Part shown: piece after piece, positions 1 to 56,105 of the stretch | Layout of the letters: each line of letters opens with the position of its first letter | Numbering within the stretch: position 1 is the stretch's first letter | DNA from: Candidatus Curtissbacteria bacterium RIFCSPLOWO2_12_FULL_41_16 | GTDB lineage: Bacteria > Patescibacteriota > Microgenomatia > Curtissbacterales > GWA2-41-24 | Assembly: GCA_001776545.1 (NCBI GenBank) | Contig: MFBZ01000002.1 | Location: forward strand, 1-56,105 | DNA length: 56,105 bases | Reading direction: 5' to 3' | Made by a program: the position numbers and the translations under genes | The notes under the pieces: model-generated | Database searches by the model: none | Told to the model about the DNA's origin: nothing | The model's input: the letters and a program-made list of their open reading frames with translations, nothing else

Positions 1-43
1 AAATTTACGGTTTTGGTCAAATTACCAGAAGCAAAATTTAGTC

Positions 44-529
44 GTGCGATTATCAATCATTCTTTTGGCTTTAGCACTAGTCGCGATAGGCATTCTCTTC
101 ATTGCCTTCCTGAAGAATGGTTTTCCAAGAAAACAAAATAATTTTGCAAATAACAGTAGTTCTCCTGCAGGTATAATCAGCCAGTTGCCCCAAATTAATT
201 CAGAAGGGCTTGTTACTGTTAAGGTTTCACCAAGAGACTTATCGCAATCGGCAACAAATTGGGATTTTGAGATAGTTTTAGATACCCATTCGCAAAATCT
301 TGATCAGGACTTAGTTAAAGCCTCAATCTTATTTGATGACGAGGGTAATCAATTTATACCAGTCATGTGGGAAACCGCATCTGCCGGTGAAACAGAAGCG
401 CCGCAAGAACACCATCGCCAGGGAATTTTAAAATTCAAACCGATTTCTCCAAAACCTAGTTTTATTGAACTGAAAATACTCAACATAGGTGATATAGATG
501 AAAGAATTTTTAAATGGGAGTTAAAATAA
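44..529 (+). CDS. hypothetical membrane-anchored protein
   Basis: 161-aa ORF with a hydrophobic N-terminus (LSIILLALALVAIGILFIAFL) followed by a soluble domain. No family recognised. Confidence 0.5.
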   Translation: MRLSIILLALALVAIGILFIAFLKNGFPRKQNNFANNSSSPAGIISQLPQINSEGLVTVKVSPRDLSQSATNWDFEIVLDTHSQNLDQDLVKASILFDDEGNQFIPVMWETASAGETEAPQEHHRQGILKFKPISPKPSFIELKILNIGDIDERIFKWELK

Positions 530-557
530 CCCAGTAATTTATGAAAAAGTAGGATAT

Positions 558-1061
558 ATGATGCAAACAATTTTAAAAGTTATAATTTTTGCAGTCGCTT
601 TCGCTTTTGTCGAGGCGGCAGTTGTTGTTTATCTAAGGCATCTTTTGGGGATAGGTTTTACCCCTCCACATATAGATCGCAGCGAAATCTTATTCTTGAC
701 TCCAGGTATAGCCTTTTTAGAGCCTCAAACCGCCGTTAAAATAATTCAGGATACGACACTTCTTAACATAGAACGCTTAAGGGAAACGGCGACATTGTTA
801 ATGTTAGCTGCAATGGCAGTTATTGCCGGTAAAAAAATCTTAGAAAGAATTGCCTTTTTCTTTTTATCCTTTGGTATTTGGGATATTTTCTACTACATCT
901 TCTTAAAATTAACAATCGGATGGCCTAAAACCTTTACCGATCTTGATATCTTTTTCTTACTTCCAACCCCCTGGGTTGGTCCAGTTCTTGTTCCGATTGT
1001 AATATCTTCCATTTTAATCATCGGATCAGCTATGTATCTTCTAAGAAAAGGCGAGAGATGA
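558..1061 (+). CDS. integral membrane protein, function unknown
   Basis: 167-aa ORF with several hydrophobic segments. Its stop overlaps the next start (ATGA at 1058-1061), suggesting an operon with the downstream genes. Confidence 0.5.
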   Translation: MMQTILKVIIFAVAFAFVEAAVVVYLRHLLGIGFTPPHIDRSEILFLTPGIAFLEPQTAVKIIQDTTLLNIERLRETATLLMLAAMAVIAGKKILERIAFFFLSFGIWDIFYYIFLKLTIGWPKTFTDLDIFFLLPTPWVGPVLVPIVISSILIIGSAMYLLRKGER

Positions 1062-1711
1062 AGATAGTAAAATATTTTTTAATAATTTTAATTCCCCTGG
1101 TAATCATTTTAGGCAATTTTCAGTATTTAATCTTCAATCTTAAATTTTATAAGAATCTTTACAATCAAGCGGGAGTTTATCAGTCGTTCCCCGGGGGAGT
1201 GGTAGATGATGCTACGTATAATCTCCTTGGCTACTTTAGAGGAAAAAATAAACTCGATCACAATTTTTTCTCAAACCAGGCGATTTTGCACTTAAAAGAT
1301 GTTAAAGAAATAATAAATTTTACTTCTAGTCTTTTTTATTTATCCGCGGTTGCTGTTTTAGCTCTGTCTATTATTTTAATTGCCAGGAAGCAATCTAAAG
1401 CGTTAACATCCGCCCTTATTGTTTCATCAGTTATCACCATGATATTTATTATTTTGCTATCCATTCCTTTATTTTCAACATTTTCGTCCAACGGACGACC
1501 AGCCTTTGGCTGGGATTTTTTATTTACAAAATTTCATCAAGCGCTATTTAACAATGACCTCTGGCTTTTCTCGCCGGATGATAATTTAATAAGATTATTT
1601 CCCTCTGAGTTTTTCGTATTATTTGCCAATCAACTCGCAATGAATATACTAGTCACATCTGGGGTAATTATCATCAGTTCATTCCTGTTAAAAAAGAAAT
1701 TTTCAATTTGA
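1058..1711 (+). CDS. TIGR01906/DUF1461-family membrane protein, candidate lipoprotein intramolecular transacylase (Lit-like)
   Basis: 217 aa with N- and C-terminal TM helices. The segment FFSNQAILHLKDVKEII resembles the Fs..E..Hm.DVK signature of the DUF1461/Lit family. It sits immediately upstream of lgt. Confidence 0.55.
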   Translation: MKIVKYFLIILIPLVIILGNFQYLIFNLKFYKNLYNQAGVYQSFPGGVVDDATYNLLGYFRGKNKLDHNFFSNQAILHLKDVKEIINFTSSLFYLSAVAVLALSIILIARKQSKALTSALIVSSVITMIFIILLSIPLFSTFSSNGRPAFGWDFLFTKFHQALFNNDLWLFSPDDNLIRLFPSEFFVLFANQLAMNILVTSGVIIISSFLLKKKFSI

Positions 1712-1760
1712 AATTTGAAATTTTCATTGAAAATTGAAAAGTAAAAATTTAAAATTCGGA
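1705..1760 (+). repeat. period-7 degenerate tandem repeat filling the spacer upstream of lgt
   Basis: AATTTGA AATTTGA AATTTTC ATTGAAA ATTGAAA AGTAAAA ATTTAAA ATTCGGA in one register. It begins inside the TGA stop of the upstream gene and ends 1 nt before the lgt ATG. Confidence 0.75.
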
Positions 1761-1761
1761 A

Positions 1762-2520
1762 ATGTTACTGCGTTCAATAAACATCGGTCCACTAACTATC
1801 CATCTGTATGGACTCATCATTGCTCTATCGATCTACCTCGGCTGGTTGCTTGCCAAAAAAAGAGCTCATATTTACAAGATCCCTCAAAAAATTTTTGATG
1901 ATCCAATTCTTCTGGTTCCACTGGCTTTTGCCATATTTGGCGCTAGGCTTTATCATGTTTTGGATTTACGGGATTATTACTTGGCACACAAAAGTCTGAT
2001 ATTTGCCATTTGGAACGGGGGATTGGGGATTTGGGGAGCATTAATCGGCGCATTTATCGGCTTCTGGGTTATTTCCAAAGTCAAAAACGTCAACCTTCTA
2101 TCCATTCTGGATCTTGCGGCGCCTTCACTCCTTTTAGGTCAGTCGATCGGCAGAATCGGTAACTTCCTCAACCAGGAAGCTTTCGGTCCACCAACCGGCT
2201 TCCCTTGGGGAGTTTACATCAGTCCCGGGAATCGGCCAATCCAGTTCGCGAACTCCACCCGCTTCCACCCCACCTTTTTTTACGAAGCCGCAATCGATTT
2301 AGTCTTTTTAGTCCTCCTTCTTTTCCTCACTAGAAAATTAAGAATTTCCGGTCAAACATTTTCCCTTTATCTTATTTTCTACGCTACAGGTCGCTTTATT
2401 GTTGAATTTTGGCGAATTGATACTTGGGTTGTCGGTTCAGTCAAAGTTGCCCAGATTTTAGCAGTATTGACACTTATATTTGGAGTAGCCACCTTTATGC
2501 GAGCTCGGCATAAACCCTGA
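1762..2520 (+). CDS. lgt: prolipoprotein diacylglyceryl transferase
   Basis: 252 aa, polytopic. Lgt signature GQSIGRIGNFLNQEAFG and HPTFFYEA. Confidence 0.9.
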   Translation: MLLRSINIGPLTIHLYGLIIALSIYLGWLLAKKRAHIYKIPQKIFDDPILLVPLAFAIFGARLYHVLDLRDYYLAHKSLIFAIWNGGLGIWGALIGAFIGFWVISKVKNVNLLSILDLAAPSLLLGQSIGRIGNFLNQEAFGPPTGFPWGVYISPGNRPIQFANSTRFHPTFFYEAAIDLVFLVLLLFLTRKLRISGQTFSLYLIFYATGRFIVEFWRIDTWVVGSVKVAQILAVLTLIFGVATFMRARHKP

Positions 2521-2573
2521 TGTGTCAAGATAAAGACACCCCTGTGGTGCCTAAAATGACTAAGAAAGAAGAG

Positions 2574-2602
2574 TTGACAACCATTAGCACTCATGGTATG
2601 CT
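2574..2602 (+). promoter_or_regulatory. sigma70-like promoter upstream of lon (TTGACA-17-TATGCT)
   Basis: TTGACA at 2574-2579, a 17-nt spacer, and TATGCT at 2597-2602. It overlaps a CIRCE-like half site. Confidence 0.5.
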
Positions 2603-2611
2603 GTCTGCTAA
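2584..2611 (+). promoter_or_regulatory. CIRCE-like inverted repeat (possible HrcA operator)
   Basis: TTAGCACTC at 2584-2592 matches the CIRCE left arm exactly. The right arm GTCTGCTAA (2603-2611) matches GAGTGCTAA at 7/9, with a 10-nt rather than 9-nt spacer. Confidence 0.3.
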
Positions 2612-2782
2612 TCGAGTTTGACTCGATGCCAATCTCTCGATGTCACAATCAAGCATAGACAAAGCTGATACAATATAAAGGGAATAAGGGATCTATTATC
2701 CCAAATTTAGAAGAAATTTGGAAAGGAAGACAGTTACTCATAAGAGATCCCCAAATCGCCAAAGGCGATTAGGGGTGTTTAC

Positions 2783-5203
2783 ATGGCCATATTTTTAGAG
2801 AATCAAAAACCAAGGATAAAAAGTGAACTGCCAATTGTGCCTCTTCGTGACACTGTCGTTTTTCCGTCGTCCATGGTTCCCATCACCGTCGGCAGGCCAA
2901 AAGTTAAACTGGGCTTGGACAGCAGTTGGGCCACGGACAGACTTGCCGTTTTCGTTTCCCAGAAAAACCCCAGGATTGAAAATCCGGCACCTAACGATAT
3001 CTACGCTGTAGGAACAGTCGGCTTAATTAGAAGACTTTGGAAGGTTGAAAATGAATACAATCTGGCAGTTGAAGGATTAAGCAGGGTTTACCTTAAAGAA
3101 TTCAGTCAGATTGATCCGTATTTGGCGGTAAAAGTAGAAGAAATCCCGGAACTGACTCAAAAAACCGAAGAAACGGAAGCTCTCTTTAGAAATATTTTAG
3201 CCAAAATTAAAAGATATGGGGAACTTGGCGGAACTCTCACCCTGGAATCATCGATTCATATTTTTTCCACCGACGACCCCAACCAGCTTGTTGACATAAT
3301 TGCGGCCTCAATTGAGCTTAAGACCATTGATAAGCAACAAATCCTTGAAATGGTTGACACTAAAGCCCGGCTTGAACGCCTTTCCGAACTATTAACTCGC
3401 GAAATTAGAATTTTAGAAATTTCCTCAAAGATCGATACTGAAACGCAGGAAAGGGTAGGGAAAGTCACCAAAGAAGCAATACTTCGCGAGAAAATGAAAT
3501 CGATTGAAAAAGAATTAGGGGAGGACGAAGAAGGTCGCGAAACCACCGAGCTTAGGAAAAAAATCAAAGCTGCCGGTATGCCGCAGGAGGTTAGAAATAA
3601 GGCAGAAAAAGAACTGTCCCGGCTTGCCAGGATGTCATCTTACAATCCTGAATCTTCATACATTCGTACGTATCTGGAGTGGTTGGTCGATCTGCCCTGG
3701 ATCGTTAAGAATAGAAAGCCGGCTGACGTTGATTTCGCCGCCAAAGTTTTAGATGAAGATCATTATGGTCTTCCAAAAGTCAAGGAACGAATTTTGGAAT
3801 ACCTGGCAGTCCACAAGCTTGTCGGTAAGATCAAAGGCCCGATCCTTTGTTTTGTCGGTCCGCCCGGTACCGGCAAAACTTCGATTGGTAAATCTATAGC
3901 TCGTGCCTTGGATCGTAAATTCATCAGAGTTTCACTTGGCGGTATTCACGATGAAGCCGAAATCCGCGGCCACAGACGAACCTATGTCGGAGCGCTTCCG
4001 GGAAGAATTATTCAGGGGATTAAAAATGCGCATGCTAAAAATCCGGTCTTTATGCTTGACGAAATTGATAAAATCGGAGTGGACTTTCGCGGCGATCCAT
4101 CCTCAGCCTTATTGGAAGCCTTAGATCCCGAACAAAACAATTCTTTCTCCGATCATTATTTGGAAGTTCCTTACGATCTTTCCGATGCTATGTTTATCAC
4201 AACAGCCAATGTTTTAGATACTATTCCACCGGCACTCCGTGATCGCTTGGAAGTAATTGGTTTCCCGGGCTATACGGAAGAAGAAAAGTTCCATATCGCT
4301 AAGCAATTTTTGATCCCGAAACAACTCGAGGCCCATGGACTTAAAAAAGATAAAGTTAACTTTACCGACAGTAGTATCAAAGAGATTATTTCAAGGTACA
4401 CGAGAGAAGCCGGAGTCCGTGAACTTGAAAGAGAAATAGCTGCAGTCTTGAGAAAAATTGCCAGAAAATTCGCATCAGGAGCCGGCCAGAAAAAGATCAC
4501 CATTTCCCATAAAAAAATTCCGGCCTACATTGGACCTTACAAATTTACTAAAACAATTGCCGAAACTCGCGATGAAATTGGCATGGCCACCGGTCTTTCA
4601 GTAACCCCGGCCGGCGGCGAAATTCTTTTTGTGGAAGTTACCTTAATGGCAGGTAAGGGCCGTTTAATATTAACCGGCCAACTTGGGGATGTCATGAAAG
4701 AATCCGCCCAGGCCGCGCTTTCTTATGTCAGATCGCGCGCCAAAGTTTTAGGTCTGGCCGAAGATTTTGCCGCAAAAATCGATGTACATATCCACGTGCC
4801 GGAAGGTGCTGTTCCCAAGGAAGGACCTTCAGCAGGAATTGCCATAACCACGGCATTGGTTTCTGCCCTAACCAAAATTCCGACACGTCGCCAGGTTGGC
4901 ATGACCGGCGAAATAACACTGCGAGGTAGAGTTTTAGAAATTGGCGGAGTCAAAGAAAAAGTTTTGGCGGCTCACAGGGCAGGTTTGACTACGATAATTT
5001 TGCCTAAAGATAATGCTAAAGATCTTGAGGATACTCCTAAAAATGTCAAGCGCGACCTGCAGTTTATCTTTGCGGAGCATCTGGACGAAGTCCTCAAGGT
5101 TGCACTTACCCGCGCCTTGCCCACTGAGAAAGACTCCCAAAAGAAGGTCTATAAAAAGGCAAAAGAGACCCCGGTTTTACCGCTTGCTCAAACAGTAGCT
5201 TAA
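2783..5203 (+). CDS. lon: ATP-dependent Lon protease
   Basis: 806 aa. Walker [10 protein letters not shown], Lon N-terminal domain, and proteolytic serine motif [10 protein letters not shown]. Confidence 0.95.
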
Positions 5204-5224
5204 ATCGGGAAGAGCCCACAAAGG

Positions 5225-5253
5225 TTGCAAACTCGCCCAAAACTTTGTATCAT
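5225..5253 (+). promoter_or_regulatory. sigma70-like promoter (TTGCAA-17-TATCAT) for the pyrophosphatase gene
   Basis: Hexamers at 5225-5230 and 5248-5253 with a 17-nt spacer. The GTG start at 5268 lies only about 8 nt from the predicted TSS. Confidence 0.45.
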
Positions 5254-5267
5254 TTCTCAAAATAGTT

Positions 5268-7283
5268 GTGGATCTTGCAAGTGTTAACGTTTCCTTAGGC
5301 CTGCCTTTCGCGCTCGCCGCTTCGGTGGCGGGTATTTTGTATGGAGTAATCACCTCCTTCAAGATAGTCACTCAAGACGCCGGCAACACCAGGATGCGTC
5401 AAATTGCGGATAGCATTGCCCAGGGCGCCAGCGCTTATCTTGCCAGACAATACTCGGTTATCGCCGTCGTTGCCGTTTTAATTTTTGCGGCGATCTGGTT
5501 CTTTCTTTCTCTTAGCACTGCCATCGGTTTTTTGGTTGGAAGTATCGCCTCGGCTATTTCCGGTTTTATTGGCATGAATATTTCGGTAAGGGCCAATGTC
5601 CGAACTGCCCAGGCCGCTAAAGTTGGTTTGGCAAAAGCCCTTTCCACCGCTTTTGCCGGCGGTTCAGTGACTGGCCTTTTGGTTGCCGGCCTTGCGCTCC
5701 TTTCAGTTAGCGGTTTTTTTGGCGCTACCGGCGATCTTAAAAGTCTTATAGGACTGGGTTTTGGCTCTTCCCTTATATCCATTTTTGCCAGGCTGGGTGG
5801 CGGCATTTATACCAAAGGCGCCGATGTTGGCGCCGATTTAGTCGGCAAGCTTGAAGCCGGCATTCCGGAAGACGATCCCCGAAATCCTGCGACGATTGCC
5901 GATAATGTCGGCGATAACGTCGGCGATTGTGCCGGAATGGCCGCCGATCTTTTTGAGACTTATGCCATTACGTTGATCGCGGCCATGCTTTTAGGATCTC
6001 TTCTATTCCCGAATTCACTTGGCGCTATCATCTACCCCATGGTTTTGGGCGCGATAGCCATCATCGCGACGATTATTGCTACATTGTTCGTAAAACTTCC
6101 CAGAAACAAAAGCATTATGGGTGCTCTCTATGCTGGTTTAATTGTTGCGGCAGCCATATCTGCCCTTGGCTTTTACCCGGCCACTATAATTATGCTGAAT
6201 GCTAACGGGTTTTTTGATCCTTTTAACATTTATTTAACGTCGATAATCGGTATTTTTGTGACTTGCTTCATGGTTCTCATAACCGAGTATTACACCGCGA
6301 CTAAGTTTAAGCCGGTTCAGCAAATAGCCCATGCTTCAACAACCGGCCACGCCACCAATATCATTGCCGGTCTTGCGCTTTCCCTGCGTTCAACATTTTG
6401 GCCTATTATCGTTATTTCGGCAGGCATCTTAGCCTCGTTTGCCCTGGCTGGTTTATATGGTGTGGCCACTGCGGCAGTTTCCATGCTTTCTCTGGCCGGA
6501 ATTATCGTAGCAATCGATGCTTACGGTCCGATTACCGATAATGCCGGAGGCATCGCCGAGATGGCCGATCTCGAAAAAGAAGTAAGAGATGTAACCGACC
6601 CTCTTGATGCTGTCGGTAACACCACTAAGGCCGTCACTAAAGGTTACGCTATTGCCTCAGCCGCTTTGGCCGCCCTGGTACTTTTTTCGGTATATTCACA
6701 GGAACTTTCTACAAGGGGTGCCTCCGTTGAATTCACCCTCCAGGACCCGAAGGTGTTAGTCGGTCTTCTGATTGGCGCGTCGCTGCCCTTCTTATTTGCT
6801 TCCTTTGCGATGGAAGCAGTCGGCAAGGCCAGTGGGGCCATCGTTGATGAGGTACGTCGCCAATTTCGCGAGATCCCCGGGATCTTAACTGGCCGTGGTA
6901 AACCTCAATACGACAAAACAGTCGATATTGTAACCAAGACTGCCTTGAAGCTGATGGTTGTTCCCGCTCTCATACCCGTGGTCGCTCCTCTTGTTATTGG
7001 TTTGACATTGGGCAGCAAAGCCCTGGGCGGTCTTTTAATAGGTTCCATAGTTTCGGGAATATTTGTTGCGATTTCCATGACCACTGGTGGAGCTGCCTGG
7101 GATAATGCCAAAAAGTACATAGAAGCCGGAAATTTAGGAGGCAAAGGTTCGGAGGCTCACAAGGCGGCAGTCACCGGTGATACGGTCGGAGATCCGTACA
7201 AAGATACAGCGGGGCCGGCTATTAATCCCATGATTAAGATAATAAACATTGTCGCTCTTCTTTTAATACCTTTTTTAGTCTGA
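5268..7283 (+). CDS. hppA: membrane-bound H+-translocating pyrophosphatase, K+-independent type
   Basis: 671 aa, polytopic. Motifs [18 protein letters not shown] and [19 protein letters not shown] has Lys/Thr in place of Ala/Gly, the signature of K+-independent enzymes. Confidence 0.92.
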
Positions 7284-7287
7284 ATCT

Positions 7288-7986
7288 CTAATAAATTATC
7301 CTTTTTGGTCTTGCCGTGGAAGATGTTTCGGGAAACTCCGAGCTTGCCGGACTGGGAGTAGGGGTAGGTTTGCGCTCAAAAGCAGCGGATGTCGCAGTTT
7401 TAAACCTGTCTTTAATTCCAGGTTTAATGTTATCAAGCACCTTCACTGTTTCAATAAACCGCAAAACAGAAAGACTCAAATTTTCATCAAAATTATAACT
7501 ATCCCCGATAAGCTCCCACTTCTTGCTTATCGCGTATAATAAAACTTCGTGGTTTCTTAACCCTTCAGCTATTTCAAAAGTCACAACCGCCACATCTTGG
7601 TTTTGAGATCTCGCTTTTTCAATTTGTTCATTCATCTTAGTAAGCCTTTTGGAATAATCAACCAGTGCTCTGCTTGCCCTTCTTACGTCATTTTGGGAAA
7701 GCAAAATATAAGATTCTTTTAATCTTTTCCCGCTAACTACAAAATCGAATTTTGCCCTTTCCAGACTTGATGGTTGGAAAAACCTGTTGATTTTTTCTTT
7801 TAGGGAAATTACAAAATATAGAGAGTGGGACGGTAAAAATCGCAGTGGAGCTGTTTTGGCAAGAGCTTCATTTATTTGACCCTCCGTTGCCTCGGGTAAG
7901 GAATGGTCCTCGTGCGCGAAAACCGGCAAAATTGCCGTTATCAAAAACACCAGGAATACTAACAGGCAGGCTGAAACAAATCTCAT
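7288..7986 (-). CDS. secreted hypothetical protein (DUF5667-like helical domain, PT-rich C-terminus)
   Basis: 232 aa with a signal-like N-terminus (FVSACLLVFLVFLITAILPVFA). The family assignment is tentative. Confidence 0.5.
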   Translation of the reverse strand: MRFVSACLLVFLVFLITAILPVFAHEDHSLPEATEGQINEALAKTAPLRFLPSHSLYFVISLKEKINRFFQPSSLERAKFDFVVSGKRLKESYILLSQNDVRRASRALVDYSKRLTKMNEQIEKARSQNQDVAVVTFEIAEGLRNHEVLLYAISKKWELIGDSYNFDENLSLSVLRFIETVKVLDNIKPGIKDRFKTATSAAFERKPTPTPSPASSEFPETSSTARPKRIIY

Positions 7987-8103
7987 CTTTAGACTTACTT
8001 ATATTACCAAAATTCGAAGAATTTTGGAGAGGAAGAATGATGGAGCGTTTAAAGACTTTTGTCTTTAGCAAAAGTCTGACAAGCGACATCCATTCTGACG
8101 AAG

Positions 8104-8176
8104 TGGCTCCAACCGGATTCGAACCGGTGTTACCAGGTTGAGAACCTGGCGTCCTGGACCACTAGACGATGGAGCC
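8104..8176 (-). tRNA. tRNA-Glu (anticodon CTC)
   Basis: The reverse complement GGCTCCATCGTCTAGTGGTCCAGGACGCCAGGTTCTCAACCTGGTAACACCGGTTCGAATCCGGTTGGAGCCA folds as a cloverleaf. It has a 7-bp acceptor stem, anticodon stem CCAGG/CCTGG with loop TTCTCAA, and T-loop TTCGAAT. No CCA is encoded. Confidence 0.88.
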
Positions 8177-8291
8177 AAGAACTCGGCATCTGTCAGGTTT
8201 AACGTGATGGAGCCGAAACGAATCTAATTATACAGAGGTACTGGAAATTTTAAAAGTTTTATGATAAAATCACAGCTCAATAATTTTTAAA

Positions 8292-9116
8292 ATGCCCGAA
8301 ACCCTCTTAAAGTTTATTATTCCACAAAATCAGCCCACAACCCGCGAACACATGGCATTAGCAGGCTGGGAGCCTACCTTTATGCGTAGCCACTCTCGGG
8401 CCGATAGCTCACAAGCAGCTAATGAATTAAACATAGGCATAGTCAGACTTAGACATACAGAGAATAAATTTGGAATCATCCAGGTCAGATCACTGGCAAT
8501 TCCAGAAGCAATTGCTGATGGACGGTACGACGTTGGTCTTGTCGGATCGGATTGTGTGGCGGAAAAACCCAGCACCCGGTTTGAAGTTCGTGCTCAATTT
8601 TCCTATGGAAGGGTCTGGGACTCTTTACCTCCACGCTTAGAATTCATCGCCCACCCTGATTCTTCTCTTGGCTCTATCCAAGATCTTCAGCCGGGTTCAA
8701 TCGTCATGACAGAACGCCCACTTGTTACTAAGTCTTACCTAGAAGAAAAGATTCACCATCCAGTATTGATCTCAGATCTCGGAGAAGATCTTGTCGATTT
8801 TAGAGCAAGGCTCCATGAAGCAGGAAGCGTGGGGATTAATGTTGTTCCCGGATCGGTTCCAGCTCTCGTAGAACCGGATGGCTATTATGGAGTTTTAGTC
8901 AATGAGACTGGCGGGACAGCTCGCGATTATGGATTAAAAGTTATCGCCAAAATTATGGATATTCAAACATTATTAATTGCCAATATCCATACCCTTCAGG
9001 ACGCCGGCAAAAGAGAATTGATTTGCCGGTTCCAACAAGATCTAGAGGGTAGCTGGCAAGATATCGAGCGAGAGTCTCGCCAACTGCGAGGTGGGCCAGA
9101 AAGATCTTTCTATTAA
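8292..9116 (+). CDS. ATP phosphoribosyltransferase (HisG)-like protein
   Basis: 274 aa. Colinear HisG-like blocks: VRSLAIPEAIADGRYDVGLVGSDCVAE and PGSVPALVEPDGYYGVLVNETGGTARDYGLKVI...LLIANIHTL. No other his genes are in the window. Confidence 0.5.
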   Translation: MPETLLKFIIPQNQPTTREHMALAGWEPTFMRSHSRADSSQAANELNIGIVRLRHTENKFGIIQVRSLAIPEAIADGRYDVGLVGSDCVAEKPSTRFEVRAQFSYGRVWDSLPPRLEFIAHPDSSLGSIQDLQPGSIVMTERPLVTKSYLEEKIHHPVLISDLGEDLVDFRARLHEAGSVGINVVPGSVPALVEPDGYYGVLVNETGGTARDYGLKVIAKIMDIQTLLIANIHTLQDAGKRELICRFQQDLEGSWQDIERESRQLRGGPERSFY

Positions 9117-9184
9117 ACCTCCATTCTCAAAGCTTAAATTCTTGACCAATTTCTGATTTTGCAATAGAATTAACTCCTCATAAT

Positions 9185-9667
9185 TTGAACATGCTCATGA
9201 CTCAAAGAACCAAGAAATTTATCTTAACCCACGAAGGCTTGGTGAGCTTAAAGCGCGAATATAATGAGCTGATTGACATCAAAAGACCGGCAGTCACCCA
9301 AAGGATTCAGCGCGCCCGCGAATTCGGAGACCTTTCGGAAAACTCAGAGTACGATGCCGCCAAAGATGAGCAAACCCTTCTGGAAAGTCGAATCTCACAG
9401 CTTGAAGAGGTTTTGCGCAAAGCCCAAATCATTGAACCCGCCCAAAAAACCGACTTTGTGATTATCGGCTCGACGGTAGTAGTTGAGGTCGATGGAGAAG
9501 TAGATGAATTTACAATTGTAGGCACAATGGAAGCTGATCCTGCAAAAAGAAAGATTTCCAACGAATCGCCCGTTGGCGCTGCCCTTTTGGGTACCAAAGT
9601 TGGTGAGGTTATTGAAGTTGCAACAACCATCGTCAGGGCAAAGTACAAAATTCTGGAGATAAAATGA
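9185..9667 (+). CDS. greA: transcription elongation factor GreA
   Basis: 160 aa with the GreA motif FGDLSENSEYDAAKDEQ. The start could be TTG 9185 or ATG 9191/9197. Confidence 0.9.
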   Translation: MNMLMTQRTKKFILTHEGLVSLKREYNELIDIKRPAVTQRIQRAREFGDLSENSEYDAAKDEQTLLESRISQLEEVLRKAQIIEPAQKTDFVIIGSTVVVEVDGEVDEFTIVGTMEADPAKRKISNESPVGAALLGTKVGEVIEVATTIVRAKYKILEIK

Positions 9668-11022
9668 CGTCAGTTAAAACTTTTAAAGTCGATCAGGGAT
9701 ATTTAAATAAACTCACTGCAAACGAAAAGAAAATTTTGCCGTTTCTGATTGAGGCTGCTAAAAAGATTGATAAAGTTTTTCTCTTGCAAGAAAATAATAA
9801 TTTTAAAGGAGCCAATTTTTACCCTCATGATGCCACCAAAGAAGAGATTGAAGAAGCTGCCGCAGAGAATTCTAGAATTCTCTCGCCATTCACAGTGGTT
9901 GAGCGGGAAAAGTCTGGGAAATTAATCGATATTGATTATCATCTGAAATACTCAAAGTTACTTGCTCCGATTAGTAAATTACTACATCAGGCTTCAGCAG
10001 TTTGTGAAAACAAAAGTTTCAAGGATTATCTAGAGATTTTAGCCGGCTCATTAAGGGGCGGTTCTTATCAACAAGCTGATATTGCCTGGCTCAATGTTAA
10101 AAAATCCAATCTAGATGTGGTTATTGGTCCTCATGAAAGATACTCGGATAAACTGCTTTTTGTTAAGAAAGCATACCAGGGTAGTGTCGGAATCATTGAT
10201 CAGTCTCAAACTCAAAAAGCCAAATTTATTAGAGATATTTTATACACAACTACCGGGTATCGCCCGCACAGAATTGCTCCACCATCTATCGTAGAAATGC
10301 AAGTTCAGCGATGCTTTATTTTTGCTGGTTTTCTAGGAAGAGCTCTTTTCTCCCGACAACATCTTCCATCAGATGACGATACAACTGAAAGATACGGATC
10401 AAAAATTTTAGGATATCTATCGGCTATGGATTATAAGTTTGAAAAGCTGATTTATCCGATCTTTCGTGCGGTTTTTGAAAAAAGTTTTCAAGCAGGTTAT
10501 TCTCAAGATCTTCTAAGGCAAGGAAATTATTACTACATTCTCTTGGCCGCTATTGCCCAACAGCTTCACCGCTACCACAACTCAAGGACTAGACTTAAAG
10601 AGTTATTTCCTGTTATCGATGAGGCAAATACGGTTGCTTCAGGCATTGCCCATGCCAAACATCTTGTCTTGAAGGGTGTAATTAACCAAAAGGAATTAGA
10701 AGCTACGATGATTATTGCAATCTGCTGGATGTTCTCGGAATGGGTACTGTTCAAAAAAACCAATATCAGAGAGGATTATCTACGAGGCGATGCCTTAACC
10801 TTTAATTTTTTAATAAGACAAGGTGCTTTACAGGAGAAAGAAGGAATCTCTTGGCCCAATTTTGCCAAAATGTTTTTTGAAATGGAAAATTTAGCAGTTA
10901 TATTCACCCGTTTTCTCGAAGAAGGCGGCTATTTAGAGACACAGGAGTTTTTAGCTAAATATCTTTCATTTGATTCGTTTAAATCATTCGCTAAGCGGCT
11001 ACTTAAGATTAAGCCCCTCTAA
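9664..11022 (+). CDS. hypothetical protein, paralog of the downstream HExxH protein but lacking the HExxH motif
   Basis: 452 aa. The N-terminus LTANEKKILPFLIEAAKKIDKVF...ILSPFTVVER aligns with LSKNQRKILLSLVRAARRFGQLY...IISPYTIVSR of the next ORF. The equivalent active-site position reads IAHAKHL. Confidence 0.55.
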   Translation: MTSVKTFKVDQGYLNKLTANEKKILPFLIEAAKKIDKVFLLQENNNFKGANFYPHDATKEEIEEAAAENSRILSPFTVVEREKSGKLIDIDYHLKYSKLLAPISKLLHQASAVCENKSFKDYLEILAGSLRGGSYQQADIAWLNVKKSNLDVVIGPHERYSDKLLFVKKAYQGSVGIIDQSQTQKAKFIRDILYTTTGYRPHRIAPPSIVEMQVQRCFIFAGFLGRALFSRQHLPSDDDTTERYGSKILGYLSAMDYKFEKLIYPIFRAVFEKSFQAGYSQDLLRQGNYYYILLAAIAQQLHRYHNSRTRLKELFPVIDEANTVASGIAHAKHLVLKGVINQKELEATMIIAICWMFSEWVLFKKTNIREDYLRGDALTFNFLIRQGALQEKEGISWPNFAKMFFEMENLAVIFTRFLEEGGYLETQEFLAKYLSFDSFKSFAKRLLKIKPL

Positions 11023-11079
11023 ATAAATTAGCTTTTTACAAAAAGATAAGATAAAATCATTCTCTCAAGTAGCACTAAA

Positions 11080-12528
11080 ATGAACACTGAACGATTTTTA
11101 CACCCATTTTCCCCACAAGGGCGCTATCCAATAGGAGGAGGTAATGAAGGGCAATCAGCTCCACGCAAGTTAGAAGGCGGCAGTAATGAACTCTATACCC
11201 GGGAGTTTAAGCTTCCGTCCGAGGTGGAAGCTAGCTTGAGTAAGAACCAACGGAAAATTCTTCTGTCATTAGTGAGGGCAGCAAGACGTTTTGGACAGCT
11301 TTATACCGAGTATGATGATAAAAGTGATCCGAGGTTACCTTTTTATCCATTAGGAGTAAAAAAAGAAAGAATTCTTGACGCAGCCAAAAGCAATCCTGAG
11401 ATTATTTCCCCTTACACAATAGTTTCCAGATCGGAAAACGGCGTTTTAGTTGCTACCCCGATGCACAAGTTTTATCAAGATAAATTAAAGACCCTAGGGA
11501 TACTAGATCTTTTAAAACGGGCAGCTGATGCCGCTGGCCGCGGGAAAGACAAAGATATAAAATTGCAACGATATTTAAAAGCTAAAGCAAAAGCATTTGA
11601 GAATGGAGATTATGAAGGCGCCGAAAGAATCTGGCTGGAACGCGAAGATGAACCTATAATTGATATTGCTATTGGCTTTTACGATACCTATTCGGATAGA
11701 TTTTTAGGGATTAAATATTCTGCAGAAGCTTGGGTTGGAGTTCTAGATAGGCAATTAACCAGCGATACTCAGTGGTTTTCAGATTCATTTTTAAAATGGT
11801 GGCAACAAACGACAAGAAGGTCGGCGCCAAGAGCCAAAATGCGCATTGAGCATACCCGAATCCAGTCCGGTCAAGCCGCCAGATATGAATGGAGCGGCAA
11901 CAGTCTGCCTTGCCAATCCGGGTGGCGGGCAGCAATGGGTTCAAAATTTACCATTTTTAAGCCGGTTTTTGTAGATAAATTTCTTCATCAAAAGTTGCCC
12001 AACCTTAGAGATTTGATAGACACACGCAAAATCCAAGGCATTACCGATAGCTTTGTAAAGCTGGCCACCCTAAGAACACACATCGCCCATGAGATCGGGC
12101 ACTCCTTGGTACCCAGCGAGAATATTCAACAGCGTCTCCAAAAACATGCTGCTTGGCTAAAAGAACTTTATTGTGATCTTTTAGCACTTACCGGTTATAG
12201 ACGAGTAAAGGGTTTAAACCTTCGTGAAAGCGAAATCGCTCTGGCAATGCTTCTTTCAGAAGGCTATCTTGAATATCAAAATCAACGCAAGCGCCCTGAA
12301 TATCACAAGAAGAGTACAATCCTTTTAAACTACTTGCTCGAGGAAGGCAGTATTAGAGTCGAGGAAGGACATTTTACCTGGGAGGACACCGAAGCAGTTT
12401 TCAAAGGTATCGCCAGTTTACTTAAAGAGGTTCAAAAAATGCTAGAAGAAGGGAAATTCAGCGATGTACAGCAGTTACATGATAAGTACTTTGACCCCAC
12501 TATTTATAGACACTTCTTAATGAAGTAG
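11080..12528 (+). CDS. putative zinc metallopeptidase (HEIGH...E gluzincin-type motif; possibly DPP III/M49-like)
   Basis: 482 aa. IAHEIGHSL is followed 20 residues later by E in KELYCD. The family assignment is uncertain. Confidence 0.55.
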   Translation: MNTERFLHPFSPQGRYPIGGGNEGQSAPRKLEGGSNELYTREFKLPSEVEASLSKNQRKILLSLVRAARRFGQLYTEYDDKSDPRLPFYPLGVKKERILDAAKSNPEIISPYTIVSRSENGVLVATPMHKFYQDKLKTLGILDLLKRAADAAGRGKDKDIKLQRYLKAKAKAFENGDYEGAERIWLEREDEPIIDIAIGFYDTYSDRFLGIKYSAEAWVGVLDRQLTSDTQWFSDSFLKWWQQTTRRSAPRAKMRIEHTRIQSGQAARYEWSGNSLPCQSGWRAAMGSKFTIFKPVFVDKFLHQKLPNLRDLIDTRKIQGITDSFVKLATLRTHIAHEIGHSLVPSENIQQRLQKHAAWLKELYCDLLALTGYRRVKGLNLRESEIALAMLLSEGYLEYQNQRKRPEYHKKSTILLNYLLEEGSIRVEEGHFTWEDTEAVFKGIASLLKEVQKMLEEGKFSDVQQLHDKYFDPTIYRHFLMK

Positions 12529-12573
12529 CTTTCCAGAAAAAGATAATTCATCCTGTTTATCTTTGGATCCAAA

Positions 12574-12602
12574 TTGCATAATTTTCTTGCTTTACGTATA
12601 CT
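12574..12602 (+). promoter_or_regulatory. sigma70-like promoter (TTGCAT-17-TATACT) for lysS, giving a very short leader
   Basis: Hexamers at 12574-12579 and 12597-12602. The ATG at 12613 lies about 4-5 nt from the predicted TSS and no SD is present. Confidence 0.45.
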
Positions 12603-12612
12603 CTAAATCGGC

Positions 12613-14058
12613 ATGGAGCCTATCGAAAAACTGCGCAAAGTTCGTCTTGAAAAGCTTGAAAAAATCAGAAAACTAAAAATCGACCCGTTTCCTGCCAAAG
12701 CTCTTAAAAAGCAAACAATCGGCGAGTCTCTAAAATCGATTGGCAAAGAAGTCACAACAGCCGGCCGTATTATGGCCATCCGCAGCCATGGCGGATCGAC
12801 CTTCATGGATCTGGCAGACGAATCCGCCAAAATCCAACTGTTTTTATCTCAAGATAAACTGTCAATCGTCAATCGTGAACTGTTAACCCTACTTGACATA
12901 GGAGATTTTATCCAAGTTCGCGGCCGCGTCGGCAAAACCCAGGCAGGGGAGACAACCATTTTTGTTAGTGATTTTAAATTACTGACCAAATCGCTAAGAC
13001 CAATCCCTCAGTCTTTTTATGGTTTGAAGGATATCGAGACCCGACTTAGAAAAAGACATCTTGATTTAATTGTCAATCCGGAAGTTCGCGAGCTTTTCAT
13101 TAAGAAAACCAAATTTTGGCAATCTGTCCGTCAATTTTTACTCGAAAATGCCTTTTTAGAAGTCGAAACTCCGGCCCTTGAGCAAATTCCCGGTGGTGCC
13201 GATGCCCGGCCGTTTATAACCCGTCACCATGCCCTGAATCAGGATTTTTACTTGCGTATTTCCCTGGAGCTTTATCAAAAAAGATTATTAGTCGGCGGTT
13301 TTGAGAAAATTTTTGAAATCGGCAAGGTTTTCAGAAACGAGGGAATAGATAGCGGGCATTTACAGGATTATTTGCAAATGGAGTTTTACTGGGCTTACGC
13401 CGATTATGAAGATTTAATGGATTTTACCCAAAAATATTATCAGTTTATTGTCTATAAGACTTTAGGGACATCCGAATCGCAACATGGCGACAAGCTAATT
13501 GATTGGAGCAAAAATTGGCCCAAAATAGACTACTTGGATTCTTTTAAACAAGAAACAGGAATGGATTTGTCAAAAAAACCTAGCATTAACAAACTTTATG
13601 ATCTTGCCGAAAAAGTTGGTGCAAAACCAACCAAAAAATTAAGCGAGGGAAGACTTATCGATTTAATTTACAAAAAAGCGATAAGGCCAAAAATTATTCA
13701 ACCCACGTTTTTGATTAATCATCCTATCTTGTTATCGCCTTTGGCCAAAAAAAATCCGGCAAAACCTCAAACCGTCCAACGAGTTCAAGTGATAGCCGCC
13801 GGAACCGAGGTCGGTAACGGCTTTTCCGAACTTAATGACCCGCAAGATCAAAAAGAAAGATTCGAAGAACAACAAAGACTCAGAAAAGCAGGGGATGAAG
13901 AAGCCCAGATGTATGATCAGGATTTTGTCGAAGCCCTCGAGTATGGTATGCCCCCGGCCGCCGGTTTTGGCCTTTCCCAAAGACTATTCGCCGTGTTAGT
14001 CGACAAACCAATCCGCGAAACCGTCTTTTTTCCAACAGTTAAGCCCGGAAATAAATGA
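12613..14058 (+). CDS. lysS: lysine--tRNA ligase (class II)
   Basis: 481 aa. OB-fold N-domain, class II motifs (FRNEG, GLGLS-like GFGLSQRL) and typical LysRS blocks. Confidence 0.95.
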   Translation: MEPIEKLRKVRLEKLEKIRKLKIDPFPAKALKKQTIGESLKSIGKEVTTAGRIMAIRSHGGSTFMDLADESAKIQLFLSQDKLSIVNRELLTLLDIGDFIQVRGRVGKTQAGETTIFVSDFKLLTKSLRPIPQSFYGLKDIETRLRKRHLDLIVNPEVRELFIKKTKFWQSVRQFLLENAFLEVETPALEQIPGGADARPFITRHHALNQDFYLRISLELYQKRLLVGGFEKIFEIGKVFRNEGIDSGHLQDYLQMEFYWAYADYEDLMDFTQKYYQFIVYKTLGTSESQHGDKLIDWSKNWPKIDYLDSFKQETGMDLSKKPSINKLYDLAEKVGAKPTKKLSEGRLIDLIYKKAIRPKIIQPTFLINHPILLSPLAKKNPAKPQTVQRVQVIAAGTEVGNGFSELNDPQDQKERFEEQQRLRKAGDEEAQMYDQDFVEALEYGMPPAAGFGLSQRLFAVLVDKPIRETVFFPTVKPGNK

Positions 14059-14645
14059 AAAAGGAAGTACTCAAAAAAATTTTAAAAGTATTTTTGACAC
14101 TTCAGTGGGCCAAAGAACTTCCCCGCCAAGGATTTATCGCGCTCGGTTTTAAACGAAACGAAGCCGATTCGGTAGCGGCCCATTCATGGACCACGACAAT
14201 GCTGACTTACATGTTGGCAATGGAGATGGCGGGAGACGGCCAGAAGATTAACGTTGATAAAGCCATTAAAATGGCCCTTTTTCATGATATGGCAGAAACA
14301 ATAGTCGGTGATGTCGGAACCTTTGTGAAGGGGATGGCCAAAGGGGCCTTTGCGCCGATTGAGGAGGAAGGCCTCAAGTGGTTAGTTGCCAATCTTCCGT
14401 CTAGGAAGGAAATAACAGACCTTGTTAGTGAATATATGCGAAGGAAGACCCTGGAAGCAAGATTGGTAAAGGTTGCCGATAACTTGGATGCGCTGGCCCA
14501 GGCAAAAGGTGTGCCAGCCGCTGCCTCTGCGCTAAAATATTTTAAGGAAGTCTATCACATAACAAAAATACCCTGGCATAAAGAAGCGGTTGAGATGATT
14601 TTAAAAGATGAAGTGGTGCCGGAAAGGAGCTGGCAGAAGAAGTAA
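14055..14645 (+). CDS. HD-domain phosphohydrolase (YfbR-like)
   Basis: 196 aa with AAHSW...LFHDMAETIVGDV (H...HD...D). ATGA start/stop overlap with lysS. Confidence 0.75.
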   Translation: MKKEVLKKILKVFLTLQWAKELPRQGFIALGFKRNEADSVAAHSWTTTMLTYMLAMEMAGDGQKINVDKAIKMALFHDMAETIVGDVGTFVKGMAKGAFAPIEEEGLKWLVANLPSRKEITDLVSEYMRRKTLEARLVKVADNLDALAQAKGVPAAASALKYFKEVYHITKIPWHKEAVEMILKDEVVPERSWQKK

Positions 14646-14719
14646 ATAGTTAATCGTAAATCGTTAATGGGAAAACCCTGAAATCGCTATGAACGATAAA
14701 CTATAAACAATAAACGTCA
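14643..14719 (+). repeat. period-7 degenerate tandem repeat filling the HD-serS spacer
   Basis: Single register: TAAATAG TTAATCG TAAATCG TTAATGG ... AACGATA AACTATA AACAATA AACGTCA. Confidence 0.7.
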
Positions 14720-15981
14720 TGTTAGATATTAAATTCATCCGCGAAAATCCGAAATTAGTTGAGAAGAAGGCCAAGCAGAAAGGTTATCAGGTCGATATTG
14801 ACCGGCTTCTTACGGTTGATAAAAAGAGAAGGAAGCTGATAGAAGAAATCGATGGCTTAAGGTCTCAAAGAAAAAGGGTTGCTGAAAAAAGAGATGAGGC
14901 AAAAGGTCAGCTGATAAAAAAAGATTTAAGGGAAAAAGAAGATCAACTCGAAAGATATCAGGAGGAATTTTATACATTAATTCGCCAGATTCCCAATTTA
15001 CCCCTCGAAGATGTTCCGATTGGTAAGGATGAAACGGAAAATCAGCCGATAAGAAAATGGGGGGAACCAAAAAAATTCAGTTTTCCCGTCAAGGATTATG
15101 ATGAACTTGGAAAGACATTGGGAATTACAGATACCGAGACTGCGTCCAAAGTTACAGGGACAAGATTTGGCTATCTGAAAGGCCAAGGCGTTTTATTGGA
15201 ATTTGCCCTAATCCGGTTTGCTTTGGATTTGTTGACGAATGAGGGCCGGTTAAGAAAAATAGCCGGAGATCTCAACGCGAAACCTTTCATTCCCGTTATT
15301 CCTCCGGTTATGATCAAACCTCAAGTATTTGACAAAATGGCAAGACTCGAACCAAAAGAAGAACGATATTACATTCCTTCTGATGACCTTTATCTAATTG
15401 GCAGCGCCGAACACACACTTGGCCCAATGCATATGGAGGAGACACTCAAGGAGAAAGATTTGCCGAAAAGATATGTTGGTTTTTCGACTTCCTTTAGAAG
15501 AGAAGCCGGTTCTTACGGTAAAGACATCAAAGGAATTTTTAGGGTTCACCAGTTTGATAAATTAGAAATTGAGAGTTTTACAACCTCCGGGGATTCAGTG
15601 AAGGAGCAGGATTTTATCGTTGCGATTCAAGAACACTTAATGCGATCTTTAGAAATTCCTTATCAGGTAGTTGTGATCTGTAGCGGGGACATGGGCGGTC
15701 CGGATGCAAGACAAATAGACATTGAGGCGTGGTTTCCTTCCCAGAACAAGTATCGGGAAACTCACACCGCGGATTTAATGACAGATTACCAGGCTCGGCG
15801 GCTGGAAACAAAAGTTAGAAGAAATGACGGTAAGGTCGAATTTGTTCACATGAATGACGCTACAGTTTTTGCGGGCCGAACCCTCCTGGCAATTCTGGAA
15901 AATTATCAAGCTAAAGACGGTTCGGTTTTAGTGCCGAAAGTTCTTCAGAAATACACCGGATTTACCAAAATAACCAGCTAA
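14719..15981 (+). CDS. serS: serine--tRNA ligase
   Basis: 420 aa. N-terminal coiled-coil arm and class II core (FRREAGS, TLLAILENYQ). Confidence 0.95.
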   Translation: MLDIKFIRENPKLVEKKAKQKGYQVDIDRLLTVDKKRRKLIEEIDGLRSQRKRVAEKRDEAKGQLIKKDLREKEDQLERYQEEFYTLIRQIPNLPLEDVPIGKDETENQPIRKWGEPKKFSFPVKDYDELGKTLGITDTETASKVTGTRFGYLKGQGVLLEFALIRFALDLLTNEGRLRKIAGDLNAKPFIPVIPPVMIKPQVFDKMARLEPKEERYYIPSDDLYLIGSAEHTLGPMHMEETLKEKDLPKRYVGFSTSFRREAGSYGKDIKGIFRVHQFDKLEIESFTTSGDSVKEQDFIVAIQEHLMRSLEIPYQVVVICSGDMGGPDARQIDIEAWFPSQNKYRETHTADLMTDYQARRLETKVRRNDGKVEFVHMNDATVFAGRTLLAILENYQAKDGSVLVPKVLQKYTGFTKITS

Positions 15982-16084
15982 CTAAAATCCTTTTCCTCCA
16001 AAAGCTTTCAAAAGCCAGAAAGAATACCCGCGGAGGCTTTCTTTTGTTCTTGTCAAAAGACTGATATAATTCAAACGAAGAATT

Positions 16085-16243
16085 ATGAAATCAATCCTGT
16101 CCGAAGATGAGTTAAGTCTATTTAAAAAAAGCAATCGCGCAAGAAAACTATCCCCCAAAATTCACAAAATTGCTCACGAGTCAGGCAGGTCAACAAAAGA
16201 CTTATGGAGACGGATAGTAAAAGGGGCAAGTAAAACAAGATGA
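16085..16243 (+). CDS. possible small basic protein (52 aa)
   Basis: ATG 16085 to TGA 16241-16243 (MKSILSEDELSLFKK...). Below the ORF-track cutoff, no homology recognised. It ends 18 nt before the secA ATG. Confidence 0.25.
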   Translation: MKSILSEDELSLFKKSNRARKLSPKIHKIAHESGRSTKDLWRRIVKGASKTR

Positions 16244-16261
16244 CTGGTGAGGTTTCATAAA

Positions 16262-19204
16262 ATGCTCGGATTCTTAGGCCGTTTTTTAGATTCAAACGAA
16301 AAGCAAATTGCCAAGCTTCAACCCATTGTTGAGGCGGTAAATGGCCTTGAGAAAAACTTCCAAAAACTAACCGACGAAAAGCTTAAATCCAAAACCGCGG
16401 AGTTTAAATTGCGATGCCAGCGGAAAGAATCGCTTGACGATCTCCTGCCCGAAGCCTACGCGGCAGTTCGCGAAGCTTCAAGACGGACTTTGGGCCAGAG
16501 ACACTTTGACGTTCAAATCACGGCCGGCATCGTTCTTCATCAGGGCAAGATTGCCGAGCAAAAAACAGGCGAGGGAAAAACTCTAACCGCCTCTCTCCCT
16601 CTTTATTTGAACTCCCTTGCCGGTCGCGGGGTCCATCTTGCAACCGTTAACGACTATTTGGCTAGAATCGGTCTTGGCTGGATGGGGCCAATTTACAGCG
16701 CCCTTGGAGTTTCGGCTGGTTGCATCATGCATGAGCAGGCGTATATTTATGATCCAAAATATGAAGACAAGACCCAAACCGACTGGCGCTTAAGGCATCT
16801 TCGTCCGGTCGACAAAAAAGAGGCTTATGGCGTGGACATCACTTATGGGACCAATAACGAATTCGGCTTCGATTATTTACGCGATAATATGGTTTGGAAT
16901 CTTTCGGAGATGGCCCAACGCGGCCATCATTTTGTCATTGTCGATGAGGCGGACTCTATTCTTATTGATGAAGCCAGAACCCCCCTTATCATCTCCGCGC
17001 CCAGTTTTCAGGCCACCGACAAATATTACCAGTTCGCCAAGTTAGTTGAAGAGCTCTCCTCCGCCACCGATTATGTTATTGACGAAAAATTAAAGACAGC
17101 CAATCTTACCGAACACGGCATTAGAAAAGTCGAAAAACGTCTCGGCGTGGAAAATCTTTACGAAAAAGATTTTGCTGCGATCCATCACATTCAACAGGCG
17201 CTTCGCGCGAAAACGCTCTTTGCCAAAGATCGCGATTATGTCGTCAAAGACGGCGAGATAATCATAGTCGACGAATTCACGGGCAGGCTTATGCCCGGAC
17301 GCCGCTGGTCCGAAGGTCTTCACCAGGCGATTGAGGCCAAAGAAGGGGTAAAAATTGAACAGGAATCGCAGACTCTGGCTACAATTTCTTTTCAAAATTA
17401 TTTCCGCCTGTACGAAAAATTAGCCGGTATGACCGGAACTGCCGCCACGGAAGCCGAAGAATTCCACAAAATTTACAAGCTTGAAGTAATCGTTGTTCCG
17501 ACCCACAAACCGATGATTAGGGACAATATGCCGGACGTTGTTTATAAAACTGCCAAAGCAAAATTCACGGCAGTCGCGGTTGATGTGCAGGTCCGGCACC
17601 AAAAAGGCCAACCGGTTTTAATTGGCACTACCTCGATTGAAAAGAATGAATTTCTCTCGTCTCTTTTGAAAAGAAAAGGCATTCCCCACCAGGTTTTAAA
17701 TGCTAAAAATCATCAGAGGGAAGCGGAAATCATTTCCCAGGCCGGTCAGAAAAACGCGGTAACTTTAGCTACCAATATTGCCGGCCGCGGGGTCGACATT
17801 ATCTTAGGCGGTACTTCCCCGACGGACAAGCTTGGAAGACCCGAGACGGGAGGAGGCCAGTTTCAAAAATGGCAAAAAGATCACGATGAAGTAGTCGCGC
17901 TTGGCGGGCTGCACGTTGTTGGCACCGAAAGACACGAAGCCAGACGCATCGACAATCAACTCCGCGGTCGTTCGGGTCGTCAGGGCGACCCCGGTTCTTC
18001 CCGTTTTTATGTTTCTTTAGATGACGATATTATGCGGCTTTTCGGCGGTGAGGCAATTGCCAAAATTATGACCGCCTTCAAACTGCCGGAAGACACCCCC
18101 ATTGAACACTCAATGGTAGGTCATGCCATTGAAAATGCCCAGATTAAAGTGGAATCCCACAATTTCGATATCCGCAAGCACTTGGTTGAATACGATGACG
18201 TCGCCAATAAACAGAGAGAAATCATTTATGGAATGCGCCGTGATGTCCTGGAGGCTGCCCAGGATCAAAAGATGGCTCAAAAAATCAGAGAGGATATCCG
18301 GGCCAAAATTGATCGGGAGATCGAAAATCTCGTCATGATGCATGCACCCGAAGGTATTCAAAAACCTGAATATGAAAAAATTTTAAAAGAGCTTGCCGCC
18401 ATTATTCCCTTTGACGAGACTTCCCAGAAGAAATTACAAGAAGATTGCCAAAAAATCGAAAGTCCCCAAAAACTCGTCCAGTTTCTTAAAGGAGTCGTTG
18501 ACCAGGTTTACACAAACCGCCAGTCTGGTCTTGGCGAGGCGGTCGCCCGGGATATTGAAAAATTTTCGGCTCTTTCTGTTATCGATACTTTATGGATCGG
18601 GCATCTGGACTCACTTGATGATTTGCGTGATGGTATTGGACTTCGTGCCGCCGGCCAGCGCGATCCTTTAGTCGAATATAAGCAGGAAGCCTTTAACCTT
18701 TTCGAAAAATTAATATCCAGCATTGATTACGAAATAGTCCACCGCGTCTTCAAAGTTCAGATCCGCCAGGAACCGACCATTGAAAGAATCGAGGAGCAAG
18801 GGGTGGAAGTCCACCCGGAGGCGAAATTAACTTCCGATGATCAGCAATCAGCAGCAGATCAACAACACCTCCGAGGTGGAGGAATTGCCGCCGAAGGCGG
18901 CAAGGGACACCTCGGAGGTGAAGAGAAAGTTAGCGGTTTGGCGAAAGATCCCACGCAAATGTCCGACGAGGAACTCAACGCCGAAATCACCCGCCTCGAA
19001 GCTCTGGAAGCCCAAAAAGGTCAAATCTCCACCCCCGGGGTGGGCTTTGACTCCCCGGGGGTGAGCCCGTTCTCGCAGCCTATCAAAATCCCCAAAATCG
19101 GCCGCAACGACCCCTGCCCATGCGGAGCGATCAACCCACAAACCGGTAAGCCATACAAATATAAGAAGTGCGGAATGATCAATGCGCCACAGCATAAAGG
19201 ATGA
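16262..19204 (+). CDS. secA: preprotein translocase ATPase SecA with an extended C-terminal tail
   Basis: Canonical N-terminus MLGFLGRFLDSNEKQI at ATG 16262, preceded by GGTGAGG. Motifs KTGEGKTL and DEADSILIDEARTPLII, and C-terminal zinc finger CPCG...KKCG. The ORF track starts at GTG 16247. Confidence 0.95.
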   Translation: MLGFLGRFLDSNEKQIAKLQPIVEAVNGLEKNFQKLTDEKLKSKTAEFKLRCQRKESLDDLLPEAYAAVREASRRTLGQRHFDVQITAGIVLHQGKIAEQKTGEGKTLTASLPLYLNSLAGRGVHLATVNDYLARIGLGWMGPIYSALGVSAGCIMHEQAYIYDPKYEDKTQTDWRLRHLRPVDKKEAYGVDITYGTNNEFGFDYLRDNMVWNLSEMAQRGHHFVIVDEADSILIDEARTPLIISAPSFQATDKYYQFAKLVEELSSATDYVIDEKLKTANLTEHGIRKVEKRLGVENLYEKDFAAIHHIQQALRAKTLFAKDRDYVVKDGEIIIVDEFTGRLMPGRRWSEGLHQAIEAKEGVKIEQESQTLATISFQNYFRLYEKLAGMTGTAATEAEEFHKIYKLEVIVVPTHKPMIRDNMPDVVYKTAKAKFTAVAVDVQVRHQKGQPVLIGTTSIEKNEFLSSLLKRKGIPHQVLNAKNHQREAEIISQAGQKNAVTLATNIAGRGVDIILGGTSPTDKLGRPETGGGQFQKWQKDHDEVVALGGLHVVGTERHEARRIDNQLRGRSGRQGDPGSSRFYVSLDDDIMRLFGGEAIAKIMTAFKLPEDTPIEHSMVGHAIENAQIKVESHNFDIRKHLVEYDDVANKQREIIYGMRRDVLEAAQDQKMAQKIREDIRAKIDREIENLVMMHAPEGIQKPEYEKILKELAAIIPFDETSQKKLQEDCQKIESPQKLVQFLKGVVDQVYTNRQSGLGEAVARDIEKFSALSVIDTLWIGHLDSLDDLRDGIGLRAAGQRDPLVEYKQEAFNLFEKLISSIDYEIVHRVFKVQIRQEPTIERIEEQGVEVHPEAKLTSDDQQSAADQQHLRGGGIAAEGGKGHLGGEEKVSGLAKDPTQMSDEELNAEITRLEALEAQKGQISTPGVGFDSPGVSPFSQPIKIPKIGRNDPCPCGAINPQTGKPYKYKKCGMINAPQHKG
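18866..18920 (+). repeat. palindromic CACCTC-S-GAGGTG element pair inside the secA CDS
   Basis: CACCTCCGAGGTG (18866-18878) and its reverse complement CACCTCGGAGGTG (18908-18920) flank the inner hairpin TTGCCGCC-GAA-GGCGGCAA. Confidence 0.85.
19030..19064 (+). repeat. copy of the 35-nt palindromic element inside the secA CDS
   Basis: CACCCCCGGGGTGGGCTTTGACTCCCCGGGGGTGA is 30/35 identical to the intergenic copy at 32515-32549. Four of the five differences form two compensatory pairs. Confidence 0.85.
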
Positions 19205-20588
19205 TATTTTAAAATATAAATGGGTAGAGCCACAGGAACTTCTCGATAAGTGGTACGATTCACAATTGTCACTTTTTGCTCTTCATTCCACAAATAATCC
19301 ACTCCTTGAACTGATTGGTCAAAGAGAACTCAAATCACTGTGCCTGAATTTTAAATGGTATTACGATACTGAAGATTTAAAAGTTTGGTACAAAAATAAG
19401 GAAAAAGCCGTAAAGAACACCGCCTTAATAAATGAATTAAATATCAAGTCAAGAGAATATACACAAGAGGCAATAAAGTTAATAAGAAAACTTGAGAAAG
19501 CGAAAATGATAGACATAGATCTGATGGGGCAAGCCAGGAAAGTTTTAATCAACTTGTGGAATATTTTTATGATTGATTTAGGTAAATATATCGCTAAAGA
19601 AATCGATCTACGGCTTTCTAAACAAGGTTTTTCCAAAAACCAGATATCTCAAATTAAGAATTTATATTTTGAGAAAAATCCGAAACTAGCTTTTCAAAAG
19701 GGGGCAAAAGAGCTTGTGCTTATTGCAAATAAATATAAGAAAACAAAAGATAAAGACTGGCTTGAAAAGACAGTCGGACTATACCGGGATAAATATGCTT
19801 GGTTGTCTGTCAATGAGATAGATACCGAGCCTTTCACAGCCCAGGATTATCTAAAAGAAGTATTGGAGTTGATTAAAACAGATAGATTAACTAAGAAAAT
19901 GAAATCAACAGCTAAAAAGACTAGAGTAACGTTCAGTCTCAACCCTGAAAATAAGAAATATCTAGAGACCGTGTACCAGCACATATACCTGGATAATTAC
20001 GCTGCAGATTTATACGCCAGGCTCAATTATTTAGCGCAGGAGCTTATTCGTCAGCAATATGAACTGTCATTTAAAGATCAATCTTGGTATTCATTTGATG
20101 AACTTCAGAATTTAGTTAAAACTGGCACAAAACTTTTGTCGCAAGATATAGAAAAGCGTAAGAAACATCGTGTTATGGTCCAGATAAATAATAAGATAAA
20201 GGTATCTTATGACAGAAAAATATTCGATAATATATCTGGAAAAATCAGTAGTAGAAGCATAAAGAAACCAAGCCTTATTAAGGGTCAAACAGCCTGTATG
20301 GGATATGCAAAAGGGATTGTTAAAATAGTTTTAGGTGTTAAAGATATAGATAAAGTTAAGGAGGGGGATATATTGGTTGCGCAAACTACTCGCCCTGATC
20401 TTGTTATTGCGATGAGAAGATCAGCCGCAATTGTTACTGACAGTGGCGGTATAACTTCACATGCCGCAATAGTATCTCGAGAATTTGGAATACCTTGTAT
20501 TGTTGGCACCAATATTGCAACAATTGTTTTAAAAGATGGTGATTTGGTTAAAGTAGATGCTAATCGGGGAATTATAAGGATTATGTGA
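19182..20588 (+). CDS. PEP-utilizing enzyme mobile (swivelling phosphohistidine) domain protein
   Basis: 468 aa. The C-terminus GGITSHAAIVSREFGIPCIVGT is the PEP-utilizer His motif. The N-terminal ~370 aa are helical with no ATP-grasp motif recognised. Overlaps the secA end by 23 nt. Confidence 0.7.
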   Translation: MRHSIKDDILKYKWVEPQELLDKWYDSQLSLFALHSTNNPLLELIGQRELKSLCLNFKWYYDTEDLKVWYKNKEKAVKNTALINELNIKSREYTQEAIKLIRKLEKAKMIDIDLMGQARKVLINLWNIFMIDLGKYIAKEIDLRLSKQGFSKNQISQIKNLYFEKNPKLAFQKGAKELVLIANKYKKTKDKDWLEKTVGLYRDKYAWLSVNEIDTEPFTAQDYLKEVLELIKTDRLTKKMKSTAKKTRVTFSLNPENKKYLETVYQHIYLDNYAADLYARLNYLAQELIRQQYELSFKDQSWYSFDELQNLVKTGTKLLSQDIEKRKKHRVMVQINNKIKVSYDRKIFDNISGKISSRSIKKPSLIKGQTACMGYAKGIVKIVLGVKDIDKVKEGDILVAQTTRPDLVIAMRRSAAIVTDSGGITSHAAIVSREFGIPCIVGTNIATIVLKDGDLVKVDANRGIIRIM

Positions 20589-20634
20589 TACTTCCCTAAA
20601 ACATAAAGGGTAAAAGAATCCCCAAATTTTTTGT

Positions 20635-21498
20635 CTAACTCTTAAACGATTTACGATACCAATTTCTGACATCAACCACTCCTTGCGCGAAAACTGGCAT
20701 CTCCTGTATTGGCGTGGGTTCTCCGAAAGTTAAAGATAATGCTCGCGTACTATTGATTAAAATAGGCACCATCTGAATATTACGCCCGGTTTCCAAAAGG
20801 CGGCTGACAAAACCTGTCGCTTTCTCCGGAAACTCATTGTCATTTCTAAAAGTACCCTGAAGATAAATTATCCACGCTCCCTCCCTGTACAGATGTCTGA
20901 CTGCGGAAAATGGAAGTTTCTGATTGTTCAATATTTCTTTATTAGCGTCTAATCTTGGAATTTCAACCCTGGGCCAGTTTAAAGAATTACCGACTAAATC
21001 GTAAAAATAATCGGAGCCTGGAACGACCATTTCAAAACTTTTCCGAAAGAGTTTAAAATTCCACAGAAGGCCTCCCTGCATGATAACCATTGGTTTTCGT
21101 TTGACAGCCGCTATTTTCGATCTTTCCTCAAAAACTACAAGCGCGGTCTCAAAGTAAGACCACATATTATTAAGAGGCCCTTCTTTTCCTTTCGGATGGT
21201 TTGCGACAAAAATGACCGTACCTTCTTTTGGAATATTTTCCCTGCCGACTATACCAATTTTTGGTCTAACGCTCTCATAACAGGCTGCGATTTCCTCAAG
21301 AGAAACCTTCTTTTGTCCAAGCATTTTTATCACCACGCGCTCAATCCTTTTTTGTTCCACGCTACTCGGGTGCCATCCTTGGCAAAGAAAAAAGCAGACG
21401 GCCTTTGCGATGGCAGGCCTCAGCTCTTTTATTGCGAAGAATTTCCTGTTCCATTCTTGGGGTAGGGAATATCTGGGAATTGTCAGTCTTTCTGCCAT
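20635..21498 (-). CDS. hypothetical protein, weakly PlsC-like acyltransferase
   Basis: 287 aa. GTVIFVANHPKGKE resembles the NHxxxxD block with E in place of D. Weak call. Confidence 0.35.
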   Translation of the reverse strand: MAERLTIPRYSLPQEWNRKFFAIKELRPAIAKAVCFFLCQGWHPSSVEQKRIERVVIKMLGQKKVSLEEIAACYESVRPKIGIVGRENIPKEGTVIFVANHPKGKEGPLNNMWSYFETALVVFEERSKIAAVKRKPMVIMQGGLLWNFKLFRKSFEMVVPGSDYFYDLVGNSLNWPRVEIPRLDANKEILNNQKLPFSAVRHLYREGAWIIYLQGTFRNDNEFPEKATGFVSRLLETGRNIQMVPILINSTRALSLTFGEPTPIQEMPVFAQGVVDVRNWYRKSFKS

Positions 21499-21592
21499 TT
21501 AAGAAGAATATTCTAATACTTTTTAGCCCCCAAGCCAACCTCCCCGAATTACAAAAAAGCCATTATATTTAATATAATGCTAGAAAAAGTCA

Positions 21593-23110
21593 ATGAATTT
21601 CCTCCTTCTTATTTTTGCTGCCATCATTTTTAGGGTTTATCTGATTCTTCGTGATTCCGTTCCTTTTGCCTACGATATGGGCCGGGATTTACTTTGGGCC
21701 AAAGACATCAGTTATTATCATATCCCGACTTTAATCGGTCCTGCCGCCAGCATTTGGGGAATTTATTTTGGCCCGTTTTGGTATTACTTTCTTTCCATTC
21801 CGCTTTTCTTATCGGGTGGTAATCCACTTTCGGCCGTTTATGCCACATTTGCAACTATCGTTTCAACTGGTCTATTGGCCTATTTTTTATTTAAAAAATA
21901 TTTAACAAAACAATACGCGTTAATTTTCTTAACCATTATTCTCTTTAGCGCTGCCCTTATTAATATTTCCACCTTTGCTTTCCATGCCAATGTGTTGCCG
22001 CTTTTAACTCTGGTGACCGTCTACCTCTCTTTCTTATCGGTAGTCAAAAATCCGCTATTTCTTGCCGCCGGCTTTCTTTCAGTCAGCCTTATGTTTCATG
22101 CCGATCCGGCACCGGCCGTAGTTTTCACTTCTGTGCCTGTTTTTATCTTTCTTTACTTCAAGTTGTATAAAACAAAAGAACTTTTAAAACTTATTACTCT
22201 TTCCGTATTTGGATACATTGCGCCCTTCGCGCCGCAAATTTTTTTTGAAATTCGACATAATTTTTTAGAGACAAAATCACTTGTAGCCTATTTTCAAGGC
22301 AAAAATCCATCCCTTTCAGGCCAATTACCGCTTGTCCCGCGAATTGTCTCGCGGCTTGATCTTTATTTTGAATTTTTTAAATCTGGTTTTGCCCAAAACA
22401 ATTTTTTTGCTTGTTTATTTTTAATAATTATAATAATCGGAACTTTTCTTTTCCTAAAAACCAACAAAGATAAAAAATTATCAGTCCTGTTTAAAATTAA
22501 CCTTTATAGTTTTATTCTTACTTTCCTCATATTCACGATTTTTGTCACGGTGGAAATTAAAAACTGGTATCTTTACGGGGTAACGGTCCTTTTTGCGTTT
22601 TTGATAGTTTTTGCGCTTTACGGAGTAAGAAGTTATAAATTTGTTCTCCCCCTATTTTTAACAACTTATGTTTTTCTGAACATTTTGCCGTTTTTTAAAA
22701 AAGAAAGAATTGTAATCTCCAGATCCGATCCGGCCCAACTTACCAATCAGCTGAGTGCTCTCAACTTAATCTACAGTGATTCGGCAAACCTGCCCTTTTC
22801 TGTTTATACGTTTACACCGTCAATTTACGATTATAATTACCAGTATCTTTTTTGGTGGCAGGGGATAAAATTAGGGAGGGGGCAACCGGAAGATTTTGCC
22901 TATTTACCAAACGTACCTGATTATGTCAGAAACAAGGGTATTTATGCTAAAAATACAAAACCGACCGATACAATCTATTTAATCATTGAAAAAGGTAAAG
23001 AAAATGAATTTTATACTAAAGAAAATTGGCTTAAAAATTTTGACCGCTATCGGTTAATTTGGGAAAAGAATATCGGCAATGCCGTTATTGTCCAAAAAAG
23101 ACAAAAATGA
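21593..23110 (+). CDS. polytopic membrane protein, putative GT-C fold glycosyltransferase (ArnT/PMT-like)
   Basis: 505 aa with more than 10 hydrophobic segments and an acidic first loop (RDSVPFAYDMGRD). Translationally coupled to a GT2 polyprenol-phosphate sugar synthase. Confidence 0.55.
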   Translation: MNFLLLIFAAIIFRVYLILRDSVPFAYDMGRDLLWAKDISYYHIPTLIGPAASIWGIYFGPFWYYFLSIPLFLSGGNPLSAVYATFATIVSTGLLAYFLFKKYLTKQYALIFLTIILFSAALINISTFAFHANVLPLLTLVTVYLSFLSVVKNPLFLAAGFLSVSLMFHADPAPAVVFTSVPVFIFLYFKLYKTKELLKLITLSVFGYIAPFAPQIFFEIRHNFLETKSLVAYFQGKNPSLSGQLPLVPRIVSRLDLYFEFFKSGFAQNNFFACLFLIIIIIGTFLFLKTNKDKKLSVLFKINLYSFILTFLIFTIFVTVEIKNWYLYGVTVLFAFLIVFALYGVRSYKFVLPLFLTTYVFLNILPFFKKERIVISRSDPAQLTNQLSALNLIYSDSANLPFSVYTFTPSIYDYNYQYLFWWQGIKLGRGQPEDFAYLPNVPDYVRNKGIYAKNTKPTDTIYLIIEKGKENEFYTKENWLKNFDRYRLIWEKNIGNAVIVQKRQK

Positions 23111-23790
23111 AAGTCTCCGTGATTATCCCAAGTTATAATGAAGAACCAACGCTTCTGGCGATAGTTAAAAAAGTTCTATCGGTTCCAATACCTTACGAGA
23201 CGGAAATCATTGTAGTCGATGACGGGTCAGAGGACAACACTGCCCAAATTTTTGAAAATCTCATCGGCAATCCCAAAATAAAATTAATCACAAATCCCAA
23301 AAACCTTGGCAAAGGCGCGTCTATCATCAAAGCCCTAAAAATCGCGACCGGTGGCCTTATTCTAATTCAGGATGCAGACGGGGAATATGATCCGCGAGAG
23401 ATTCCCAAACTACTAACGCCATTTAAAGACAAAAAAGTCAAGGTAGTTTACGGATCAAGGGTTCTTGAGAAAAACCCGGTTTCACACTGGACTTTCAATT
23501 TAGGCGGAAGATTTGTCACGCATGTTGCTAATTTTTTATTTGGTACTCAAATCACCGATGAGCCAACTGGCTATAAAGTTTTCCGGAAAGAAGTTATCAA
23601 GAATTTAAAAATTAAATCTAAAGGCTTCGAGTTCTGTCCGGAAGTTACTGCCAAGGTTGCCAAAAAGGGAGTCAAAATAATTGAAGTTCCAATAAGTTAC
23701 ACACCACGCCCGGTCAGTCAGAAAAAAATTAAATGGCGGGACGGCCTGGCGGCAATTTATTATCTTGTCAAATACCGGTTAGTTGATTGA
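23107..23790 (+). CDS. family 2 glycosyltransferase, polyprenol-phosphate sugar synthase type (DPM1/ArnC-like)
   Basis: MKVSVIIPSYNEE...VVDDGSEDNT...QDADGEYDP. ATGA overlap with the upstream gene. The ORF-track TTG start at 23059 is judged spurious. Confidence 0.85.
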   Translation: MKVSVIIPSYNEEPTLLAIVKKVLSVPIPYETEIIVVDDGSEDNTAQIFENLIGNPKIKLITNPKNLGKGASIIKALKIATGGLILIQDADGEYDPREIPKLLTPFKDKKVKVVYGSRVLEKNPVSHWTFNLGGRFVTHVANFLFGTQITDEPTGYKVFRKEVIKNLKIKSKGFEFCPEVTAKVAKKGVKIIEVPISYTPRPVSQKKIKWRDGLAAIYYLVKYRLVD

Positions 23791-23845
23791 CCACTATTTA
23801 CAAAAAGCGTTTGACTTTTAGTCACCATGGAGAAATACTTAATTT

Positions 23846-24490
23846 ATGGGAAACCGCATAGTCCTCTCTCTATTTTTTTTAGTCTTGCTGTTCCTGGCGA
23901 TAGGAGGCAGGCGCTATATTTATTTTTCTTACCAACATTTAGGTCCCAAAATTGGCATCAATTTCAATAATATTGCCACAAAAGATTATGTAAATTGGAT
24001 AAAATTGCAGTCTGGGGAGTTTGAAAATACAAAAAGTGCCGTATTTTTGAATAAAAAAGCCGTCCCCAAAGACATGGTTGCCAATATTGACCCTGATATA
24101 CTTGGTCAAAACACCGCCAGTGATAACAAATGGATTGAAATCGATCTTTCCGAGCAACGATTATACATGAAGGAAAAGGACCGTACTGTTGGCAGTTTCT
24201 TGGTTTCGACCGGCAAATGGGCGCCGACACCGACGGGCCAGGGGCGCATCTGGACAAAACTCCGTTATGCCAGAATGACCGGAGGATCAAAAGCTCTCGG
24301 TACATTCTACGATTTACCTAACGTTCCATACACGATGTACTACGATAGGGGTTATGGAATTCATGGCGCTTATTGGCATAATAATTTTGGCCAGCCGATG
24401 AGCCATGGTTGTACTAATATGAGGCCTGAGGAAGCGGGCATCGTTTACAACTGGGCCCAGGTTGGTACCCGAGTCGTTGTCCGTCAGTGA
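23846..24490 (+). CDS. L,D-transpeptidase (YkuD domain)
   Basis: 214 aa with a signal anchor and catalytic motif GIHG...SHGCTNM. Confidence 0.85.
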   Translation: MGNRIVLSLFFLVLLFLAIGGRRYIYFSYQHLGPKIGINFNNIATKDYVNWIKLQSGEFENTKSAVFLNKKAVPKDMVANIDPDILGQNTASDNKWIEIDLSEQRLYMKEKDRTVGSFLVSTGKWAPTPTGQGRIWTKLRYARMTGGSKALGTFYDLPNVPYTMYYDRGYGIHGAYWHNNFGQPMSHGCTNMRPEEAGIVYNWAQVGTRVVVRQ

Positions 24491-24569
24491 GATTTGTTGA
24501 AAGATAGTGGTCGTTTGGATTTTCACTTTAATTTTGACTTAAGTATCTGATTTCTGGGATGATAAGCCC

Positions 24570-25343
24570 GTGAGTTATCTCTTGGCAATTTTAGCGGGCT
24601 TCGTTCAAGGCTTGACTGAATTCTTACCTGTTTCCTCCACAGGCCATTTAATAATTTTCGAGAATATTTTCCACATTTCCCAGGAAGATTTTGGACTGGC
24701 CTTTGACGCCTCCTTGCATCTGGGCACACTGCTGGCAATTCTAACCTTCTTTTTTAAGGATTATTTAAAAGTTCTTCATTTCAAAAACCGGCTTCTTATA
24801 AAACTTATAATAGGCACAGCGCCTGCCGCGATTTTAGGTCTTCTTTTTGAAAAGTCAATCGAATTTCAGGCAAGACAATTATGGGTTCTTGGCCTTTCTC
24901 TAATATTATTTAGCCCCGTCATGATTTTGGCGGAAATTTACGGTAAGAAGATCAAAAAAGAGACAAGTGTTACAATCCTCCAGTCCGTATTTATTGGCCT
25001 TTTTCAGTCTCTCGCTTTAATTCCCGGTATCTCCAGAAGCGGCGCCACCATCTCTGCGGGACTCTTTGCCGGCCTCAAAAGAGAAGAAGCCGCCAAATTC
25101 GCCTTTATGCTCGCGGGACCAATAATAACAGCGGCCGGCGCCAAAAAATTTCTGGATGTTCTTTTGAAAAATAATCTGGCGTCACAAGATCTCAACTTCT
25201 TTATTATAGGGATATTCTCTTCAGCCGTTTTCGGCTATCTCACTATCAAATACTTCATCAGATATCTTTCTTCAAAAACTTTATATCCGTTTGTTTTCTA
25301 TCGGATAATAGTCGGTTTAATCCTTCTGGCAGCTTACATATAA
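24570..25343 (+). CDS. uppP: undecaprenyl-diphosphate phosphatase
   Basis: 257 aa. BacA motifs LTEFLPVSSTGHL and PGISRSGATI. Confidence 0.9.
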   Translation: MSYLLAILAGFVQGLTEFLPVSSTGHLIIFENIFHISQEDFGLAFDASLHLGTLLAILTFFFKDYLKVLHFKNRLLIKLIIGTAPAAILGLLFEKSIEFQARQLWVLGLSLILFSPVMILAEIYGKKIKKETSVTILQSVFIGLFQSLALIPGISRSGATISAGLFAGLKREEAAKFAFMLAGPIITAAGAKKFLDVLLKNNLASQDLNFFIIGIFSSAVFGYLTIKYFIRYLSSKTLYPFVFYRIIVGLILLAAYI

Positions 25344-25406
25344 ATTCTGTCTCTTGCAAATAGGATATCAGCCCGAACTCTGCTCCTCTGATATAATTCA
25401 ACTGCC

Positions 25407-26501
25407 ATGGATCCGGTTTCCCAAATTACCGAACTTCGCGAGAGTTACGAAGTCATTGCCAAAAACTTTCAAAAAGAGCGAAAAATCAAAGAGCTTAAAG
25501 AACTTGAAGCTCGAAGTCTCAAACCCGATTTTTGGCAGGATGCCACAAACGCGCGAAAAGTCATGAAGAAACTTGCCGCCTTAAACCAGGAAATTGCCAC
25601 TTATGAATCGCTCGAAAAAGAACTCAAGGATTTAGAGTCAATAACCGGTCTAGAAACCGACCCCAGGATATCACAGTTAGCAAAAAAAGAAGTCGAAAAT
25701 CTGGCAAAAAAACTCGAAGGTCTGCAAACAAAAATGTTTTTATCCGGACCTCATGACGAAAATTACGCCATTGTCACGATCCATGCCGGTCAGGGAGGAG
25801 TTGAAGCTATGGATTGGGTAAAAATGCTCTCGCGCATGTACCAAAAATATTTTTCAAGACAAATTTGGGAATACGAGGTTATCGATGAAGTTCCCGGTGA
25901 AGAGGCTGGAGCCAAAACGGTATCAATTCTGGTCAAACAGGATTATAGTTATGGTCTGCTTCGGGGTGAATCCGGCGTGCACCGGCTGGTCCGTCAATCT
26001 CCCTTCAACGCCGCCAATCTGCGTCAAACCTCTTTTGCCCTGGTTGAAGTCATGCCGGAAGTCGAAAAGATACCAGAAATTGAAATTAAACCCGAAGATA
26101 TCGAATTTGAAGCCTTTCGTGCCTCAGGTCATGGTGGTCAGAATGTCAATAAGGTCTCAACCGCGGTCAGACTGAAGCATATCCCAACCGGTATTGTCGT
26201 AACCTGCCAGACACAAAGATATCAGGCCCAAAACCGGGAAAATGCCATGAAACTCTTAAAAGCCAAACTCTGGTCGATTCGTCAAAAAGAAGAAGGTGAA
26301 GCAAAAGAGAAATTAAAAGGCGGGCATGTCACGCCGGGCTGGGGTAACCAAATACGGTCCTATGTTCTTCATCCTTACAAATTGGTCAAAGATCTACGCA
26401 CAAACTACGAAACCGCCGATGCCCAAGGCGTTCTGGACGGCGATCTTGATGAATTCATCAAGCACGAATTAACACTGACGTCTTCAGGCGAAAAAGGATA
26501 A
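25407..26501 (+). CDS. prfB: peptide chain release factor 2, encoded in a single frame
   Basis: 364 aa with SPF tripeptide (RQSPFNAA) and GGQ ([11 protein letters not shown]). The full N-terminal helical region is in frame, so no +1 frameshift site is needed. Confidence 0.93.
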
Positions 26502-26565
26502 CATCACCACGTTCTGACGACTTGCCCAATTTAAAGCTATATTGATATAATCAAGTGTAAAAGAT

Positions 26566-27027
26566 ATGCAAGAGATTAAACTGTCCGGGACCAAAACTCA
26601 ACTGCGGCCTGTTCCCCAAAAGGTTAGTCTTTTAAAATTCCTGCCAGTCGCGATTATTCTGATAGTTGTCGCGACCGGCGCCACGACCGGACTCGTCTTT
26701 TCTTCAAGGAATAAAAATAGCCAGATTCAAACTAAAGCCTCAATCAGCGAGGAAAACCTGCCCAAAGAGCAGAGAGAATCTTTCACTCAAACTTTTCGGG
26801 ACCAGGCTGAAGGTACTGTAGAGAAAAATGATAAGTTGGACAAATATGCCCAGGGCACCCACAAATTGATTCGCCCCGGCGGTGAAAGCCAAACAGCCTA
26901 TTTGACATCGAGTGTTTTGGACCTGGACGAGTACGTCGGTAAGAAAGTTAAAGTTTTTGGTGAGACTTTCGGCTCTTCACAGGTTGGATGGCTTATGGAT
27001 GTCGGCAAAGTCGAGCACATGGAATAA
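26566..27027 (+). CDS. hypothetical membrane-anchored protein
   Basis: 153 aa with a single TM (FLPVAIILIVVATGATTGLVF). No family recognised. Confidence 0.5.
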   Translation: MQEIKLSGTKTQLRPVPQKVSLLKFLPVAIILIVVATGATTGLVFSSRNKNSQIQTKASISEENLPKEQRESFTQTFRDQAEGTVEKNDKLDKYAQGTHKLIRPGGESQTAYLTSSVLDLDEYVGKKVKVFGETFGSSQVGWLMDVGKVEHME

Positions 27028-27050
27028 TTCTAAAATTTTCCACTTTCCCC

Positions 27051-27737
27051 ATGATTCAGTTTGAACAAGTTACAAAAAAATATCCCAACGGACAAATAGC
27101 CCTTGAGGATATTAATCTAAAGATAGACGACGGCCAGTTCATTTTTATTGTCGGTCCTTCTGGCGCCGGCAAATCTTCACTTCTTAAACTGATAACTCGC
27201 GAAATCTTGCCCACCAGTGGTCAAGTTTTGATAAACGCGGAAAATACCCGCCAAATACCGGAAAGCAAAATCCCTCTTCTTCGCAGAAAAATCGGTACCG
27301 TCTTTCAGGATTTTAAACTGCTGATTAATCGGACCGTTTTTGAAAATGTTGCCGTGCCTCTGGAGGTTCTTTCCAGGAAAGATTCCGAGATTGAAAAGGA
27401 AGTCGCCAGTGTTTTAGAAAAGGTCAGCCTTCTTGATAAAGCGGATAATTTTCCGGTTCAACTTTCCGGCGGCGAGGTCCAAAGAACTGCCATTGCTAGG
27501 GCTATTGTGGCCAGGCCTCAGATATTGCTGGCCGATGAGCCAACCGGAGATCTTGATCCGCAAACTGCCCGGGATGTTGTTAAGGTTCTTGAAAAAATAA
27601 ATAAGGAGGACAAAACGACACTCATCATGGCAACCCACAATGTTCAGATAGTTAATCACTTCAAAAAAAGGGTGATATTTTTAAAAGGGGGTAAAATAGT
27701 AAAAGACGAAAAAGAGGGGAAATATGACACAGATTAA
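27051..27737 (+). CDS. ftsE: cell division ATP-binding protein FtsE
   Basis: MIQFEQVTKKY start. Walker A GPSGAGKSS, signature LSGGEVQR, Walker B LLADEPTG. Confidence 0.92.
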   Translation: MIQFEQVTKKYPNGQIALEDINLKIDDGQFIFIVGPSGAGKSSLLKLITREILPTSGQVLINAENTRQIPESKIPLLRRKIGTVFQDFKLLINRTVFENVAVPLEVLSRKDSEIEKEVASVLEKVSLLDKADNFPVQLSGGEVQRTAIARAIVARPQILLADEPTGDLDPQTARDVVKVLEKINKEDKTTLIMATHNVQIVNHFKKRVIFLKGGKIVKDEKEGKYDTD

Positions 27738-28596
27738 AAAAACCCTGAAACTCCTTCGAAGAAGTCCTTATCAGGCGCTTGCTGCGGCCCTGGCCATGAC
27801 CCTGACATTTTTCGTCGCCTCCATCTTCGTTATTCTGGTTATCGGTGGGCAAATCGTTCTAAATTACATTGAACAGCGTCCGCAGATTGTCGCCTTTTTT
27901 AAAGATGATGCCAGCCAGTCTCAAATTCGTCAAATAGAAGAACAGATAAAAGCGACCGGTTTAACCCGCGAAGTCAAGTATGTCACCAAAGAAGAGGCTT
28001 TAGCGATTTATCGCGAGAGAAACAAAGACGAGCCGCTGCTTTTGGAATCTGTCTCTAGCGATTTTCTGCCGGCTTCGCTTGATATTTCAGTAAAACGCGC
28101 TCAGGATATCGCCCAAATTACCCAAATCGTCAAAAGTAATCAAAAGGTCGAGAAAGTAGTTACCCCCGAAAATTTAGTCGAACAACTGGTCAAGTGGACA
28201 AAAACGATTCGCCTTGGGGGAATTGTTTTTATCTCTACGCTTCTTAGCGTTTCCTTCCTTATTATAATAATGGTCATCGGCATGAGAATTGCCCTGCGTC
28301 GCGATGAAATTTCTATTATGAGTTTAGTGGGCGCCACCCGTTGGTATATCGCGAGGCCTTTCTTTTTGGAGGGTGCGCTTTACGGTCTTGTCGGCGCCAC
28401 CATTGCCTCCTTTCTAATTTATGCCTTTCTCCTTTATTATTCCCCGAATATTCAGGAATTTTTGGGACCGATCCAGGTTTTTCCAATTTCGCCGCGTTTC
28501 TTTATTTATCTTTGGGCAGGCGAAGCGGCGACTGCCGCGGCAGTCGGCATTATCGGGGCAGCAATTGCCCTGTTTCGTTATCTTAAAATTAGATAA
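27724..28596 (+). CDS. ftsX: cell division permease-like protein FtsX
   Basis: 290 aa. One TM, an extracytoplasmic domain, then three C-terminal TMs. Overlaps ftsE by 14 nt. Confidence 0.88.
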   Translation: MTQIKKTLKLLRRSPYQALAAALAMTLTFFVASIFVILVIGGQIVLNYIEQRPQIVAFFKDDASQSQIRQIEEQIKATGLTREVKYVTKEEALAIYRERNKDEPLLLESVSSDFLPASLDISVKRAQDIAQITQIVKSNQKVEKVVTPENLVEQLVKWTKTIRLGGIVFISTLLSVSFLIIIMVIGMRIALRRDEISIMSLVGATRWYIARPFFLEGALYGLVGATIASFLIYAFLLYYSPNIQEFLGPIQVFPISPRFFIYLWAGEAATAAAVGIIGAAIALFRYLKIR

Positions 28597-28606
28597 TATT
28601 AAGATT

Positions 28607-29743
28607 ATGACTAAATACTTCCTGCCCAAGGTTGTGGCGTCTGCCCTAATCTCCTGTTTGGTTTTCTTGTTACCCCTCGCAGTATTTGCCCAGTCAGACA
28701 TTGATCGTTATCAGGAGATTCAAAAGAAGATAGCCGAAACTCAAGCCAAAATTGAAGAACTCCAAAAAACTGAAAGGGATCTTGCCACCCAGATCACCTA
28801 CATCAACAGCCAGATCAAATTGACCGAACTTAAAATAGAAGAAGCTCAGGCTACAATCGACCAGCTAGAGAAAGAGATTAATGTTTTGGGTTTCAGAATC
28901 GGCTACATCACCGATTCGCTATCCCGACTTGAAACTCTTCTAAAACAGCGAATCGTGGCTACTTACCAGCAGAGTTTTATCACGAATCTTGAGCTGATGC
29001 TTACCTCACACGATTTTTCCGATCTTATCCTGCGTCTTCAGTACATCAAACAAGTTCAGGAAAACGATAAAAAACTTCTTAGTAACTTACAGCAAACAAA
29101 AGCCAATTATGCCAATCAAAAAGACGAGCGTGAAGAAAAACAAACCAAAATCGAAACCGCCAAGAAGCAACTGGACACAAGCGTAGTGCTTTTGGCCAAG
29201 CAAAAGAAAGAAAAAGACGATTTCTTGACGTTAACCAAAAACGATGAAAGCAGATATCAGGAAGAATTAAGACGCCTCCAGGCAGACGCCGCTTCTATCT
29301 CGCAGGCACTCGGCAATATTGGCGCCAAAATCGGCACAGTAGGAAAAGGTGACATCATCGCTTCGGTCGGCTCCAGTGGTTGTTCAACCGGTCCCCATTT
29401 GCATTTTGAAGTTTTCACAGGTGCCAAAGTAGAAGGTGGCAAGATTATCGGCAGTCGTGTTGACCCTAAGCCTTATCTTGAGGATGCAAAATATCAAAAG
29501 CCGATCCCTAATTATCCCCAAAATGTCACCACCTGGTACGGCGAAACTTACTTTTTAGGAGTCCATACCGGCATTGATATTGCCGATCCTTTTGGCACGC
29601 CAATTCGAGCAATTGATGGGGGAGAAGCCTACTTTACCTCTGCTCCTTGTAGTTATAATATTCCTGGCGGAACTCCGCTCGGTAAAGGCATCGTCGTTGA
29701 CCACAAAAACGGCCTGGTTACCCTCTACTGGCACATTCCATAA
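28607..29743 (+). CDS. coiled-coil M23 (LytM-type) metallopeptidase, apparently circularly permuted catalytic domain
   Basis: Signal peptide MTKYFLPKVVASALISCLVFLLPLAVFA and a ~220-aa coiled coil. GSSGCSTGPHLHFEV lies upstream of HTGIDIADPFGTPI...VTLYWHI. The ORF-track start 28421 overlaps ftsX and is rejected. Confidence 0.85.
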   Translation: MTKYFLPKVVASALISCLVFLLPLAVFAQSDIDRYQEIQKKIAETQAKIEELQKTERDLATQITYINSQIKLTELKIEEAQATIDQLEKEINVLGFRIGYITDSLSRLETLLKQRIVATYQQSFITNLELMLTSHDFSDLILRLQYIKQVQENDKKLLSNLQQTKANYANQKDEREEKQTKIETAKKQLDTSVVLLAKQKKEKDDFLTLTKNDESRYQEELRRLQADAASISQALGNIGAKIGTVGKGDIIASVGSSGCSTGPHLHFEVFTGAKVEGGKIIGSRVDPKPYLEDAKYQKPIPNYPQNVTTWYGETYFLGVHTGIDIADPFGTPIRAIDGGEAYFTSAPCSYNIPGGTPLGKGIVVDHKNGLVTLYWHIP

Positions 29744-29752
29744 ATACGAGTA

Positions 29753-29816
29753 ACTACGAGGTCCGACCTGGTAATTGCCTGGTAATTGTAACAACCCCCA
29801 AAAGGGGTCGGACCCC
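29753..29816. repeat. REP-like hairpins with GGTC-S-GACC core plus a CCTGGTAATTG direct repeat
   Basis: ACTACGAGGTCCGACCTGG (29753-29771), CCTGGTAATTG x2 (29767-29788) and GGGGTCGGACCCC (29804-29816). Confidence 0.75.
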
Positions 29817-29913
29817 TAGCAATGATTTACACACCAGGTGTGTTTTACGTTTACACATCGGGATATTTTTTAATCATTGACAAAACCTAGCGAACTCTTT
29901 ATTTTTTGAGCTA

Positions 29914-30780
29914 GTGCCCAAAAAAGTTGTCTATCTTTTTGCTCTTATTTTCTTTCTACTTTTTCATCCGTCAGCCTTTGCCGCAACTGTAGTTATCAAT
30001 GAATTTTTAGCCAACCAATCATCAGGTCAAGATGAATGGGTCGAATTTTACAATCCAGACCACCTTGATTTGGCTGAATACTGGATAGATGATGATACTG
30101 ATTTCGGCAGTGATTCAGGCAACAGTTCTAAAAAACAATTAACCGCCGTCAGCTTAAATGTTGCCAATTCGACATTTCCTTACGTTACCTTGAGTTCTTT
30201 AATGTTTAACGATACTTGCAGTTCTTCTTGCGATTATGTTGTTTTATTTTCTGCGGATGGCTCAATAATTGACCAGTTTCAATATACTTCAGAAATGATT
30301 GAACAAGAAGGCAAAACAATCGGTCGTTCACCAGATGGTACAGGGGATATGGTGATTTTAGCTTCCATGACCCAAGGAGCACCCAACAGTCAAGCTGAGC
30401 CTTCGCCCTCATCAATCCCAACCCCCACACCCACGCCTGCCCCAACCCCTACCCCCACCCCTACCAAATCTCCAACTCCTACTCCTAAAACCACCCCAAC
30501 ATCAATTTTGACAAAATCGCCGTCACCCACACCCAAAAATTCTCCTGCGGTTTTAGGAGAAACCCAAGATAGCTTGCAATCTCCAACCGAAGAATCTACC
30601 CCAAGTCCATCCGCAAATCCAACCAGTACATCACCTTCCAAAACCAAAATAGCAGCAATACTTACCGGCTCTGGAGCAATCTTGATTGGGTTCTCTGTCG
30701 GATTTTACTTATGGTATAACAAGGTCCTGGCCAGGAAAGAAGAAGATCAAAATCAGCCTGATGAAAAAGAATCAAACTAG
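29914..30780 (+). CDS. lamin-tail-domain (LTD) surface protein with PT-rich linker and C-terminal TM anchor
   Basis: 288 aa, GTG start, signal peptide. LTD motif VVINEFLANQSSGQDEWVEFYNP, PTPTPTPAPTPTPTPT linker, hydrophobic C-terminus followed by a basic stretch. Confidence 0.7.
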   Translation: MPKKVVYLFALIFFLLFHPSAFAATVVINEFLANQSSGQDEWVEFYNPDHLDLAEYWIDDDTDFGSDSGNSSKKQLTAVSLNVANSTFPYVTLSSLMFNDTCSSSCDYVVLFSADGSIIDQFQYTSEMIEQEGKTIGRSPDGTGDMVILASMTQGAPNSQAEPSPSSIPTPTPTPAPTPTPTPTKSPTPTPKTTPTSILTKSPSPTPKNSPAVLGETQDSLQSPTEESTPSPSANPTSTSPSKTKIAAILTGSGAILIGFSVGFYLWYNKVLARKEEDQNQPDEKESN

Positions 30781-31141
30781 CGCCATTTTAGGTAGGTGGC
30801 CGCCTGTTTTTTTATGGGCGGCAGTTATTTTTGTTTTTTCCTCAATAGAGCAGGTTCAAGTCAGCCAGTTTTTTATTTGGGATTTTGTCGCCAAGAAAAT
30901 TGCCCATGTTACAGAATATGCGATATTTTTTGCCTTGTTATTTCGCGCGACAAACGGCAGATGGCTCTCGTCTTTTTTTCTGACAATACTCTACGCGTGC
31001 TCGGACGAATTTCATCAAAGCTTTGTCCCCGGCAGAACAGCCAGCCCCCTGGATTTGGGTTTTGATCTGTCCGGTGCTAATATAGCAAGCTATATAATAT
31101 GGAAGCTAAAACAACTTCGCCCCGGCAAACCCAAAAAATAG
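30761..31141 (+). CDS. VanZ-family membrane protein
   Basis: MKKNQTSAILG start at ATG 30761. HVTEYAIFFALLF...DEFHQSFVPGRTASPLD is typical of VanZ. Confidence 0.75.
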   Translation: MKKNQTSAILGRWPPVFLWAAVIFVFSSIEQVQVSQFFIWDFVAKKIAHVTEYAIFFALLFRATNGRWLSSFFLTILYACSDEFHQSFVPGRTASPLDLGFDLSGANIASYIIWKLKQLRPGKPKK

Positions 31142-31527
31142 CCCAAGAACTAGGAAAAACCTTAAAAAGCGGTGAGGTCATTGCCTTATACGGAGATTTA
31201 GGTGTCGGCAAAACAGTTTTCGTCCAGGGTTTAGCCCACGGCCTCGGCATTAAAAGAAGAATTCTCTCTCCGACATTTGTTTTCATGCGCTCTTACCCGC
31301 TTATCTTAAAAGGTAAACCTCTCACTTTCTATCATTTGGATCTTTACAGAGGACAAAGCATGCAGGATTTCAAGGCTCTTGGCCTTGATGAAATTTTCGA
31401 GGAAAATTCGATAGTCGTTTTGGAATGGGCCAATAAGATTAAAAACATTCTTCCCAAAAAACGAATCGATGTTTTTCTCAAGATAATCGACGAAAAAACC
31501 AGAGCAATCGAGATTAAAAAGTATTAA
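31099..31527 (+). CDS. tsaE: tRNA t6A37 biosynthesis ATPase TsaE
   Basis: 142 aa with LYGDLGVGKTVFVQG and FYHLDLYR. Confidence 0.88.
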   Translation: MEAKTTSPRQTQKIAQELGKTLKSGEVIALYGDLGVGKTVFVQGLAHGLGIKRRILSPTFVFMRSYPLILKGKPLTFYHLDLYRGQSMQDFKALGLDEIFEENSIVVLEWANKIKNILPKKRIDVFLKIIDEKTRAIEIKKY

Positions 31528-31576
31528 CACAAATTTTAGCCATGGTGTGATTTTGTGTTAAGTTTATAAATATCCT

Positions 31577-32146
31577 ATGGCAATAAGTAGCATAAAAAAA
31601 GCAGCAGCGATACTCAAAAATGGGGGAGTCGTCATTTTTCCGACCGACACCGTCTATGGCCTCGGTTGTCGTTTTGATAACCGGAATGCGCTCGATCGCA
31701 TTTATCGAATCAAGGGCACGCCCAAAACTCAGCCTTTTCCGATTCTGGTTTCCGCTGCCTCCCAAGTTGAAAAACTCGCTAACCTCAATGACGTTGCCCA
31801 AAAACTCATCGAAAAATACTGGCCGGGTGCTTTAACCATTGTCCTCCCCGGCTTGTCTACCAGTTCCAAACCGGGTTTGAATGCGGAAAAAATCGGTTTT
31901 CGTATGCCTGATTCTAGTCTTGTTCAATCACTTATCGAAAAAGTCGGTGTTCCGCTAATCGGTACTTCCGCAAACTTCCATGGCCACCCTGCTTCAAAAA
32001 CTTACCAAGATCTGGATCCGGACTTTGTTAAACTCGCAGATTTTACAATTAAAGGTAAATGCACTTTTGGTATAGAATCAACAGTTATAGATGCCACAAG
32101 TGATCCTTCCAGGATCTTGAGGAAAGGAGCCATCTCACTACGATGA
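31577..32146 (+). CDS. tsaC: L-threonylcarbamoyladenylate synthase (YrdC/TsaC type)
   Basis: 189 aa with GGVVIFPTDTVYGLGC, PILV, GTSAN. Confidence 0.88.
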   Translation: MAISSIKKAAAILKNGGVVIFPTDTVYGLGCRFDNRNALDRIYRIKGTPKTQPFPILVSAASQVEKLANLNDVAQKLIEKYWPGALTIVLPGLSTSSKPGLNAEKIGFRMPDSSLVQSLIEKVGVPLIGTSANFHGHPASKTYQDLDPDFVKLADFTIKGKCTFGIESTVIDATSDPSRILRKGAISLR

Positions 32147-32176
32147 TACGTATCATCGTAGTAAAAATAATTAAAG

Positions 32177-32503
32177 ATGATTTTAAAAATTGATACAACC
32201 AAAAGAGAAGAAGCCACGGTCGAGCTCAAAGATCCTAAAACCGGTAAAGCGGATAAACTAATCCAAAAACAAAAACTCGGCTCGCAAGTTCTTTTGCCAA
32301 TGATTGTCAAAATCTTAAAGAAAAACAAAGTGGATTTTAGCGATCTTTCGGCAATCGAAGTTAACCCCGGTCCGGGATCTTTTACCGGTACTCGCGTTGG
32401 AGTTGCCGTTGCCAACGCTCTCGGTTTTGCCTTAGACTTACCAGTAAATGGTCAAAAGGGTAAAATAGTTGTGCCCATATACGAAAAGTCAAAATTCGAT
32501 TAG
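32177..32503 (+). CDS. tsaB: TsaB-like protein, N-terminal half only
   Basis: 108 aa with the TsaB/YeaZ motif AIEVNPGPGSFTGTRVGVAVANALGFAL. It ends about where full-length TsaB continues for more than 100 further residues. Confidence 0.6.
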   Translation: MILKIDTTKREEATVELKDPKTGKADKLIQKQKLGSQVLLPMIVKILKKNKVDFSDLSAIEVNPGPGSFTGTRVGVAVANALGFALDLPVNGQKGKIVVPIYEKSKFD

Positions 32504-32514
32504 TCCACCAGTGT

Positions 32515-32549
32515 CACCTCCGAGGTGGGCTTTGACTCCTCGGAGGTGG
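32515..32549. repeat. 35-nt palindromic element (CACCTCCGAGGTG-GGCTTTGA-CTCCTCGGAGGTGG)
   Basis: 11-bp arms CACCTCCGAGG/CCTCGGAGGTG with a 12-nt loop. It lies 11 nt after the tsaB stop and is related to copies at 18866, 19030, 38177 and 53295. Confidence 0.85.
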
Positions 32550-32561
32550 AATAATTAGGCT

Positions 32562-33479
32562 ATGAGTAAAATCTTAGTCACCGGCGGAGCCGGTTTCATC
32601 GGATCATATGTCACAAAGTTACTTGCCGATTCCGGTCACAAAGTTGTCGTCTTGGATAACCTCTCTCACGGATTTGCCGAAAATATCGATCGTCGCGCAA
32701 AGTTTATTGCCGGTGACATTAAGGACAAGAACAAAACTAAAAAGGCACTGGAGGGGGTTGACGCAATTATCCACTTAGCCGGTTTAATCGTCGTCCCGGA
32801 ATCAGTCAGCGACCCGATTAAATACGCCGATAACAATGTTCTTGGCACAATCAATCTTCTCAATTGCGCCAATGAAACGGGTTGCAAAAAAATTATTTTC
32901 TCATCATCTGCCTGTGTTTATGGCACAGCGGATAAATTACCAATCACAGAAGATGCACCCGTCCGTCCGGACAATCCTTATGGGGCAACTAAAGCATCAA
33001 TTGAAGCGTTTTTACAAAGTTATCATGCGAACTTTGGTTTTGATGTCACAATTTTGCGCTACTTCAACCCTTACGGCCCCGGCAAATTGTATCCGCCGAT
33101 AACCCATGCCGTTCCCAATTTTGTAATGGCAACTTTGGCTAAAAAGCCCATCCCTCTTTATTGGCAGGGGAAGCAAATACGCGATTTTATTTATATTGAA
33201 GATTTAGCCCGTGCCCATATCGATGTTCTGAAATTGTCAGGTTTTAACGTTTTTAACATCGGCACCCAAAAGGGGATTAAGGTCAAAGATGTAGTTGACG
33301 AGATCTTTAAGATCGCAGGTTACAAAGTTCCCATAAATGATCTTGGCGCGCGCCCAGGCGACGTCCCCGCCAGCTTTGCCTCAAGCGCCAAACTGGCAAA
33401 AGCTGTCGGCTGGCGGGCCAAAGTCTCCCTCCCCGAAGGCCTCCGCCGCACCATCGACTACTACAGACAAAACCACTAA
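32562..33479 (+). CDS. NAD-dependent epimerase (UDP-glucose 4-epimerase-like)
   Basis: 305 aa with GGAGFIGS Rossmann motif and catalytic YGATK. Confidence 0.85.
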   Translation: MSKILVTGGAGFIGSYVTKLLADSGHKVVVLDNLSHGFAENIDRRAKFIAGDIKDKNKTKKALEGVDAIIHLAGLIVVPESVSDPIKYADNNVLGTINLLNCANETGCKKIIFSSSACVYGTADKLPITEDAPVRPDNPYGATKASIEAFLQSYHANFGFDVTILRYFNPYGPGKLYPPITHAVPNFVMATLAKKPIPLYWQGKQIRDFIYIEDLARAHIDVLKLSGFNVFNIGTQKGIKVKDVVDEIFKIAGYKVPINDLGARPGDVPASFASSAKLAKAVGWRAKVSLPEGLRRTIDYYRQNH

Positions 33480-33562
33480 CCAGATCCGCCTCCATAAAGG
33501 CACACCAAGTGACCCTTCTTGACCAAACCGCCTAGTCCTTCCGCTACACATTTTAAGCAACG

Positions 33563-34309
33563 AACTACGAGGTCCGACCTCGCAGTTACAGTAGTATAAT
33601 CAGATCATGCCTTCCAAACACTCAGTTAAATTATACATTGAGAACGGGATCTACCATGTTTACAACCGTGGTGTTGAAAAAAGAACTATCTTTCAAGATC
33701 ACGACTACAAAGTCTTCCTTCACTATTTGAAGCGCTATTTATCTGAGCCAAACAACGAGGTCGGACCTCGTTGGAAACTTCGGTGGAACCAAGGCCTCCA
33801 CGAGAAGTTGCATTTAATGGCATATTGCTTGATGCCGAATCATTTTCATCTGTTACTTAAACAGTTTTCAAAAGAAGCAATAACTACTCTCATGCGATGT
33901 CTTTCGAATTCGTACACCAAATATTTCAACGAAAAATATGATCGAGTAGGCCCCCTCTTCCAGGGGAAATTTAAGGCTGTTTTAGTTGAAAATGATAATT
34001 ATCTTTTGCACTTGACACGCTACATCCACCTGAATCCTATCAACCATCGAGAAAGTACTACGAGGTCCGACCTCGTAGTACTGGCAAAATTCAATTACTC
34101 AAGCTACGCCGATTACTTAGGAAAAAGGCATACTCAGTGGCTTAATGTTAAAGAGGTATTAAATTACTTCAATAACCCTACATCTCTCAATATCTATAAG
34201 AAACATTCGTATAAAGAATTCGTAGAAGATTTTGCTATTGATTCCGGTTCCGCACTTCAGGAACTAGTGATTGAATAGTAGCTACGAGAACTACGAGGTC
34301 CGACCTCGT
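33563..34309 (+). mobile_element. REP-RAYT unit: IS200-like tyrosine transposase gene flanked by and containing REP hairpins
   Basis: Hairpins at 33563-33587 (upstream), 33753-33773 and 34054-34082 (within the CDS) and 34293-34309 (downstream). All share ACGAGGTC-S-GACCTCGT, with CTAC/GTAG next to the stem. Confidence 0.8.
33607..34278 (+). CDS. REP-associated tyrosine transposase (RAYT, IS200/Y1 HUH family)
   Basis: 223 aa with YHVYNRG, HUH motif MPNHFHLLLKQ and catalytic Tyr block HLTRYIHLNP. Confidence 0.85.
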   Translation: MPSKHSVKLYIENGIYHVYNRGVEKRTIFQDHDYKVFLHYLKRYLSEPNNEVGPRWKLRWNQGLHEKLHLMAYCLMPNHFHLLLKQFSKEAITTLMRCLSNSYTKYFNEKYDRVGPLFQGKFKAVLVENDNYLLHLTRYIHLNPINHRESTTRSDLVVLAKFNYSSYADYLGKRHTQWLNVKEVLNYFNNPTSLNIYKKHSYKEFVEDFAIDSGSALQELVIE

Positions 34310-34331
34310 TGAAAACTCAAATTCTTACCGC

Positions 34332-34360
34332 TTGACAACTTATAATTATTGCTATAAAAT
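34332..34360 (+). promoter_or_regulatory. sigma70-like promoter (TTGACA-17-TAAAAT)
   Basis: Hexamers at 34332-34337 and 34355-34360, upstream of the ATG at 34423. Confidence 0.5.
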
Positions 34361-34422
34361 GCGCAAACTAGCTCAGATTACTGCCTTTCTACTGCCAACT
34401 GCCTCACTTAATTTTTATAAAA

Positions 34423-35025
34423 ATGCAATTAAGAAAACTTATCTACCTTCTATCCATTTTAGTTACGGTTATTTCATTTGTGGCTATTCTAAAAGTCACC
34501 TACGCCACAAGCGTCACTATTAAGGACAACGCTGCCGGAAGCCAGAATCAAGTCAATGTAGAATCTTCTGATCAGACTAATATTAACCAGAGCAATCAGT
34601 CAAACGTCAACAACAACGTTGACGTCAATTGCAACTCGGGACAAAACAGCGCCAGCGGCAATACCGGCGGAAACGGGTCGATCAGTACCGGGGACTGTAG
34701 CGCCAACGTGGGCATTTCCAATAATCTAAACAACAATCAAGCCAATATTAATTGTCCAAATTGCCAAACACCGACCCCGACACCAAAACCCTCATTACCA
34801 ACTCCCACTCCAATATCTCTACCAGGTCAAGGTGGTGGGCCATCAGCTGGAGGTGATGAGGGAGCAGCCAGTGGACCGTCAGGCGAAGGTCAAGCCACCC
34901 AGCAGGTACTTGCTGCAGCCGGTGTTGCCCAGAACGCGCTTCTTTCTTCCATCGGATTTGGGCTGATCATTTTTGGTCTATGGCAAGCTCAAAACGCACT
35001 CGCAAAAAGAGCGCAAAGGGTCTAA
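34423..35025 (+). CDS. secreted single-module Asn/Gly-rich protein with PT linker, LAAAG motif, TM and basic tail (candidate sortase substrate)
   Basis: 200 aa with a signal peptide. Module NVNNNVDVNCNSGQNSASGNTGGNGSISTGDCSANVGISN. C-terminus VLAAAG...LLSSIGFGLIIFGLW...KRAQR. Immediately upstream of the sortase. Confidence 0.6.
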   Translation: MQLRKLIYLLSILVTVISFVAILKVTYATSVTIKDNAAGSQNQVNVESSDQTNINQSNQSNVNNNVDVNCNSGQNSASGNTGGNGSISTGDCSANVGISNNLNNNQANINCPNCQTPTPTPKPSLPTPTPISLPGQGGGPSAGGDEGAASGPSGEGQATQQVLAAAGVAQNALLSSIGFGLIIFGLWQAQNALAKRAQRV

Positions 35026-35561
35026 AATTTCCAGCTTATACCCGTCATTTTCTCAGCCTGTTTTTGATTATACTGGGGGCTGGGATTATGCTTTTTACTG
35101 CCATCAGCAAAAGCGCAGCCCAAGTTCTACCTCAAAACGAACCCCAGCAAACTCAATTCTTGGAAAAACCAGCAAAACTCTACATCCCGAGACTTGCCAA
35201 AATTCTCTATATTTCCGACGGTCAAGTAGTTGACAACCGCTGGACTATCTCCGAAACAGGGGTCTCCTATCTTACGACATCGGCAATTCCGGGCCAGGTT
35301 GGCAACAGTGTCATTTACGGCCACAATCGCAATGAAATTCTGGGAGATCTGCCTCAAGTCGTAGATGGCGATCCCATCTATGTAATTTTAGAAAGTGGTG
35401 ACTTTGTCAAATACCAAGTTGCCGAAACCAAAGTAATCCAGCCGTCCCAAGTCGAAATTTTAAATCAATCGGCAGATTCAAGACTAACGATTTACACCTG
35501 CACCGGCTTTTTAGATACTGCCCGATTTGTGGTTGTGGCCAGGCAAGTAGGTCTGATATAA
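34980..35561 (+). CDS. sortase (class uncertain)
   Basis: 193 aa with an N-terminal TM, His motif VIYGHN, catalytic Cys motif LTIYTCTG, and Arg in RFVVVAR. Confidence 0.85.
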   Translation: MASSKRTRKKSAKGLKFPAYTRHFLSLFLIILGAGIMLFTAISKSAAQVLPQNEPQQTQFLEKPAKLYIPRLAKILYISDGQVVDNRWTISETGVSYLTTSAIPGQVGNSVIYGHNRNEILGDLPQVVDGDPIYVILESGDFVKYQVAETKVIQPSQVEILNQSADSRLTIYTCTGFLDTARFVVVARQVGLI

Positions 35562-35570
35562 TGACTTTTA

Positions 35571-37163
35571 GTGAAAAAACTGCTCCCCGCCTTTCTCGCT
35601 TTTCTGCTAATCTTTTTTATCTCTCCTGTTTGGGCGCAAACGCCCCCATTTTCCGTCAACAACGCCAACCGAGTTCCTGGCCAAATTCTGGTTAAATTTA
35701 AAAGCGGGACTTCCCAGAGTTTTATCAACGAAAATCTAATCAGATTTAATGCCAGAATTGCCTCTCGGATTGAAAGATTAAACGTCTTAGCGCTTAATGT
35801 CCCAATTTCTCAAGAAGATGTTATAATTTCTGCCCTTTCCAAAATTCCCAGTGTCGAATTTGCCGAACCAGACTTTGTCGCCAAAGCCCTTACCGCAACT
35901 TCCGATCCGTCATTATCCAGCCAGTGGGGCATGTTTAAAGTTGTGGCAGCTGCCAATCCCGACCCCAGCGCTTGGAATATTACAATCGGCAGCGCAACTG
36001 CAAAAATTGCCGTTTTGGATACTGGTATCGATCAAGATCATGAAGATTTAGCTGCCAAAGTTGTCGCCAACCAAAACTTCACGTCAAGCCCAACCATTGA
36101 TGATCTCTATGGCCATGGTACCCATGTCGGCGGCATCGCTGCGGCCATTACCAATAACGCAACAGGAGTGGCCGGCCTTGGCTACAACTCCTCCCTGATG
36201 AACGTAAAGGTGCTGGACGATAGCGGTTCCGGTTATTATTCATGGATTGCCAATGGCATTATTTGGGCCACAGATAACGGTGCCAAAGTTATCAATATGA
36301 GTTTAGGCGGATCAAGCGGTTCGTCGACACTTCAAAACGCCGTTAATTACGCGGTCGCCAACGGGGTAGTTGTTGTGGCCGCAGCCGGCAATAGCGGCAA
36401 TTCGTCTCGAACCTATCCGGCCTATTATTCAAATGTCATCGCGACTGCTGCAACCGACTCAAATGACGTCAAAGCCGGTTGGTCAAGCTATGGCTCATGG
36501 GTAGATGTAGCCGCTCCCGGGGTTAACATCTATTCCACTTTCCCGAATCACCCGTATCAAATCAATAAGGCGCTAAGTTACGATTACGGTTCTGGAACTT
36601 CCATGGCCACGCCGCATGTTGCGGGTTTGGCTGCTCTTGTTTGGGCAACAGGAATTTGCGCAACCAACACCTGTGTCAGGGCACAAATTGAAAATAATGC
36701 CGATGCAATCACAGGCACTGGCACTTACTGGACTTATGGCCGCATCAATGCTTATAAATCAGTCGGCGGTACGTCGCCAAGTCCATCGCCATCGTCAACA
36801 CCTACTCCAACTCCCACACCCACTCCAACTCCAACACCGGTACCGGCGCTAACCATGCGTGTTTCCGATATTTCTATGTCGTATACAGCAATTTGGAAGT
36901 GGCGTAATGTTTACACCAAAGTCACGGTTTTGGACCAAAACAATAATCCCGTCTCTAGCGCCAATGTCTCACTTACAGTAACCCTACCATCCTCAAACAC
37001 AGCAACCAGTTCAGGATCAACAGGCAGCAATGGGACTATTACCTTCAAGGTAAGATCCAAAGAAACCGGCACTTACACATCAACCGTTATGGGCGTCACC
37101 AAGACAAACTATACTTACGATGCGGCAAGCTCCATCACAACTCAAACAGTGTTGGTCATTTGA
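35571..37163 (+). CDS. secreted subtilisin-like serine protease (S8) with I9-like propeptide, PT linker and C-terminal beta domain
   Basis: 530 aa, GTG start, signal peptide ending VWA. Catalytic triad blocks VLDTGID, HGTHVGG, GTSMATPHVAG. PSPSPSSTPTPTPTPTPTP linker. Confidence 0.92.
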   Translation: MKKLLPAFLAFLLIFFISPVWAQTPPFSVNNANRVPGQILVKFKSGTSQSFINENLIRFNARIASRIERLNVLALNVPISQEDVIISALSKIPSVEFAEPDFVAKALTATSDPSLSSQWGMFKVVAAANPDPSAWNITIGSATAKIAVLDTGIDQDHEDLAAKVVANQNFTSSPTIDDLYGHGTHVGGIAAAITNNATGVAGLGYNSSLMNVKVLDDSGSGYYSWIANGIIWATDNGAKVINMSLGGSSGSSTLQNAVNYAVANGVVVVAAAGNSGNSSRTYPAYYSNVIATAATDSNDVKAGWSSYGSWVDVAAPGVNIYSTFPNHPYQINKALSYDYGSGTSMATPHVAGLAALVWATGICATNTCVRAQIENNADAITGTGTYWTYGRINAYKSVGGTSPSPSPSSTPTPTPTPTPTPTPVPALTMRVSDISMSYTAIWKWRNVYTKVTVLDQNNNPVSSANVSLTVTLPSSNTATSSGSTGSNGTITFKVRSKETGTYTSTVMGVTKTNYTYDAASSITTQTVLVI

Positions 37164-37216
37164 CATCCCTCTAATAAAGTTATATAAATAGCCTTGCCCT
37201 GCCCGATCTGACATCA

Positions 37217-37468
37217 ATGAATCAGACGGACAACGAATTCTCTACAGTTAAAATTACGCCCCAGCTACTTGCCCAAGTTATTGATGCTCTCAAGAATAAA
37301 GCGTATGGGAGTGTTGAAATCTACATTCAAAATTACCGGGTTGTCCAGATTACTGAACGAACTATTACCAAGGTACAAACTGCCAGAAGTTTTAAAAAAA
37401 TCATAACTGGCCAAAATGACAACTCGGTCAACAAGGTTCACTCAAGGCAAGTTGAATCTCAATTGTGA
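37217..37468 (+). CDS. YezD/DUF2292-like small protein
   Basis: 83 aa. LKNKAYGSVEIYIQNYRVVQITERT resembles the YezD core (GSV.i.vqdg.vvqie). Confidence 0.55.
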   Translation: MNQTDNEFSTVKITPQLLAQVIDALKNKAYGSVEIYIQNYRVVQITERTITKVQTARSFKKIITGQNDNSVNKVHSRQVESQL

Positions 37469-38094
37469 AAAAAATTCTGTTTCTACTGCCGATTTTTCTT
37501 TTGAGTTTTGCCATTTTCAAAAGTGCCTTCGCTAAATCTTCTTTGGAAGTTGCCACGGATCCCAGTTTTTCCAGTCAAACATTAAATTTTTCTCCCGGCC
37601 AAACAATTTATGTGCGGACGCTAGCCGGAAACGACGGTCGCGACAAACATCTTCTCAATCTGCGCGATAACCAATATAATTTTCTGCAAAGTTACGATTT
37701 AGCCAGAACAAGCGACAATCAGTTCTCCACAAGTCTTACAGCCCCCCAGGTCGAGGGCTATTATTCGCTTGAGGTGCAAATCGAATCGGGCAGCAATGTG
37801 GCAACTTCTGTCAAAACAATCAAGGTCGGCAGTCCCGCAAGTGCCAATGTCAAAGTCAATGTCAAAAGCGAGGTTAAAGGGCAGTCGGTGACTGTCAATG
37901 ACAACGCTGATAAAAACGATGCCATTCAATCTCCATCAGCAGGTCCTGCCGCACAAGACGCCTCAAACTGGCGATCGGTCCCAGATCAGGAATTACTTGA
38001 AAATCCCGATTTTACCTTTGGAGAGCCCCCAAGCTTCTTTTTGCAAATTGAACAGTTCTTTGCAAAAATTTGGGAAAGTTTTTGGCCGTTTTAG
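37465..38094 (+). CDS. secreted hypothetical protein
   Basis: 209 aa, GTGA overlap with the upstream gene, signal peptide ending SAFA. No family recognised. Confidence 0.5.
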   Translation: MKKILFLLPIFLLSFAIFKSAFAKSSLEVATDPSFSSQTLNFSPGQTIYVRTLAGNDGRDKHLLNLRDNQYNFLQSYDLARTSDNQFSTSLTAPQVEGYYSLEVQIESGSNVATSVKTIKVGSPASANVKVNVKSEVKGQSVTVNDNADKNDAIQSPSAGPAAQDASNWRSVPDQELLENPDFTFGEPPSFFLQIEQFFAKIWESFWPF

Positions 38095-38176
38095 TCAATA
38101 ACAATAAACTAGAAACCGGAAACTTGAAATCAACATACAACTCATAGTCATGTAAGCAGTTTCTTACTAAAACTTC

Positions 38177-38193
38177 TCCACCTCCGAGGTGGA
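38177..38193. repeat. single palindrome TCCACCTCCGAGGTGGA
   Basis: Perfect 8+1+8 palindrome of the CACCTC-S-GAGGTG family. Confidence 0.8.
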
Positions 38194-38215
38194 TTGAATA
38201 ACGGAGATTGGGAAC

Positions 38216-38243
38216 TTGACAAACAATAATTTTCATATATAAT
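38216..38243 (+). promoter_or_regulatory. sigma70-like promoter (TTGACA-16-TATAAT)
   Basis: TTGACA at 38216-38221 and TATAAT at 38238-38243. Confidence 0.5.
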
Positions 38244-38273
38244 TACCACATAGTTATTAATTAAAAGATACTG

Positions 38274-38303
38274 CCCAGCTGTCCAAAAAACGCTGGGTTT
38301 TTT
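38274..38303 (+). terminator. intrinsic terminator-like hairpin plus T6, 9 nt upstream of the next start codon
   Basis: CCCAGC (38274-38279) / GCTGGG (38292-38297) with a 12-nt loop, then TTTTTT at 38298-38303. Confidence 0.5.
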
Positions 38304-38312
38304 AATCGCCAA

Positions 38313-39050
38313 ATGTCACAAAACACAAAGCAAAAACAAACCCTAACTTTAAGTCCAGACTGGTTCACCATGTTTGTTTCCCAAATCGTGGATTATGGCG
38401 CCAAAGTTAGACAAAATAGTTTTAAGATGGTTGACTTTAAATCGCTCAATCCCTTCAAGAACGCCAGCGTTGACAAATTAACAAGTATTCTCAAAAAGGC
38501 AACCACCCTTGCCAAAAAGCGCGCACTGCTGCTGGTGCTTGTAATAGCCGCGCTTTCCTTATTTGCCATAGTCAGGGTTAAAGGTACGCCCCAAAATCCG
38601 CTAACTATTGCCGGTTCGCAAACTGACTTTTCACCCCAGACACAGATATCAGTTAATCGGAAATTTGAAATTCCGATTAGGAATGCAAAAGGCGCAGACA
38701 CCGGCGACAAACTGGCAGTAACACTAACAACCATTGACAGCTCCAAAAAAATTCTCATCCAAGGCAAGCCGGCAACCGCCCGCGACACCAAAGCCTTCCT
38801 TATCCTTAATTTGGAAATTGAAAATTCGATAACTAACCAGCTGACTGTCAGGCCGGTTGATTTTATCCGGTTGGTTGACGAACAGAACCGAAGCTTCGCG
38901 CCGGATGTGCACAACAATGAGGTTACGGTTGAACCGGTTTCCATTAAAAAAACCCGTGTTGGTTTTGTGGTTGATGAGGAAAAGAAGAATTTTAAATTCT
39001 TTTTTGGCGAGATAAGCGGCGAAAAGCAAACTATCGAAATCTCGATTTAG
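38313..39050 (+). CDS. membrane-anchored protein with DUF4352-like beta-sandwich domain
   Basis: 245 aa with TM LLLVLVIAALSLFAIV. FLILNLEIENSITNQLTVRPVDFIRLVD resembles DUF4352. Confidence 0.5.
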   Translation: MSQNTKQKQTLTLSPDWFTMFVSQIVDYGAKVRQNSFKMVDFKSLNPFKNASVDKLTSILKKATTLAKKRALLLVLVIAALSLFAIVRVKGTPQNPLTIAGSQTDFSPQTQISVNRKFEIPIRNAKGADTGDKLAVTLTTIDSSKKILIQGKPATARDTKAFLILNLEIENSITNQLTVRPVDFIRLVDEQNRSFAPDVHNNEVTVEPVSIKKTRVGFVVDEEKKNFKFFFGEISGEKQTIEISI

Positions 39051-39133
39051 TTTTATTTGTGTCTTGACAAGGCTGGACGGGCCCTGTTAAGCTTTAGCAA
39101 GCTAGAAAACTGAATAGTTTTTGAACCGACCGC

Positions 39134-39189
39134 AAACGGAGGTTTGTTTCTTAGGTCAAATGACCTAGGGGATAAACCTCCGTTTTTTT
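39134..39189 (+). terminator. strong two-tier intrinsic terminator
   Basis: Outer stem AAACGGAGGTTT / AAACCTCCGTTT, inner stem TAGGTC / GACCTA, followed by T7. Confidence 0.7.
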
Positions 39190-39280
39190 GAATTGCGAAT
39201 TGCGAACTATGAATCGCGAATTAATAAAAGTTTTCAATATTTCGAAGTTCATAATTCGAAGTTCAAATTTCTGAAGAAAG
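39190..39280 (+). repeat. period-7/14 degenerate tandem repeat upstream of the 39297 gene
   Basis: Single register: GAATTGC GAATTGC GAACTAT GAATCGC GAATTAA ... ATTTCGA AGTTCAT AATTCGA AGTTCAA ATTTCTG. Confidence 0.75.
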
Positions 39281-39296
39281 GGGGTGAAAACAAAAT

Positions 39297-40586
39297 ATGC
39301 ACAAACTTCTTTATAAAGCAGGTACCGGTCTCGCAGCAGCAGCAATAATTGCGCAGGGTTTCGCAGGTGTAGCTTTGGCAAGTTTAGACGTTGAAATCTC
39401 CGGAAACGGAGCAAACAGCGATAACACTGCTAACGTTGCAGTATCAACTGATACTCAAGTTACGCAGAATAACACCGCTAACATCACAAACAACGTCAAT
39501 GTCTCAGCAGACACCGGCGCAAACGACGCCAACAAGAATACAGGCGGAGATGTAGACATTACTACAGGCAATGCCACGACAACTGTTGGTGTTTCAAACA
39601 CTGCAAATTCAAATGTTGCAGACGTTAACGGATGTTGCCCAAGCGATCTAAACGTTAAGATTTCTGGAAACGGTGCTAAGAGTGACAACGATGCAAATGT
39701 CGCAGTCAAAAACAGCACATGGGTTGACCAGAACAACTACGCCAAGATCAAGAACAACGTTGACGTAGATTCCGACACCGGCAAGAACGATGCCAACGGC
39801 AATACAGGCGGCAGTGTATCCATCACAACCGGAAATTCCTCAAGTGACGTTGCTGTTTCTAACACGGCAAACAAAAACGTTGCAACAGTAGGCAATGGTT
39901 CCGGAGGCGGATCACTCTCAGTTGTTATTTCTGGAAACGGTTACAAGAGCACTAACACTGCAAATGTAGCAGTAGCATCTCTAACAGGTGTTCAACAGAA
40001 TAACAGAGCAAAGATCACCAATGACGTTGACGTCGATGCAGACACCGGCAAGAACGATGCTAACCACAACACCGGCGGAGATGTAGAAATCTTAACCGGC
40101 AATGCGGATGCAGAAGTTGATGTTTCCAACTTGGCAAACTTCAACTTTGCGGATGTTGATTCTTGCGGCTGTATTCTTGACGGAACCGTCAAAATAGCCG
40201 GCAACGGTGCAAAGAGCGACAACGACGCAAATGTAGCGCTTGCTAGTGCCAAGGTAATTGGCCAAAACAATGACTACTCTTGCGGTTACGGTCATAGAGG
40301 TGGAAACGACGTGAATTCTTCTTCTGAGAATGGTCACAAGTCTACACCATGCAATGACGTAAATGTCGATCTGGACACCGGTAAGAACGACGCAAACGGC
40401 AATACTGGCGACCCTGGTGGTGACCCATCAGTAACAACCGGTAATGCTGAAGCCGATGTAGTGGTCGAGACAACTGCAAATTCCAACGTTGTTGGAGATG
40501 CGGATTTCGATTTTGACTTCCCTGAGATAGATCTTGGCGGAAGTTCAGCGTCGCTACTTTTGTTGCTTTTGGCTTTCTTTAGCTAA
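39297..40586 (+). CDS. secreted protein of four ~89-aa Asn/Thr/Gly-rich modules with a hydrophobic C-terminus
   Basis: 429 aa, signal peptide ending ALA. Modules at nt 39381-39647, 39648-39914, 39915-40184 and 40185-~40510. Each contains SGNGA.S.N.ANVAV...Q.N.A.I.N.V.V..DTG.NDAN.NTGG.V.I.TGN, with Cys pairs at module junctions. Confidence 0.75.
   Translation: MHKLLYKAGTGLAAAAIIAQGFAGVALASLDVEISGNGANSDNTANVAVSTDTQVTQNNTANITNNVNVSADTGANDANKNTGGDVDITTGNATTTVGVSNTANSNVADVNGCCPSDLNVKISGNGAKSDNDANVAVKNSTWVDQNNYAKIKNNVDVDSDTGKNDANGNTGGSVSITTGNSSSDVAVSNTANKNVATVGNGSGGGSLSVVISGNGYKSTNTANVAVASLTGVQQNNRAKITNDVDVDADTGKNDANHNTGGDVEILTGNADAEVDVSNLANFNFADVDSCGCILDGTVKIAGNGAKSDNDANVALASAKVIGQNNDYSCGYGHRGGNDVNSSSENGHKSTPCNDVNVDLDTGKNDANGNTGDPGGDPSVTTGNAEADVVVETTANSNVVGDADFDFDFPEIDLGGSSASLLLLLLAFFS
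39381..40510 (+). repeat. four tandem ~267-270-nt coding repeats (protein modules)
   Basis: Module boundaries were read from the translation. The long antisense ORFs here are a by-product of the repeat composition. Confidence 0.8.
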
Positions 40587-40600
40587 AGAGCAAAATCCTA

Positions 40601-40669
40601 ATTCTTGGAGGCTTTGCCCAAAGGGTTGGAGTCTCAAAACAAGAACTCTGAGGGTAAACCTCCAAGAAT
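40601..40669 (+). other. long-range stem structure in the 3' region of the 39297 gene
   Basis: ATTCTTGGAGG (40601-40611) pairs with CCTCCAAGAAT (40659-40669), an 11-bp perfect stem enclosing 47 nt. No T-run follows. Confidence 0.5.
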
Positions 40670-40681
40670 GAAGGGGTATAA

Positions 40682-40716
40682 ATAACAATTGACATTTGAC
40701 AATTAACAATTGACAG
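40682..40716 (+). repeat. period-7 repeat ATAACAA TTGACAT TTGACAA TTAACAA TTGACAG
   Basis: Five units in one register, including three TTGACA hexamers. Confidence 0.75.
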
Positions 40717-40775
40717 GAGTTAATTTCCCGAAATTCTGCCCGCAAGATAAAAATACTTAATTAGGAAATACTAAC

Positions 40776-43049
40776 TTGATAAGATTTGTAAAAAAATTAA
40801 GAAAAGTTTTTATAAGCTGGGTGCTTGTTTTTGCACTTGTTTTGGGAACGCCTACTTTTGTATTTTCGCAGACTGCACCGGATCCCCTTACACCTCCTGA
40901 TCCGATAACTGCACCAGAACCATTGAATATTTCGCCGCCTCCTGCACCGACACCGCCGCCAGCGCCCACACCTCCGCCTCCAATAGTATTTCCATCGCCA
41001 AGCCCATTTCCGAGCCCCTCACCCATAGTTGCGCCTTCGCCATTGCCGACTACTCAGCAAACTTCAGGGTCAACAGACCAAAACCAAGGTTCTACTACCC
41101 AAACCAGAAATAGGAACAGCACAAACGAGGGCACAACCGCAAACAGCACGCCCACGGTTTCCGCGGACACAGGCCACAGTTCTTCGGGTAACACTGGCGG
41201 CAATACAGCCATTGCAACAGGCAACGCAACTGCAGCAGGTGTCATTACATCCACTGCAAATGGTGCGGTAGTAACAGCAGGCAGCGGTTCCTCATGCAGT
41301 GCCTGTGTTCCTTCGGCATCTGCGACAAACAGCGGAAACGGTGCCGATTCGACCAATAATTCTTCCGCTTCCACTTCAAATAATACGGATGTGGATATCA
41401 ACAACACCGCGGTTATTGTTAACAATGCTAATTTTGAAGCCGACAGCGGCCACAACAACACTTCTTACAATACGGGCGGGGACTCCGATATCATTTCAGG
41501 CGATGCCAATGTTTCGGCAACCGTAATTACCAACGCAAATTCCGTTAATTTGGGCATTTATGAATTTGATGTTGTTGATAACCACACAGGGGATATAATC
41601 TTGGGGCAAAATCTGGAAAATTGCGTAAACTGTACCTCCGGTTCAACTTCGGCAGAAAACTCGGGGAACGGTGCCGATTCTACAAATGATGCAACGGCTT
41701 CTTCAAATTCGACCACAACCGAAACCATAAACAATGATGCGGATGTTGTAAACAATATTAATATTGATGCCGACAGCGGTCACAATAAGGCAAATTACAA
41801 TACAAACGGCGATTCCAACATTACGACCGGTGATGCCAATGTTGTTGCCAATGTTGTAAACGCAGTCAACACAGTTGTAGATGGCGTTGTTTATACAGTC
41901 AATATCTTCGGCGATTTGGTCGGTAATATAATTTTGCCCGACCAAAACTCTCAGGCCGACAGTGGTTGCGACAATTGCTGTGGTGGCGATGTCTTGGCGT
42001 CCAACACAAACAATGGTGCAGACAGCACCAATACAACGACTGCCTCAGTATCTTCGACTTCAACAACAACTCAAACTAACAATGCCACTATCAATAACAA
42101 TTTGAACCTTGATGCCAATTCCGGAGGGAATCAGACAAGCTTTAACACAGGTGGCGATAATTTGGTTGAGACAGGGGATGTTTCAGTTGATGCCAATGTG
42201 ATTAACGTTGCCAACGTCAATGTTGCAGGAACAGCTTGTGACTCACCTGTTTATATGGTCTTTATTAACGACCCAAATGGTAACTGGCAAGGGCAAATCG
42301 CCGGAGCAGGTCCTGGAACTTATTTCTATACTTCGGATGGCCTCATTTATGTGGTTGGCGAAAATGGTGATTTAATCGCCGTTAATTCCGGCAATGGTGC
42401 GGGTTCAACAAGCACTTCGACTGCCACACAGTCCAGCGATACCAACATTACTCAGAACAATACCGGCACGATCACCAACAACATCAATATCGATGCCAAT
42501 ACCGGTGATAACCAGGCTTCTTACAACACGAATGGTGACTCAAGCGTTAAAACCGGTGATGCCAATATCTTTGTCAATGTCGTAAACTTTATTAACTCCA
42601 ATTTCTCCGGCCGCAAAATTGTCATGACTTTAGTTAACGTCTTTGGTTCTTGGCTTGGCCATTTCGTGCCGCCGGGATTTAGCGCGCCGACAAACCAGGC
42701 GCAGGGGGATAATCCTGACACATCCAGCCAATCACAATCAGGCGGTCAGCAAGGATCAGGCGGATCCGGTGGTTCATCCTCATCAACTTCGTCAGGATCC
42801 GGCAGTCAGCCAATAGTTGGTAGTATTGCCTCCGGCGCAAGTTCCGTCTTTACCGGACTGGTTGGTGGCGCAAGAACAGAAAAAATTGTTCAAGACGACA
42901 ACTCCATAGCCCTTGGTCTATCATCCAATGGTCAGGACAACCAAACACAAGAAGATTCATCACTTGGTTTCAAACTATTATTGTTTGCAATTCCGCTAAT
43001 TTTTATCGGGTTCTTTTTAAGAAGACTACTCGCGCGTTCTCAATCCTGA
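40776..43049 (+). CDS. large secreted/anchored protein: Pro-rich N-region, at least 5 Asn/Thr/Gly-rich modules, Ser/Gly-rich stalk, C-terminal TM plus basic tail
   Basis: 757 aa, TTG start, signal peptide ending VFSQ. Repeated cores such as ADSGHNKANYNTNGDSNITTGDANVVANVVN. CxxC-type junctions (SCSAC, NCVNC, GCDNCC). C-terminus FKLLLFAIPLIFIGFFLRRLLAR. Confidence 0.75.
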   Translation: MIRFVKKLRKVFISWVLVFALVLGTPTFVFSQTAPDPLTPPDPITAPEPLNISPPPAPTPPPAPTPPPPIVFPSPSPFPSPSPIVAPSPLPTTQQTSGSTDQNQGSTTQTRNRNSTNEGTTANSTPTVSADTGHSSSGNTGGNTAIATGNATAAGVITSTANGAVVTAGSGSSCSACVPSASATNSGNGADSTNNSSASTSNNTDVDINNTAVIVNNANFEADSGHNNTSYNTGGDSDIISGDANVSATVITNANSVNLGIYEFDVVDNHTGDIILGQNLENCVNCTSGSTSAENSGNGADSTNDATASSNSTTTETINNDADVVNNINIDADSGHNKANYNTNGDSNITTGDANVVANVVNAVNTVVDGVVYTVNIFGDLVGNIILPDQNSQADSGCDNCCGGDVLASNTNNGADSTNTTTASVSSTSTTTQTNNATINNNLNLDANSGGNQTSFNTGGDNLVETGDVSVDANVINVANVNVAGTACDSPVYMVFINDPNGNWQGQIAGAGPGTYFYTSDGLIYVVGENGDLIAVNSGNGAGSTSTSTATQSSDTNITQNNTGTITNNINIDANTGDNQASYNTNGDSSVKTGDANIFVNVVNFINSNFSGRKIVMTLVNVFGSWLGHFVPPGFSAPTNQAQGDNPDTSSQSQSGGQQGSGGSGGSSSSTSSGSGSQPIVGSIASGASSVFTGLVGGARTEKIVQDDNSIALGLSSNGQDNQTQEDSSLGFKLLLFAIPLIFIGFFLRRLLARSQS

Positions 43050-43132
43050 AAATATTAAATTAAAGCTGTAATTATCTTCTATGTATCTTCAGGATAAACG
43101 CGTTTGATAGTCTTTAGATCATTTTGACCGTC

Positions 43133-43161
43133 TTGACGCATTCATTGATACTTTTTACAAT
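43133..43161 (+). promoter_or_regulatory. sigma70-like promoter (TTGACG-17-TACAAT) for the nucleotide-sugar operon
   Basis: Hexamers at 43133-43138 and 43156-43161. SD GAGGTG lies 8 nt before the ATG at 43197. Confidence 0.55.
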
Positions 43162-43196
43162 TTGTGTGAAATTTTTTTTCACTGAGGTGTGGAAAG

Positions 43197-44441
43197 ATGG
43201 AAGAATTCTCGAAATTATTAAAGCTGATTGAAGAAAGAAAGCCAAAAATCGGCATAATCGGAGCCGGTTATGTTGGACAGTCCGTTGCCCGTGGTGCACT
43301 ATCAGTAGGTTTTGAAGTACTTTGTTATGATATCGACCGTTCCAAAATTACGTCTATCAATCATCAAGGAATAAAAAATTTGTCCGCGACGGACAAATTC
43401 GAAGACTTAAAACACCGCCACGTTATTTGCATTTGTGTCCCTACTCCCATTACCAAAAAAAAGAAACCAGATCTTTCAATCCTTACCAAAATTTTAACAA
43501 AGCTTGAAAATCAGCTGCAAATCGGTCAGTTGATTATCATTGAAAGCTCGGTTGCTCCTGGAACGACCAGAAATCTTGCACTTCCTATCCTCGAGCGCTC
43601 TAAGCTAAAAACTGGCGAGGATTTTTTCCTTGCCCACTCACCTGAAAGAATTGATCCGGGCAATTTTGATTTCACTATTCAAAATACCCCTAAAATCGTA
43701 AGCGGCATAGATGATAAATCAAAAAAACTTGCAATCGCATTCTATGGCACTTTTGTCCAAAAAATTGTTCCTGTTTCCACGGTCGAAGTTGCCGAAATGA
43801 CCAAAGTCTTGGAAAATACCTTTCGTCTTGTTAATATCAGTCTCATCAATGAAGTTGCTGCCTTTGCCAAGGCCAGCGGCATCGACATTTGGGAAGTAAT
43901 TGAAGCGGCAGCAACAAAGCCCTATGGATTCTTGCCCCATTATCCCGGACCGGGCGCTGGGGGAGACTGCATTCCGGTTTTGCCGTATCATTTAATCGAC
44001 GCCGCCAAAAAACAAAATGTCAAACTGAAAATTGTCGAGGCCGCAGCTCGCGTCAATGAAACACAACCCCAAAAGATAGCCCAAAAAGCGATTCAACTCA
44101 TAAATGGCAAAACTAAAAATGGCAGCCCCAAAGTATTACTAGTAGGTGTTTCCTACAAGCCGGAAATCGCAGATACCCGTCAGTCACCGGCCATCAAAAT
44201 TTGGCAACACCTTAAAAAATCCGGTATCTCTGTGGTTTTTCATGATCCCTATGTTAAACAAATCAACGGCTCAACATCTCAAAAATTAACCTTAAAAACA
44301 GTCGAAAGCTGCGATGTGGTAATAATTACAACTCATCATAAAAAAATTGCTTATCGCCAACTTTTGAAAAATGGAACTCCGATAATCGATACCAGAAATA
44401 TTTTCGAGAACCTCAATCACCCCAATATTCACAGGATCTAG
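43197..44441 (+). CDS. nucleotide-sugar 6-dehydrogenase (UDP-glucose/UDP-ManNAc dehydrogenase family)
   Basis: 414 aa with IGIIGAGYVGQ Rossmann motif and catalytic Cys block GPGAGGDCIPVLP. Confidence 0.88.
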   Translation: MEEFSKLLKLIEERKPKIGIIGAGYVGQSVARGALSVGFEVLCYDIDRSKITSINHQGIKNLSATDKFEDLKHRHVICICVPTPITKKKKPDLSILTKILTKLENQLQIGQLIIIESSVAPGTTRNLALPILERSKLKTGEDFFLAHSPERIDPGNFDFTIQNTPKIVSGIDDKSKKLAIAFYGTFVQKIVPVSTVEVAEMTKVLENTFRLVNISLINEVAAFAKASGIDIWEVIEAAATKPYGFLPHYPGPGAGGDCIPVLPYHLIDAAKKQNVKLKIVEAAARVNETQPQKIAQKAIQLINGKTKNGSPKVLLVGVSYKPEIADTRQSPAIKIWQHLKKSGISVVFHDPYVKQINGSTSQKLTLKTVESCDVVIITTHHKKIAYRQLLKNGTPIIDTRNIFENLNHPNIHRI

Positions 44442-44500
44442 TAAATTCATCTTGCAATAACCCGCCTTCTAATATAAAATATTGGCTCTGCCCCCAAATT

Positions 44501-45505
44501 ATGCGAATTCTTGTGACCGGCGGCGCCGGATTCATTGGCACGAATCTTGTTAGAAGCCTTTTAGAACAAGGTCACGAAGTTATCGTACTCGATAATCTGA
44601 TTACCGGTCACGTCAAAAACGTCCTTCCTTTTATTGCCAATCCGAGGTTTACTTTTATTGAAAAAGATATTATCAATCCTTTTGTCTCTGCCAAAAATGA
44701 AATCCTCACCGTTGACCAAATTTATCACCTTGCTTGCCCGACAGGTGTTAACAATCTTGGGTCACTTGCCGAGGAGATGCTTTTAACCTGCGCGATCGGC
44801 ACTAAAAATGTTCTTGAACTTGCGAAGGTCCATAAGACTCGTTTTCTATTTACCTCCTCATCCGAAGTTTATGGAGATCCGGAAGTTTCGCCTCAAAAAG
44901 AAGAGTACACTGGAAATGTTGACCCGACTGGTTTCAGAAGTCCATACGAGGAGGGCAAGAGGTTCGCCGAAAGTCTGATAATATCTTATGTGCGAAAATA
45001 CAATCTCGATGCCACAATCGTCCGCGTTTTCAATACCTATGGACCACAAATGTCCCCGAAGGACACTCGTGTTATTCCCCGACTCTTGCGCCTGGCTTTA
45101 ACTAAAAAGCCATTAACCATTCATGGAAAAGGTCTTCAGAGAAGAACTTTCTGTTATGTCGACGATTTTGTTAAGGGTTTAATTTTGGTAATGGGAAAAG
45201 GCAAAAAGGGTCAAGTGTATAACTTAGGATCTGAATCGGAATTTTCTATTATCGAACTTGCTCAAATAATTTTAGAAATGACCAAAACAAAAAGCACCTT
45301 TAAATTTACAAAGCGCCCCGCCCATGACCACCAAATGCGTCTTCCGGCATTAGAAAAGATTAAAAAATTAGGCTGGCGTCCCAAGACTTCTCTTAAGGAG
45401 GGCCTTAAAAAAACTATCAATTTACAGACGGAATCTGCAAGTCTTGTTCACAAAGACTCGATGGGCAAAAAGGAGGAAAAATGGCAGCAATACCCGGCTT
45501 TTTAG
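44501..45505 (+). CDS. UDP-glucuronate decarboxylase (UDP-xylose synthase-like SDR)
   Basis: 334 aa with GGAGFIGTN, YHLACP, SSSEVYGDPEVSPQKEEY, YEEGKRFAE. Confidence 0.82.
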   Translation: MRILVTGGAGFIGTNLVRSLLEQGHEVIVLDNLITGHVKNVLPFIANPRFTFIEKDIINPFVSAKNEILTVDQIYHLACPTGVNNLGSLAEEMLLTCAIGTKNVLELAKVHKTRFLFTSSSEVYGDPEVSPQKEEYTGNVDPTGFRSPYEEGKRFAESLIISYVRKYNLDATIVRVFNTYGPQMSPKDTRVIPRLLRLALTKKPLTIHGKGLQRRTFCYVDDFVKGLILVMGKGKKGQVYNLGSESEFSIIELAQIILEMTKTKSTFKFTKRPAHDHQMRLPALEKIKKLGWRPKTSLKEGLKKTINLQTESASLVHKDSMGKKEEKWQQYPAF

Positions 45506-46734
45506 GAATTCCAGGAATCAATGTTACATTCTGGAGTACTATCGGAGCCTTAAGATTTTTACAGGAAAAAATTTTGCACCACGAAAAGCAGACTAGATCT
45601 GAAAAAAACCTGACACGTTGGATGAAAAAAAATGTTGTTGCCGTTGCGATCGCCGCCCGAAACGAAGAACATGCCTTGCCTAGAACACTTAGATCTCTAA
45701 AAAATCAAGTAAGACCAAGAAACATCTTTGTGGCTTCCGATGGTTCACGAGATAACACCGCAAAAGTGGCCAGAAGGTTTCGGGTGAACGTTACGGAGCT
45801 TTATCCGAACCGAGGCAAAGCAGGCGCTTTGGTCAGCTTAATTGAAAAATTTAAACTTTTAGATAAGTATCTTTTTATTCTTTTTGTCGATGCCGACACT
45901 CATATTAATCGCAATTATCTTGTCGAAGCCATACCATTTTTTGCCGATCCTGATGTAGTCGCTGTTGCCGGTCACGGTAAAACTGCCTGGAGAAAACATC
46001 CTTATCCTTGCTGGAAAATGTTTTTTGCTTCTTACCGGGATCGTCTCTACAATTTTTTACAATACACAATTCGCTGGGGTCAAACATCCAAATGGTTAAA
46101 CGTTTCTCCAATTATTCCGGGCTTTGCTTCAATCTACAGAACATCAGCTCTTAAAAAAATCGACATCGCCACACCCGGATTGGTTATCGAAGATTTCAAC
46201 ATGACTTTTCAAATTCATCACAAAAAATTAGGTAAAATTGCCTATCATCCGAAAGCTTATGGCATTGCCCGCGACCCGACAAACTTTAGAGATTATGCAA
46301 ACCAAGTAAAAAGATGGAATCTGGGCTTCTGGCAAACCGTTATTAAACACGGTATTTGGCCAAGTATCTTCTCGCTTACTTTAGTTACTTTTGTCAGCGA
46401 GTCTCTTTTGACTGCCTTTGTCTTTTCTTTGTTTCCGTTTATTTTTGTAATTTTACTGGTTAAATATTTTGGCCAGTTTTTCCCCGAGCAAGTCACTCAA
46501 CTTGCTTTATCAGTCGGATCATATGTCACCTTGCTAGAAATTTTTGCCGTGTTCTTTATAGCCGATTATTTGATTACTTTTATTGTTGCCGTTTTTACCA
46601 GACGACCTCAACATTTATTTTACGGCCTGGGTTTCCCGTTTCTGCGTTTTGTTGATGCTATACTGATCCTTTGGAGTTTACCTTTGGCTTTTATTACCAA
46701 ATCCAAAGGCTCCTGGGTAAGCCCAAAACGCTAA
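45481..46734 (+). CDS. processive family 2 glycosyltransferase (PgaC/NodC/cellulose-synthase-like) with C-terminal TM bundle
   Basis: 417 aa with ASDGSRDNT, FVDADT, VIEDFNMT and the Q-x-x-R-W motif QVKRW, followed by at least 4 TM segments. Confidence 0.8.
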   Translation: MAAIPGFLGIPGINVTFWSTIGALRFLQEKILHHEKQTRSEKNLTRWMKKNVVAVAIAARNEEHALPRTLRSLKNQVRPRNIFVASDGSRDNTAKVARRFRVNVTELYPNRGKAGALVSLIEKFKLLDKYLFILFVDADTHINRNYLVEAIPFFADPDVVAVAGHGKTAWRKHPYPCWKMFFASYRDRLYNFLQYTIRWGQTSKWLNVSPIIPGFASIYRTSALKKIDIATPGLVIEDFNMTFQIHHKKLGKIAYHPKAYGIARDPTNFRDYANQVKRWNLGFWQTVIKHGIWPSIFSLTLVTFVSESLLTAFVFSLFPFIFVILLVKYFGQFFPEQVTQLALSVGSYVTLLEIFAVFFIADYLITFIVAVFTRRPQHLFYGLGFPFLRFVDAILILWSLPLAFITKSKGSWVSPKR

Positions 46735-46882
46735 ATGCCCAAAGATATGCCTTCTTGCTTTACTTGGTGGCGTTATTGCTGTTGAGTATGAAGCCAAAAT
46801 TGCAAAACTAATGGAAAAAGTTCTGCAATTTCTAGATCCCAGCAGCCCATAGGAGAGTTGCACCATCAGTCATAGACTTTGT

Positions 46883-47968
46883 TTACTTTCCAAGCTCTTC
46901 CCAGATTTTGGGATCCTCAGCGCCAATTCGCCAAATTGCAAATTTATCAGTGCCAAATTCATTCATGGCAATAAGCATTTTCTCGGTGATTGCTCTGGCA
47001 TTCTCAAACCAGATTTCTCGATCCTGGCCGTCTTTTTGATAACGATAAATGGCGGAGGATACTTTTTCGTCAAATTTTACAGACGGTGTTGCTTCGCCAA
47101 TTCGTGCTTGGATTTGGCCGAAGGTTAATGGTTCACCTTTCTTATTATCCCAGTCGTAGCCGTGTGTCGAAAGGCCAATAACAATTTTTTCGCCAGGAAT
47201 ATTTTTTACAGCATAGTTCAAAACCTGCCGCATCCAGGTCAAGGGCGCTTGGCCTCCCGGGCCGGTTTCGTCATCGTGTGCACCATACATCATGATTCGT
47301 ACCTCGTCGCTCACTTTACCCAGAGCTCTATAGTCTTGAGCCAAAGCCGATGGATTATCGTCATTGCCTACTCTGGCGAAAACAGTGACAGAAAACTTAA
47401 GATTATTTTCGTGTAAGGCCTCAGCTGTCTCTTCTACAAATTCCGAGAAAGCTTGCCTGTCTTTCGTTTTTAATGACTCTATATCGATATCCCAACCGAT
47501 AAAGCCTTCCTTTTTAGCTTCTTCAATCAGAGATTCAATAAATTTTTCTTGAATTTTGCCATCGTAAAGAAGTAGCGAAACCCTCTCAAAATCGAAGTCA
47601 TCGCCGATTTGCGGCATAATTGCTATATTTTTATTTTTAGCATTTTGTAAAAATTCTTTTTTGTAAAGCACTCTGTATTTTTCTAAGGATCCATCCGTTT
47701 CGATTCGGTATAAAACGGGTGTAAAAACACTCATTCTCTCGATAGATCTGGGAAGTGCCTCAAGAGTATTTTTTTCATCCCAATAGGCCGTCCAGCCGAT
47801 TATTTTGGCATCTTTTAGGGTCTTTTGGGGTTGTGTTTCCCCTATTGATGTGTTAGTTTCCGATTTCAATCCGGAAAAAATGTTTTGTTTGTAAAACACC
47901 AGCAATACGGCACCTATTAATAAAAGTAACAAAATTTTTTTTTGCGTATTCATCTTTTTAGTTGCCAA
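46883..47968 (-). CDS. GH18-like glycoside hydrolase, membrane-anchored/secreted
   Basis: 361 aa. GFIGWDIDIE matches the GH18 DxxDxDxE block. TTG start at 47968 is preceded by GGGGAGG at 7-nt spacing. An alternative ATG at 47953 makes an ATGA overlap with the upstream gene. Confidence 0.7.
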   Translation of the reverse strand: MATKKMNTQKKILLLLLIGAVLLVFYKQNIFSGLKSETNTSIGETQPQKTLKDAKIIGWTAYWDEKNTLEALPRSIERMSVFTPVLYRIETDGSLEKYRVLYKKEFLQNAKNKNIAIMPQIGDDFDFERVSLLLYDGKIQEKFIESLIEEAKKEGFIGWDIDIESLKTKDRQAFSEFVEETAEALHENNLKFSVTVFARVGNDDNPSALAQDYRALGKVSDEVRIMMYGAHDDETGPGGQAPLTWMRQVLNYAVKNIPGEKIVIGLSTHGYDWDNKKGEPLTFGQIQARIGEATPSVKFDEKVSSAIYRYQKDGQDREIWFENARAITEKMLIAMNEFGTDKFAIWRIGAEDPKIWEELGK

Positions 47969-49368
47969 ATTCTAACCTCCCCATCATCAAAGAACAAAAA
48001 ATATTTTTCACTAAGAGCCTTTTCGATTGCTAAAATTGAATCGAGAGAGAAACTGGTACCATCGAGTTCAACAAAATTAAAATATTCGTCGTCAATTGCC
48101 GCAAGGTAAGCAGGTAATCCTTCTTTGTCTTTAAAAGAAAAAACAAAAGGCCCCATGATTTGGTCAGATTTTATCTTATTATAGAAAGCCAAAGTTACCA
48201 CATCACCAGCTTCGGCCAGGATTTTATCATTTGGTGTGACTTCGGCTTTTAAGGCCCATACGGCTTTGTCGGTGTTGGGCCAGAAACTTTCTAATTCTCG
48301 AACTTTGGATGCTGAATAAAACAAATTGAAAGCAATTGCTGCTCCCGCAAGAAGAATTCCGGCTTTAGGATTTTTTTGGATGATTGTAGAAAAGAAAATG
48401 CCGACTAGGGGTAAAATGAAAATTAATGAAAGAAAACTATGTTGGGCCACAGACAGGCCCTCTCTTGCAACAAGATGGGCAATTAAAGGCAAAACGGATG
48501 CGACCGCCAAAAGAATGGTTAAGGCCCCTTTTTTCTTTTGCCAAAGCACAATTACGCCTCCCAAAGAAAACAGATAGGAGATCCACAAGTATTTCCAAAA
48601 ATTCTCCAAAATTGCCGAAAATGAAGCCATTTCTTTTAATGTTTGGCCCAAGGTAAAGTCAACTAAACTAGAAAAATTTATAATTAAATAAAACATACTT
48701 AAAAAAATCAAAGGCAACCAAAAATATTTGAGGATTGTAATCGTTGCGGCCCTCTCCTCTCTCTTTAAGTTAAGATAAATGGGTAATGCCAGTAAGAATG
48801 GGAAAAAGATTGCCACGATATATTTTGCTAAAAAAGCAAAAAATAAAGCTATTGCCGAAGATAGATATCGGAATCTATTGCCTTCTTGGAGAGCCTTTTG
48901 AAAGATTACTATCGCCATCAGAAAAATGGTAAAAGAAAGCATGTCATAAATTGCCAGCCTACTTAAGGCAATCGGAATTGCTGTGGTTGCCGCAAAAGTA
49001 GCTGCGATGAAACTAGTTATTCTGTTTGGCGCCTCTTCTTTTAAAAGATGAAGTTGGTTTGTGAATTTGTAAATCAGAAAAACGGCTGCTGTTCCCAAAA
49101 ATACGTTGAAAATTCTTGATCCCAAAATTCCTCCAATTTGGTAAAAAATTGCCGAAAGTAGCGGATAGAAAAAAGGCAAACCGCCAACCCAAGAAATAGA
49201 GTCGGCTACCTCACGGAATTGTCCCTCAAGAATTTTTTTCCCAAAAACTACGTAAATTGCTTCATCAAGAAAAGGCGAATTGTAATCAATATTGATAATT
49301 CTTACTACAAAGGCATAGAGAATAATCAAAGGAAGAATTAATGGAGAAAAATTGTTTTTAAATAACAT
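47950..49368 (-). CDS. polytopic GT-C fold glycosyltransferase (ArnT/PMT-like)
   Basis: 472 aa with more than 10 TM segments. The first-loop motif YNSPFLDEAIYVVFG is typical of the ArnT/GT39/GT83 type. Confidence 0.65.
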   Translation of the reverse strand: MLFKNNFSPLILPLIILYAFVVRIINIDYNSPFLDEAIYVVFGKKILEGQFREVADSISWVGGLPFFYPLLSAIFYQIGGILGSRIFNVFLGTAAVFLIYKFTNQLHLLKEEAPNRITSFIAATFAATTAIPIALSRLAIYDMLSFTIFLMAIVIFQKALQEGNRFRYLSSAIALFFAFLAKYIVAIFFPFLLALPIYLNLKREERAATITILKYFWLPLIFLSMFYLIINFSSLVDFTLGQTLKEMASFSAILENFWKYLWISYLFSLGGVIVLWQKKKGALTILLAVASVLPLIAHLVAREGLSVAQHSFLSLIFILPLVGIFFSTIIQKNPKAGILLAGAAIAFNLFYSASKVRELESFWPNTDKAVWALKAEVTPNDKILAEAGDVVTLAFYNKIKSDQIMGPFVFSFKDKEGLPAYLAAIDDEYFNFVELDGTSFSLDSILAIEKALSEKYFLFFDDGEVRIWQLKR

Positions 49369-50011
49369 TTAAAACCCAATCTTTTCCTTCATGGAGTAAA
49401 TAATGAACTGTTGAATAAGGATACATAGCGGTTAAATTTTTCTTGACATAAATATGCTTGATATTATTCTTTTCAATTTCCTTTAATCTTTCCTTGTTTA
49501 GATAATCTTTCGCGCCGACTCCGGAAAGATAAGTATCTGCCCCGTGTTTCTTACAGATATTTATCAAAAGTTCGTGTTTATTTCCAGTGACATCTTCATC
49601 TAAAACCACGGGGGTTTTAATTTCTAAAATACCGCGCAATGTTAAAATTGCTGCTAAATTTAAATCAACCAGTCTTTCCCAAGGACTCTCATAAATTTTA
49701 GTAAGCTCACCCATATATTCGTGGCCCTTACCCTTGGAATAAATAATTTCCAGTGATCGACGGTGCTTTTTTCGCCAATTAATCTGATTATTAATCTTTA
49801 CATCTTTTATTTTCTGGTTTTGAGATCCCACTACTGGCACTGTTAACCAAATATCGCCATTGGGCCCTTTAATTTTGTGTCTTTGTTGCCAGCCTTCCTG
49901 CTTTTCAAACTGCAGATTCGTAATAACCACAAACTTGTCTGCCTGCTTCATTTTAGAAAAGAAAGCTAAATTGGGTAAAAAATTAGGTTGGTGAGCCGCA
50001 ATTATACTCAT
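49358..50011 (-). CDS. WbqC-family protein
   Basis: 217 aa. The N-terminus IIAAHQPNFLPNLAFFSKMKQADKFVVITNLQFEKQEGWQQRHKIK matches the WbqC signature. Confidence 0.75.
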   Translation of the reverse strand: MSIIAAHQPNFLPNLAFFSKMKQADKFVVITNLQFEKQEGWQQRHKIKGPNGDIWLTVPVVGSQNQKIKDVKINNQINWRKKHRRSLEIIYSKGKGHEYMGELTKIYESPWERLVDLNLAAILTLRGILEIKTPVVLDEDVTGNKHELLINICKKHGADTYLSGVGAKDYLNKERLKEIEKNNIKHIYVKKNLTAMYPYSTVHYLLHEGKDWVLNVI

Positions 50012-50736
50012 TTATCAGATATCACTCTCCAGGCTCCAAAAGCTTCGGCATAATCGCTTCCGCACATTGCGCCTGCCAAAACCACCAAGGACTCAATAAT
50101 TTTGGAAGATCTTAGACTAGGTGCTTCTCTTAGTTGTGACTTATATAACTCGAGAGCTTTGATTTTTGCATCTACCTGGGTTCTGTCTAAAGGCACAAAA
50201 AAATTATTTGCAGAACTATTCTCTAACGTCCACATATCTGCCGGTACTTTATAAGAAAGAACGGCCGAAACAAAATGTTTTAGGCCCGGTTTGTTGCCTG
50301 CCGGTGCTGGCCTTAATGCCGCATGGGCTGCCGCCGCCACAATCCTATGATCTTGGTTATAAGAAGCAGGGGAGGGAAAGGTTACAACTGTAGGTTTTAC
50401 TTTCTCAATCGAAACTTTGCTATTTCTTTCAATCACATCCATCAATACTTTCTGTCCTAAAGTATCAAGCTTTAAATGATAGTCATTTCCTTTAAACTCC
50501 ACGCTATAATCGTCAAATTTTAAAAACTTCGCCACAACTTCAACTTCTTTCAATCTTTGGTCGCCAGTAGATAAACCTTCTTTGGTAAAATCTCTTGTAT
50601 CTCCGACCGTTAAAAAAAGCACATAAACCTTACCGCCAGCATCTTTAATTTTTTTGATCAGCCCACCACAACCAATAACTTCATCGTCTGGGTGTGGAGC
50701 AAGAACCAATAGCCTTTGTTTTTTTAATTCAAACAT
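50008..50736 (-). CDS. PIG-L/LmbE-family N-acetylglucosaminyl deacetylase
   Basis: 242 aa with LVLAPHPDDEVIGCGG and a downstream HxDH-type block (NQDHR). Confidence 0.85.
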   Translation of the reverse strand: MFELKKQRLLVLAPHPDDEVIGCGGLIKKIKDAGGKVYVLFLTVGDTRDFTKEGLSTGDQRLKEVEVVAKFLKFDDYSVEFKGNDYHLKLDTLGQKVLMDVIERNSKVSIEKVKPTVVTFPSPASYNQDHRIVAAAAHAALRPAPAGNKPGLKHFVSAVLSYKVPADMWTLENSSANNFFVPLDRTQVDAKIKALELYKSQLREAPSLRSSKIIESLVVLAGAMCGSDYAEAFGAWRVISDK

Positions 50737-50790
50737 CTTGTGAAAGGCAAAAATAACACTTTATGGGATAAATTTCAACCTGAATCACTT

Positions 50791-50848
50791 TTGATCTATT
50801 TTCACACACTTTGTCCGTCTTGACCTCCAAGATATAAACCCTTAAAAT
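50791..50848 (+). promoter_or_regulatory. promoter (TTGACC-17-TAAAAT) with conserved upstream box
   Basis: Hexamers at 50820-50825 and 50843-50848. The box TTGATCTATTTTCACACACTTTGTCCGTC is shared with 53371-53400. Confidence 0.55.
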
Positions 50849-50903
50849 TTTTCACAACAGATAATTCATACCTGCCTATGAAAATTCCCTGCCTGGCCAT
50901 CCA

Positions 50904-50952
50904 CATCCTTTATCCCTCATCCTTCATAATTCAGACTTCATACTTCATAATC
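50904..50952 (+). repeat. period-7 pyrimidine-rich repeat in the 5' UTR of the 50977 gene
   Basis: CATCCTT TATCCCT CATCCTT CATAATT CAGACTT CATACTT CATAATC in one register, directly upstream of the SD AAGGAAGGAGGTG. Confidence 0.8.
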
Positions 50953-50976
50953 CTAAGGAAGGAGGTGAACTCAATA

Positions 50977-51321
50977 ATGAAAAGATTGTTAACCAGAGTT
51001 GGCGTCGGGGTTACCGCAGCTTCAATGTTTGCGGCAGCTTTTGCTCCGGCCGCCGCTTTTGCTAATGGTGGTGGTAACAGTTGCGAGATTAAAAACAACG
51101 GTGCCTTTTCCCGCAACCGCTGCCGGATTACCGAAATAAATGTCCAGGTAACCAGACAGAACAACCGGGCCAGCATTTGGAACGGCGTTTTGGTGATTGC
51201 CAATACCGGCGGAAATGAGGCCAACGGAAATACCGGCGGCAATGTCGACGTCGACAGTGGCAATGCCACGGTTAATGTCAGAATTACCAATACCGTTAAT
51301 CAAGACAATACTGCTAATTAG
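50977..51321 (+). CDS. small secreted single-module Asn/Gly-rich protein
   Basis: 114 aa from ATG 50977, with SD GGAGGTG 8 nt upstream. Signal peptide ending AFA. Module ...VLVIANTGGNEANGNTGGNVDVDSGNATVNVRITN. The ORF-track start 50878 is rejected. Confidence 0.7.
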   Translation: MKRLLTRVGVGVTAASMFAAAFAPAAAFANGGGNSCEIKNNGAFSRNRCRITEINVQVTRQNNRASIWNGVLVIANTGGNEANGNTGGNVDVDSGNATVNVRITNTVNQDNTAN

Positions 51322-51333
51322 TATCGTCTTTCC

Positions 51334-51383
51334 AAAAAAAAGCCCTGCTCTCGGAATCTATTTCTTAAGGCCGGGCTTTTTTT
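51334..51383 (+). terminator. possible bidirectional terminator (A-run, AGCCC...GGGCT, T-run)
   Basis: AAAAAAAAGCCC ... GGGCTTTTTTT. The loop is large (about 27 nt), so this is a weak call. Confidence 0.35.
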
Positions 51384-51499
51384 AAAGAAAATTTCTTAAA
51401 CTTATCACTGATTACGTTTTAGACGTCGATCGTAGCATAAAACGTTATGTGTTGCTCCGAAGTAGAGATTTAAGTGTGTACGAATACCGCGGGGCTTTT

Positions 51500-52225
51500 T
51501 TATGGTGTCGGCGAAATCTCAGGTGAGGAAAAAGGGGAAGGCGACAAACTTGCCGAGGGAGTTGCCGAACCCGTTGCTATCCGCTCCAAAAGCCCGATTG
51601 CGCGGCCGCCAATCACATGAACCTTCTTGGCAATTAAATTATCACCAGACCAGTTACCAACAGCCGTCACCCGGTCTCCAGCTTTGATATTGCCAATGGT
51701 TGCCGCTTCCAGACCTTTTATTTTGATGATTGTCCCCTCAACCACCTCAACATTGTATCTCGGGTTATCCTTGATCGGATGTGAAACAACCAGTATATTG
51801 CCGTTAATCTCCCGTACTAGTCCATAAACAGCCCTTCTTCTTGTTTCAGGCTTTGCTGACTCGGTTGCCGATTTAGGCTTGACCAAGATCAAATTGGCCG
51901 AGCCGGTGGCATTTGGGTTGGCAAATGTCGCGATGCGGTCGTCTTTCTTAAGTTGAAAAGGAGTCAGTTTTTTCCCGCTTGGCTTCTCGATAATAGAAGT
52001 ACCCTGACCGGTTTTAACTTCTATTTTTTTACCCTTGTGTTCTATCTCGACCTTCCCCGGCTTAACATCATTTACTCTTCCTACATCGACATCAACCTCA
52101 TGCTTTTTTGTCTGTCCGGAGGCCGTATCCTTTACGCCTAAAACTTGCGTATAGGCCAAAGCGATAGATGGTGTAATCAAAACTGTTAAAGTAATTAAAA
52201 CGATAGCAAAAACTTTATCCTTCAT
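51500..52225 (-). CDS. secreted protein with DUF5666-like beta domains
   Basis: 241 aa with a signal peptide. Repeated G.V..v.g..l.v...-type segments ([15 protein letters not shown]...[23 protein letters not shown]). Tentative family. Confidence 0.5.
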
Positions 52226-52231
52226 CCTTAT

Positions 52232-52371
52232 TACTTATCACTTATTACTTATCACTTATCACTTATCACTTCTCACTTATTACTTCTCACTTATCACTTC
52301 TCACTTATCACTTCTCACTTATCACTTCTCACTTATCACTTCTCACTTATCACTTCTCACTTATCACTTAT
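52232..52371. repeat. 20-unit heptanucleotide tandem array (YACTTMT; CACTTATCACTTCT 14-mers)
   Basis: The units were counted one by one. Units 9-18 strictly alternate CACTTAT/CACTTCT. The array runs from 7 nt upstream of the ATG at 52225 (minus strand) into the TAA stop at 52368-52370 of the upstream gene. Confidence 0.97.
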
Positions 52372-53126
52372 AGCTCTTCTTCCCTCACATAAACCACCGA
52401 CCTGGTTTCGCTTGTTTCCTCATTATTGTCCCCAAAAGCCGTGATCGTGATGTCATTCGGTCCCTCGTCCAAAGTCAAAGTCCCGGAAAAATCGCCATTA
52501 TCGTCACTCTCATATGTTTCTTCGCTGCTCTCGGTATAAGCAGTCACCATGCTATCGGGGCTTGTTTTGCCTTCGATCTGAATCTGCGCCGAAGTTGTCG
52601 CCATTTGATCTTGCGGAGCCGCTATAATAAGCGATGCTTTCGGGCGTTCAACTCTGGTGGTAATTTCTTCCGGCACCGCTTTATTTCTTTGGCTCCACCA
52701 CCAATAGCCGCCTCCGGCAACTGCAGCTATCAAAATAATGAATGCCAATACCACCCCTGCCACCTTTGTTTTAGACGAGCCTTGCCCTTGCGTGTTTTCA
52801 GTGGCAACAGGCGGCGCTTCGTCAACCGGTATTTTGCTGGCCAGTTCCCCAGCAGGCGCTGACGGGGCCGATTCGGTCTGAGACTCACGGTCGAAGGCTT
52901 GCACCGTATCGCCTGTTGCGATAACCGCCGATTGTCCTGAGGGTTCGTCCGAGGGAGTCGAACCGCTGGCCGTCGTGTTGGGTTCGGGTGTAATGGGTGG
53001 TGTATCCGGCTGAGTGGGGATTTCCTCTGCCGGCGGACTCAGTGGTGATTGCGGTAAAGTTGGCTCAGTTTTTGTGGAATCATCACCCATGTAGTTAGAA
53101 TACTTGAGGTGAAAGTTGATTGTCAA
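52368..53126 (-). CDS. Pro/Thr/Ser-rich protein with central TM helix and C-terminal beta domain
   Basis: 252 aa from TTG 53126, with an alternative ATG at 53090. [25 protein letters not shown]. No family recognised. Confidence 0.5.
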
Positions 53127-53142
53127 TCGGGAGGAAAAGGTT

Positions 53143-53238
53143 TTGAGGGTCGGACCCTCAAAAAAACTATAGCGACTGATCTTTTAAAGGGTCCGACCCT
53201 GAGGAAAAGTTTCTTGGCCTTTAAAAAGGTCCGACCTT
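53143..53238. repeat. cluster of three REP-like hairpins (GGTC-S-GACC core)
   Basis: TTGAGGGTCGGACCCTCAA (53143-53161), AGGGTCCGACCCT (53188-53200) and AAGGTCCGACCTT (53226-53238). GAGGAAAAG is repeated at 53131 and 53201. Confidence 0.8.
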
Positions 53239-53294
53239 GAACAAAATTAGTTACTATTCTGAAAACCACGAGGTGAAATCAGTTGTGACTTTTT

Positions 53295-53353
53295 CCACCT
53301 CCGAGGAGTCCCCTTCGACTTCGCTCAGGGCAAGCAAGCCCACCTCGGAGGTG
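53295..53353. repeat. palindromic element pair of the CACCTC-S-GAGGTG family
   Basis: CCACCTCCGAGG (53295-53306) and CACCTCGGAGGTG (53341-53353) are separated by 34 nt. Confidence 0.8.
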
Positions 53354-53370
53354 TTTTGCAAGGAGAGTCT

Positions 53371-53429
53371 TTGATCCATTTTCACACCACTTCGTCCCAA
53401 TTGACACGTAGTTTTCATGGGTCTAATCT
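53371..53429 (+). promoter_or_regulatory. promoter (TTGACA-17-TAATCT) with conserved upstream box
   Basis: Hexamers at 53401-53406 and 53424-53429. The box TTGATCCATTTTCACACCACTTCGTCCC resembles the one at 50791-50819. Confidence 0.55.
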
Positions 53430-53476
53430 GGATTGAACACCAATTTCAGTCTGCATGCAAGTTACTGTCCGACTGT

Positions 53477-54661
53477 ATGCAGAACATATCTGCCCGACTA
53501 AACTCAAAAGTCCTTCTTTCAATAGCAACTATTTTTGCGGCCGCGGCCATCGTCCTCGGCGCTACTTTTGCTTTTTTCTCAGATACGGAAACATCCAAAG
53601 ACAATACATTTGTAGCCGGTGCTTTGGATCTTAAAGTAAACGGAGAAGATGATCCGTCACAGATCGTAAATATCACAGACCTGAAACCAGGCGACGATTA
53701 TCTTATCGATAAAACTTTATTGGTAGATTTTAACCCTGCCAAAATTTATGTCCATATCAAAGATATTGTTAATAATCAAGGCACGCAAACCGAGCCAGAG
53801 AATCTAGAGGAAGACAATACGCCTAAAAGCGACATCCAGAATTTCCTCACCTACGATCTTAAAGTTCAAGATGAAGTCATTATTTCGTTCCAAAACAATG
53901 TTCTCTTACCGGATGCTGTTTCCTGCTGGATCCCCCTCGGCCAAATTCCCGGTAATCAAAATGTTACCGTCACCCAAAGCTTTCACTTTGACGAAGACGT
54001 AACCAATTGGGCACAAGGTGACATCTTAACTTTCACCGAAGAATTCTTGGCTCTTCAAATTAACGACCCTACAATTCCCACAACCGGAGAAAATGTATGG
54101 AACCCCGACACAAAAAGCTGCGAACCCCCGCCTGTTATTGTCTCATGTGAACCAAATGACGCAATCTTTGCAAGCGGGTTTAGTAATGTTGCACAAGGCC
54201 TTCGAAAAGATGGCACTGCGGTTTTAGCCGATCGATCAGATCCAAACGACGCCACTGGAGCACCGCAAAGTCTTGGTAATCCAGACGACACGCCAGTTGT
54301 TGCTGGTAGTTTTTTCAGTTTAGGGTTCCCGCATGCTAATAACGGAAATGTTCCTGGCACTTTAGAACTTTCATTTAGCGAACCTTTCTTCCCGAATCCG
54401 AGCGGTTCCGATTTGCAAGTATTTGAGGTAACCGGAGGAACCTATCCCGAGGAGAGGGTTAGGGTGGAAGTAAGCCCAGACGGAACAACTTGGACGCTGG
54501 TTGCTGCTTCTGCTCTTCGCGACGCCCCAATTGAAATAAGCCCATTGACTTCTGCTCAATTTATCCGATTAACAGAAGCAAGCAATATCGCACCTTTCGA
54601 ATCAACTGCGGACGGATACGATCTTGACGCGGTTAAAGCATTTTGCACAGAAGCGGATTAA
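53477..54661 (+). CDS. TasA/camelysin (M73)-family protein with SipW-type signal peptide and ~190-aa C-terminal extension domain
   Basis: The start at ATG 53477 lies downstream of the predicted promoter. N-terminus KVLLSIATIFAAAAIVLGATFAFFSDTETSKDNTFVAGALDL is the SipW-dependent signal/TasA signature. The core ends ...QGDILTFTEEFLALQ. Confidence 0.75.
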   Translation: MQNISARLNSKVLLSIATIFAAAAIVLGATFAFFSDTETSKDNTFVAGALDLKVNGEDDPSQIVNITDLKPGDDYLIDKTLLVDFNPAKIYVHIKDIVNNQGTQTEPENLEEDNTPKSDIQNFLTYDLKVQDEVIISFQNNVLLPDAVSCWIPLGQIPGNQNVTVTQSFHFDEDVTNWAQGDILTFTEEFLALQINDPTIPTTGENVWNPDTKSCEPPPVIVSCEPNDAIFASGFSNVAQGLRKDGTAVLADRSDPNDATGAPQSLGNPDDTPVVAGSFFSLGFPHANNGNVPGTLELSFSEPFFPNPSGSDLQVFEVTGGTYPEERVRVEVSPDGTTWTLVAASALRDAPIEISPLTSAQFIRLTEASNIAPFESTADGYDLDAVKAFCTEAD

Positions 54662-54722
54662 GGATGGGATTTAGGATGAAGGATAAAGCCCAGTACCTTT
54701 TAGGCTTAATTACTAAACAAAC

Positions 54723-55037
54723 ATGTATTTTGTCTATCTTTTACAAAGTTTAAAAGACAACAAGTTTTATATTGGCCAAACAGAGAACGTCGTTCAGAGA
54801 TTAGCGATTCATAATTCTGGACAGGTCATATCGACAAAATCAAGGAGACCTTTCAGATTGGTTGGATATAAAACTTTTGATTTCCGGAATGAAGCACGTT
54901 GGTTTGAATATAACTTAAAAAATCACAGTGATAAAAAGAGAAAGTTTATAAATGAATTACGAAATAAAGGCCTCCGGCCACTCGGGTCTTGGAGAAAGGT
55001 CTCAGACCCGGAGGGCCTCCGGCCCGGAGGGAGGTGA
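54723..55037 (+). CDS. GIY-YIG domain protein (UPF0213/YhbQ-like)
   Basis: 104 aa with MYFVYLLQSLKDNKFYIGQTENVVQRLAIHNSG. The last ~25 codons are encoded by GC-rich palindromes. Confidence 0.8.
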   Translation: MYFVYLLQSLKDNKFYIGQTENVVQRLAIHNSGQVISTKSRRPFRLVGYKTFDFRNEARWFEYNLKNHSDKKRKFINELRNKGLRPLGSWRKVSDPEGLRPGGR

Positions 55038-55045
55038 AATAAAAA

Positions 55046-55984
55046 ATGGGAATAAACATAAATTCAAAAATCCTTTTGTCAGTCGCATCAATTGCTGCAG
55101 CAGCGGCTTTAATAGTCGGCGCAACTGTAGCCTTTTTTAGCGACACCGAGACATCAACCGGCAACACATTCGCCGCTGGCGAACTCGATCTTTTGGTAGA
55201 CAGCGAATGTCACTACTACCGAGTTGATACCAATCCAAGTCCATCACCATCACCAAGGTTACCGGGTTATGTAGATGTAGGTTGTGGAAACAATGGGACT
55301 TGGACAGAATCAGATCTTGTTCCAGGAGTCCACAAGTTCTTTAACTTTAACGATGTGAAACCTGGAGACAGAGGAGAGGATACAATCAGTCTCCATGTTG
55401 TAGACAACGATGCATGGGCATGGTTCTCGGTTACTGAAGAAGGGGACAGCGATGTCACTTGTACAGAGCCGGAAACTGAAAGTACTGATCCACAATGTGT
55501 TAATGCATCACCAGGCCCAAGCCTTACAGACGGTGAACTTCAAGAAGCTCTGGACTTTAATGTTTGGTTAGATCAAGGAGTAAAACCTGGCTTCCAAGGG
55601 AAAAGCAACGATGTAGGCGAAGGTGACAATATCTTTAATCAGGGTGATATCCAATTAGCTACGCCAGGGCCAATCGATGATCCGTCAGAACAATACAACC
55701 TTTGGCAGATTTTAGCAGGTGTGAGAGCAGGCCTAAATACAGCCTGTGATGGAGCTGACGACGATCCAGATGGTGACGGAGTAACAGCAGGCGCAGTTGG
55801 TCTTTGTCAAGGTTTACCAGACGACGGTCATCTAGTTGGAAGCACGACCTACTACTTTGGTGTAGGTTGGGAATTGCCTAGCGATACGGGTAACGAAGTT
55901 CAATCCGACAGTTTCGTGGCGGATATGGAGTTTAAGGTAGAACAATACCGCAATAACCCAAGTCCAAGCCCGTTCCCGATTTAG
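55046..55984 (+). CDS. TasA/camelysin (M73)-family protein with SipW-type signal peptide
   Basis: 312 aa, SD GGAGGTG 9 nt upstream. N-terminus KILLSVASIAAAAALIVGATVAFFSDTETSTGNTFAAGELDL, NDVKPGD block, and C-terminal QSDSFVADMEFKVEQ. Confidence 0.8.
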   Translation: MGININSKILLSVASIAAAAALIVGATVAFFSDTETSTGNTFAAGELDLLVDSECHYYRVDTNPSPSPSPRLPGYVDVGCGNNGTWTESDLVPGVHKFFNFNDVKPGDRGEDTISLHVVDNDAWAWFSVTEEGDSDVTCTEPETESTDPQCVNASPGPSLTDGELQEALDFNVWLDQGVKPGFQGKSNDVGEGDNIFNQGDIQLATPGPIDDPSEQYNLWQILAGVRAGLNTACDGADDDPDGDGVTAGAVGLCQGLPDDGHLVGSTTYYFGVGWELPSDTGNEVQSDSFVADMEFKVEQYRNNPSPSPFPI

Positions 55985-56105
55985 GTGAGTGATAAAGATA
56001 ACAGAATGGGCGGGGGTTACTGTCCTAAAAAGCACCTCCGCCCTTCGAGGCCAACTAATTGTCGTCTGAATTTTGAAAAGGGAGTTGAATGATTAAGCAA
56101 TTCAT

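Follow-up and report, generated by a model that had tools for sequence, protein, structure and literature searches.

Genomes of CPR bacteria (Patescibacteria) are small and tightly packed, and a locus in which entire intergenic spacers appear to consist of tandem heptanucleotides raises the question of how such DNA arises and whether it serves a function. We addressed this question in a stretch of 56,105 nt (hereafter the window), which matched contigs of Rifle groundwater MAGs at 99.9% identity and had its nearest named homologues in Candidatus Curtissbacteria; statements about genome-wide behavior are extrapolated from these 56 kb.

First, we analyzed whether period 7 stood out from other periods. 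In approximately 4.3 kb of intergenic DNA, autocorrelation exceeded that of 300 shuffles only at lags 7, 14 and 21 (z = 5.6, 4.6 and 4.7, respectively), and no enrichment was observed at lags 2-6, 8-13 or 15-20. When the large array was left out, the lag-7 signal persisted (z = 3.3), with a run statistic of 11 compared with 0.08 expected. A scan at lags 4 to 15 for segments with at least 20 matches in 28 revealed five intergenic segments at lag 7, three at lag 14 and none at the other lags, whereas genic matches were found at lags 6 and 12, plus one lag-7 case (1114-1151). A previous reading of the sequence alone had proposed that at least seven spacers are degenerate period-7 repeats and had asked for such a comparison with shuffled controls; within the window's intergenic DNA, its proposal was borne out. 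The same was true for the individual tracts that it listed. Based on 2000 dinucleotide shuffles within the coordinates originally given for each tract, the top match fraction fell at lag 7 or its multiple 14 in all seven, with lag-7 match fractions of 0.52-0.86 (p <= 0.001). Tract 7 had the weakest signal (p = 0.0065 once the maximum over lags was used) and is considered marginal. With TRF, arrays of period 7 or 14 were reported for all loci but the seventh (Table 1).

Table 1. Heptamer tracts in the window, with their genic surroundings (flanking genes of tract 1 assigned by Pfam) and TRF arrays; positions are counted from the first nucleotide of the window.
Tract	Position	Strand	Repeat	Setting	TRF arrays
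1	1696..1760	+	~8 heptamers: AATTTGA, AATTTGA, AATTTTC, ATTGAAA x2 etc.	fills spacer from Lit (1058-1711) to Lgt (1762-2520)	1696-1723; 1726-1756
2	14642..14719	+	TAAATAG/TTAATCG x4, non-repeat centre, AACNATA x4	with stop codon, entire 73-nt spacer from HD-domain gene to SerRS	14642-14668; 14687-14715
3	39190..39269	+	GAATTGC x4.7, then 14-mer ATAATTCGAAGTTC x2.4	leader of gene 39297-40586, directly 3' of conserved hairpin and U-run (39134-39189)	39190-39222 (period 7); 39237-39269 (period 14)
4	40685..40715	+	TTGACAN/ACAATTG x4.4 (TRF)	3' of conserved hairpin 40602-40668, upstream of gene 40776-43049	
5	50904..50949	.	CATCCTT/CATACTT x6.4 (TRF); minus strand AAGGATG	divergent spacer between PIG-L gene (50008-50736, -) and 114-aa ORF (50977-51321, +)	
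6	52215..52371	-	21 heptamers [T/G]AAGT[G/A]A, higher-order 14-mer centrally	entire 142-nt spacer from gene A (52368-53126, Glucodextran_B-like) to gene B (51500-52225)	52215-52371, 22.6 copies; as 14-mer, 9.8 copies at 96%
7 (marginal)	54655..54690	+	GGATNNA/AAGGATN x4-5	spans stop of camelysin-like gene 53417-54661; upstream of GIY-YIG ORF 54723-55037	period 12 (54655-54678)

Several details of these tracts should be mentioned. The lag-7 match of tract 1 was 0.71-0.72 (p = 0.0005), and that of tract 7 was 0.80 over 22 nt and 0.59 over 36 nt. The longest ORF call at tract 5 (50878-51321) would enclose the repeat; however, the better start is at 50977, behind the Shine-Dalgarno sequence GGAGGTG, and tract 5 was therefore assigned to intergenic DNA. 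Camelysin-like, LTD and subtilase proteins are encoded around tract 6. The ORF of gene A (252 aa) differed from the product of gene callers (240 aa), probably because a different start was called. An apparent presence/absence polymorphism of the GIY-YIG gene turned out to be a gene-calling difference only, the DNA being colinear.

With regard to register, the claim that the repeats run in one 7-nt frame from the upstream stop to the next start held for three tracts, namely 1, 2 and 6. Tract 1 comprised eight units from 1705, with the stop TGA (1709-1711) inside unit 1; tract 2 comprised 11 units, which begin with the T of the HD-gene stop TAA (14643) and end on the first base of the SerRS start codon ATG (A, 14719); and the 21 units of tract 6 extended from the stop TAA to TAAGGAT+G, which gives ATG. 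In general, tract words included the local stop codon or SD and resembled the local stop/start junction sequence.

The words themselves were locus-specific. Their pairwise distances (2-4) were those expected of random heptamers, and tandem dimers of each word were found nowhere else in the 56 kb, save for AAGGATN and a few isolated single matches. Thus, the statement that each spacer uses its own word was mostly correct, the exception being AAGGATN, which was common to three loci: tract 5 (50904-50949, minus strand), the end of tract 6 nearest the start codon, and tract 7 (54655-54690). This diversity bears on the idea that the heptamers are iterated sites for a DNA- or RNA-binding regulator, for which S1/Csp/CsrA-type proteins on the TAACTGA repeats of Beggiatoaceae and ToxT/H-NS on the TTTTGAT repeats of the ctxAB promoter have been proposed as parallels. 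Several tracts indeed end only a few nucleotides from a start codon, like the TAACTGA repeats; AAGGATN, with GGA inside, occurs at three loci and in a relative (L180); and tract 4 iterates TTGACA, the -35 consensus. However, no single factor could read all tracts, because the words are about as dissimilar from locus to locus as random heptamers, and close relatives carry unrelated words at one site. Tract 4 was also considered as a stack of -35 boxes, but a consensus scan gave no promoter-like site there. We regard regulator binding as very improbable. An Rfam scan of the window returned tRNA-Glu only, with no curated RNA family at the tracts, and in contrast to REP, MITE or CRISPR elements, TRF and the unit layout revealed no unique spacers between tract units. 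The earlier view that promoters, terminators and mobile elements do not account for the tracts was supported.

Second, we compared orthologous spacers in related genomes. In the related species L090, genes A and B overlapped by ATGA, whereas the window had the 142-nt array of tract 6 between them. The gap between the HD-domain gene and SerRS was 1-2 nt in L097, L100 and L103-L107, compared with 73 nt in the window. L099, whose SerRS was only 74% identical to that of the window, carried AACTATA AACTTTA AACAATA directly before the SerRS ATG, so that the AACNATA half of tract 2 was common to both; this hints at longer persistence or constraint of that half. At the site of tract 3, the leader after the conserved terminator was 49-66 nt in L179, L180, L183 and L181, with no heptamers in these four, and 108 nt in the window. 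The site of tract 4 showed turnover: TTGACAN was present in 5.9 copies in L179 (4.4 in the window), L180 had AAGGATN x4.7 plus AATACNN x5.4, L183 had no array but a proto-repeat (AACAGGT AACAGAC), and L181 had no heptamers. Heptamer arrays were therefore also present in two close relatives, L179 and L180. A metagenome contig search with the camelysin-like protein gave no matches.

Array junctions were 0-4 nt long in relatives, and allele lengths differed by multiples of 7; by these alignments, the arrays were shown to represent net insertions at compact gene junctions. Turnover was fast, close relatives having another copy number, another word or nothing at one and the same site. The unit-number variation that had been suggested as a check on orthologous spacers was thus found (TTGACAN x4.4 versus x5.9, and 21 versus 16 units in tract 6). 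As for the two causes originally offered, one local generating process working in 7-nt steps fits the comparison with relatives, given the junction-like words, net insertions and lengths in multiples of 7; on the other hand, selection on 7-nt phasing found no support, since words and copy numbers turn over in close relatives and sister species lack the tracts.

The same comparisons weigh against the idea that the tracts belong to a mobile repeat family (similar to STRR, REP or MITE elements) that a transposase has dispersed; a candidate would be the IS200/IS605 Y1 enzyme, whose gene lies in the window at 33607-34278. Although tandem arrays also flank a Y1_Tnp gene in L090, those arrays have periods of 13-15 and 14/11 rather than 7. 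Moreover, the IS of the window has ordinary hairpin ends with no heptamers, no Y1 gene lies near the arrays of the heptamer-bearing L179 and L180, and the words are locus-specific within 56 kb. Such a source for the tracts is scarcely tenable and has been largely refuted.

Third, we examined variation among assemblies of the population itself. All tracts except tract 6, those of 4-6 units included, were identical in 7-9 independent assemblies (99.9% identity); the short tracts are thus not an assembly artefact. In 14 kb compared across 7 assemblies, structural variation was confined to tract 6, which had at least four forms: an array of 21 units, one of 16 units, a third arrangement and a gap left unresolved. 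The 16-unit allele was exactly 35 nt shorter and carried a duplicated multi-unit block. These variants were taken from metagenomes assembled from short reads, where two of them sit at contig ends and another is a scaffold gap, and part of the polymorphism may reflect assembly problems; the count of 21 units (147 nt) exceeds the assembly k of 141 to which contig names with 'k141' point and could be collapsed. Only the long, pure array varied within the population and the short, degenerate ones changed only between species, a pattern in which mutability appears to scale with array length and purity.

A variable array in a leader could also be a contingency or 'rheostat' locus, i.e. tract 6, and perhaps tract 4, would be a selected hypermutable leader that tunes a downstream secreted or surface protein. 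Besides its leader position and a unit number that differs among short-read assemblies, tract 6 directly precedes gene B, and the N-terminus of the gene B product is hydrophobic and putatively signal-peptide-like (as read from the sequence). The proteins encoded around it and its status as the sole structurally variable site would also agree with this idea, as would the analogy with hmw1A, whose transcript and protein fall as 7-bp units increase. The genes behind tracts 3 and 4 have no known domain, and by sequence their products may be secreted. However, other tracts precede the housekeeping genes lgt and serS, where bet-hedging would hardly be expected, the short tracts showed no variation within the population, and close relatives show replacement of words rather than conservation. 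Tuning of this kind appears unlikely.

Predicted RNA structure was relevant to one more functional explanation, namely that the tracts are selected as unstructured, stop-rich intercistronic RNA, which would uncouple the translation of neighbors or serve as a ribosome standby site. The RNA of tract 6 had a predicted MFE of 0 kcal/mol, tract 5 was less structured than shuffles (z = +1.8 to +2.1), and TAAGTGA units give stops in all three frames. However, tracts 1-3 folded slightly better than shuffles (z = -1.1 to -1.9), so no structural property was common to the tracts, and relatives manage with overlapping or abutting genes. We find selection for such spacer RNA hardly credible. The paired blocks of tracts 1-3 were also considered as functional hairpins and rejected, their fold z values being individually not significant.

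The explanation that we consider likely is that sequence at the local junctions seeded the tracts as heptanucleotide simple-sequence repeats, which then grew by slippage or unequal exchange and are mostly neutral. An array would be born as a chance two-unit duplication at a gene junction (a stop codon, an SD-like AAGGA, or the bases after a hairpin). It would then grow or shrink in steps of 7 nt or multiples thereof, through slipped-strand mispairing at replication and unequal exchange between units, and would finally be degraded by point mutation. Because 7 is not a multiple of 3, arrays would survive only outside coding sequence and would therefore fill exactly the space from a stop to the next start. 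It is from these patterns that we infer slippage as the mechanism; the arrays are probably mostly neutral passengers in leaders and intercistronic RNA, and seem, judging from the compared sequences, to have arisen recently and locally. The recurrence of AAGGATN, at three loci in the window and in L180, is not predicted by a purely random-seed model.

To estimate how common such arrays are, we used control loci; a contig search with UDP-glucose dehydrogenase, which gave only 37-43% identical matches from unrelated phyla and no orthologous spacers, supplied a control panel. The window contained 7 arrays per 4.98 kb of intergenic DNA, compared with 29 per 122.8 kb in controls (ratio 5.9, p = 4e-4), and its array density was 8 times that of sister Curtissbacteria. 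A CPR-wide enrichment was rejected, as 49 distant CPR loci had 2.0 period-7 arrays per 10 kb of intergenic DNA versus 2.2 in non-CPR controls. In a panel of 67 unrelated bacterial loci, long tandem arrays in intergenic DNA likewise had a lag of 7 more often than any other, which makes the heptamer finding less novel than first held. The 7-nt preference of the Curtissbacteria arrays would be the general bacterial one, which has been hypothesized in the literature to reflect how much DNA the replicative polymerase holds. It is rather unlikely that the arrays instead come from a process specific to this Curtissbacteria subclade and working strictly in 7-nt steps (e.g. an altered replicase or repair activity), which would be the main source of new intergenic DNA in a genome otherwise streamlined; some arrays, such as tract 6 in front of a gene with a putatively secreted product, could then have been co-opted as expression rheostats. 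If true, this groundwater population, being resolved to strains, would offer a natural setting in which to study what sets the 7-nt ruler of bacterial repeats.

Approximately 10% of the window's intergenic DNA, including some spacers in their entirety, is recently made heptamer array, which shows how even a streamlined genome can rapidly gain and lose non-coding DNA. The series at one site (none, a two-unit proto-repeat, 4.4 units, 5.9 units, another word) illustrates a microsatellite life cycle in an uncultivated bacterium. Practical use is modest: tract 6 is a candidate strain marker for the groundwater population, and the arrays account for contig breaks and scaffold gaps in these MAGs.

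Finally, we compared the tracts with known heptamer systems. The words of STRRs belong to a small number of families, which are scattered over many loci within a genome. The STRRs of heterocystous cyanobacteria, named as the closest precedent by the sequence-only reading, are likewise intergenic tandem heptamers, some inside operons (e.g. between pecE and pecF in Nostoc); however, the words here are locus-specific rather than dispersed within the 56 kb and the host is a member of the CPR, its nearest named homologues being Candidatus Curtissbacteria, and the general over-representation of heptanucleotide repeats in bacterial intergenic DNA is a closer precedent. The TAACTGA repeats of marine Beggiatoaceae, some Cyanobacteria and Bacteroidetes (169 sets, one dominant word; PMC4679880) also form arrays of 2-6 or more copies that end a few nucleotides before start codons. 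Their word is dominant genome-wide, suggesting a trans-acting reader, whereas no word was dominant before the starts in the window. The ATCTTTC array upstream of Haemophilus influenzae hmw1A/hmw2A, in which more units lower hmw1A transcript and protein (PMC8262952), resembles tract 6 as a long, pure heptamer array in a leader with a unit number that varies between isolates; it is a single contingency locus with a demonstrated effect on expression, whereas in the window many spacers are involved. GGGAATC in Xanthomonas and GGGGAYT in Nostoc are intergenic heptamers as well, found between the same gene pairs in related species with widely varying length and sequence (PMC4692102), but they are G-rich, quadruplex-forming and of one word family, in contrast with the A/T- or purine-rich tracts here, which have no G-runs.

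The closest match was provided by the heptanucleotide LSSRs of Mrazek et al. (2007), who, according to the summaries in PMC4679880 and PMC4692102, found heptanucleotide SSRs over-represented in bacterial intergenic DNA and proposed polymerase slippage. In those accounts, LSSRs share with the tracts tandem 7-nt units of any word, a mostly non-coding location, sporadic phylogenetic distribution, length variation in relatives and a proposed origin by slippage. LSSRs are head-to-tail units of 5-11 nt that run longer than composition predicts, are found chiefly outside coding sequence if the unit length is not divisible by 3, and vary in unit number among strains or relatives. Here the unit was 7 by TRF and shuffles, all real arrays were intergenic, and unit number varied as judged from short-read assemblies. 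We found no description of heptanucleotide SSRs in CPR/Patescibacteria in the literature searched, and know of none. Thus, the heptamer spacers are real but belong to a kind of bacterial simple-sequence repeat already known, as heptameric over-representation has been recognized since 2007; the lineage is new, and, compared with LSSRs as summarized in those sources, the tracts here make up whole stop-to-start spacers in a tightly packed genome.

We compared about 4.3 kb of intergenic window DNA, delimited by a rough gene map of the longest non-overlapping ORFs, with 300 dinucleotide-preserving shuffles, and found that autocorrelation was raised at lags 7, 14 and 21 (z = 5.6, 4.6 and 4.7, respectively), with no enrichment at the other lags from 2 to 21. 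After removal of the long array (tract 6), lag 7 still reached z = 3.3, and a stringent run statistic gave 11 positions at lag 7 against 0.08 expected. With a less strict sliding-window threshold (20 matches in 28), five intergenic segments were recovered at lag 7, three at lag 14 and none at the other lags from 4 to 15; the matches in coding DNA fell at lags 6 and 12, where in-frame repeats are expected, with a single one at lag 7. Tested singly, all seven tracts had their maximum at lag 7 or at twice that lag, 14 (p <= 0.0015), tract 7 being the weakest. TRF detected arrays with a period of 7 or 14 at six loci and assigned period 12 to the seventh (54655-54678). The heptamer-spacer feature is real and statistically solid, as the sequence-only reading had claimed for period-7 spacers, with tract 7 marginal.

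That reading had also held that each spacer keeps a single register and uses its own word. By unit layout, the first point applies literally to three spacers (tracts 1, 2 and 6). The tract words differ from one another as much as random heptamers do, which supports the second, and AAGGATN, present at three window loci, is the exception to locus-specific words. Apart from this common word and the marginal seventh tract, the description was correct overall.

Heptamer tracts, states 3' of hairpin 2 and other elements in the window and in compared loci
Feature	Locus	Position	Content
Tract 1	window	1696-1760	8 units; stop TGA within one unit
Tract 2 (HD-domain gene/SerRS junction)	window	14642-14719	11 units, T of stop TAA to A of ATG
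Tract 3	window	39190-39269	
Tract 4	window	40685-40715	
Tract 5	window	50904-50949	
Tract 6 (long array, between gene A, 52368-53126, and gene B, 51500-52225)	window	52215-52371 (-)	21 units [T/G]AAGT[G/A]A, stop TAA to TAAGGAT+G
Tract 7	window	54655-54690	
3' of hairpin 2	window		TTGACAN x4.4
3' of hairpin 2	L179		TTGACAN x5.9
3' of hairpin 2	L180		AAGGATN x4.7 then AATACNN x5.4
3' of hairpin 2	L183		two-unit proto-repeat AACAGGT AACAGAC and 70-nt MITE-like element
3' of hairpin 2	L181		neither heptamers nor MITE-like element
Distant CPR heptamer spacer	L134	1215-1317	AAAATTC x7.9, then roughly complementary AATTTTT x7.7; SerRS stop to next start
Distant CPR heptamer spacer	L130	10687-10741	
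Distant CPR heptamer spacers	L123	575-609, 3985-4011	
IS200/IS605-type insertion sequence	window	33555-34315	Y1 transposase ORF 33607-34278 (+)
IS hairpin	window	33568-33582, 34294-34308; third copy within ORF, 34061-34075	CGAGGTCCGACCTCG
Promoter-like element	window	39064; 39085-39093	TTGACA; TGTTAAGCT
Hairpin 1	window	39134-39189	24-bp stem and U-run
429-aa protein gene	window	39297-40586	
Hairpin 2	window	40602-40668	TTCTTGGAGG...CCTCCAAGAA, long, without U-run
GIY-YIG ORF	window	54723-55037	104 aa, standalone
GIY-YIG ORF, similar	L095	9676-10008	directly upstream of SerRS
MITE-like element (~70 nt)	L179	about 4990-5050	TTCGAGCTTGTCGAGAA ... GAAGTTCTCGAT..CTCGAACAATA
MITE-like element	L183	about 1650-1720, 3240-3300	
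MITE-like element	L180	about 2110-2185	
In-frame repeat	window	30413-30465	in gene 29914-30780
In-frame repeat	window	36796-36838	in gene 35571-37163 (subtilase)
In-frame repeat	window	40933-40981	in gene 40776-43049
Divergent segment	window	41675-41906	in gene 40776-43049

Density was measured as the number of non-redundant intergenic TRF arrays with a 7-, 14- or 21-nt period. The window held 7 in 4.98 kb, compared with 29 in 122.8 kb of 67 unrelated bacterial loci (rate ratio 5.9, p = 4e-4) and 2 in 11.3 kb of 16 other Curtissbacteria loci (ratio 8, p = 0.005). What is special here is this enrichment in the window genome, which appears to be common to two close relatives; the close relatives L179, L180 and L183 together had 4 arrays in 2.7 kb. 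A further 14 arrays were found in 53.9 kb of 49 more distant CPR loci, and spacers made up wholly of heptamers also occur in individual distant CPR loci. In the intergenic DNA of the unrelated panel, lag 7 was far ahead of every other long tandem period (165 positions versus 2-44 at the other lags, multiples of 7 set aside). Among the contributors (L004, L036, L067, L030, L068 and L082) are Clostridium brassicae, Melioribacter roseus, a Hyphomicrobiales MAG, a Thermodesulfobacteriota MAG and two Calothrix. Thus, the 7-nt preference is general, and the panel independently reproduces, on a small scale, the heptamer bias known from the literature.

At the strain level, the short tracts were all unchanged in seven to nine independent assemblies (~99.9% identity), and the long array was the sole structurally variable site. 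It had 21 units in most assemblies, with one unit substituted in L083, a third arrangement in L088 and a 100-N gap inside it in the L084 scaffold. In L089, it had 16 units, including a duplicated multi-unit block with TAAGGAT at the end, and the spacer measured 107 nt versus 142 nt, exactly 35 nt less. These variants come from short-read assemblies, two of them at contig ends, and the 16-unit array fits within one 141-mer if "k141" in the contig name denotes k-mer length. Unit-number variation, to which the sequence-only reading had pointed as a check, was found in the long array, as read from these assemblies, and in the TTGACAN repeat of the window and L179. The main rival explanation starts from the same array: it lies 5' of gene B, whose product has a signal-peptide-like N-terminus, and by analogy with H. 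influenzae hmw1A, whose heptamer array acts as an expression rheostat (PMC8262952), it could tune gene B in the same way. Across the tracts, a common function found no support in downstream genes, RNA folding or promoter-like sites. The genes that follow the tracts include lgt and serS as well as genes for hypothetical proteins, some of which have signal-peptide-like N-termini; predicted folding spans an MFE of 0 (the completely unstructured long array) to slightly more structure than shuffles; and no promoter-like site in a consensus scan coincides with tract 4.

Orthologous spacers were also compared with those of related species. In L090, genes A and B share an ATGA overlap (gene B products 62% identical) and the C-terminus of gene A aligns up to the stop, so the 142-nt spacer is a wholly new array. 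The HD-SerRS junction is 1-2 nt long in L097, L100 and L103-L107 where the window has 73 nt of heptamers, and the AACNATA block directly 5' of the SerRS ATG is common to the window and L099. Around the gene for the 429-aa protein (identity 90% in L179, 85% in L183, 84% in L180 and 65% in L181), hairpins 1 and 2 are kept in the window and all four relatives, and hypervariable DNA adjoins the 3' side of each. The distance from hairpin 1 to the ATG is 108 nt in the window versus 49-66 nt in the relatives, heptamers at this site occur only in the window, and the state 3' of hairpin 2 differs in all five genomes. At another site in its first spacer, L179 also carries a separate TTAAAGC x5.3 array.

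Several other elements were noted in these regions. Upstream of the 429-aa protein gene, whose product has no known domain, hairpin 1 lies 3' of a conserved promoter-like element; it has six covarying pairs in five genomes and no Rfam match, and may be an attenuator, a leader or a small RNA. The ~70-nt MITE-like element occupies different spacers of close relatives and is absent from the window. The GIY-YIG ORF is flanked by two camelysin (M73)-like paralogues. Relatives carry a similar ORF directly 5' of SerRS, where the window has the HD-domain gene, and this differing position suggests a mobile endonuclease gene. One segment has >60 substitutions in ~240 nt relative to strain contig L085, near the end of that locus, and none relative to the other strain contigs; it could be recombined or hypervariable. 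Three genes contain in-frame repeats with periods of 6, 12 or 18, C/A-rich on the sense strand, which from their codons would be expected to encode Pro/Thr-rich linkers.

With regard to the host, positions 4719-25981 share 99.99% identity with an ENA contig and 99.9% with GCA_001776495.1, and the right-hand part of the window is 99.5-100% identical to GCA_001774835.1, GCA_001775075.1 and JGI, ENA and Logan contigs. The closest named homologues are from Candidatus Curtissbacteria (SerRS 74%, the 429-aa protein 65%), which belongs to Microgenomates within Patescibacteria/CPR and is not cyanobacterial. The gene content (Lit, Lgt, Lon, H+-PPase, SerRS, SecA, camelysin-like M73, subtilase and many proteins without known domain) agrees with this assignment.

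The tracts show the pattern of a microsatellite life cycle. Their words are drawn from the local junction sequence; array instability rises with length and purity; lengths change in multiples of 7, multi-unit block duplication included; and birth, expansion, replacement and loss outpace species divergence. Arrays are kept out of coding sequence, since a unit of 7 is not divisible by 3. This pattern therefore favors slipped-strand mispairing plus unequal exchange, with arrays mostly neutral, which we consider the probable origin, slippage itself being what we infer. The feature points to no new mechanism; its interest lies in the clean stop-to-start arrays of a streamlined CPR genome and in a natural series of turnover states.

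As summarized by two other papers (PMC4679880, PMC4692102), Mrazek et al. (2007) described heptanucleotides as the most abundant longer-unit simple-sequence repeat class in most prokaryotic genomes and proposed polymerase slippage linked to the DNA length touching the enzyme. Known cases include GGGAATC in Xanthomonas and GGGGAYT in Nostoc (PMC4692102), TAACTGA in Beggiatoaceae (PMC4679880), ATCTTTC at hmw1A (PMC8262952), GGGACCG and MTYCTGA in Geobacter, and the cyanobacterial STRR; no report from Patescibacteria was found in the literature searched. The STRR had been put forward as the closest precedent, which does not hold: the window tracts lack the defining features of both the STRR and the TAACTGA network of Beggiatoaceae, because the words are not scattered over many loci of the window and no single one predominates. 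They do show the defining features of the general heptanucleotide simple-sequence repeats, and belong to this already known class.

Follow-up and report, generated by a model that had tools for sequence, protein, structure and literature searches.

The palindromes within the C-terminal tail of SecA in Candidatus Curtissbacteria bacterium RIFCSPLOWO2_12_FULL_41_16 are best explained as small non-autonomous mobile elements of the REP/REPIN type, belonging to a REP-RAYT partnership that extends across Microgenomates, a reading to which we assign a probability of roughly 0.78. A REPIN has a 13-nt REP arm on either side of a variable spacer, the two in inverted orientation, and folds as a hairpin when single-stranded, whether as DNA or as RNA. 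The window, i.e., the whole stretch of 56,105 nt that was analyzed, carries the SecA gene at 16247..19204 (like all features given below, on the plus strand), as seen from its ORF and translation, with all homologs being SecA proteins of Candidatus Curtissbacteria/Patescibacteria and the closest non-self match in a homolog search being 79–80% identical. The ATG at 16262 is the likely start, giving the 980-aa database product P0001, whose zinc finger, at the C terminus, has the variant form CPCGAINPQTGKPYKYKKCG.

Two elements can be recognized in the tail from their sequence, fold, placement in AlphaFold coil and orthologs. Element 1 (18866..18920) is a REPIN-like doublet of family A (CACCYC-N-GRGGTG) of 55 nt, with the arms CACCTCCGAGGTG at 18866-18878 and CACCTCGGAGGTG at 18908-18920 being exact reverse complements (13/13) around a 29-nt spacer that itself harbors a nested palindrome, TTGCCGCC-GAA-GGCGGCAA, at 18885-18903. 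As RNA it has a computed fold of -42 kcal/mol (z = -9.1), and in the SecA frame it reads HLRGGGIAAEGGKGHLGGE, corresponding to residues 869-887 of P0001. Element 2 (19030..19063) is a variant doublet of the same family, CACCCCCGGGGTG-GGCTTTGA-CTCCCCGGGGGTG, with a length of 34 nt, a perfect 11-bp stem and an RNA fold of -28.4 kcal/mol (z = -2.8); it reads (S)TPGVGFDSPGV (residues 923-935), in the other permitted frame than element 1. A spacer copy at 32515-32549 is identical to it at 30 of 35 positions, including the 8-nt spacer GGCTTTGA, and four of the five differences amount to two T-A to C-G pair swaps (5/30 and 9/26). The arms also match the SD (GGAGGUG) and anti-SD (CACCUCC) cores. Thus, the features that an initial sequence-only reading had described, namely palindromes in the SecA tail, a 55-nt nested inverted repeat at 18866-18920, a 30/35 match to the spacer copy with two compensatory pairs and SD-like sequences inside the ORF, are all present upon direct comparison. 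Two of its details need revision: the "three copies" that it counted amount rather to two doublets with four arms in all (two exact and two C/G variants), and the 35-nt copy that it placed at 19030-19064 is indeed a doublet, but one whose hairpin excludes base 19064.

Both sites fall in a linker, predicted to be disordered, that joins the SecA body to the zinc finger: in the AlphaFold model, element 1 is contained in a coil at residues 847-896 and element 2 in a coil at 918-945, both with pLDDT <50 and separated from each other by a conserved helix. HLRGE-type footprints are found in the tail of 13 of 120 SecA orthologs, at two sites, versus a single one in the ~830-aa body. Since the footprints cluster at two sites of the tail and both elements lie in low-pLDDT coil, the SecA tail is tolerant of these elements, and the proposal that they sit in frame within a tolerant linker is upheld, with the elements being members of a dispersed family and the linker a predicted disordered coil.

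That family is over-represented in the window. Allowing ≤1 mismatch, CACCTCSGAGGTG has 7 matches as against 0.01 expected and the family-A sequence CACCYCNGRGGTG has 10 as against 0.22 expected, while palindromes of the 6-N-6 form number 49 against an expectation of ~14; exact family-A arms occur at a density of ~1 per 11 kb. Four of the six family-A sites in the window are intergenic. Beyond SecA, there is the intergenic doublet at 32515..32548 that shares its spacer with element 2 (fold -24.5 kcal/mol, z = -4.8), situated between a TsaB/TsaD-family fragment gene, whose stop lies 12 nt before it, and a gene for an NAD-dependent epimerase, whose ATG lies 14 nt after it; an intergenic singlet, CACCTCCGAGGTG, at 38179..38191; an intergenic doublet between divergent genes at 53296..53353 (arms 53296/53341, with one mismatch in one arm; spacer 32 nt; fold -31.3 kcal/mol, z = -4.6); and a degenerate singlet, CACCCCTGTGGTG, in a spacer location at 2537..2549, both singlets being motif matches. 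A scan of the whole window against Rfam returned a tRNA as the sole match, with the palindromes matching no curated RNA family at the gathering score.

The earlier statement that the family otherwise lives in spacers thus holds within the window (32515, 38179, 53296/53341 and 2537) but not in related genomes, where most copies are intragenic. A genome scan recovered 130 exact family-A doublets in at least 120 genome loci, nearly all from Microgenomates, with 107 (82%) lying within open frames of ≥150 aa as compared to 83% for random positions; the description as "intergenic-type" is not borne out by these counts. Their hosts include confirmed real housekeeping genes, viz. UvrD, TopA, PurL, UvrB, DinB, GatA, RarA and RadA. 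Some of the matched MAGs carry "Gammaproteobacteria/Pseudomonadales" labels, which were judged wrong, the host proteins being 75–81% identical to those of Daviesbacteria. In the sample of relatives, which was ascertained on doublets, doublets account for 254 of the 271 exact arms, with a ratio of C..G to G..C arrangements of 94:17; apart from these, 856 kb of relatives yielded 17 extra exact arms versus 0.007 expected, and with the ascertained sites left out the density of exact arms is a modest ~1 per 50 kb. No family-A doublets were found in viral contigs.

The coding copies bear the imprint of the reading frame. Frame usage among them is 57 : 46 : 4, with the third frame almost unused, and the arm-to-arm distance is a multiple of three in 88 of the 107 coding doublets versus 8 of the 23 non-coding ones. 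Short G+C-rich palindromic mobile inserts in protein-coding genes are also known as the mitochondrial "byp" elements of Magnusiomyces and as GC-cluster palindromes; byps are skipped by the ribosome and are accordingly unconstrained in length and frame, with stops being permissible. The three-base periodicity and frame bias of the present copies set them apart from byps and from T4 gene 60, suggest that they are read through and translated, and disfavor ribosomal bypass or RNA removal of the inserts. The metatranscriptome runs that were looked at contain none of the sequence. The elements range over 34–61 nt with two 13-nt arms, and the canonical doublet lengths of 37, 40, 43, 49 and 55 nt are all 1 mod 3, such that plain arm-to-arm cut-and-paste would shift the reading frame. 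The flanks of 129 family-A elements are A/T-biased and have no tag, the only bias being an avoidance of G at -1 and of C at +1; these elements show no consistent direct repeat indicative of a target-site duplication, and a presence/absence site in TopA has neither a duplication nor a clean empty site.

The window also codes for a RAYT-like Y1 HUH transposase of 223 aa (33607..34278), 15 kb downstream of SecA, which was overlooked in the earlier reading and was recognized by motifs, Pfam, NCBIfam and a profile search. It displays the motifs YHVYNRG, NHFHLLL (HUH) and RYIHLNP (with the catalytic Tyr) and matches Pfam Y1_Tnp at 35.5 bits (cutoff 23), while its best NCBIfam match, REP_Tyr_transpos, at 44.7 bits, is under the cutoff of 80, making it only a distant relative of the characterized RAYTs. 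A profile of six homologs gave weak matches in the PDB to the IS200/IS605 TnpA (2xm3, E = 0.005) and the E. coli TnpArep (4er8, E = 0.016); a single-sequence PDB search gave no relevant match. The gene has on both sides REPs of a sister family, family B (GAGGTC-S-GACCTC), whose cores number 9 in the window versus 0.06 expected: gaaCTACGAGGTCCGACCTCG at 33562..33582, 25 nt upstream of the start, and gaaCTACGAGGTCCGACCTCGT at 34288..34309, 10 nt past the stop and oriented like the upstream copy. This is the layout of a REPtron. Two further family-B REPs are in frame within the transposase gene itself, one at 33753..33773, reading NNEVGPRW, and the other, AGTACTACGAGGTCCGACCTCGTAGTACT, at 34054..34082, reading STTRSDLVVL (fold -21.7 kcal/mol, z = -6.3). 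Intergenic family-B doublets are seen at 29752..29816 (aaCTACGAGGTCCGACCT ... GGGGTCGGACCCC, by motif match) and at 53146..53238 (AGGGTCGGACCCT-N29-AGGGTCCGACCCT with a following singlet; fold -29.5 kcal/mol, z = -5.3), the latter comprising a doublet at 53146-53200 that shares the 13+29+13 layout of element 1 and a singlet at 53227-53237. Family B has a conserved CTAC directly 5' of the stem, which amounts to GTAG on the 3' side on the other strand.

In the 56-kb window, no RAYT flanked by family A was found, the sole RAYT being the one flanked by family B, and among its 80 closest homologs family-A arms lie beside one locus only (L200). The clade of the window RAYT is therefore tied to family-B-like palindromes rather than to family A. 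RAYT homologs with CACCTC-S-GAGGTG on both sides occur in Shapirobacteria (L090) and WWE3 (L098), and of 59 additional RAYT loci for which both flanks could be inspected, 16 have one and the same palindrome core on either side. Cognate REPs also recur at two positions inside RAYT genes, in the reading frame; when these were considered as simple insertions, no length difference was seen at the first site.

The history of the SecA copies can be traced through orthologs that are 73–80% identical and in which the same two positions of the tail are occupied by elements, even as four-fold sites between them and the window SecA are saturated (34–42% identical). The element 1 site is occupied in L122, L123, L124, L125 and L126, and element 2 has orthologous copies in L121 (with T/A as the center pair and the same spacer) and L123 (with a spacer of 20). 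The occupied site varies by species, being site 1, site 2 or both, and elements are decayed or lacking in L121 (site 1, decayed), L124 (site 2), P0033, P0039 and P0044. Between the window and L122 the arms are identical at 26/26 positions, and in L123, L124 and L126 they remain complementary at 13/13 owing to changes on both sides of pairs 5, 6, 7 and 9. Ortholog alignment thus bears out the earlier claim that the stems are kept by compensatory changes, with arms at shared sites covarying as base pairs, and contradicts the suggestion of a recent insertion. Because the sites are shared, synonymous positions are saturated and the arms are still complementary, the insertions are old, with their palindromy probably kept by element-level processes. 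The SecA copy of L121 has the arms CACCCC-W-GGGGTG, as do two unlinked copies there; it thus carries that genome's own arm variant, which again points to element-level or concerted maintenance. No excision/insertion polymorphism was found in four metagenome DNA runs (contigs only), which show the same allele; apparent "joints" in metagenome runs were rejected as excisions, being SecA genes of other species.

Such conservation of the arms, well above neutral expectation, might also be anticipated if the palindromes were domesticated genome-wide sites, either bound by a nucleoid, topology or repair protein or serving as uptake/recognition signals, with the RAYT merely maintaining them and the SecA copies being ordinary members of a functional site population rather than selfish DNA. 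RAYTs are considered domesticated single-copy genes (PMC5581495), the hosts are enriched for DNA replication/repair genes, as reported earlier for intragenic REPs, and the recurrent positions of cognate REPs within RAYT genes would fit such a role. Yet, the sites have no positional regularity along the window and only a modest density, their arm sequence differs between genomes, copies have decayed in some lineages and, besides the RAYT, no candidate binding protein was found; hence, we regard this explanation as unlikely. The same conservation and compensation in the face of saturated synonymous divergence, together with the high stability of the hairpins (z = -9.1 for element 1) and the equivalence of the arms to SD and anti-SD cores that would be sequestered in the stem, could be accommodated by host selection for an RNA or DNA structure with a role specific to SecA, whereby the hairpin pauses or attenuates translation ahead of the zinc finger or stabilizes the 3' part of the message. 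Selection on SecA mRNA structure had in fact been proposed at the outset, but the same compensated arms are present in UvrD, TopA, PurL, UvrB and spacers, and they are read in two frames in many unrelated genes. Moreover, the position within the tail varies among species, several orthologs have decayed or no elements, and the SecA copy of L121 matches the other copies in its genome. Nothing points to a SecA-specific function, and this is an even less probable account of the elements.

Template switching during replication is an established mutational mechanism that can give double-sided, "compensatory" changes without selection, and the palindrome nested within the element 1 spacer does look locally generated. 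However, the origin of the palindromes by such local creation and "correction" of quasi-palindromes in a low-constraint linker, with no mobile element, is very improbable in view of the recurrence of an identical 13-mer, and even of the 8-nt spacer, across unlinked loci, different genes and different genera, and of the association of the family with RAYT genes; template switching may nevertheless contribute to arm matching. Finally, selection for HLRGE/TPGV peptides in SecA-tail function with DNA palindromy as a by-product, as might be imagined from their recurrence in several ortholog tails, hardly deserves credence when the same DNA is read in two frames across proteins and within SecA itself (element 1 versus element 2), copies in spacers are untranslated, the arms do not vary at third codon positions even though four-fold sites elsewhere are saturated, and the arms covary as base pairs, not codons.

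Under the preferred REP-RAYT reading, the RAYT, as a Y1 HUH tyrosine transposase, would bind the folded hairpin on single-stranded DNA and copy it to new sites, which in gene-dense genomes of ~1 Mb would mostly be coding. The surviving copies would be those that keep the frame, fall in one of two harmless frames (HLRGE...HLGGE or TSEV/TPGV...) and reside in loops or linkers. The SecA linker would have been colonized in this manner at two sites, with the copies presumably being translated as additional Gly/Pro/Ser-rich peptide. Upkeep of the arms may be through selection on transposability and/or conversion towards each genome's master sequence; as the element itself functions through its hairpin, pairing of the arms would be retained, with SecA appearing not to require the structure. 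A more elaborate version, wherein a REPIN-RAYT system has moved into coding sequence in Microgenomates, giving translated loops, concerted re-matching to a master and RAYT-internal REPs as a possible sensor or autoregulator, is put forward tentatively, at slightly less than even odds.

REPIN-RAYT systems, with REP doublets as hairpins and an accompanying transposase, were reportedly described by Nunvar in 2010 and by Ton-Hoang/Messing in 2012. The present elements resemble them in being short G+C-rich palindromes that occur as inverted doublets with a variable spacer, in their compensated hairpins, in having the repeats on both sides of a Y1 HUH transposase gene (family B here and family A in L090 and L098), and in their genome-specific repeat sequence and long vertical persistence. 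Compensatory changes across the hairpin are common in REPINs (Bertels & Rainey 2011, PMC3116915). Classical REPINs, however, are overwhelmingly extragenic, have hundreds of copies and come from Proteobacteria, whereas those described here are mostly intragenic and in frame, of modest copy number and in a host of the candidate phyla radiation; their presence in ORFs equals that of random positions. The GTAG 5' tag of classical REPs is lacking in family A and replaced by a 5' CTAC in family B. With the IS200/IS605 TnpA, the transposase shares fold and motifs, as suggested by the weak structural matches, and presumably the recognition of subterminal hairpins, but its gene lies outside any multi-copy IS, with the hairpins alone being the presumed mobile units. 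Unlike MITEs, which derive from ISs and combine terminal inverted repeats with a target-site duplication, the family-A elements show no consistent direct repeat at their flanks.

Closer in habit are the intragenic GTAG/CGTC REPs, documented and argued to occupy flexible linkers or loops (Di Nocera et al. 2013, PMC3733652), which include REPs and dimers wholly inside ORFs, adding ~20–30 residues and often affecting DNA replication/repair genes. In that account the intragenic copies are a minority per family, as opposed to the majority here, the arm sequences and host taxa differ, and the sections at hand contain no description of three-base periodicity, frame bias or orthologous covariation. 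Likewise, the RPEs of Rickettsia (Ogata et al. 2000, 2002, as cited in PMC10969869) are palindromic repeats lying in frame within numerous unrelated genes that are functional and often essential, in a genome that is itself reduced, and are translated as additional peptide segments compatible with the protein fold. In-frame palindromic insertion across many unrelated functional genes is common to both; however, RPEs are ~100–150 bp with no known transposase, as against RAYT-linked elements of two 13-nt arms here, and their Rickettsia-specific consensus is unrelated to the present arms, suggesting analogy rather than membership. Literature searches with the motif strings retrieved no relevant paper, and those combining RAYT/REPIN with CPR terms no relevant report; a family that resides mostly within genes, and RAYT genes that carry cognate REPs at two recurring positions, appear to be undescribed.

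These observations place a REP-RAYT system in ultra-small genomes that are supposedly poor in mobile elements, in a form that is in-frame, frame-biased and linker-seeking where there is almost no intergenic space. On this view, an odd feature of an essential gene is accounted for: the additional peptide loops seen in SecA, as in further CPR housekeeping proteins, are footprints of mobile hairpins and need not be lineage-specific protein innovations. Such elements can be a source of error when CPR proteins are aligned, placed in phylogenies or annotated for domains, and are also usable as lineage markers. The compensated orthologous copies and RAYT-internal REPs offer handles on how REPINs are maintained and on the role of RAYTs. 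To our knowledge, protein-coding palindromes have been without a mechanism since the discovery of the Rickettsia RPEs. If true, the coding-sequence lifestyle of these REPINs would be a previously undescribed one and would provide a candidate transposase-based mechanism for such palindromes.

The palindromes in the SecA tail of the window are best interpreted as REPIN-like elements belonging to a REP-RAYT system. The gene, a 985-codon ORF at 16247–19204 from a Curtissbacteria member of the Microgenomates (candidate phyla radiation, CPR), has its closest non-self relatives at 79–80% identity, all named matches being Curtissbacteria/Patescibacteria SecA. Between the body of the protein and its C-terminal zinc finger it carries two inverted doublets of the CACCTC-S-GAGGTG palindrome (family A). 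Element 1 (18866–18920) comprises the arm CACCTCCGAGGTG (18866–18878) and its reverse complement CACCTCGGAGGTG (18908–18920) around a 29-nt spacer, which holds a nested palindrome, TTGCCGCC-GAA-GGCGGCAA; it is translated in the SecA frame as HLRGGGIAAEGGKGHLGGE, and its predicted hairpin is very stable (−42 kcal/mol, z = −9.1). Element 2 (19030–19063), CACCCCCGGGGTG-GGCTTTGA-CTCCCCGGGGGTG, is read in a different phase, as TPGVGFDSPGV. An intergenic copy at 32515–32548 has 30/35 identity to element 2 and an identical 8-nt spacer, the differences being two T-A to C-G pair swaps and one flanking base. Family-A arms, the 13-nt repeat units, number 10 in the window against 0.22 expected. The tail features exist exactly as the sequence-only reading had described them, and with the family far above chance and the hairpins very stable its observation is confirmed.

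The accompanying proposal of a tolerant linker also holds up, both from the concentration of element footprints in the tails of orthologs and from the predicted structure. Among the 120 closest SecA clusters, HLRGE-type footprints are seen in the tail of 13 versus 1 in the ~830-aa body, and TSEV/TPGV-type footprints in the tail of 7 versus none in the body. They fall at two sites, either side of the conserved helix KDPxEMTDEELDAEIARLEALE, with some proteins having both. AlphaFold2 (48 homologs) predicts for the 980-aa database product P0001 low-confidence coil at residues 847–896 and 918–945, with a helix at 902–918 between them; element 1 (residues 869–887) and element 2 (923–935) lie within these two coils. 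The neighboring zinc finger (19105–19204) exists in two metal-binding domain forms among close Curtissbacteria orthologs: a canonical one, CPCGSGLKWKKCG, matching Pfam SEC-C, and that of the window, CPCGAINPQTGKPYKYKKCG, with a loop 7 aa longer and no SEC-C match. The two forms are mosaic relative to overall SecA identity, which hints at recombination inside the tail. The next gene (19182–20588), with a C-terminal PEP-utilising enzyme mobile domain, has a 23-nt overlap with the SecA end, whereas in three ortholog loci (L121, L124, L125) a YkuD gene follows instead; thus, synteny breaks exactly at the SecA 3' end.

A comparison at the DNA level with six orthologs (L121–L126) bears on the age and upkeep of the elements. 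At site 1 an element is present in every ortholog: the arms in L122 are identical to those of the window, those in L123 and L124 are CACCTTCGAGGTG / CACCTCGAAGGTG and those in L126 are CACCCCGGGGGTG / CACCCCCGGGGTG, with a single mismatch in L125 and decay to 11/13 in L121. The spacers are unrelated; that of the window measures 29 nt and those of the orthologs 23 nt. At site 2, L121 (CACCCCTGGGGTG-GGCTTTGA-CACCCCAGGGGTG) and L123 (spacer 20) carry an element, L124 has a decayed one and L122 has none. That ortholog sites are occupied while four-fold degenerate sites are only 34–42% identical to those of the window SecA, i.e., essentially saturated, speaks against the recent insertion that had been entertained. 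The arms are complementary at 13/13 positions in L122, L123, L124 and L126, and pairs 5, 6, 7 and 9 show changes on both sides. In L123 and L124 the self-palindrome of each 13-mer is lost and yet arm-to-arm pairing is kept, which makes the long hairpin the maintained unit. Compensatory swaps, from which selection on structure had been argued, are present, and the arms covary in orthologs, but SecA-specific selection is unsupported: unlinked copies in L121 (2829/2864 and 13234/13268) share the W-centred variant of its SecA copy. From this, the sole relative with comparable unlinked copies, the arm variants appear genome-specific, which suggests re-copying or conversion within the genome rather than independent compensation site by site.

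Beyond SecA, one genome per species was scanned for exact matches to a pair of family-A arms lying 6–36 nt apart, which yielded at least 120 loci and at least 130 doublets, almost all, among the matches listed, in Microgenomates (Curtiss-, Davies-, Roizman-, Beckwith-, Gottesman-, Woese-, Levy- and Shapirobacteria, and WWE3); the few in high-GC organisms resemble unrelated tandem coding repeats. Some metagenome-assembled genomes titled 'uncultured Gammaproteobacteria' or 'Pseudomonadales' (L010–L012, L016, L021, L025, L028, L056 and others) have ~40% GC; their host proteins are 75–81% identical to those of Daviesbacteria and share the element and its position with them, and the labels are thus evidently wrong. 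The description of the elements as intergenic-type does not survive this survey, since 107 of the 130 doublets listed sit inside open frames of at least 150 aa, a share that random positions also reach (83%). The host genes are genuine housekeeping ones: UvrD, PurL, TopA, DinB, GatA, UvrB, RarA/MgsA and RadA.

The way in which these copies are read distinguishes between possible origins. Among the doublets listed, the reading is HLRGE...HLGG[EV] in 57 coding copies and xTSEV...TSEV in 46, the third frame (PPRRC/PPRW) being used in only 4; an arm-to-arm distance divisible by three is seen in 88/107 coding versus 8/23 non-coding copies. The full doublet lengths are 1 mod 3. An insert bypassed or spliced out is disfavoured by this frame bias and by the multiple-of-three distance in coding copies. 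An origin as a protein motif is likewise disfavoured, by the use of two frames and a three-base periodicity confined to coding copies. Bias and periodicity together point to a DNA-level element filtered by translation. In TopA, close relatives differ by presence and absence, the element standing in one locus (L111) where another (L095) has a 13-aa gap, and a second site carries elements in three genera, read in either of two frames. In one TopA loop (L111/L095 versus L065), Daviesbacteria have a spacer of 23 in the HLRGE frame and Woesebacteria one of 11 in the TSEV frame, reflecting either independent insertions at a tolerated or targeted site or one element replacing another. A UvrD-like helicase gene (L056:118-3156, minus strand) holds two kinds of in-frame selfish insert, namely, a family-A doublet and an intein (Pfam Intein_splicing, residues 480–649). 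No target duplication or empty site was seen in the flanks of the listed elements or at the TopA presence/absence site, and no element polymorphism in contig-level metagenome read data.

A candidate transposase is encoded in the window itself. Its 6-N-6 palindromes number 49 against ~14 expected and are dominated by two families, A and B (RGGTC-S-GACCY), the latter with 9 cores where 0.06 are expected. A cluster of four family-B copies (33560–34310) coincides with a RAYT-like ORF (REP-associated tyrosine transposase; 33607–34278, 223 aa) with the motifs YHVYNRG, NHFHLLL and RYIHLNP. This ORF matches Pfam Y1_Tnp (35.5 bits versus a threshold of 23); its top NCBIfam match is the REP-associated tyrosine transposase at 44.7 bits, under the curated 80, and a six-sequence profile reaches the IS200/IS605 TnpA 2xm3 (E = 0.005) and the E. 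coli TnpArep 4er8 (E = 0.016). With gaaCTACGAGGTCCGACCTCG on both sides in equal orientation, the layout is that of a REPtron, in which REPs frame their RAYT gene; two more family-B copies lie in frame within the ORF (33753–33773 and 34054–34082). Outside both families, overlapping G+C-rich palindromes (CGGAGG-G-CCTCCG and CTCCGG-C-CCGGAG, 54990–55035), preceded by GGTCTCAGACC, lie just upstream of ORF 55046.

The family-A arms are also Shine–Dalgarno (SD) and anti-SD core sequences. In the intergenic doublet, the 3' arm gives GGAGGTG 14 nt 5' of an epimerase ATG (32536–32562), which in the hairpin would pair with the anti-SD-like CACCTCC arm; this likeness may be coincidence or an expression effect at intergenic copies. 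A 108-aa TsaD/TsaB-family ORF (32177–32503, model positions 30–84 of 264) ends 12 nt 5' of the doublet; either the gene is truncated or its product is a minimal, TsaB-like protein.

No family-A-flanked RAYT is found in the 56-kb window; in other genomes, family A is RAYT-associated. Six loci among the family-A matches listed hold RAYT homologs (34–41% identity), each bracketed by its own palindrome, which is CACCTC-S-GAGGTG itself in L090 (Shapirobacteria) and L098 (WWE3). Scanning metagenomes with the RAYT alignment gave 80 further homologs; of the 59 having both flanks, 16 share a G+C-rich 5-N-5 core between the two sides, most commonly AGGTC-n-GACCT. In the clade of the window RAYT (L127–L206), G+C-rich palindromes also occur in frame inside the RAYT ORF: those in 28 of 76 ORFs cluster ~77–89 aa before the catalytic Tyr motif and 9–20 aa after it. 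They match in sequence the REP family flanking the same gene and vary between genomes (AGGTC-S-GACCT, GGGTC-S-GACCC, AGGCC-W-GGCCT, GGGCC-W-GGCCC, AGGAG-W-CTCCT, GGGAG-W-CTCCC). At the first site, ORF length is equal with or without a perfect palindrome. The internal palindromes may therefore not have arisen by simple insertion; autoregulation or concerted evolution could account for them.

REPINs are described as two inverted REPs around a less conserved spacer, with a predicted hairpin, common compensatory changes and a RAYT association (PMC3116915, PMC5581495). REPs within ORFs, often of replication or repair genes, are argued by Di Nocera et al. (PMC3733652) to lie in flexible linkers or loops, and the in-frame Rickettsia palindromic elements (PMC10969869) offer the classical analogue. 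In the literature collection searched, no paper has the motif or ties RAYT/REPIN to CPR bacteria. We infer hairpin elements that would be mobilised by a RAYT and presumably translated as part of the host protein, and likewise infer the cause of arm maintenance. Taken alone, the SecA instance is a further member of the known REPIN-RAYT type. The system-level features depart from it, in that the copies are mainly intragenic and frame-filtered in streamlined genomes, long-lived orthologous copies follow a genome-specific master sequence, and cognate REPs stand at two recurrent positions within RAYT genes.

Follow-up and report, generated by a model that had tools for sequence, protein, structure and literature searches.

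RAYT enzymes and their REP sequences are the textbook case of a domesticated transposase with a dependent repeat population. Subclass 2.4 (Bertels group 4) is already reported to carry REPs in frame inside its tnpAREP genes, which are also flanked by REPs and keep their reading frame intact, with the internal copies in peripheral variable regions (PMC6006769). The same source defines subclass 2.1 by NH[YF]H or NHVH, FQ or W[EQ], Y[IV]HLNP or YIELNP and an SS tail, reports no REP-like sequences for this subclass and makes no mention of Patescibacteria (Quentin et al. 2018, PMC6006769). The flanking 16-mers of group 1 have about 12 genome-wide occurrences (Bertels). None of the papers listed in full-text searches connected REP or RAYT systems with Patescibacteria or with the candidate phyla radiation, and tyrosine-transposase terms did not occur together with Patescibacteria among the papers listed either. 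The locus described here extends in-frame hairpins within the enzyme's own gene, known for subclass 2.4, to this new lineage.

The window, which is the whole 56,105-nucleotide stretch of DNA that was analyzed, contains one copy of a RAYT/TIRYT-type Y1 HUH gene (33607-34278, + strand). A preliminary description had recognized an intact IS200-like Y1 transposase with HUH and Tyr blocks here and had called it RAYT-type, and both identifications are borne out. The open reading frame encodes a 223-aa protein that matches PF01797 (Pfam; E 1.2e-8, 35.5 bits against a cutoff of 23). It has the HUH motif NHFH (aa 78-81, 33838-33849, + strand), the catalytic-Tyr motif YIHLNP (aa 139-144, 34021-34038, + strand) and an SS tail motif in YSSY (aa 165-166), and it thereby combines the HUH, the single catalytic Tyr in Y---NP and the Y1_Tnp fold of class 2. 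A sequence search of solved structures returned nothing beyond ISDra2 TnpA, matched weakly in the HUH region (E 0.01), so a fold search was needed. The AlphaFold2 model (pLDDT 88, pTM 0.86) finds its best Foldseek match in 4er8_A (E 1.5e-7, TM 0.67 on the target), the structure of the E. coli RAYT in complex with a REP hairpin (4ER8), and IS608 and ISDra2 TnpA rank after it.

E. coli TnpAREP (subclass 2.2) likewise has the HUH and a single Tyr in Y---NP, flanks of cognate hairpins, a single copy and a conserved context. However, the two proteins are only ~14% identical in sequence, and the score against the NCBIfam RAYT equivalog NF047646 (E. coli-type, subclass 2.2) is 44.7 bits, below the cutoff of 80. 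The E. coli gene is also without internal copies, and the locus studied here is without the unpaired 5' GTAG guide and showed no high-copy BIME arrays. The NHFH, FQ (LFQGKFK), YIHLNP and SS motifs are the signature of subclass 2.1 (Table 1, PMC6006769), and proteobacterial plasmid 'transposases' that share these motifs are 29-32% identical to the protein along its full length. The C-terminal HTH extension of TIRYT enzymes (Bac_DnaA_C, HTH_23/HTH_28-like) was not detected, as Pfam gives PF01797 alone at E <= 0.1, and the alignment shows the proteobacterial members running on past aa 223, where this protein stops. The motifs place the protein in a large branch of RAYT/TIRYT proteins from Patescibacteria, within subclass 2.1 or Bertels group 1.

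The Y1 fold, subterminal hairpins on both sides and the presence of several divergent paralogues per genome are also what might be seen if the unit were an active IS200/IS605-type insertion sequence, with the flanking hairpins as its left and right ends. We consider this highly improbable. The Tyr motif is YIHLNP (class 2, Y---NP) and not the Y---Q of IS200 transposases, and the protein has 223 aa rather than the ~150-aa core of IS200/IS605 TnpA (subclass 1.1). There is one copy in 56 kb, and the paralogues are divergent, each with different hairpins, instead of being near-identical copies. The gene order tsaE-sua5-tsaD-epimerase-RAYT recurs in a Curtissbacteria genome at only 64% aa identity, and this shared context indicates vertical inheritance. 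Low or single copy number together with vertical inheritance is typical of the RAYT class and is not IS-like.

The gene is bracketed by hairpins and contains two further copies in frame, exactly as had been claimed. The upstream hairpin, AACTACGAGGTCCGACCTCGCAGTT (33563-33587), has a perfect core CGAGGTCCGACCTCG at 33568-33582 and sits where a -35 box would be. Internal hairpin 1 (I1), CAACGAGGTCGGACCTCGTTG (33753-33773), is a perfect 10+1+10 palindrome translated in frame as NNEVGPRW (aa 50-57), and it occupies the loop that joins helix 33-45 to helix 55-61, ahead of the HUH strand. Internal hairpin 2 (I2), AGTACTACGAGGTCCGACCTCGTAGTACT (34054-34082), is a 14+1+14 palindrome that folds into 13 bp with a 3-nt loop. 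It is translated in frame as STTRSDLVVL (aa 150-159) within the linker directly after the catalytic-Tyr helix. The downstream hairpin, ACGAGGTCCGACCTCGT (34293-34309), begins 15 nt past the stop codon. An own palindromic repeat on both sides of the gene (33563-33587 and 34293-34309) is a REPtron trait, and the locus appears to be a REPtron/TIRtron-like unit of Patescibacteria (Microgenomates, Curtissbacteria-like) from an uncultured groundwater bacterium.

All four window hairpins share the core GAGG-TCSGA-CCTC, and GAGGTCSGACCTC has 4 matches in the window, all at the RAYT gene (0.00 expected in 100 shuffles). Folded as single-stranded DNA, they reach -7.4 kcal/mol (upstream, z -3.7), -9.5 kcal/mol (I1), -13.2 kcal/mol (I2, z -6.6) and -6.4 kcal/mol (downstream), with z-scores from -2.7 to -6.6 over the four; the corresponding RNA folds of I1 and I2 are -13.3 and -21.7 kcal/mol. 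The window hairpin itself is open in all six frames. Selection for hairpins open in six frames was considered across loci and rejected, because this property is found in 47% of loci and in 49% of arm-shuffled palindromes. A role of the downstream hairpin as an intrinsic terminator was also rejected, since no T-run follows it and a scan made no call there. Known RNA families gave no match in 29000-36000 at E <= 1.

The flanking CTAC/GTAG bases had been likened to the GTAG tetranucleotide of E. coli REPs. CTAC does lie to the left of 4 of the 5 ACGAGG-type copies, but exact GTAG lies to the right of only 1, and the other four have GCAG, GTTG, GTTG and GGTA there. These bases are paired stem positions and not an unpaired 5' foot, and they are limited to the window locus. 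The likeness is therefore superficial, and membership among the GTAG REPs was rejected because the flanks of the 17-mer vary freely and the rule that holds family-wide is AGG-N5/7-CCT.

Proteobacterial TIRYT enzymes of subclass 2.1 share NH[YF]H, FQ, Y[IV]HLNP and SS with this protein, and their genes are bracketed at similar distances by repeats with GGGGTCAGA-like sequence and a GGGGWSAS motif (Di Nocera et al. 2013, PMC3733652; Quentin et al. 2018, PMC6006769). The flanking repeat is low-copy in both. Flanking inverted repeats of the proteobacterial homologues carry GGGGTCAGA or GGGTCAGG, and that of R. rubrum is the palindrome GGGGTCWGACCCC. The cores GGTCSGACC, GGGGTCGGACCCC (29804-29816) and AGGGTCAGACCCT (loci L014 and L047) resemble GGGGTCAG. 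The flanking repeats of both groups share GGGGWSAS, which the window copies approximate with G for A at position 7, and the window hairpin may be a palindromic form of this motif of the proteobacterial TIRYT terminal repeats. Two differences stand out. Each copy here is a self-complementary hairpin, whereas the TIRYT repeat is one arm of a terminal inverted repeat, and here two copies lie in frame within loops that are missing from the proteobacterial members.

A survey of 81 homologous loci, in each of which a locus-specific palindrome was sought, recovers the same four-site layout. A hairpin is present upstream in 72/81, at I1 in 29/81, at I2 in 43/81 and downstream in 60/81 loci; 57/81 have any internal copy, 24/81 have none and 12/81 have all four sites, although these counts are inflated because each locus's hairpin was chosen to maximize copies near the gene. 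Bar a few stray matches, internal centers are confined to positions equivalent to aa 51-59 and 146-158 of the window protein. The AGG-N5/7-CCT rule is followed by 64/72 hairpins. Mean perfect stems measure 7.25 bp upstream, 6.8 bp at I1, 8.1 bp at I2 and 7.3 bp downstream, so the internal stems are not shorter than the extragenic ones. Different loci use all three reading frames for their internal hairpins, and neither loop orientation nor reading frame is conserved among loci. Alignment to canonical relatives, which had been proposed as a check, identifies both hairpin segments as insertions: compared with proteobacterial homologues, 19-23 aa are inserted at the I1 loop, and the I2 linker of the window protein is 6 aa longer.

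The internal hairpins are therefore not a one-off colonization of this particular gene by REPs, as the preliminary description had it, but a family-wide layout in which a locus-specific hairpin occupies two fixed loops in dozens of genomes. Nor do relatives normally have another segment after YIHLNP, since the I2 hairpin is there in more than half of them. On this evidence, the 223-aa RAYT would work like the subclass 2.4 enzymes without being a member. Its motifs are FQ and YIHLNP rather than WQ and YIxNNP, its hairpins follow AGG-N5/7-CCT rather than the GT[AG]G 'double foot', one of its insertions precedes the HuH and one follows the Y, and for subclass 2.4 the available part of PMC6006769 gives no account of hairpins at fixed positions whose sequence is locus-specific and matches the flanks.

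Further copies occur away from the gene. The sequence GGTCSGACC has 9 matches in the window (29760, 29806, 33571, 33759, 34064, 34297, 53148, 53190 and 53228) against 0.17 expected (largest shuffle 2), in agreement with the earlier count of nine with less than one expected. The five away from the RAYT gene are intergenic, and their outer stems are different and self-complementary. Two of them form a pair, CTACGAGGTCCGACCTGGTA (29754-29773) and GGGGTCGGACCCC, between the ORFs at 28421-29743 and 29914-30780. The other three, TTTTGAGGGTCGGACCCTCAAAA (53141-53163), AGGGTCCGACCCT (53188-53200) and AAGGTCCGACCTT (53226-53238), cluster between divergent ORFs. Copy number outside the RAYT locus is low, and the exact 17-mer can be found on 4-5 contigs of single Patescibacteria genomes. 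Across the loci, hairpin density is 1.5 per kb in the RAYT gene, 7 per kb in its flanks and 0.037 per kb elsewhere, a ~40-fold excess in the gene over neighboring DNA that is inflated in the same way as the layout counts.

Among 93 copies, 39 lie in frame within long ORFs. In other Patescibacteria, the hairpin is found in frame in genes for ArgRS, LigA, UvrC, GatB, ComEC and GT4 glycosyltransferases, and in housekeeping genes it occupies inter-domain linkers. This recalls the Rickettsia palindromic elements (RPEs). RPEs are longer, about 100-150 bp, and we know of no cognate transposase for them; the element here measures 15-30 nt and goes with a Y1 enzyme gene that has four copies of it. The choice of host genes is nonetheless alike, as RPEs and intragenic REPs are short palindromes placed in frame in linkers, often in genes for DNA repair or tRNA synthetases (Di Nocera et al. 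2013).

Within a locus, the hairpins match one another. An internal hairpin has a mean identity of 0.885 to its own flank hairpin and of 0.48 to the hairpin at the same position elsewhere. The flank 17-mer occurs inside its own gene in 44/73 loci (60%), compared with 73/5767 cross-locus tests (1.3%), a control that is free of bias from the choice of near-gene hairpins. The I2 codons provide an example. They read ACC AGG TCS GAC CTG in L202 and L199 and ACG AGG TCC GAC CTC in the window, and the synonymous changes in L202 and L199 compensate one another and agree with the hairpin arm (ACCAGGTC.GACCTGG), which in L202 also flanks the gene. Sequence that differs between genomes yet matches within a locus, together with compensatory changes, indicates that the hairpins of a locus undergo concerted evolution at the DNA level. 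The same sequence comparisons show that the internal copies belong to the live hairpin population, since they remain as perfect as those outside the gene and track their own flanks.

One could instead take EV[GR]PRW and TRSDL for conserved protein motifs and the palindromes for accidental by-products of codon choice. The peptides do recur in many homologues, RSDLV is loosely like the RAGMV of canonical relatives, and one palindrome in the family, over YFNxKY, is truly peptide-driven. Yet the same loops elsewhere encode KGRTF, LGSDP, LQGPSLQ and VTGPGPV, which are the translated hairpins of their own flanks in three frames, and the G/R alternation in EV[GR]PRW simply follows the central S of the palindrome. 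With the 17-mer control in addition, peptide conservation as the cause is effectively refuted. Orthologues sharing the peptides but lacking hairpin potential had been named in advance as evidence against a repeat origin, and what the orthologues in fact retain is the peptides together with hairpin potential.

If the internal hairpins were inert passengers, placed in two permissive loops by old or repeated insertion and no longer interacting with the enzyme, their likeness to the flanks would reflect only recent insertion. Both sites are variable loops that are insertions relative to canonical relatives, there is ample precedent for REPs and RPEs inserted in frame into tolerant linkers (PMC3733652, PMC6006769), and some copies do decay, with one synonymous mismatch in I1 of L201 and I1 lost from L202. 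We regard this reading as improbable. Across a clade with 58-66% aa identity, the internal copies retain their orthologous position, their frame and their length while the stems change along with the flanks, which independent re-insertion would not preserve, and internal stems as long as the extragenic ones also speak against it. Traces of exchange or mobility were sought as well. For module exchange between paralogues at the hairpins, per-module identity discordance among 19,701 pairs showed no outlier beyond |z| ~4.3, and the assembled metagenome (Logan) contigs, which drop rare variants, contained no excision, joint or empty-site forms. The extra Logan pieces were either short unitigs or sequences matching paralogues at conserved motifs; a single low-depth contig of 158 nt is not interpretable.

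The upstream hairpin may be related to gene expression. A -10-like hexamer, TATAAT (33595-33600, + strand), lies 6 nt ahead of the ATG, and this position suggests a leaderless or near-leaderless transcript. The -35 of the window gene is poor (GTCCGA), and a generic promoter scan made no call there. Across the family, 38/81 loci have a sigma70-like promoter (at least 9/12 matches) whose -10 ends 5-10 nt ahead of the ATG, compared with 2.9% of shuffled upstream sequences, and in 28/38 the upstream hairpin overlaps the -35 or directly adjoins it. This arrangement is compatible with the internal hairpins being selected regulatory elements (operators, roadblocks or mRNA structures) that limit expression of their own gene and are matched to the enzyme by selection rather than by homogenization. 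In the same direction point the stability of I2 as the strongest structure at the locus in both DNA and RNA, the perfection of internal as well as external copies, the compensatory synonymous changes and the enrichment of hairpins in the gene over neighboring DNA. Even so, we think it rather unlikely. Internal copies cannot be essential, given the 24 loci that have none, and few loci have all four hairpins. Unrelated housekeeping genes carry the same hairpin in frame, and autoregulation would make no sense there. Neither the orientation of the loop nor the reading frame is conserved.

The account that we favor, and hold to be probably correct, is a REPtron/TIRtron-like unit whose hairpin occupies four fixed places and is homogenized by the unit's own enzyme. 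RAYT/TIRYT proteins are enzymes of the HUH/Tyr type that act on single-stranded DNA and recognize a short hairpin, as is predicted here, and the putative cognate hairpin is a conserved AGG...CCT stem around a variable apex of 5-7 nt. Of the four places, one would lie in the promoter region, at about -35 relative to the ATG, one in a surface loop ahead of the HUH strand, one in the linker behind the Tyr helix and one beyond the stop codon, with the two internal copies as insertions into loops that tolerate them. We infer that the enzyme cleaves and rejoins, or copies, hairpins extruded in single-stranded DNA. This activity would prefer to act in cis, beside its own gene, and may be aided by short-tract gene conversion. 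Autoregulation by the hairpins remains a reasonable idea within this account, and self-limited expression is plausible, as the upstream copy lies over the -35 or spacer and the strong internal hairpins might serve as binding sites for the protein or hinder transcription or translation. A bolder version, in which the layout is a functional design such that the enzyme continually rewrites all copies, including those in its own and in housekeeping frames, and a self-sensing circuit made up of the promoter copy and the in-frame copies ties enzyme level to hairpin integrity, seems doubtful to us. If it were true, the RAYTs of Patescibacteria would constitute a Y1 system by which coding sequence is edited in situ.

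For annotation, peptides such as TRSDLV, RG[PR]TS and EV[GR]PR in these phyla are better read as translated repeats than as protein motifs. The comparison also links the poorly understood TIRYT group, with its GGGGWSAS motif, to hairpin-type REPs, and it indicates that the small, gene-dense genomes of Patescibacteria carry RPE-like palindromes in frame in essential genes (ArgRS, LigA, UvrC and GatB). The family is an unusually clean natural experiment in which a short site occupies four fixed places and exists in dozens of variants that are matched within each locus. The determinants of recognition, a conserved AGG/CCT stem and a variable apex, may therefore be readable by comparison.

The RAYT-type gene of the window (33607-34278, + strand, 223 aa) is accompanied by four hairpins: one upstream (U, 33563-33587), two in frame within the coding sequence (I1, 33753-33773, and I2, 34054-34082) and one downstream (D, 34293-34309). 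The sequence and coordinates in the preliminary description agree exactly with our rereading. Four copies of GAGGTCSGACCTC occur in the window (at 33569, 33757, 34062 and 34295; shuffles predict 0), and the 56 kb contain nine matches to the 9-nt core GGTCSGACC versus 0.17 expected. Five core copies lie away from the gene, in intergenic segments 29754-29816 and 53141-53238, where the core is kept and the outer stems are different but self-complementary. I1 and I2 are perfect palindromes (10+1+10 and 14+1+14). The predicted single-stranded DNA folding energies are -7.4 (U), -9.5 (I1), -13.2 (I2) and -6.4 kcal/mol (D), so that the strongest structure at the locus is the in-frame I2 (-21.7 kcal/mol as RNA).

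Other palindromes are also present in the window. A perfect 13+13 palindrome at 32137-32162 (ACTACGATGATAC|GTATCATCGTAGT; DNA fold -9.8 kcal/mol, z -6.8) overlaps the end of the ORF at 31577-32146 and is upstream of the ORF at 32177-32503; its outer stem ACTACGA/TCGTAGT is that of I2 and its apex is unrelated. A second palindromic family, CACCTCSGAGGTG, occurs at 38177-38193 (in the form TCCACCTCCGAGGTGGA) and in two related copies, 53296-53307 and 53341-53353, that adjoin the hairpin cluster at 53141-53238. A further RAYT paralogue, encoded outside the window, may have this family as its cognate site.

The fold and identity of the protein are established. It matches Pfam Y1_Tnp above the cutoff (E 1.2e-8), and it scores 44.7 bits against the NCBIfam RAYT equivalog, below the cutoff of 80. 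An AlphaFold2 model with 120 homologues as input is confident (pLDDT 88, pTM 0.86), and in the PDB it most closely matches E. coli RAYT in complex with a REP hairpin (4er8_A), followed by the IS608 and ISDra2 transposases. The motifs NHFH, LFQGKFK, YIHLNP and YSSY equal the signature of TnpA-Y1 subclass 2.1, or Bertels group 1 (Quentin et al., PMC6006769). The protein has more than 7,900 homologues, and the named sources are nearly all Patescibacteria/Microgenomates (Curtissbacteria, Levybacteria and others), with one labelled Cloacimonadota. Many public MAG records with the Patescibacteria-type gene (e.g. loci L002, L016, L017 and L024) are titled 'uncultured Gammaproteobacteria', 'Pseudomonadales' or 'Saccharibacteria'; low GC content and RAYT type suggest that these labels are wrong. 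Proteobacterial plasmid 'transposases' of the subclass 2.1 type (Legionella, Iodobacter, Rhodospirillum) align over the full length at 29-32% identity. Compared with these, the window protein is longer by 19-23 residues at the first hairpin site and by 6 at the second. In a Patescibacteria homologue that lacks the second-site hairpin (P0094), the length there is canonical. Both hairpin-bearing segments are thus insertions, a point that the preliminary description had put forward for testing.

The four-site layout is a property of the family. We searched for palindromes in 80 homologous loci from species-representative genomes (41-55% amino acid identity), and almost every locus has its own, such as TTACAAAGG-TCCGT-CCTTTGTAA in L003, TGACAGGGCC-T-GGCCCTGTCA in L044, ATTGCAGGGTC-A-GACCCTGCAAT in L047, TGACAAGGG-GGG-CCCTTGTCA in L030, CTTGCAAGGA-CCA-TCCTTGCAAG in L076 and CCGGGAG-A-CTCCCGG in L079. 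Within one locus the same palindrome is repeated at up to four fixed places. U is filled in 72 of 81 loci (centre -15 to -60 nt from the ATG), I1 in 29 (+155 to +198), I2 in 43 (+420 to +510) and D, just past the stop, in 60. At least one internal copy is found in 57 of the 81 and all four places are filled in 12. Mapped onto the aligned proteins, nearly all internal centres are at window-equivalent residues 51-59 and 146-158. Upstream of L014, L018, L025, L038, L046, L052, L055 and L058, two inverted flank hairpins, with TTGAC(A) or a few bases between them, form one larger palindrome resembling a REPIN/BIME doublet.

Comparison of these loci establishes that the hairpins evolve in concert as DNA. 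The mean identity of a 21-nt internal hairpin is 88.5% to a flank hairpin of its own locus versus 48% to the same-position hairpin of other loci. The flank 17-mer, with at most two mismatches, lies inside its own gene at 44 of 73 loci, versus 73 of 5,767 tests (1.3%) across loci. In the closest clade (the window, L136, L199, L201 and L202; 58-66% amino acid identity), the hairpins share orthologous position and frame. I1 reads GAG GTC SGA CCT CGN, and its central G or C gives the G/R alternation in EV[GR]PRW. In three of the genomes I2 reads ACG AGG TCC GAC CTC; in L202 and L199 it reads ACC AGG TCS GAC CTG. The two changes in the latter are synonymous and compensate for each other, and they match the hairpin arm ACCAGGTC.GACCTGG, which is also present beside the L202 gene. 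The alternative that the palindromes are a peptide-driven by-product is very unlikely: the encoded peptides vary by locus (among them KGRTF, LGSDP, QGLPF, LQGPSLQ, VTGPGPV and LPGDSRQ), and each of the three frames is used in some loci. We do read as peptide-driven an AT-rich palindrome, TGTATTTTAATAAAAAATACA, over the conserved peptide YFNxKY (about +331 to +371; L024, L038, L042, L047, L049, L056 and L064), in contrast to the hairpins, which track DNA. It is unlikely that the internal hairpins are inert passengers. By mean perfect stem length (I1 6.8 and I2 8.1 bp, versus U 7.25 and D 7.3) they are no less perfect than the copies outside the gene. Some decay occurs in the clade, with one synonymous mismatch in L201 I1 and the loss of L202 I1. 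In L199 (1990-2675), the frame is shifted by a tandem duplication of 8 nt (CTGGTGAA CTGGTGAA) directly 3' of I2, which leaves 159-aa and 69-aa ORFs. This split form was found in two samples and may reflect hairpin-associated slippage.

A centred AGG-N5/7-CCT is found in 64 of 72 locus hairpins, with variable apex and lower stem, and the window hairpin GAGG-TCSGA-CCTC obeys this rule. The inverted repeats around proteobacterial relatives contain GGGGTCAGA; that of R. rubrum is the palindrome GGGGTCWGACCCC, located near -46 and directly past the stop codon. This is GGGGWSAS, the terminal-repeat motif of TIRYTs, the group with terminal inverted repeats (Di Nocera et al., PMC3733652), and the window core is therefore a palindromic form of that motif. 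A GTAG-type REP identity was rejected on this basis. The earlier comparison of the CTAC/GTAG flanks to E. coli REPs holds as a loose likeness, but these bases belong to the paired stem, and on the right-hand side the four locus copies (GCAG, GTTG, GTAG, GTTG) read GTAG only once.

The locus is very unlikely to be an active insertion sequence. The order tsaE-like, Sua5/YrdC, TsaD-like, NAD-dependent epimerase, RAYT is the same in the window (31099-34278) and L201 (629-3660; Curtissbacteria MAG JBBDZN01), where the RAYT is only 64% identical in amino acids; the window holds one RAYT gene; and the paralogues of one genome are divergent, with different hairpins. The gene thus behaves like a RAYT and not like an IS.

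The hairpin is dispersed and resides in frame in other genes. Scanned against 185,579 species genomes, the exact 17-mer ACGAGGTCSGACCTCGT matches high-GC genomes at about the chance number (our own estimate is ~70) and has many matches in Patescibacteria, on several contigs per genome (e.g. CAYIDV01, CAYJUS01, JBAZBL01). It shows the same upstream/internal/downstream layout around RAYT homologues only 27-58% identical, Parcubacteria included. Among 93 copies in low-GC loci, 39 are in frame within long ORFs, read as TRSDLV, RG[PR]TS or EV[GR]PR. Pfam comparison of nine host ORFs from other Patescibacteria (L091, L145, L131, L097, L156, L162, L159, L172, L193) showed each to be a genuine gene: ArgRS (with two tandem copies), NAD-dependent DNA ligase (LigA), GatB, an EPSP-synthase-family protein (PF00275), two GT4 glycosyltransferases, UvrC and two ComEC. 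Where hosts could be compared with Pfam domain boundaries (LigA, UvrC, ComEC), the hairpin lies between domains. In-frame residence is thus a general property of the element. Hairpin density is 1.5 per kb in the RAYT gene versus 0.037 per kb in neighbouring DNA, or ~40x higher. The Y1 enzyme would recognise the hairpins in single-stranded DNA, and its activity, preferentially beside its own gene, would seed and homogenise the copies.

Alternatively, the hairpins may be selected autoregulatory elements. A predicted sigma70-like promoter (at least 9/12 matches, in silico), with the -10 ending 5-10 nt (mostly 6) before the ATG, occurs in 38 of 81 loci versus 2.9% of shuffled upstreams. In 28 of these 38 the predicted -35 box overlaps or abuts U, and it is often a TTGACA that is the hairpin's left arm. 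Upstream of the window gene, positions 33595-33600 are an exact TATAAT, 6 nt from the ATG, and the -35 is poor; a generic promoter scan of the window called no promoter at this gene. The promoter copy and in-frame copies may possibly hold down expression of the enzyme. A near-consensus predicted promoter (TTGACA-17-TAAAAT, 34332-34360) also lies right after D, ahead of the ORF at 34423-35025; metagenome contigs have a depth spike over ~40 nt here, indicating that the stretch recurs in related genomes.

Di Nocera et al. (2013) described REPs residing in frame within genes for repair proteins and tRNA synthetases, and Quentin et al. found no REP-like sequences for subclass 2.1. Among the papers listed by full-text literature searches, none connects REP/RAYT systems with Patescibacteria or the candidate phyla radiation. 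The window family differs from the known tnpAREP genes with in-frame REPs, those of subclass 2.4 (Quentin et al. 2018), in subclass, lineage and insertion sites. In this family it is also clear that the hairpin positions are fixed and that their sequence is locus-specific and tracks that of the flanks.

Follow-up and report, generated by a model that had tools for sequence, protein, structure and literature searches.

The window analysed here is a 56,105-nucleotide stretch of DNA from Candidatus Curtissbacteria bacterium RIFCSPLOWO2_12_FULL_41_16, in which four genes on the plus strand encode predicted exported proteins built from copies of one module of about 88 amino acids. When a profile HMM made from 56 modules of orthologues, all from outside the window, was run against 596 six-frame segments, only these four ORFs carried the module: A (39297-40586; E=2e-113), B (40776-43049; E=4e-57), C (34423-35025; E=5e-22) and D (50977-51321; E=2e-17). 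Their positions and copy numbers, four modules in A, five in B and one each in C and D, agree with an initial annotation of the same DNA.

A is a predicted secreted protein of 429 aa. Its signal peptide (39297-39380) is followed by modules at 39381-39644, 39645-39911, 39912-40175 and 40176-40511, the last of which is split by a conserved insertion of 24 aa from Cys329 to Cys352 (40272-40352), and the protein ends in a conserved tail (40512-40583) that is first acidic and aromatic, then short, hydrophobic and uncharged. B (757 aa) comprises a signal peptide, a Pro-rich region, five modules with a hydrophobic insertion after each (41097-42605; the first is marginal, i-E 0.03), a Ser/Gly/Gln-rich stalk, and a TM segment with a basic tail (42969-43046). 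C, of 200 aa, carries a signal peptide, its module (nt 34507-34767), a Pro/Gly-rich stalk, and a C-terminus (nt 34906-35022) in which the LAxTG-like motif VLAAAG precedes a hydrophobic segment and the sequence KRAQRV. The 114-aa predicted secreted protein D is a signal peptide plus one module (51079-51312), and its C-terminus is the module end. Judged by eye, the N-termini of all four resemble Sec signal peptides, with a basic n-region, a hydrophobic core and an AxA-type site, as had been proposed.

The 3′ end of C overlaps by 46 nt with a sortase gene (34980-35561, plus strand), whose product has an N-terminal TM segment and matches Pfam Sortase at E=4e-20; it scores above the generic TIGR01076 cut-off and fits no class-specific model. 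An S8 protease gene follows (35571-37163), and then two genes on the plus strand: h1 (37217-37468), encoding a small cytoplasmic DUF2292/YezD-like protein (Pfam DUF2292, E=4e-6), and h3 (38313-39050), encoding a membrane protein that spans the bilayer once, has a beta-rich extracellular domain and gives a weak DUF4352 match that lies under the curated cut-off (E=6e-4). A long terminator-like hairpin on the plus strand, with a stem of 20 bp and a T run after it, occupies 39136-39183 in the intergenic region between h3 and A. Sugar-nucleotide and glycosyltransferase genes extend from 43197 to 50736, and two TasA/camelysin-type genes with Peptidase_M73 matches lie at 53417-54661 and 55046-55984. 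An 18-nt box, TTTGATCYATTTTCACAC, which had been said to be shared by the smallest paralogue and a TasA-like gene, is indeed found on the plus strand 5′ of D (50790-50807) and of the first TasA-like gene (53370-53387); with up to three mismatches allowed, the window has no match beyond these two (chance expectation, 0.23).

The module and its cysteines

The consensus and invariant columns of the module, SGNGA..S.N ... Q.N.A.I.N.V.V.A.TG.N.AN.NTGG...I.TG.A...V.V.N.AN.N, agree with the motif first noted, and no named family claims it: searches of Pfam, NCBIfam and PDB sequences gave no match for the module, and Foldseek returned no significant match to any fold for the family. Composition is biased toward Asn, Thr and Gly, as it would be in low-complexity ORFs that have no specific function. 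However, position-specific invariance over hundreds of orthologues, conserved length and synteny, and a structured pattern of coevolution, described below, effectively refute a compositional artefact.

Cysteine clusters are located in the inter-module linkers and are invariant or nearly so among A orthologues. They comprise CC (113-114) and CGC (290-292) in A, in addition to Cys329 and Cys352; CSAC (174-177), CVNC (283-286) and CDNCC (398-402) in B; and CPNC (111-114) in C. The clusters are as initially described, but the proposal that Cys pairs generally delimit modules does not hold, since they are missing between modules 2 and 3 of A and in a distant four-module relative.

A conserved operon with a sortase

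At E<=1e-3 the family comprises 3,267 cluster representatives, most of about 420 aa with four modules. A itself has more than 895 homologues, among which length and the four-module architecture are conserved. Family members that bear a name are all called "hypothetical protein", and nearly all belong to the Microgenomates (CPR); orthologues range across Woese-, Levy-, Ames-, Gottesman-, Davies-, Curtiss-, Roizman-, Shapiro- and Chisholmbacteria. According to published work, almost all Microgenomates encode a sortase, and CPR are enriched in a disulfide system of the MdbA/VKOR type (PMC6744442).

Comparison of 80 related loci revealed a conserved gene order: h3, the small DUF2292 protein, A, B, a third module protein with an L(P/A/S)xTG signal, and a sortase. 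The most conserved neighbour of A is h3, which lies directly 5′ on the same strand in 77 loci; a B-type gene is found 3′ of A in 72, a sortase is within the cluster in about 50, and an h1 homologue is present in 48, mostly between h3 and A. D-like proteins of 115-118 aa are encoded directly 5′ of h3 in three loci (L006, L008 and L020). The initial annotation had linked the module genes to a sortase, a subtilisin, TasA-like proteins and a glycan-synthesis locus. The sortase link stands, whereas the S8 protease (6/80), the TasA-like genes (10-14/80, within 10 kb) and the glycan genes (1-3/80) have no conserved linkage, and the two conserved partners, h3 and the DUF2292 protein, had gone unnamed.

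Where a protein is encoded directly 5′ of the sortase, its C-terminus consists in 44 of 49 cases of an L[PAS]x[TA][GSA]-type motif followed by a TM segment and then a basic tail, and 39 of the 49 contain the module. In C the Thr of a canonical LAxTG is replaced by Ala; its closest relatives have QVLAATG or SLANTG at the same place, followed by a TM segment and a basic tail. A caveat is that in the window's closest relatives the protein next to the sortase shares the stalk and signal of C but carries a different passenger domain. C is best read as a putative sortase substrate, and not simply as a protein with a TM segment and basic tail, as first described; the corresponding descriptions of B and of the bare hydrophobic end of A are borne out. 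TM segments with basic tails also end 68 B orthologues, most of which carry an INLAW motif. One distant cluster retains a trio of a four-module protein, a one-module protein with LPAAG, and a nine-module protein. The earlier suggestion of subunit and scaffold roles finds a counterpart in this division of paralogues of differing copy number into anchored and free forms. A surface location for the family and its link to sortase are well supported.

A sortase and a substrate with a sorting signal in one operon could also point to a covalent, sortase-polymerised pilus in which the module proteins are pilins. We consider this very improbable. The sorting signal is on the third protein only and is lacking in A, the most conserved and presumably the major component; a Pfam scan gave no CnaB/FctA-type pilin domains; and clusters mostly have one sortase, which matches no class C model.

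A predicted wide-coil solenoid

An AlphaFold model of A is all beta (pLDDT 79.6, pTM 0.66; 54 sequences used), with unbroken 31-residue strand runs at equivalent positions in each module. A lone module, modelled with a 61-sequence alignment, had a pLDDT of 60.8 and no secondary structure. In DCA of 1,588 modules a single long antidiagonal was obtained (i+j of about 108-110, from (50,58) to (25,82)), which involves conserved inward positions exclusively. The mean coupling was 1.02 for inward-inward pairs and 0.07, equal to background, for outward-outward pairs, although the outer-face positions are the most variable. Coupled core pairs show volume compensation, for example in a depletion of V-I at 4-17 and an 11-fold enrichment of T-G at 33-76. 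No couplings of constant separation, of the multi-turn kind, were present in the DCA, in which antidiagonals span about 58 residues. Conservation in arm A (positions 16-44) has a two-residue period (entropy 1.9 vs 3.26 bits), and NTGGD occurs only once per 88 aa. Between neighbouring modules of 295 four-module proteins, arm B of module n and arm A of module n+1 had a mean of 0.955, and the reverse pairing, arm A of n with arm B of n+1, one of 0.213 (Wilcoxon p=6e-7). In-register couplings between modules do not prove stacking and reflect concerted evolution, because those between n and n+2 are equal in strength to those between n and n+1.

These results support a module that is not an autonomous domain and is predicted to behave as a stacked, beta-solenoid-type unit, in line with the repeat architecture initially proposed. 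Taking DSSP strings, the kinds of weak Foldseek matches and our own DCA together, we arrive at a moderately supported topology in which each module would be one very wide coil of about 88 residues in a flattened, two-sheet, cross-beta-like parallel beta-solenoid. Arm A would provide one side of a core ladder (Gln29, Asn31, Ala33, Val/Ile35, Asn37, Val39, Ala41, Ala43), facing Ala65, Val69, Val71, Asn73, Ala75, Asn76, Asn78, Ala80 and Val82 on the other. Arm B (positions 65-82) would extend through the linker into the first strand of the following module, the GNGA loop and the NTGG loop would each close one narrow end of the coil, and all beta hydrogen bonds would run between successive coils.

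Alternatively, the repeat could consist of antiparallel beta-hairpins or sandwiches that form beads or a meander sheet in an ordinary stalk, resembling the repeats of Gram-positive surface proteins, and the AlphaFold stack, for which only 54 sequences were used, could be an artefact. Formally, an up-down meander could account for the DCA antidiagonals and for the contacts of B(n) with A(n+1), and it would also fit the n/n+1 asymmetry taken alone. A meander is nevertheless disfavoured by the silence of outward pairs despite their high variability and by the lone module, which gave no hairpin. In addition, all modules share invariant Asn, Gln and Gly at equivalent sites, and most of the weak Foldseek neighbours listed are parallel beta structures. 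We judge an antiparallel repeat to be quite improbable. A right-handed parallel beta-helix of the pectate-lyase type was rejected, as Foldseek E values were at least 0.1 with TM scores of at most 0.06, Pfam Beta_helix gave no match, and DCA indicates a two-sided 88-aa coil. RTX/beta-roll calcium-binding repeats were likewise rejected, with no match to Pfam HemolysinCabind.

Parallel beta-helices and functional amyloids, among them FapC, CsgA and pectinases, make up most of the weak Foldseek matches listed. The best, Pseudomonas FapC (9u4u), is not significant (E=0.015, probability 0.06, TM 0.07-0.13). In FapC, too, each imperfect repeat forms one layer of a stacked beta structure, but its layers are less than half the size and Fap has an outer-membrane secretion system. 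CsgA (8c50) is also among the weak matches listed. Curli subunits resemble the solenoid predicted here in having one repeat per rung, two facing sheets, motifs rich in Gln, Asn, Gly and Ala, and 4-5 rungs per subunit, and the CsgA/CsgB system likewise combines a secreted major subunit with a surface-bound nucleator. In contrast, a curli rung is a strand-turn-strand of about 22 aa compared with the coil of about 88 aa in A-D, and curli secretion is a Gram-negative, CsgG/E/F-dependent process, whereas A-D have predicted Sec export, sortase or TM anchoring and a monoderm-type envelope. At E<=1 in hmmscan against Pfam, A-D did not match Curlin_rpt, and no CsgG/E/F genes were present among the part of the window ORFs that was scanned.

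A model for assembly at the cell surface

Our preferred reading of the system as a whole, to which we assign a probability of roughly 0.5, is that anchored B and C display solenoid coils on which A and D stack. All members would be exported via Sec. B would be retained in the membrane through the TM segment at its C-terminus, with a long flexible stalk ahead of that segment, and the adjacent sortase would fix C-type members to the wall through their L(P/A/S)xTG signals; both anchors would therefore expose open-ended coils beyond the wall. Secreted A, with four coils, and D, with one, could then dock on the anchors or on each other and extend the stack, giving a non-covalent surface assembly in the form of a fibre, tape or patch. 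At the module-4 end of A, however, growth of the polymer could be limited by a cap consisting of the Cys-bridged insertion and the C-terminal tail.

The same elements might instead mark finite, capped beta-solenoids that do not polymerise. A would then be a stable four-coil lath that is either free or joined 1:1 to an anchor, and B and C would be anchored adhesins of an ordinary kind, using flat outer faces rich in Thr, Asn and Asp to bind a polymer or a host cell. The insertion and the conserved tail of A are possible caps, and a strictly conserved copy number of four is expected of a defined unit. Two sortase-anchored beta-solenoid adhesins, PfbA of S. pneumoniae and the SRRP binding region of L. 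reuteri, are among the weak Foldseek matches listed and similarly place a parallel beta structure on an LPXTG-anchored stalk. Those proteins, however, are monomeric, capped, three-sided right-handed helices with coils of about 20-25 aa, and no family of free paralogues with one coil and four coils accompanies them. Several observations argue against capped units in A-D: under the predicted fold the conserved one-module proteins of the C and D types would, when alone, have unpaired hydrogen bonds and be unable to fold; mature A has no N-terminal cap, its first strand coming right after the signal peptide; and variability is highest on the outer faces, unlike in a conserved binding site. On balance we regard capped solenoids as unlikely.

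Co-variation between the GNGA loop (positions 10 and 11) and the NTGG loop (52 and 54), which lie at opposite coil ends, bears on how stacks might associate. Ser/Thr11 with Asp52 is enriched 2-2.4-fold and Ala11 with Asp52 occurs at 0.24 of expectation, a chemical complementarity that is consistent with contact between molecules. In a two-dimensional coat, an S-layer-like sheet or sheath, stacks that grow along the hydrogen-bond axis would also be joined edge to edge, GNGA ridge against NTGG ridge, with B and C as tethers. This arrangement would account for a loop coupling that is strong, chemically sensible and present in both A-type and B/C-type subsets, and the operon is conserved across the class. 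Luef and colleagues reportedly saw in 2015, by cryo-EM of ultra-small groundwater cells, a surface layer on CPR-type cells. Yet the coupling is as strong within modules as between them, so that it cannot be localised or assigned to an intermolecular contact, and it may partly be a lineage effect. Pfam and NCBIfam gave no SLH or other S-layer anchoring domain, and a sheet of this kind, 1 nm thin, would have no known precedent; we therefore think a coat of this kind improbable.

The preferred stacking model has parallels in other bacteria. In Streptomyces, long chaplins (ChpA-C) are multi-module proteins with an LAxTG-type sorting signal that are anchored to the wall by class E sortases, and short chaplins (ChpD-H) are simply secreted; the chaplin domain is hydrophobic, about 40 aa long and has conserved Cys, and the hosts are Actinobacteria. 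Chaplins and A-D both have one small module, paralogues that differ in copy number, and conserved Cys, and for both, surface assembly by beta-stacking on anchored members is proposed. C-type sorting signals adjoin the sortase and A and D are secreted anchor-free, a likeness of logic, not of sequence, and A-D had no Pfam Chaplin match at E<=1 in hmmscan. Unlike chaplins, the module described here is polar, 88 aa long and has a predicted Asn/Gln ladder core, and the system includes a membrane-anchored B and a conserved membrane partner, h3, in a CPR host. Bacillus TasA/TapA similarly pairs a secreted fibre subunit with a wall-associated anchoring or nucleating protein, and TasA-type genes are present in the window. 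TasA, however, has a jelly-roll subunit and uses donor-strand exchange to assemble, and A-D have no Peptidase_M73 match in Pfam or NCBIfam.

On the evidence of family membership, export signals, operon and sorting signals, A-D represent an undescribed family of predicted cell-surface proteins of the Microgenomates. Stacking that could be of the functional-amyloid type is predicted for these proteins from the fold model, and we infer that stacking between molecules may lead to the formation of a fibre or coat at the surface of these CPR bacteria.

A widespread module family without named relatives

Four paralogous genes in the window encode proteins built from one module, as the initial annotation had claimed; the module is ~88 aa long, and its presence was confirmed with a profile made without window sequences. 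Of all 596 six-frame ORF segments in the window, the profile (56 modules, all from orthologues outside the window) matched exactly four: A (39297-40586, E=2e-113), which has four modules with an insertion splitting the last; B (40776-43049, E=4e-57), which has five, the first of them marginal; and C (34423-35025, E=5e-22) and D (50977-51321, E=2e-17), which have one each. The motif originally quoted agrees with the module consensus and its invariant columns, and the cysteine clusters lie where they had been placed. The C-termini, too, agree with the earlier description: there is a hydrophobic segment and basic tail in B and C and a short uncharged hydrophobic tail in A, while D terminates at its module. 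Judged by eye, all four N-termini resemble the Sec signal peptides assigned to them. In orthologues of A, the C-terminus consists of an alternating acidic/aromatic stretch (D-F-P-E-L-P-D-F...) followed by ~10 uncharged hydrophobic residues. Orthologues of B continue into a long low-complexity stalk, a conserved INLAW-type motif, a TM segment and a basic tail, an ending that looks like a membrane anchor and not a sortase signal.

The earlier failure to match the module to a named domain family was borne out by Pfam and NCBIfam scans of A to D, which gave nothing above noise, and by searches for PDB sequence relatives, which returned zero at E<=10 with either the protein or the module profile as query. 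A description of the family was not found in the literature. Nonetheless, the family is large. Homologues of A number more than 895 and are strikingly constant in length (~400-440 aa) and in their four-module architecture; all are named "hypothetical protein" in their sources, which are Curtiss-, Woese- and Gottesmanbacteria or the "Microgenomates group". Among 1.84 billion cluster representatives, the module profile found 3,267 (2,162 at E<=1e-10 and 796 at E<=1e-30), most with four copies and a few with 5-10, and the members that were looked up by name are hypothetical proteins too. In a scan of one genome per species, a pattern made from 10 sequences close to A was present in 149 genomes, the best 80 of which are labelled Woese-, Levy-, Ames-, Gottesman-, Davies-, Curtiss-, Roizman-, Shapiro-, Chisholmbacteria or Patescibacteria. 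Many third-party MAG records among the loci compared below bear the title "uncultured Gammaproteobacteria"; since these records share the same Microgenomates operon, their titles are probably placeholders or wrong labels. We conclude that this is a real, widespread, uncharacterised and Microgenomates-associated family with a class-wide conserved, sortase-linked operon.

A conserved operon linked to sortase

The operon was defined by comparing the window proteins with the loci of the best 80 of the 149 genomes. Of these 80 loci, 77 encode a single-pass membrane protein, h3 (38313-39050 in the window), immediately upstream of the A orthologue, 72 have a B-type gene after A, and 48 contain the small DUF2292 protein h1 (37217-37468). 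A sortase is found within the cluster in ~50 of the 80. The usual arrangement beyond B, seen in most lineages, is a third module protein (190-410 aa) and then the sortase, and the opposite strand often bears a two-module protein of ~200 aa. The window and its closest relatives differ in having the substrate-sortase pair upstream, which gives the order C, sortase, h1, h2, h3, A, B.

The link between the module family and sortase is specific, to judge by the proteins encoded immediately upstream of the enzyme: among 49 such proteins in these loci, 44 have a C-terminal sorting motif with a hydrophobic segment and basic tail behind it, and the module is present in 39 of the 49. Three motif classes were distinguished among the 44, namely LPx[TS][GA] (21), LAxTG-like (9) and (V/I)LGL(S/A)xT(S/G) (14), the last of which reads as LSxTS or LAxTG. 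C itself ends in VLAAAG, a hydrophobic segment and KRAQRV, and its closest relatives have VLAATG or SLANTG; the window sortase (34980-35561) passes only a generic sortase model. Sortase-adjacent LAxTG proteins in the closest relatives (L002 6487-7284, L007 4615-5517 and L012 6503-7225) have only the stalk and signal in common with C and carry an unrelated passenger domain, which points to swapping of passenger domains on a constant anchor. Méheust et al. described sortase as near-universal in Microgenomates and an MdbA/VKOR-type disulfide system as enriched in CPR (PMC6744442), and both fit a family of sortase clients with conserved extracytoplasmic cysteines.

The other neighbours named in the initial annotation, an S8 protease, two TasA/camelysin-type proteins and a sugar-nucleotide/glycosyltransferase block, are as real in the window as the sortase. 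Of the proposed linkage to surface genes, however, only the sortase part held: an S8 protease is near the A-type locus in only 6 of 80 loci, TasA-like genes lie within 10 kb in only 10-14, and glycan genes are in the neighbourhood in only 1-3, so that conserved linkage to these three was rejected. In a deeply divergent cluster from a genome labelled Parcubacteria group (L081 3878-11552, GCA_016203935.1), the trio of module proteins is retained behind an S8 protease gene and comprises a 375-aa four-module protein without Cys, a 223-aa one-module protein with LPAAG, a TM segment and RRRNR, and a 1,183-aa nine-module protein.

Several features of the surrounding DNA were also recorded. A hairpin with a 20-bp stem and a T run (39136-39183) separates h3 from A, and the motif TAAACCTCC occurs again downstream of A; together these suggest that A may be transcribed alone. 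As previously noted, D and the first TasA-like gene have an upstream box in common: the 18-nt sequence TTTGATCYATTTTCACAC occurs in the window only at 50790-50807 and 53370-53387, within a similar stretch of ~40 nt ending in TTGAC, and may be a regulatory site shared by the two genes. The TasA/camelysin-family proteins (53417-54661 and 55046-55984) have SipW-type signal peptides and flank a GIY-YIG ORF (54723-55037). The palindrome RGGTCSGACCY is present in 9 copies (29759, 29805, 33570, 33758, 34063, 34296, 53147, 53189 and 53227) versus 0.06 expected, with copies clustering around an IS200-like Y1 transposase gene (33607-34278; Pfam Y1_Tnp, E=1e-8) that adjoins the displaced C-sortase pair; palindrome and transposase resemble a REP/RAYT-type system, here in a CPR genome. 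Two adjacent paralogous ORFs (9664-11022 and 11080-12528) have weak Peptidase_M49-like matches, both under the curated cut-off.

Coevolution favours a giant-coil solenoid

AlphaFold2, given an alignment of 54 homologues, produced an all-beta model of A (mean pLDDT 79.6, pTM 0.66) in which strands run at exactly equivalent positions in each module, including an unbroken run of 31 residues. A single module, modelled from a 61-sequence module alignment, had a pLDDT of 60.8 and no secondary structure, and was too poor for a fold search. Foldseek with the four-module model did not identify a named fold, as there was no match at E<=0.001 in the PDB or BFVD (TM<=0.15). Most of the weak matches listed were to parallel beta-helices or functional amyloids (among them CsgA, pectinases, antifreeze beta-helices and, at E=0.015, FapC 9u4u), and their superposition RMSDs were very large, as expected for a very elongated query.

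Mean-field direct-coupling analysis (DCA) of 1,588 distinct modules (effective number 1,442) placed the top couplings on one long antidiagonal, i+j ~108-110, running from (50,58) to (25,82). A second, short antidiagonal (4-17, 4-19, 6-17, 2-21) links the first strand to positions 16-21, and the pattern is identical in A-type and B/C-type subsets. Coupling is restricted to conserved, alternating inward positions (inward-inward mean 1.02; outward-outward 0.07, which is background), and coupled pairs compensate in size, arguing for two sheets packed face to face and not a hydrogen-bonded hairpin. Between modules, in 295 four-module proteins, arm B (positions 65-82) of one module couples with arm A (positions 16-44) of the next with a mean of 0.955, compared with 0.213 in the reverse direction (Wilcoxon p=6e-7) and a background of -0.02 ± 0.22. 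This one-way coupling suggests that the chain zig-zags from A(n) to B(n) to A(n+1), and the module numbering shows that the side facing arm A is formed without a break by arm B, the linker and the next module's first strand.

Taken together with the AlphaFold behaviour, these couplings favour the beta-solenoid, one of the two folds proposed initially. In the simplest model, to which we assign a probability of roughly 65-70%, every module contributes a single coil of ~88 residues to a flattened parallel solenoid with two sheets; the GNGA and NTGG loops would form its opposite narrow ends, and its core would consist of Gln, Asn, Ala and Val ladders. An antiparallel meander is the main structural rival of the parallel solenoid.

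Three other interpretations were set aside. A multi-turn solenoid of ~22-aa rungs inside the module was ruled out, as couplings of constant separation are absent. A compact four-strand sandwich or antiparallel stacking of layers was suggested by pooled couplings at i+j ~70 and 146, which were lost in an A-only full-length analysis and are therefore an artefact of pooling subfamilies. In-register couplings between modules cannot serve as proof of stacking, since those between n and n+2 are as strong as those between n and n+1, indicating concerted evolution and not contact.

The two loops are themselves coupled. GNGA-loop positions 10 and 11 couple strongly with NTGG-loop positions 54 and 52 in all subsets, and the residue pairs make chemical sense: Asp52 occurs with Ser/Thr11 2-2.4 times as often as expected but with Ala11 at only 0.24 of the expected frequency, and the pair Ala10-Asn54 is enriched 25-fold. 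Yet the solenoid model would put these loops at opposite ends of a coil ~40 residues long. Flaps that fold back so that the loops meet within one coil are disfavoured, because the arms keep a constant register and vary most on their outer faces. The coupling, which may in part be a lineage effect, would be accounted for by molecules touching edge to edge; its strength is equal within and between modules, so it cannot be localised.

A proposed surface assembly

Export signals, the membrane anchor of B, sortase-type signals on C-type members and the conserved operon are all established at the level of sequence, and they frame the mechanism that we propose. A lone solenoid coil would have no internal beta hydrogen bonds, and the conserved one-module C and D types would thus have to stack on other molecules. 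Mature A begins at its first strand and has no N-terminal cap, and B and C carry their modules on the tips of long Pro- or Ser/Gly-rich stalks. These considerations led us to propose that B, on the membrane, and C, on the wall via sortase, present open coils onto which secreted A and D would dock by continuing the stack, giving a non-covalent surface assembly. We regard this mechanism as a whole as an even bet.

Such an assembly could be a finite capped unit, or it could extend as a long fibre or tape or as a sheet. For the finite unit, the relevant feature is a 24-aa insertion in the middle of arm A in the fourth module of A (40272-40352, residues 326-352), closed by the conserved Cys329 and Cys352. 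Together with the tail of A, this insertion may act as a cap at the stack's C-terminal end, and it speaks against growth without limit there. The linkers of A contain cysteines after modules 1 and 3 and are Gly-rich after module 2. The linker cysteines could staple three layers; their absence from one distant relative indicates that they are not essential to the fold. The most far-reaching version is a Microgenomates cell coat, in which laths of 88-residue cross-beta coils, ~14 nm wide and 1 nm thick, stacked along the hydrogen-bond axis and joined GNGA-NTGG edge to edge, would form an amyloid-like two-dimensional sheet or sheath tethered by B and C. We consider this coat unlikely; if real, it would contain the largest natural beta-solenoid coil known and give a CPR surface layer its first molecular identity.

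Relation to known systems and implications

In Streptomyces, sortase-anchored long chaplins act with secreted short forms, and this use of one module in both forms is the closest in logic to the system described here. Curli offer another likeness, with a surface-bound nucleator and a secreted five-rung subunit with Gln/Asn ladders, and FapC is the nearest, though non-significant, fold match of the A model. By sequence and coil geometry, however, the module family lies outside chaplins, curli and FapC, and the Pam pili recently reported from CPR are made of proteins different from A to D. Overall, the family is probably one of anchored, stack-forming surface proteins with an unusual giant-coil solenoid fold. 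Being small, cysteine-stapled and repeat-encoded, its proteins can be tested recombinantly without culturing the organism.

A two-sheet solenoid with a coil of ~88 residues would greatly widen the known range of coil sizes and blur the boundary between globular beta-solenoids and functional amyloids. In the Microgenomates, a large bacterial branch that is still uncultured, nearly all envelope proteins are "hypothetical". The operon gives the near-universal sortase of this group its first candidate substrates, and the proposed surface assembly could mediate attachment or protection.
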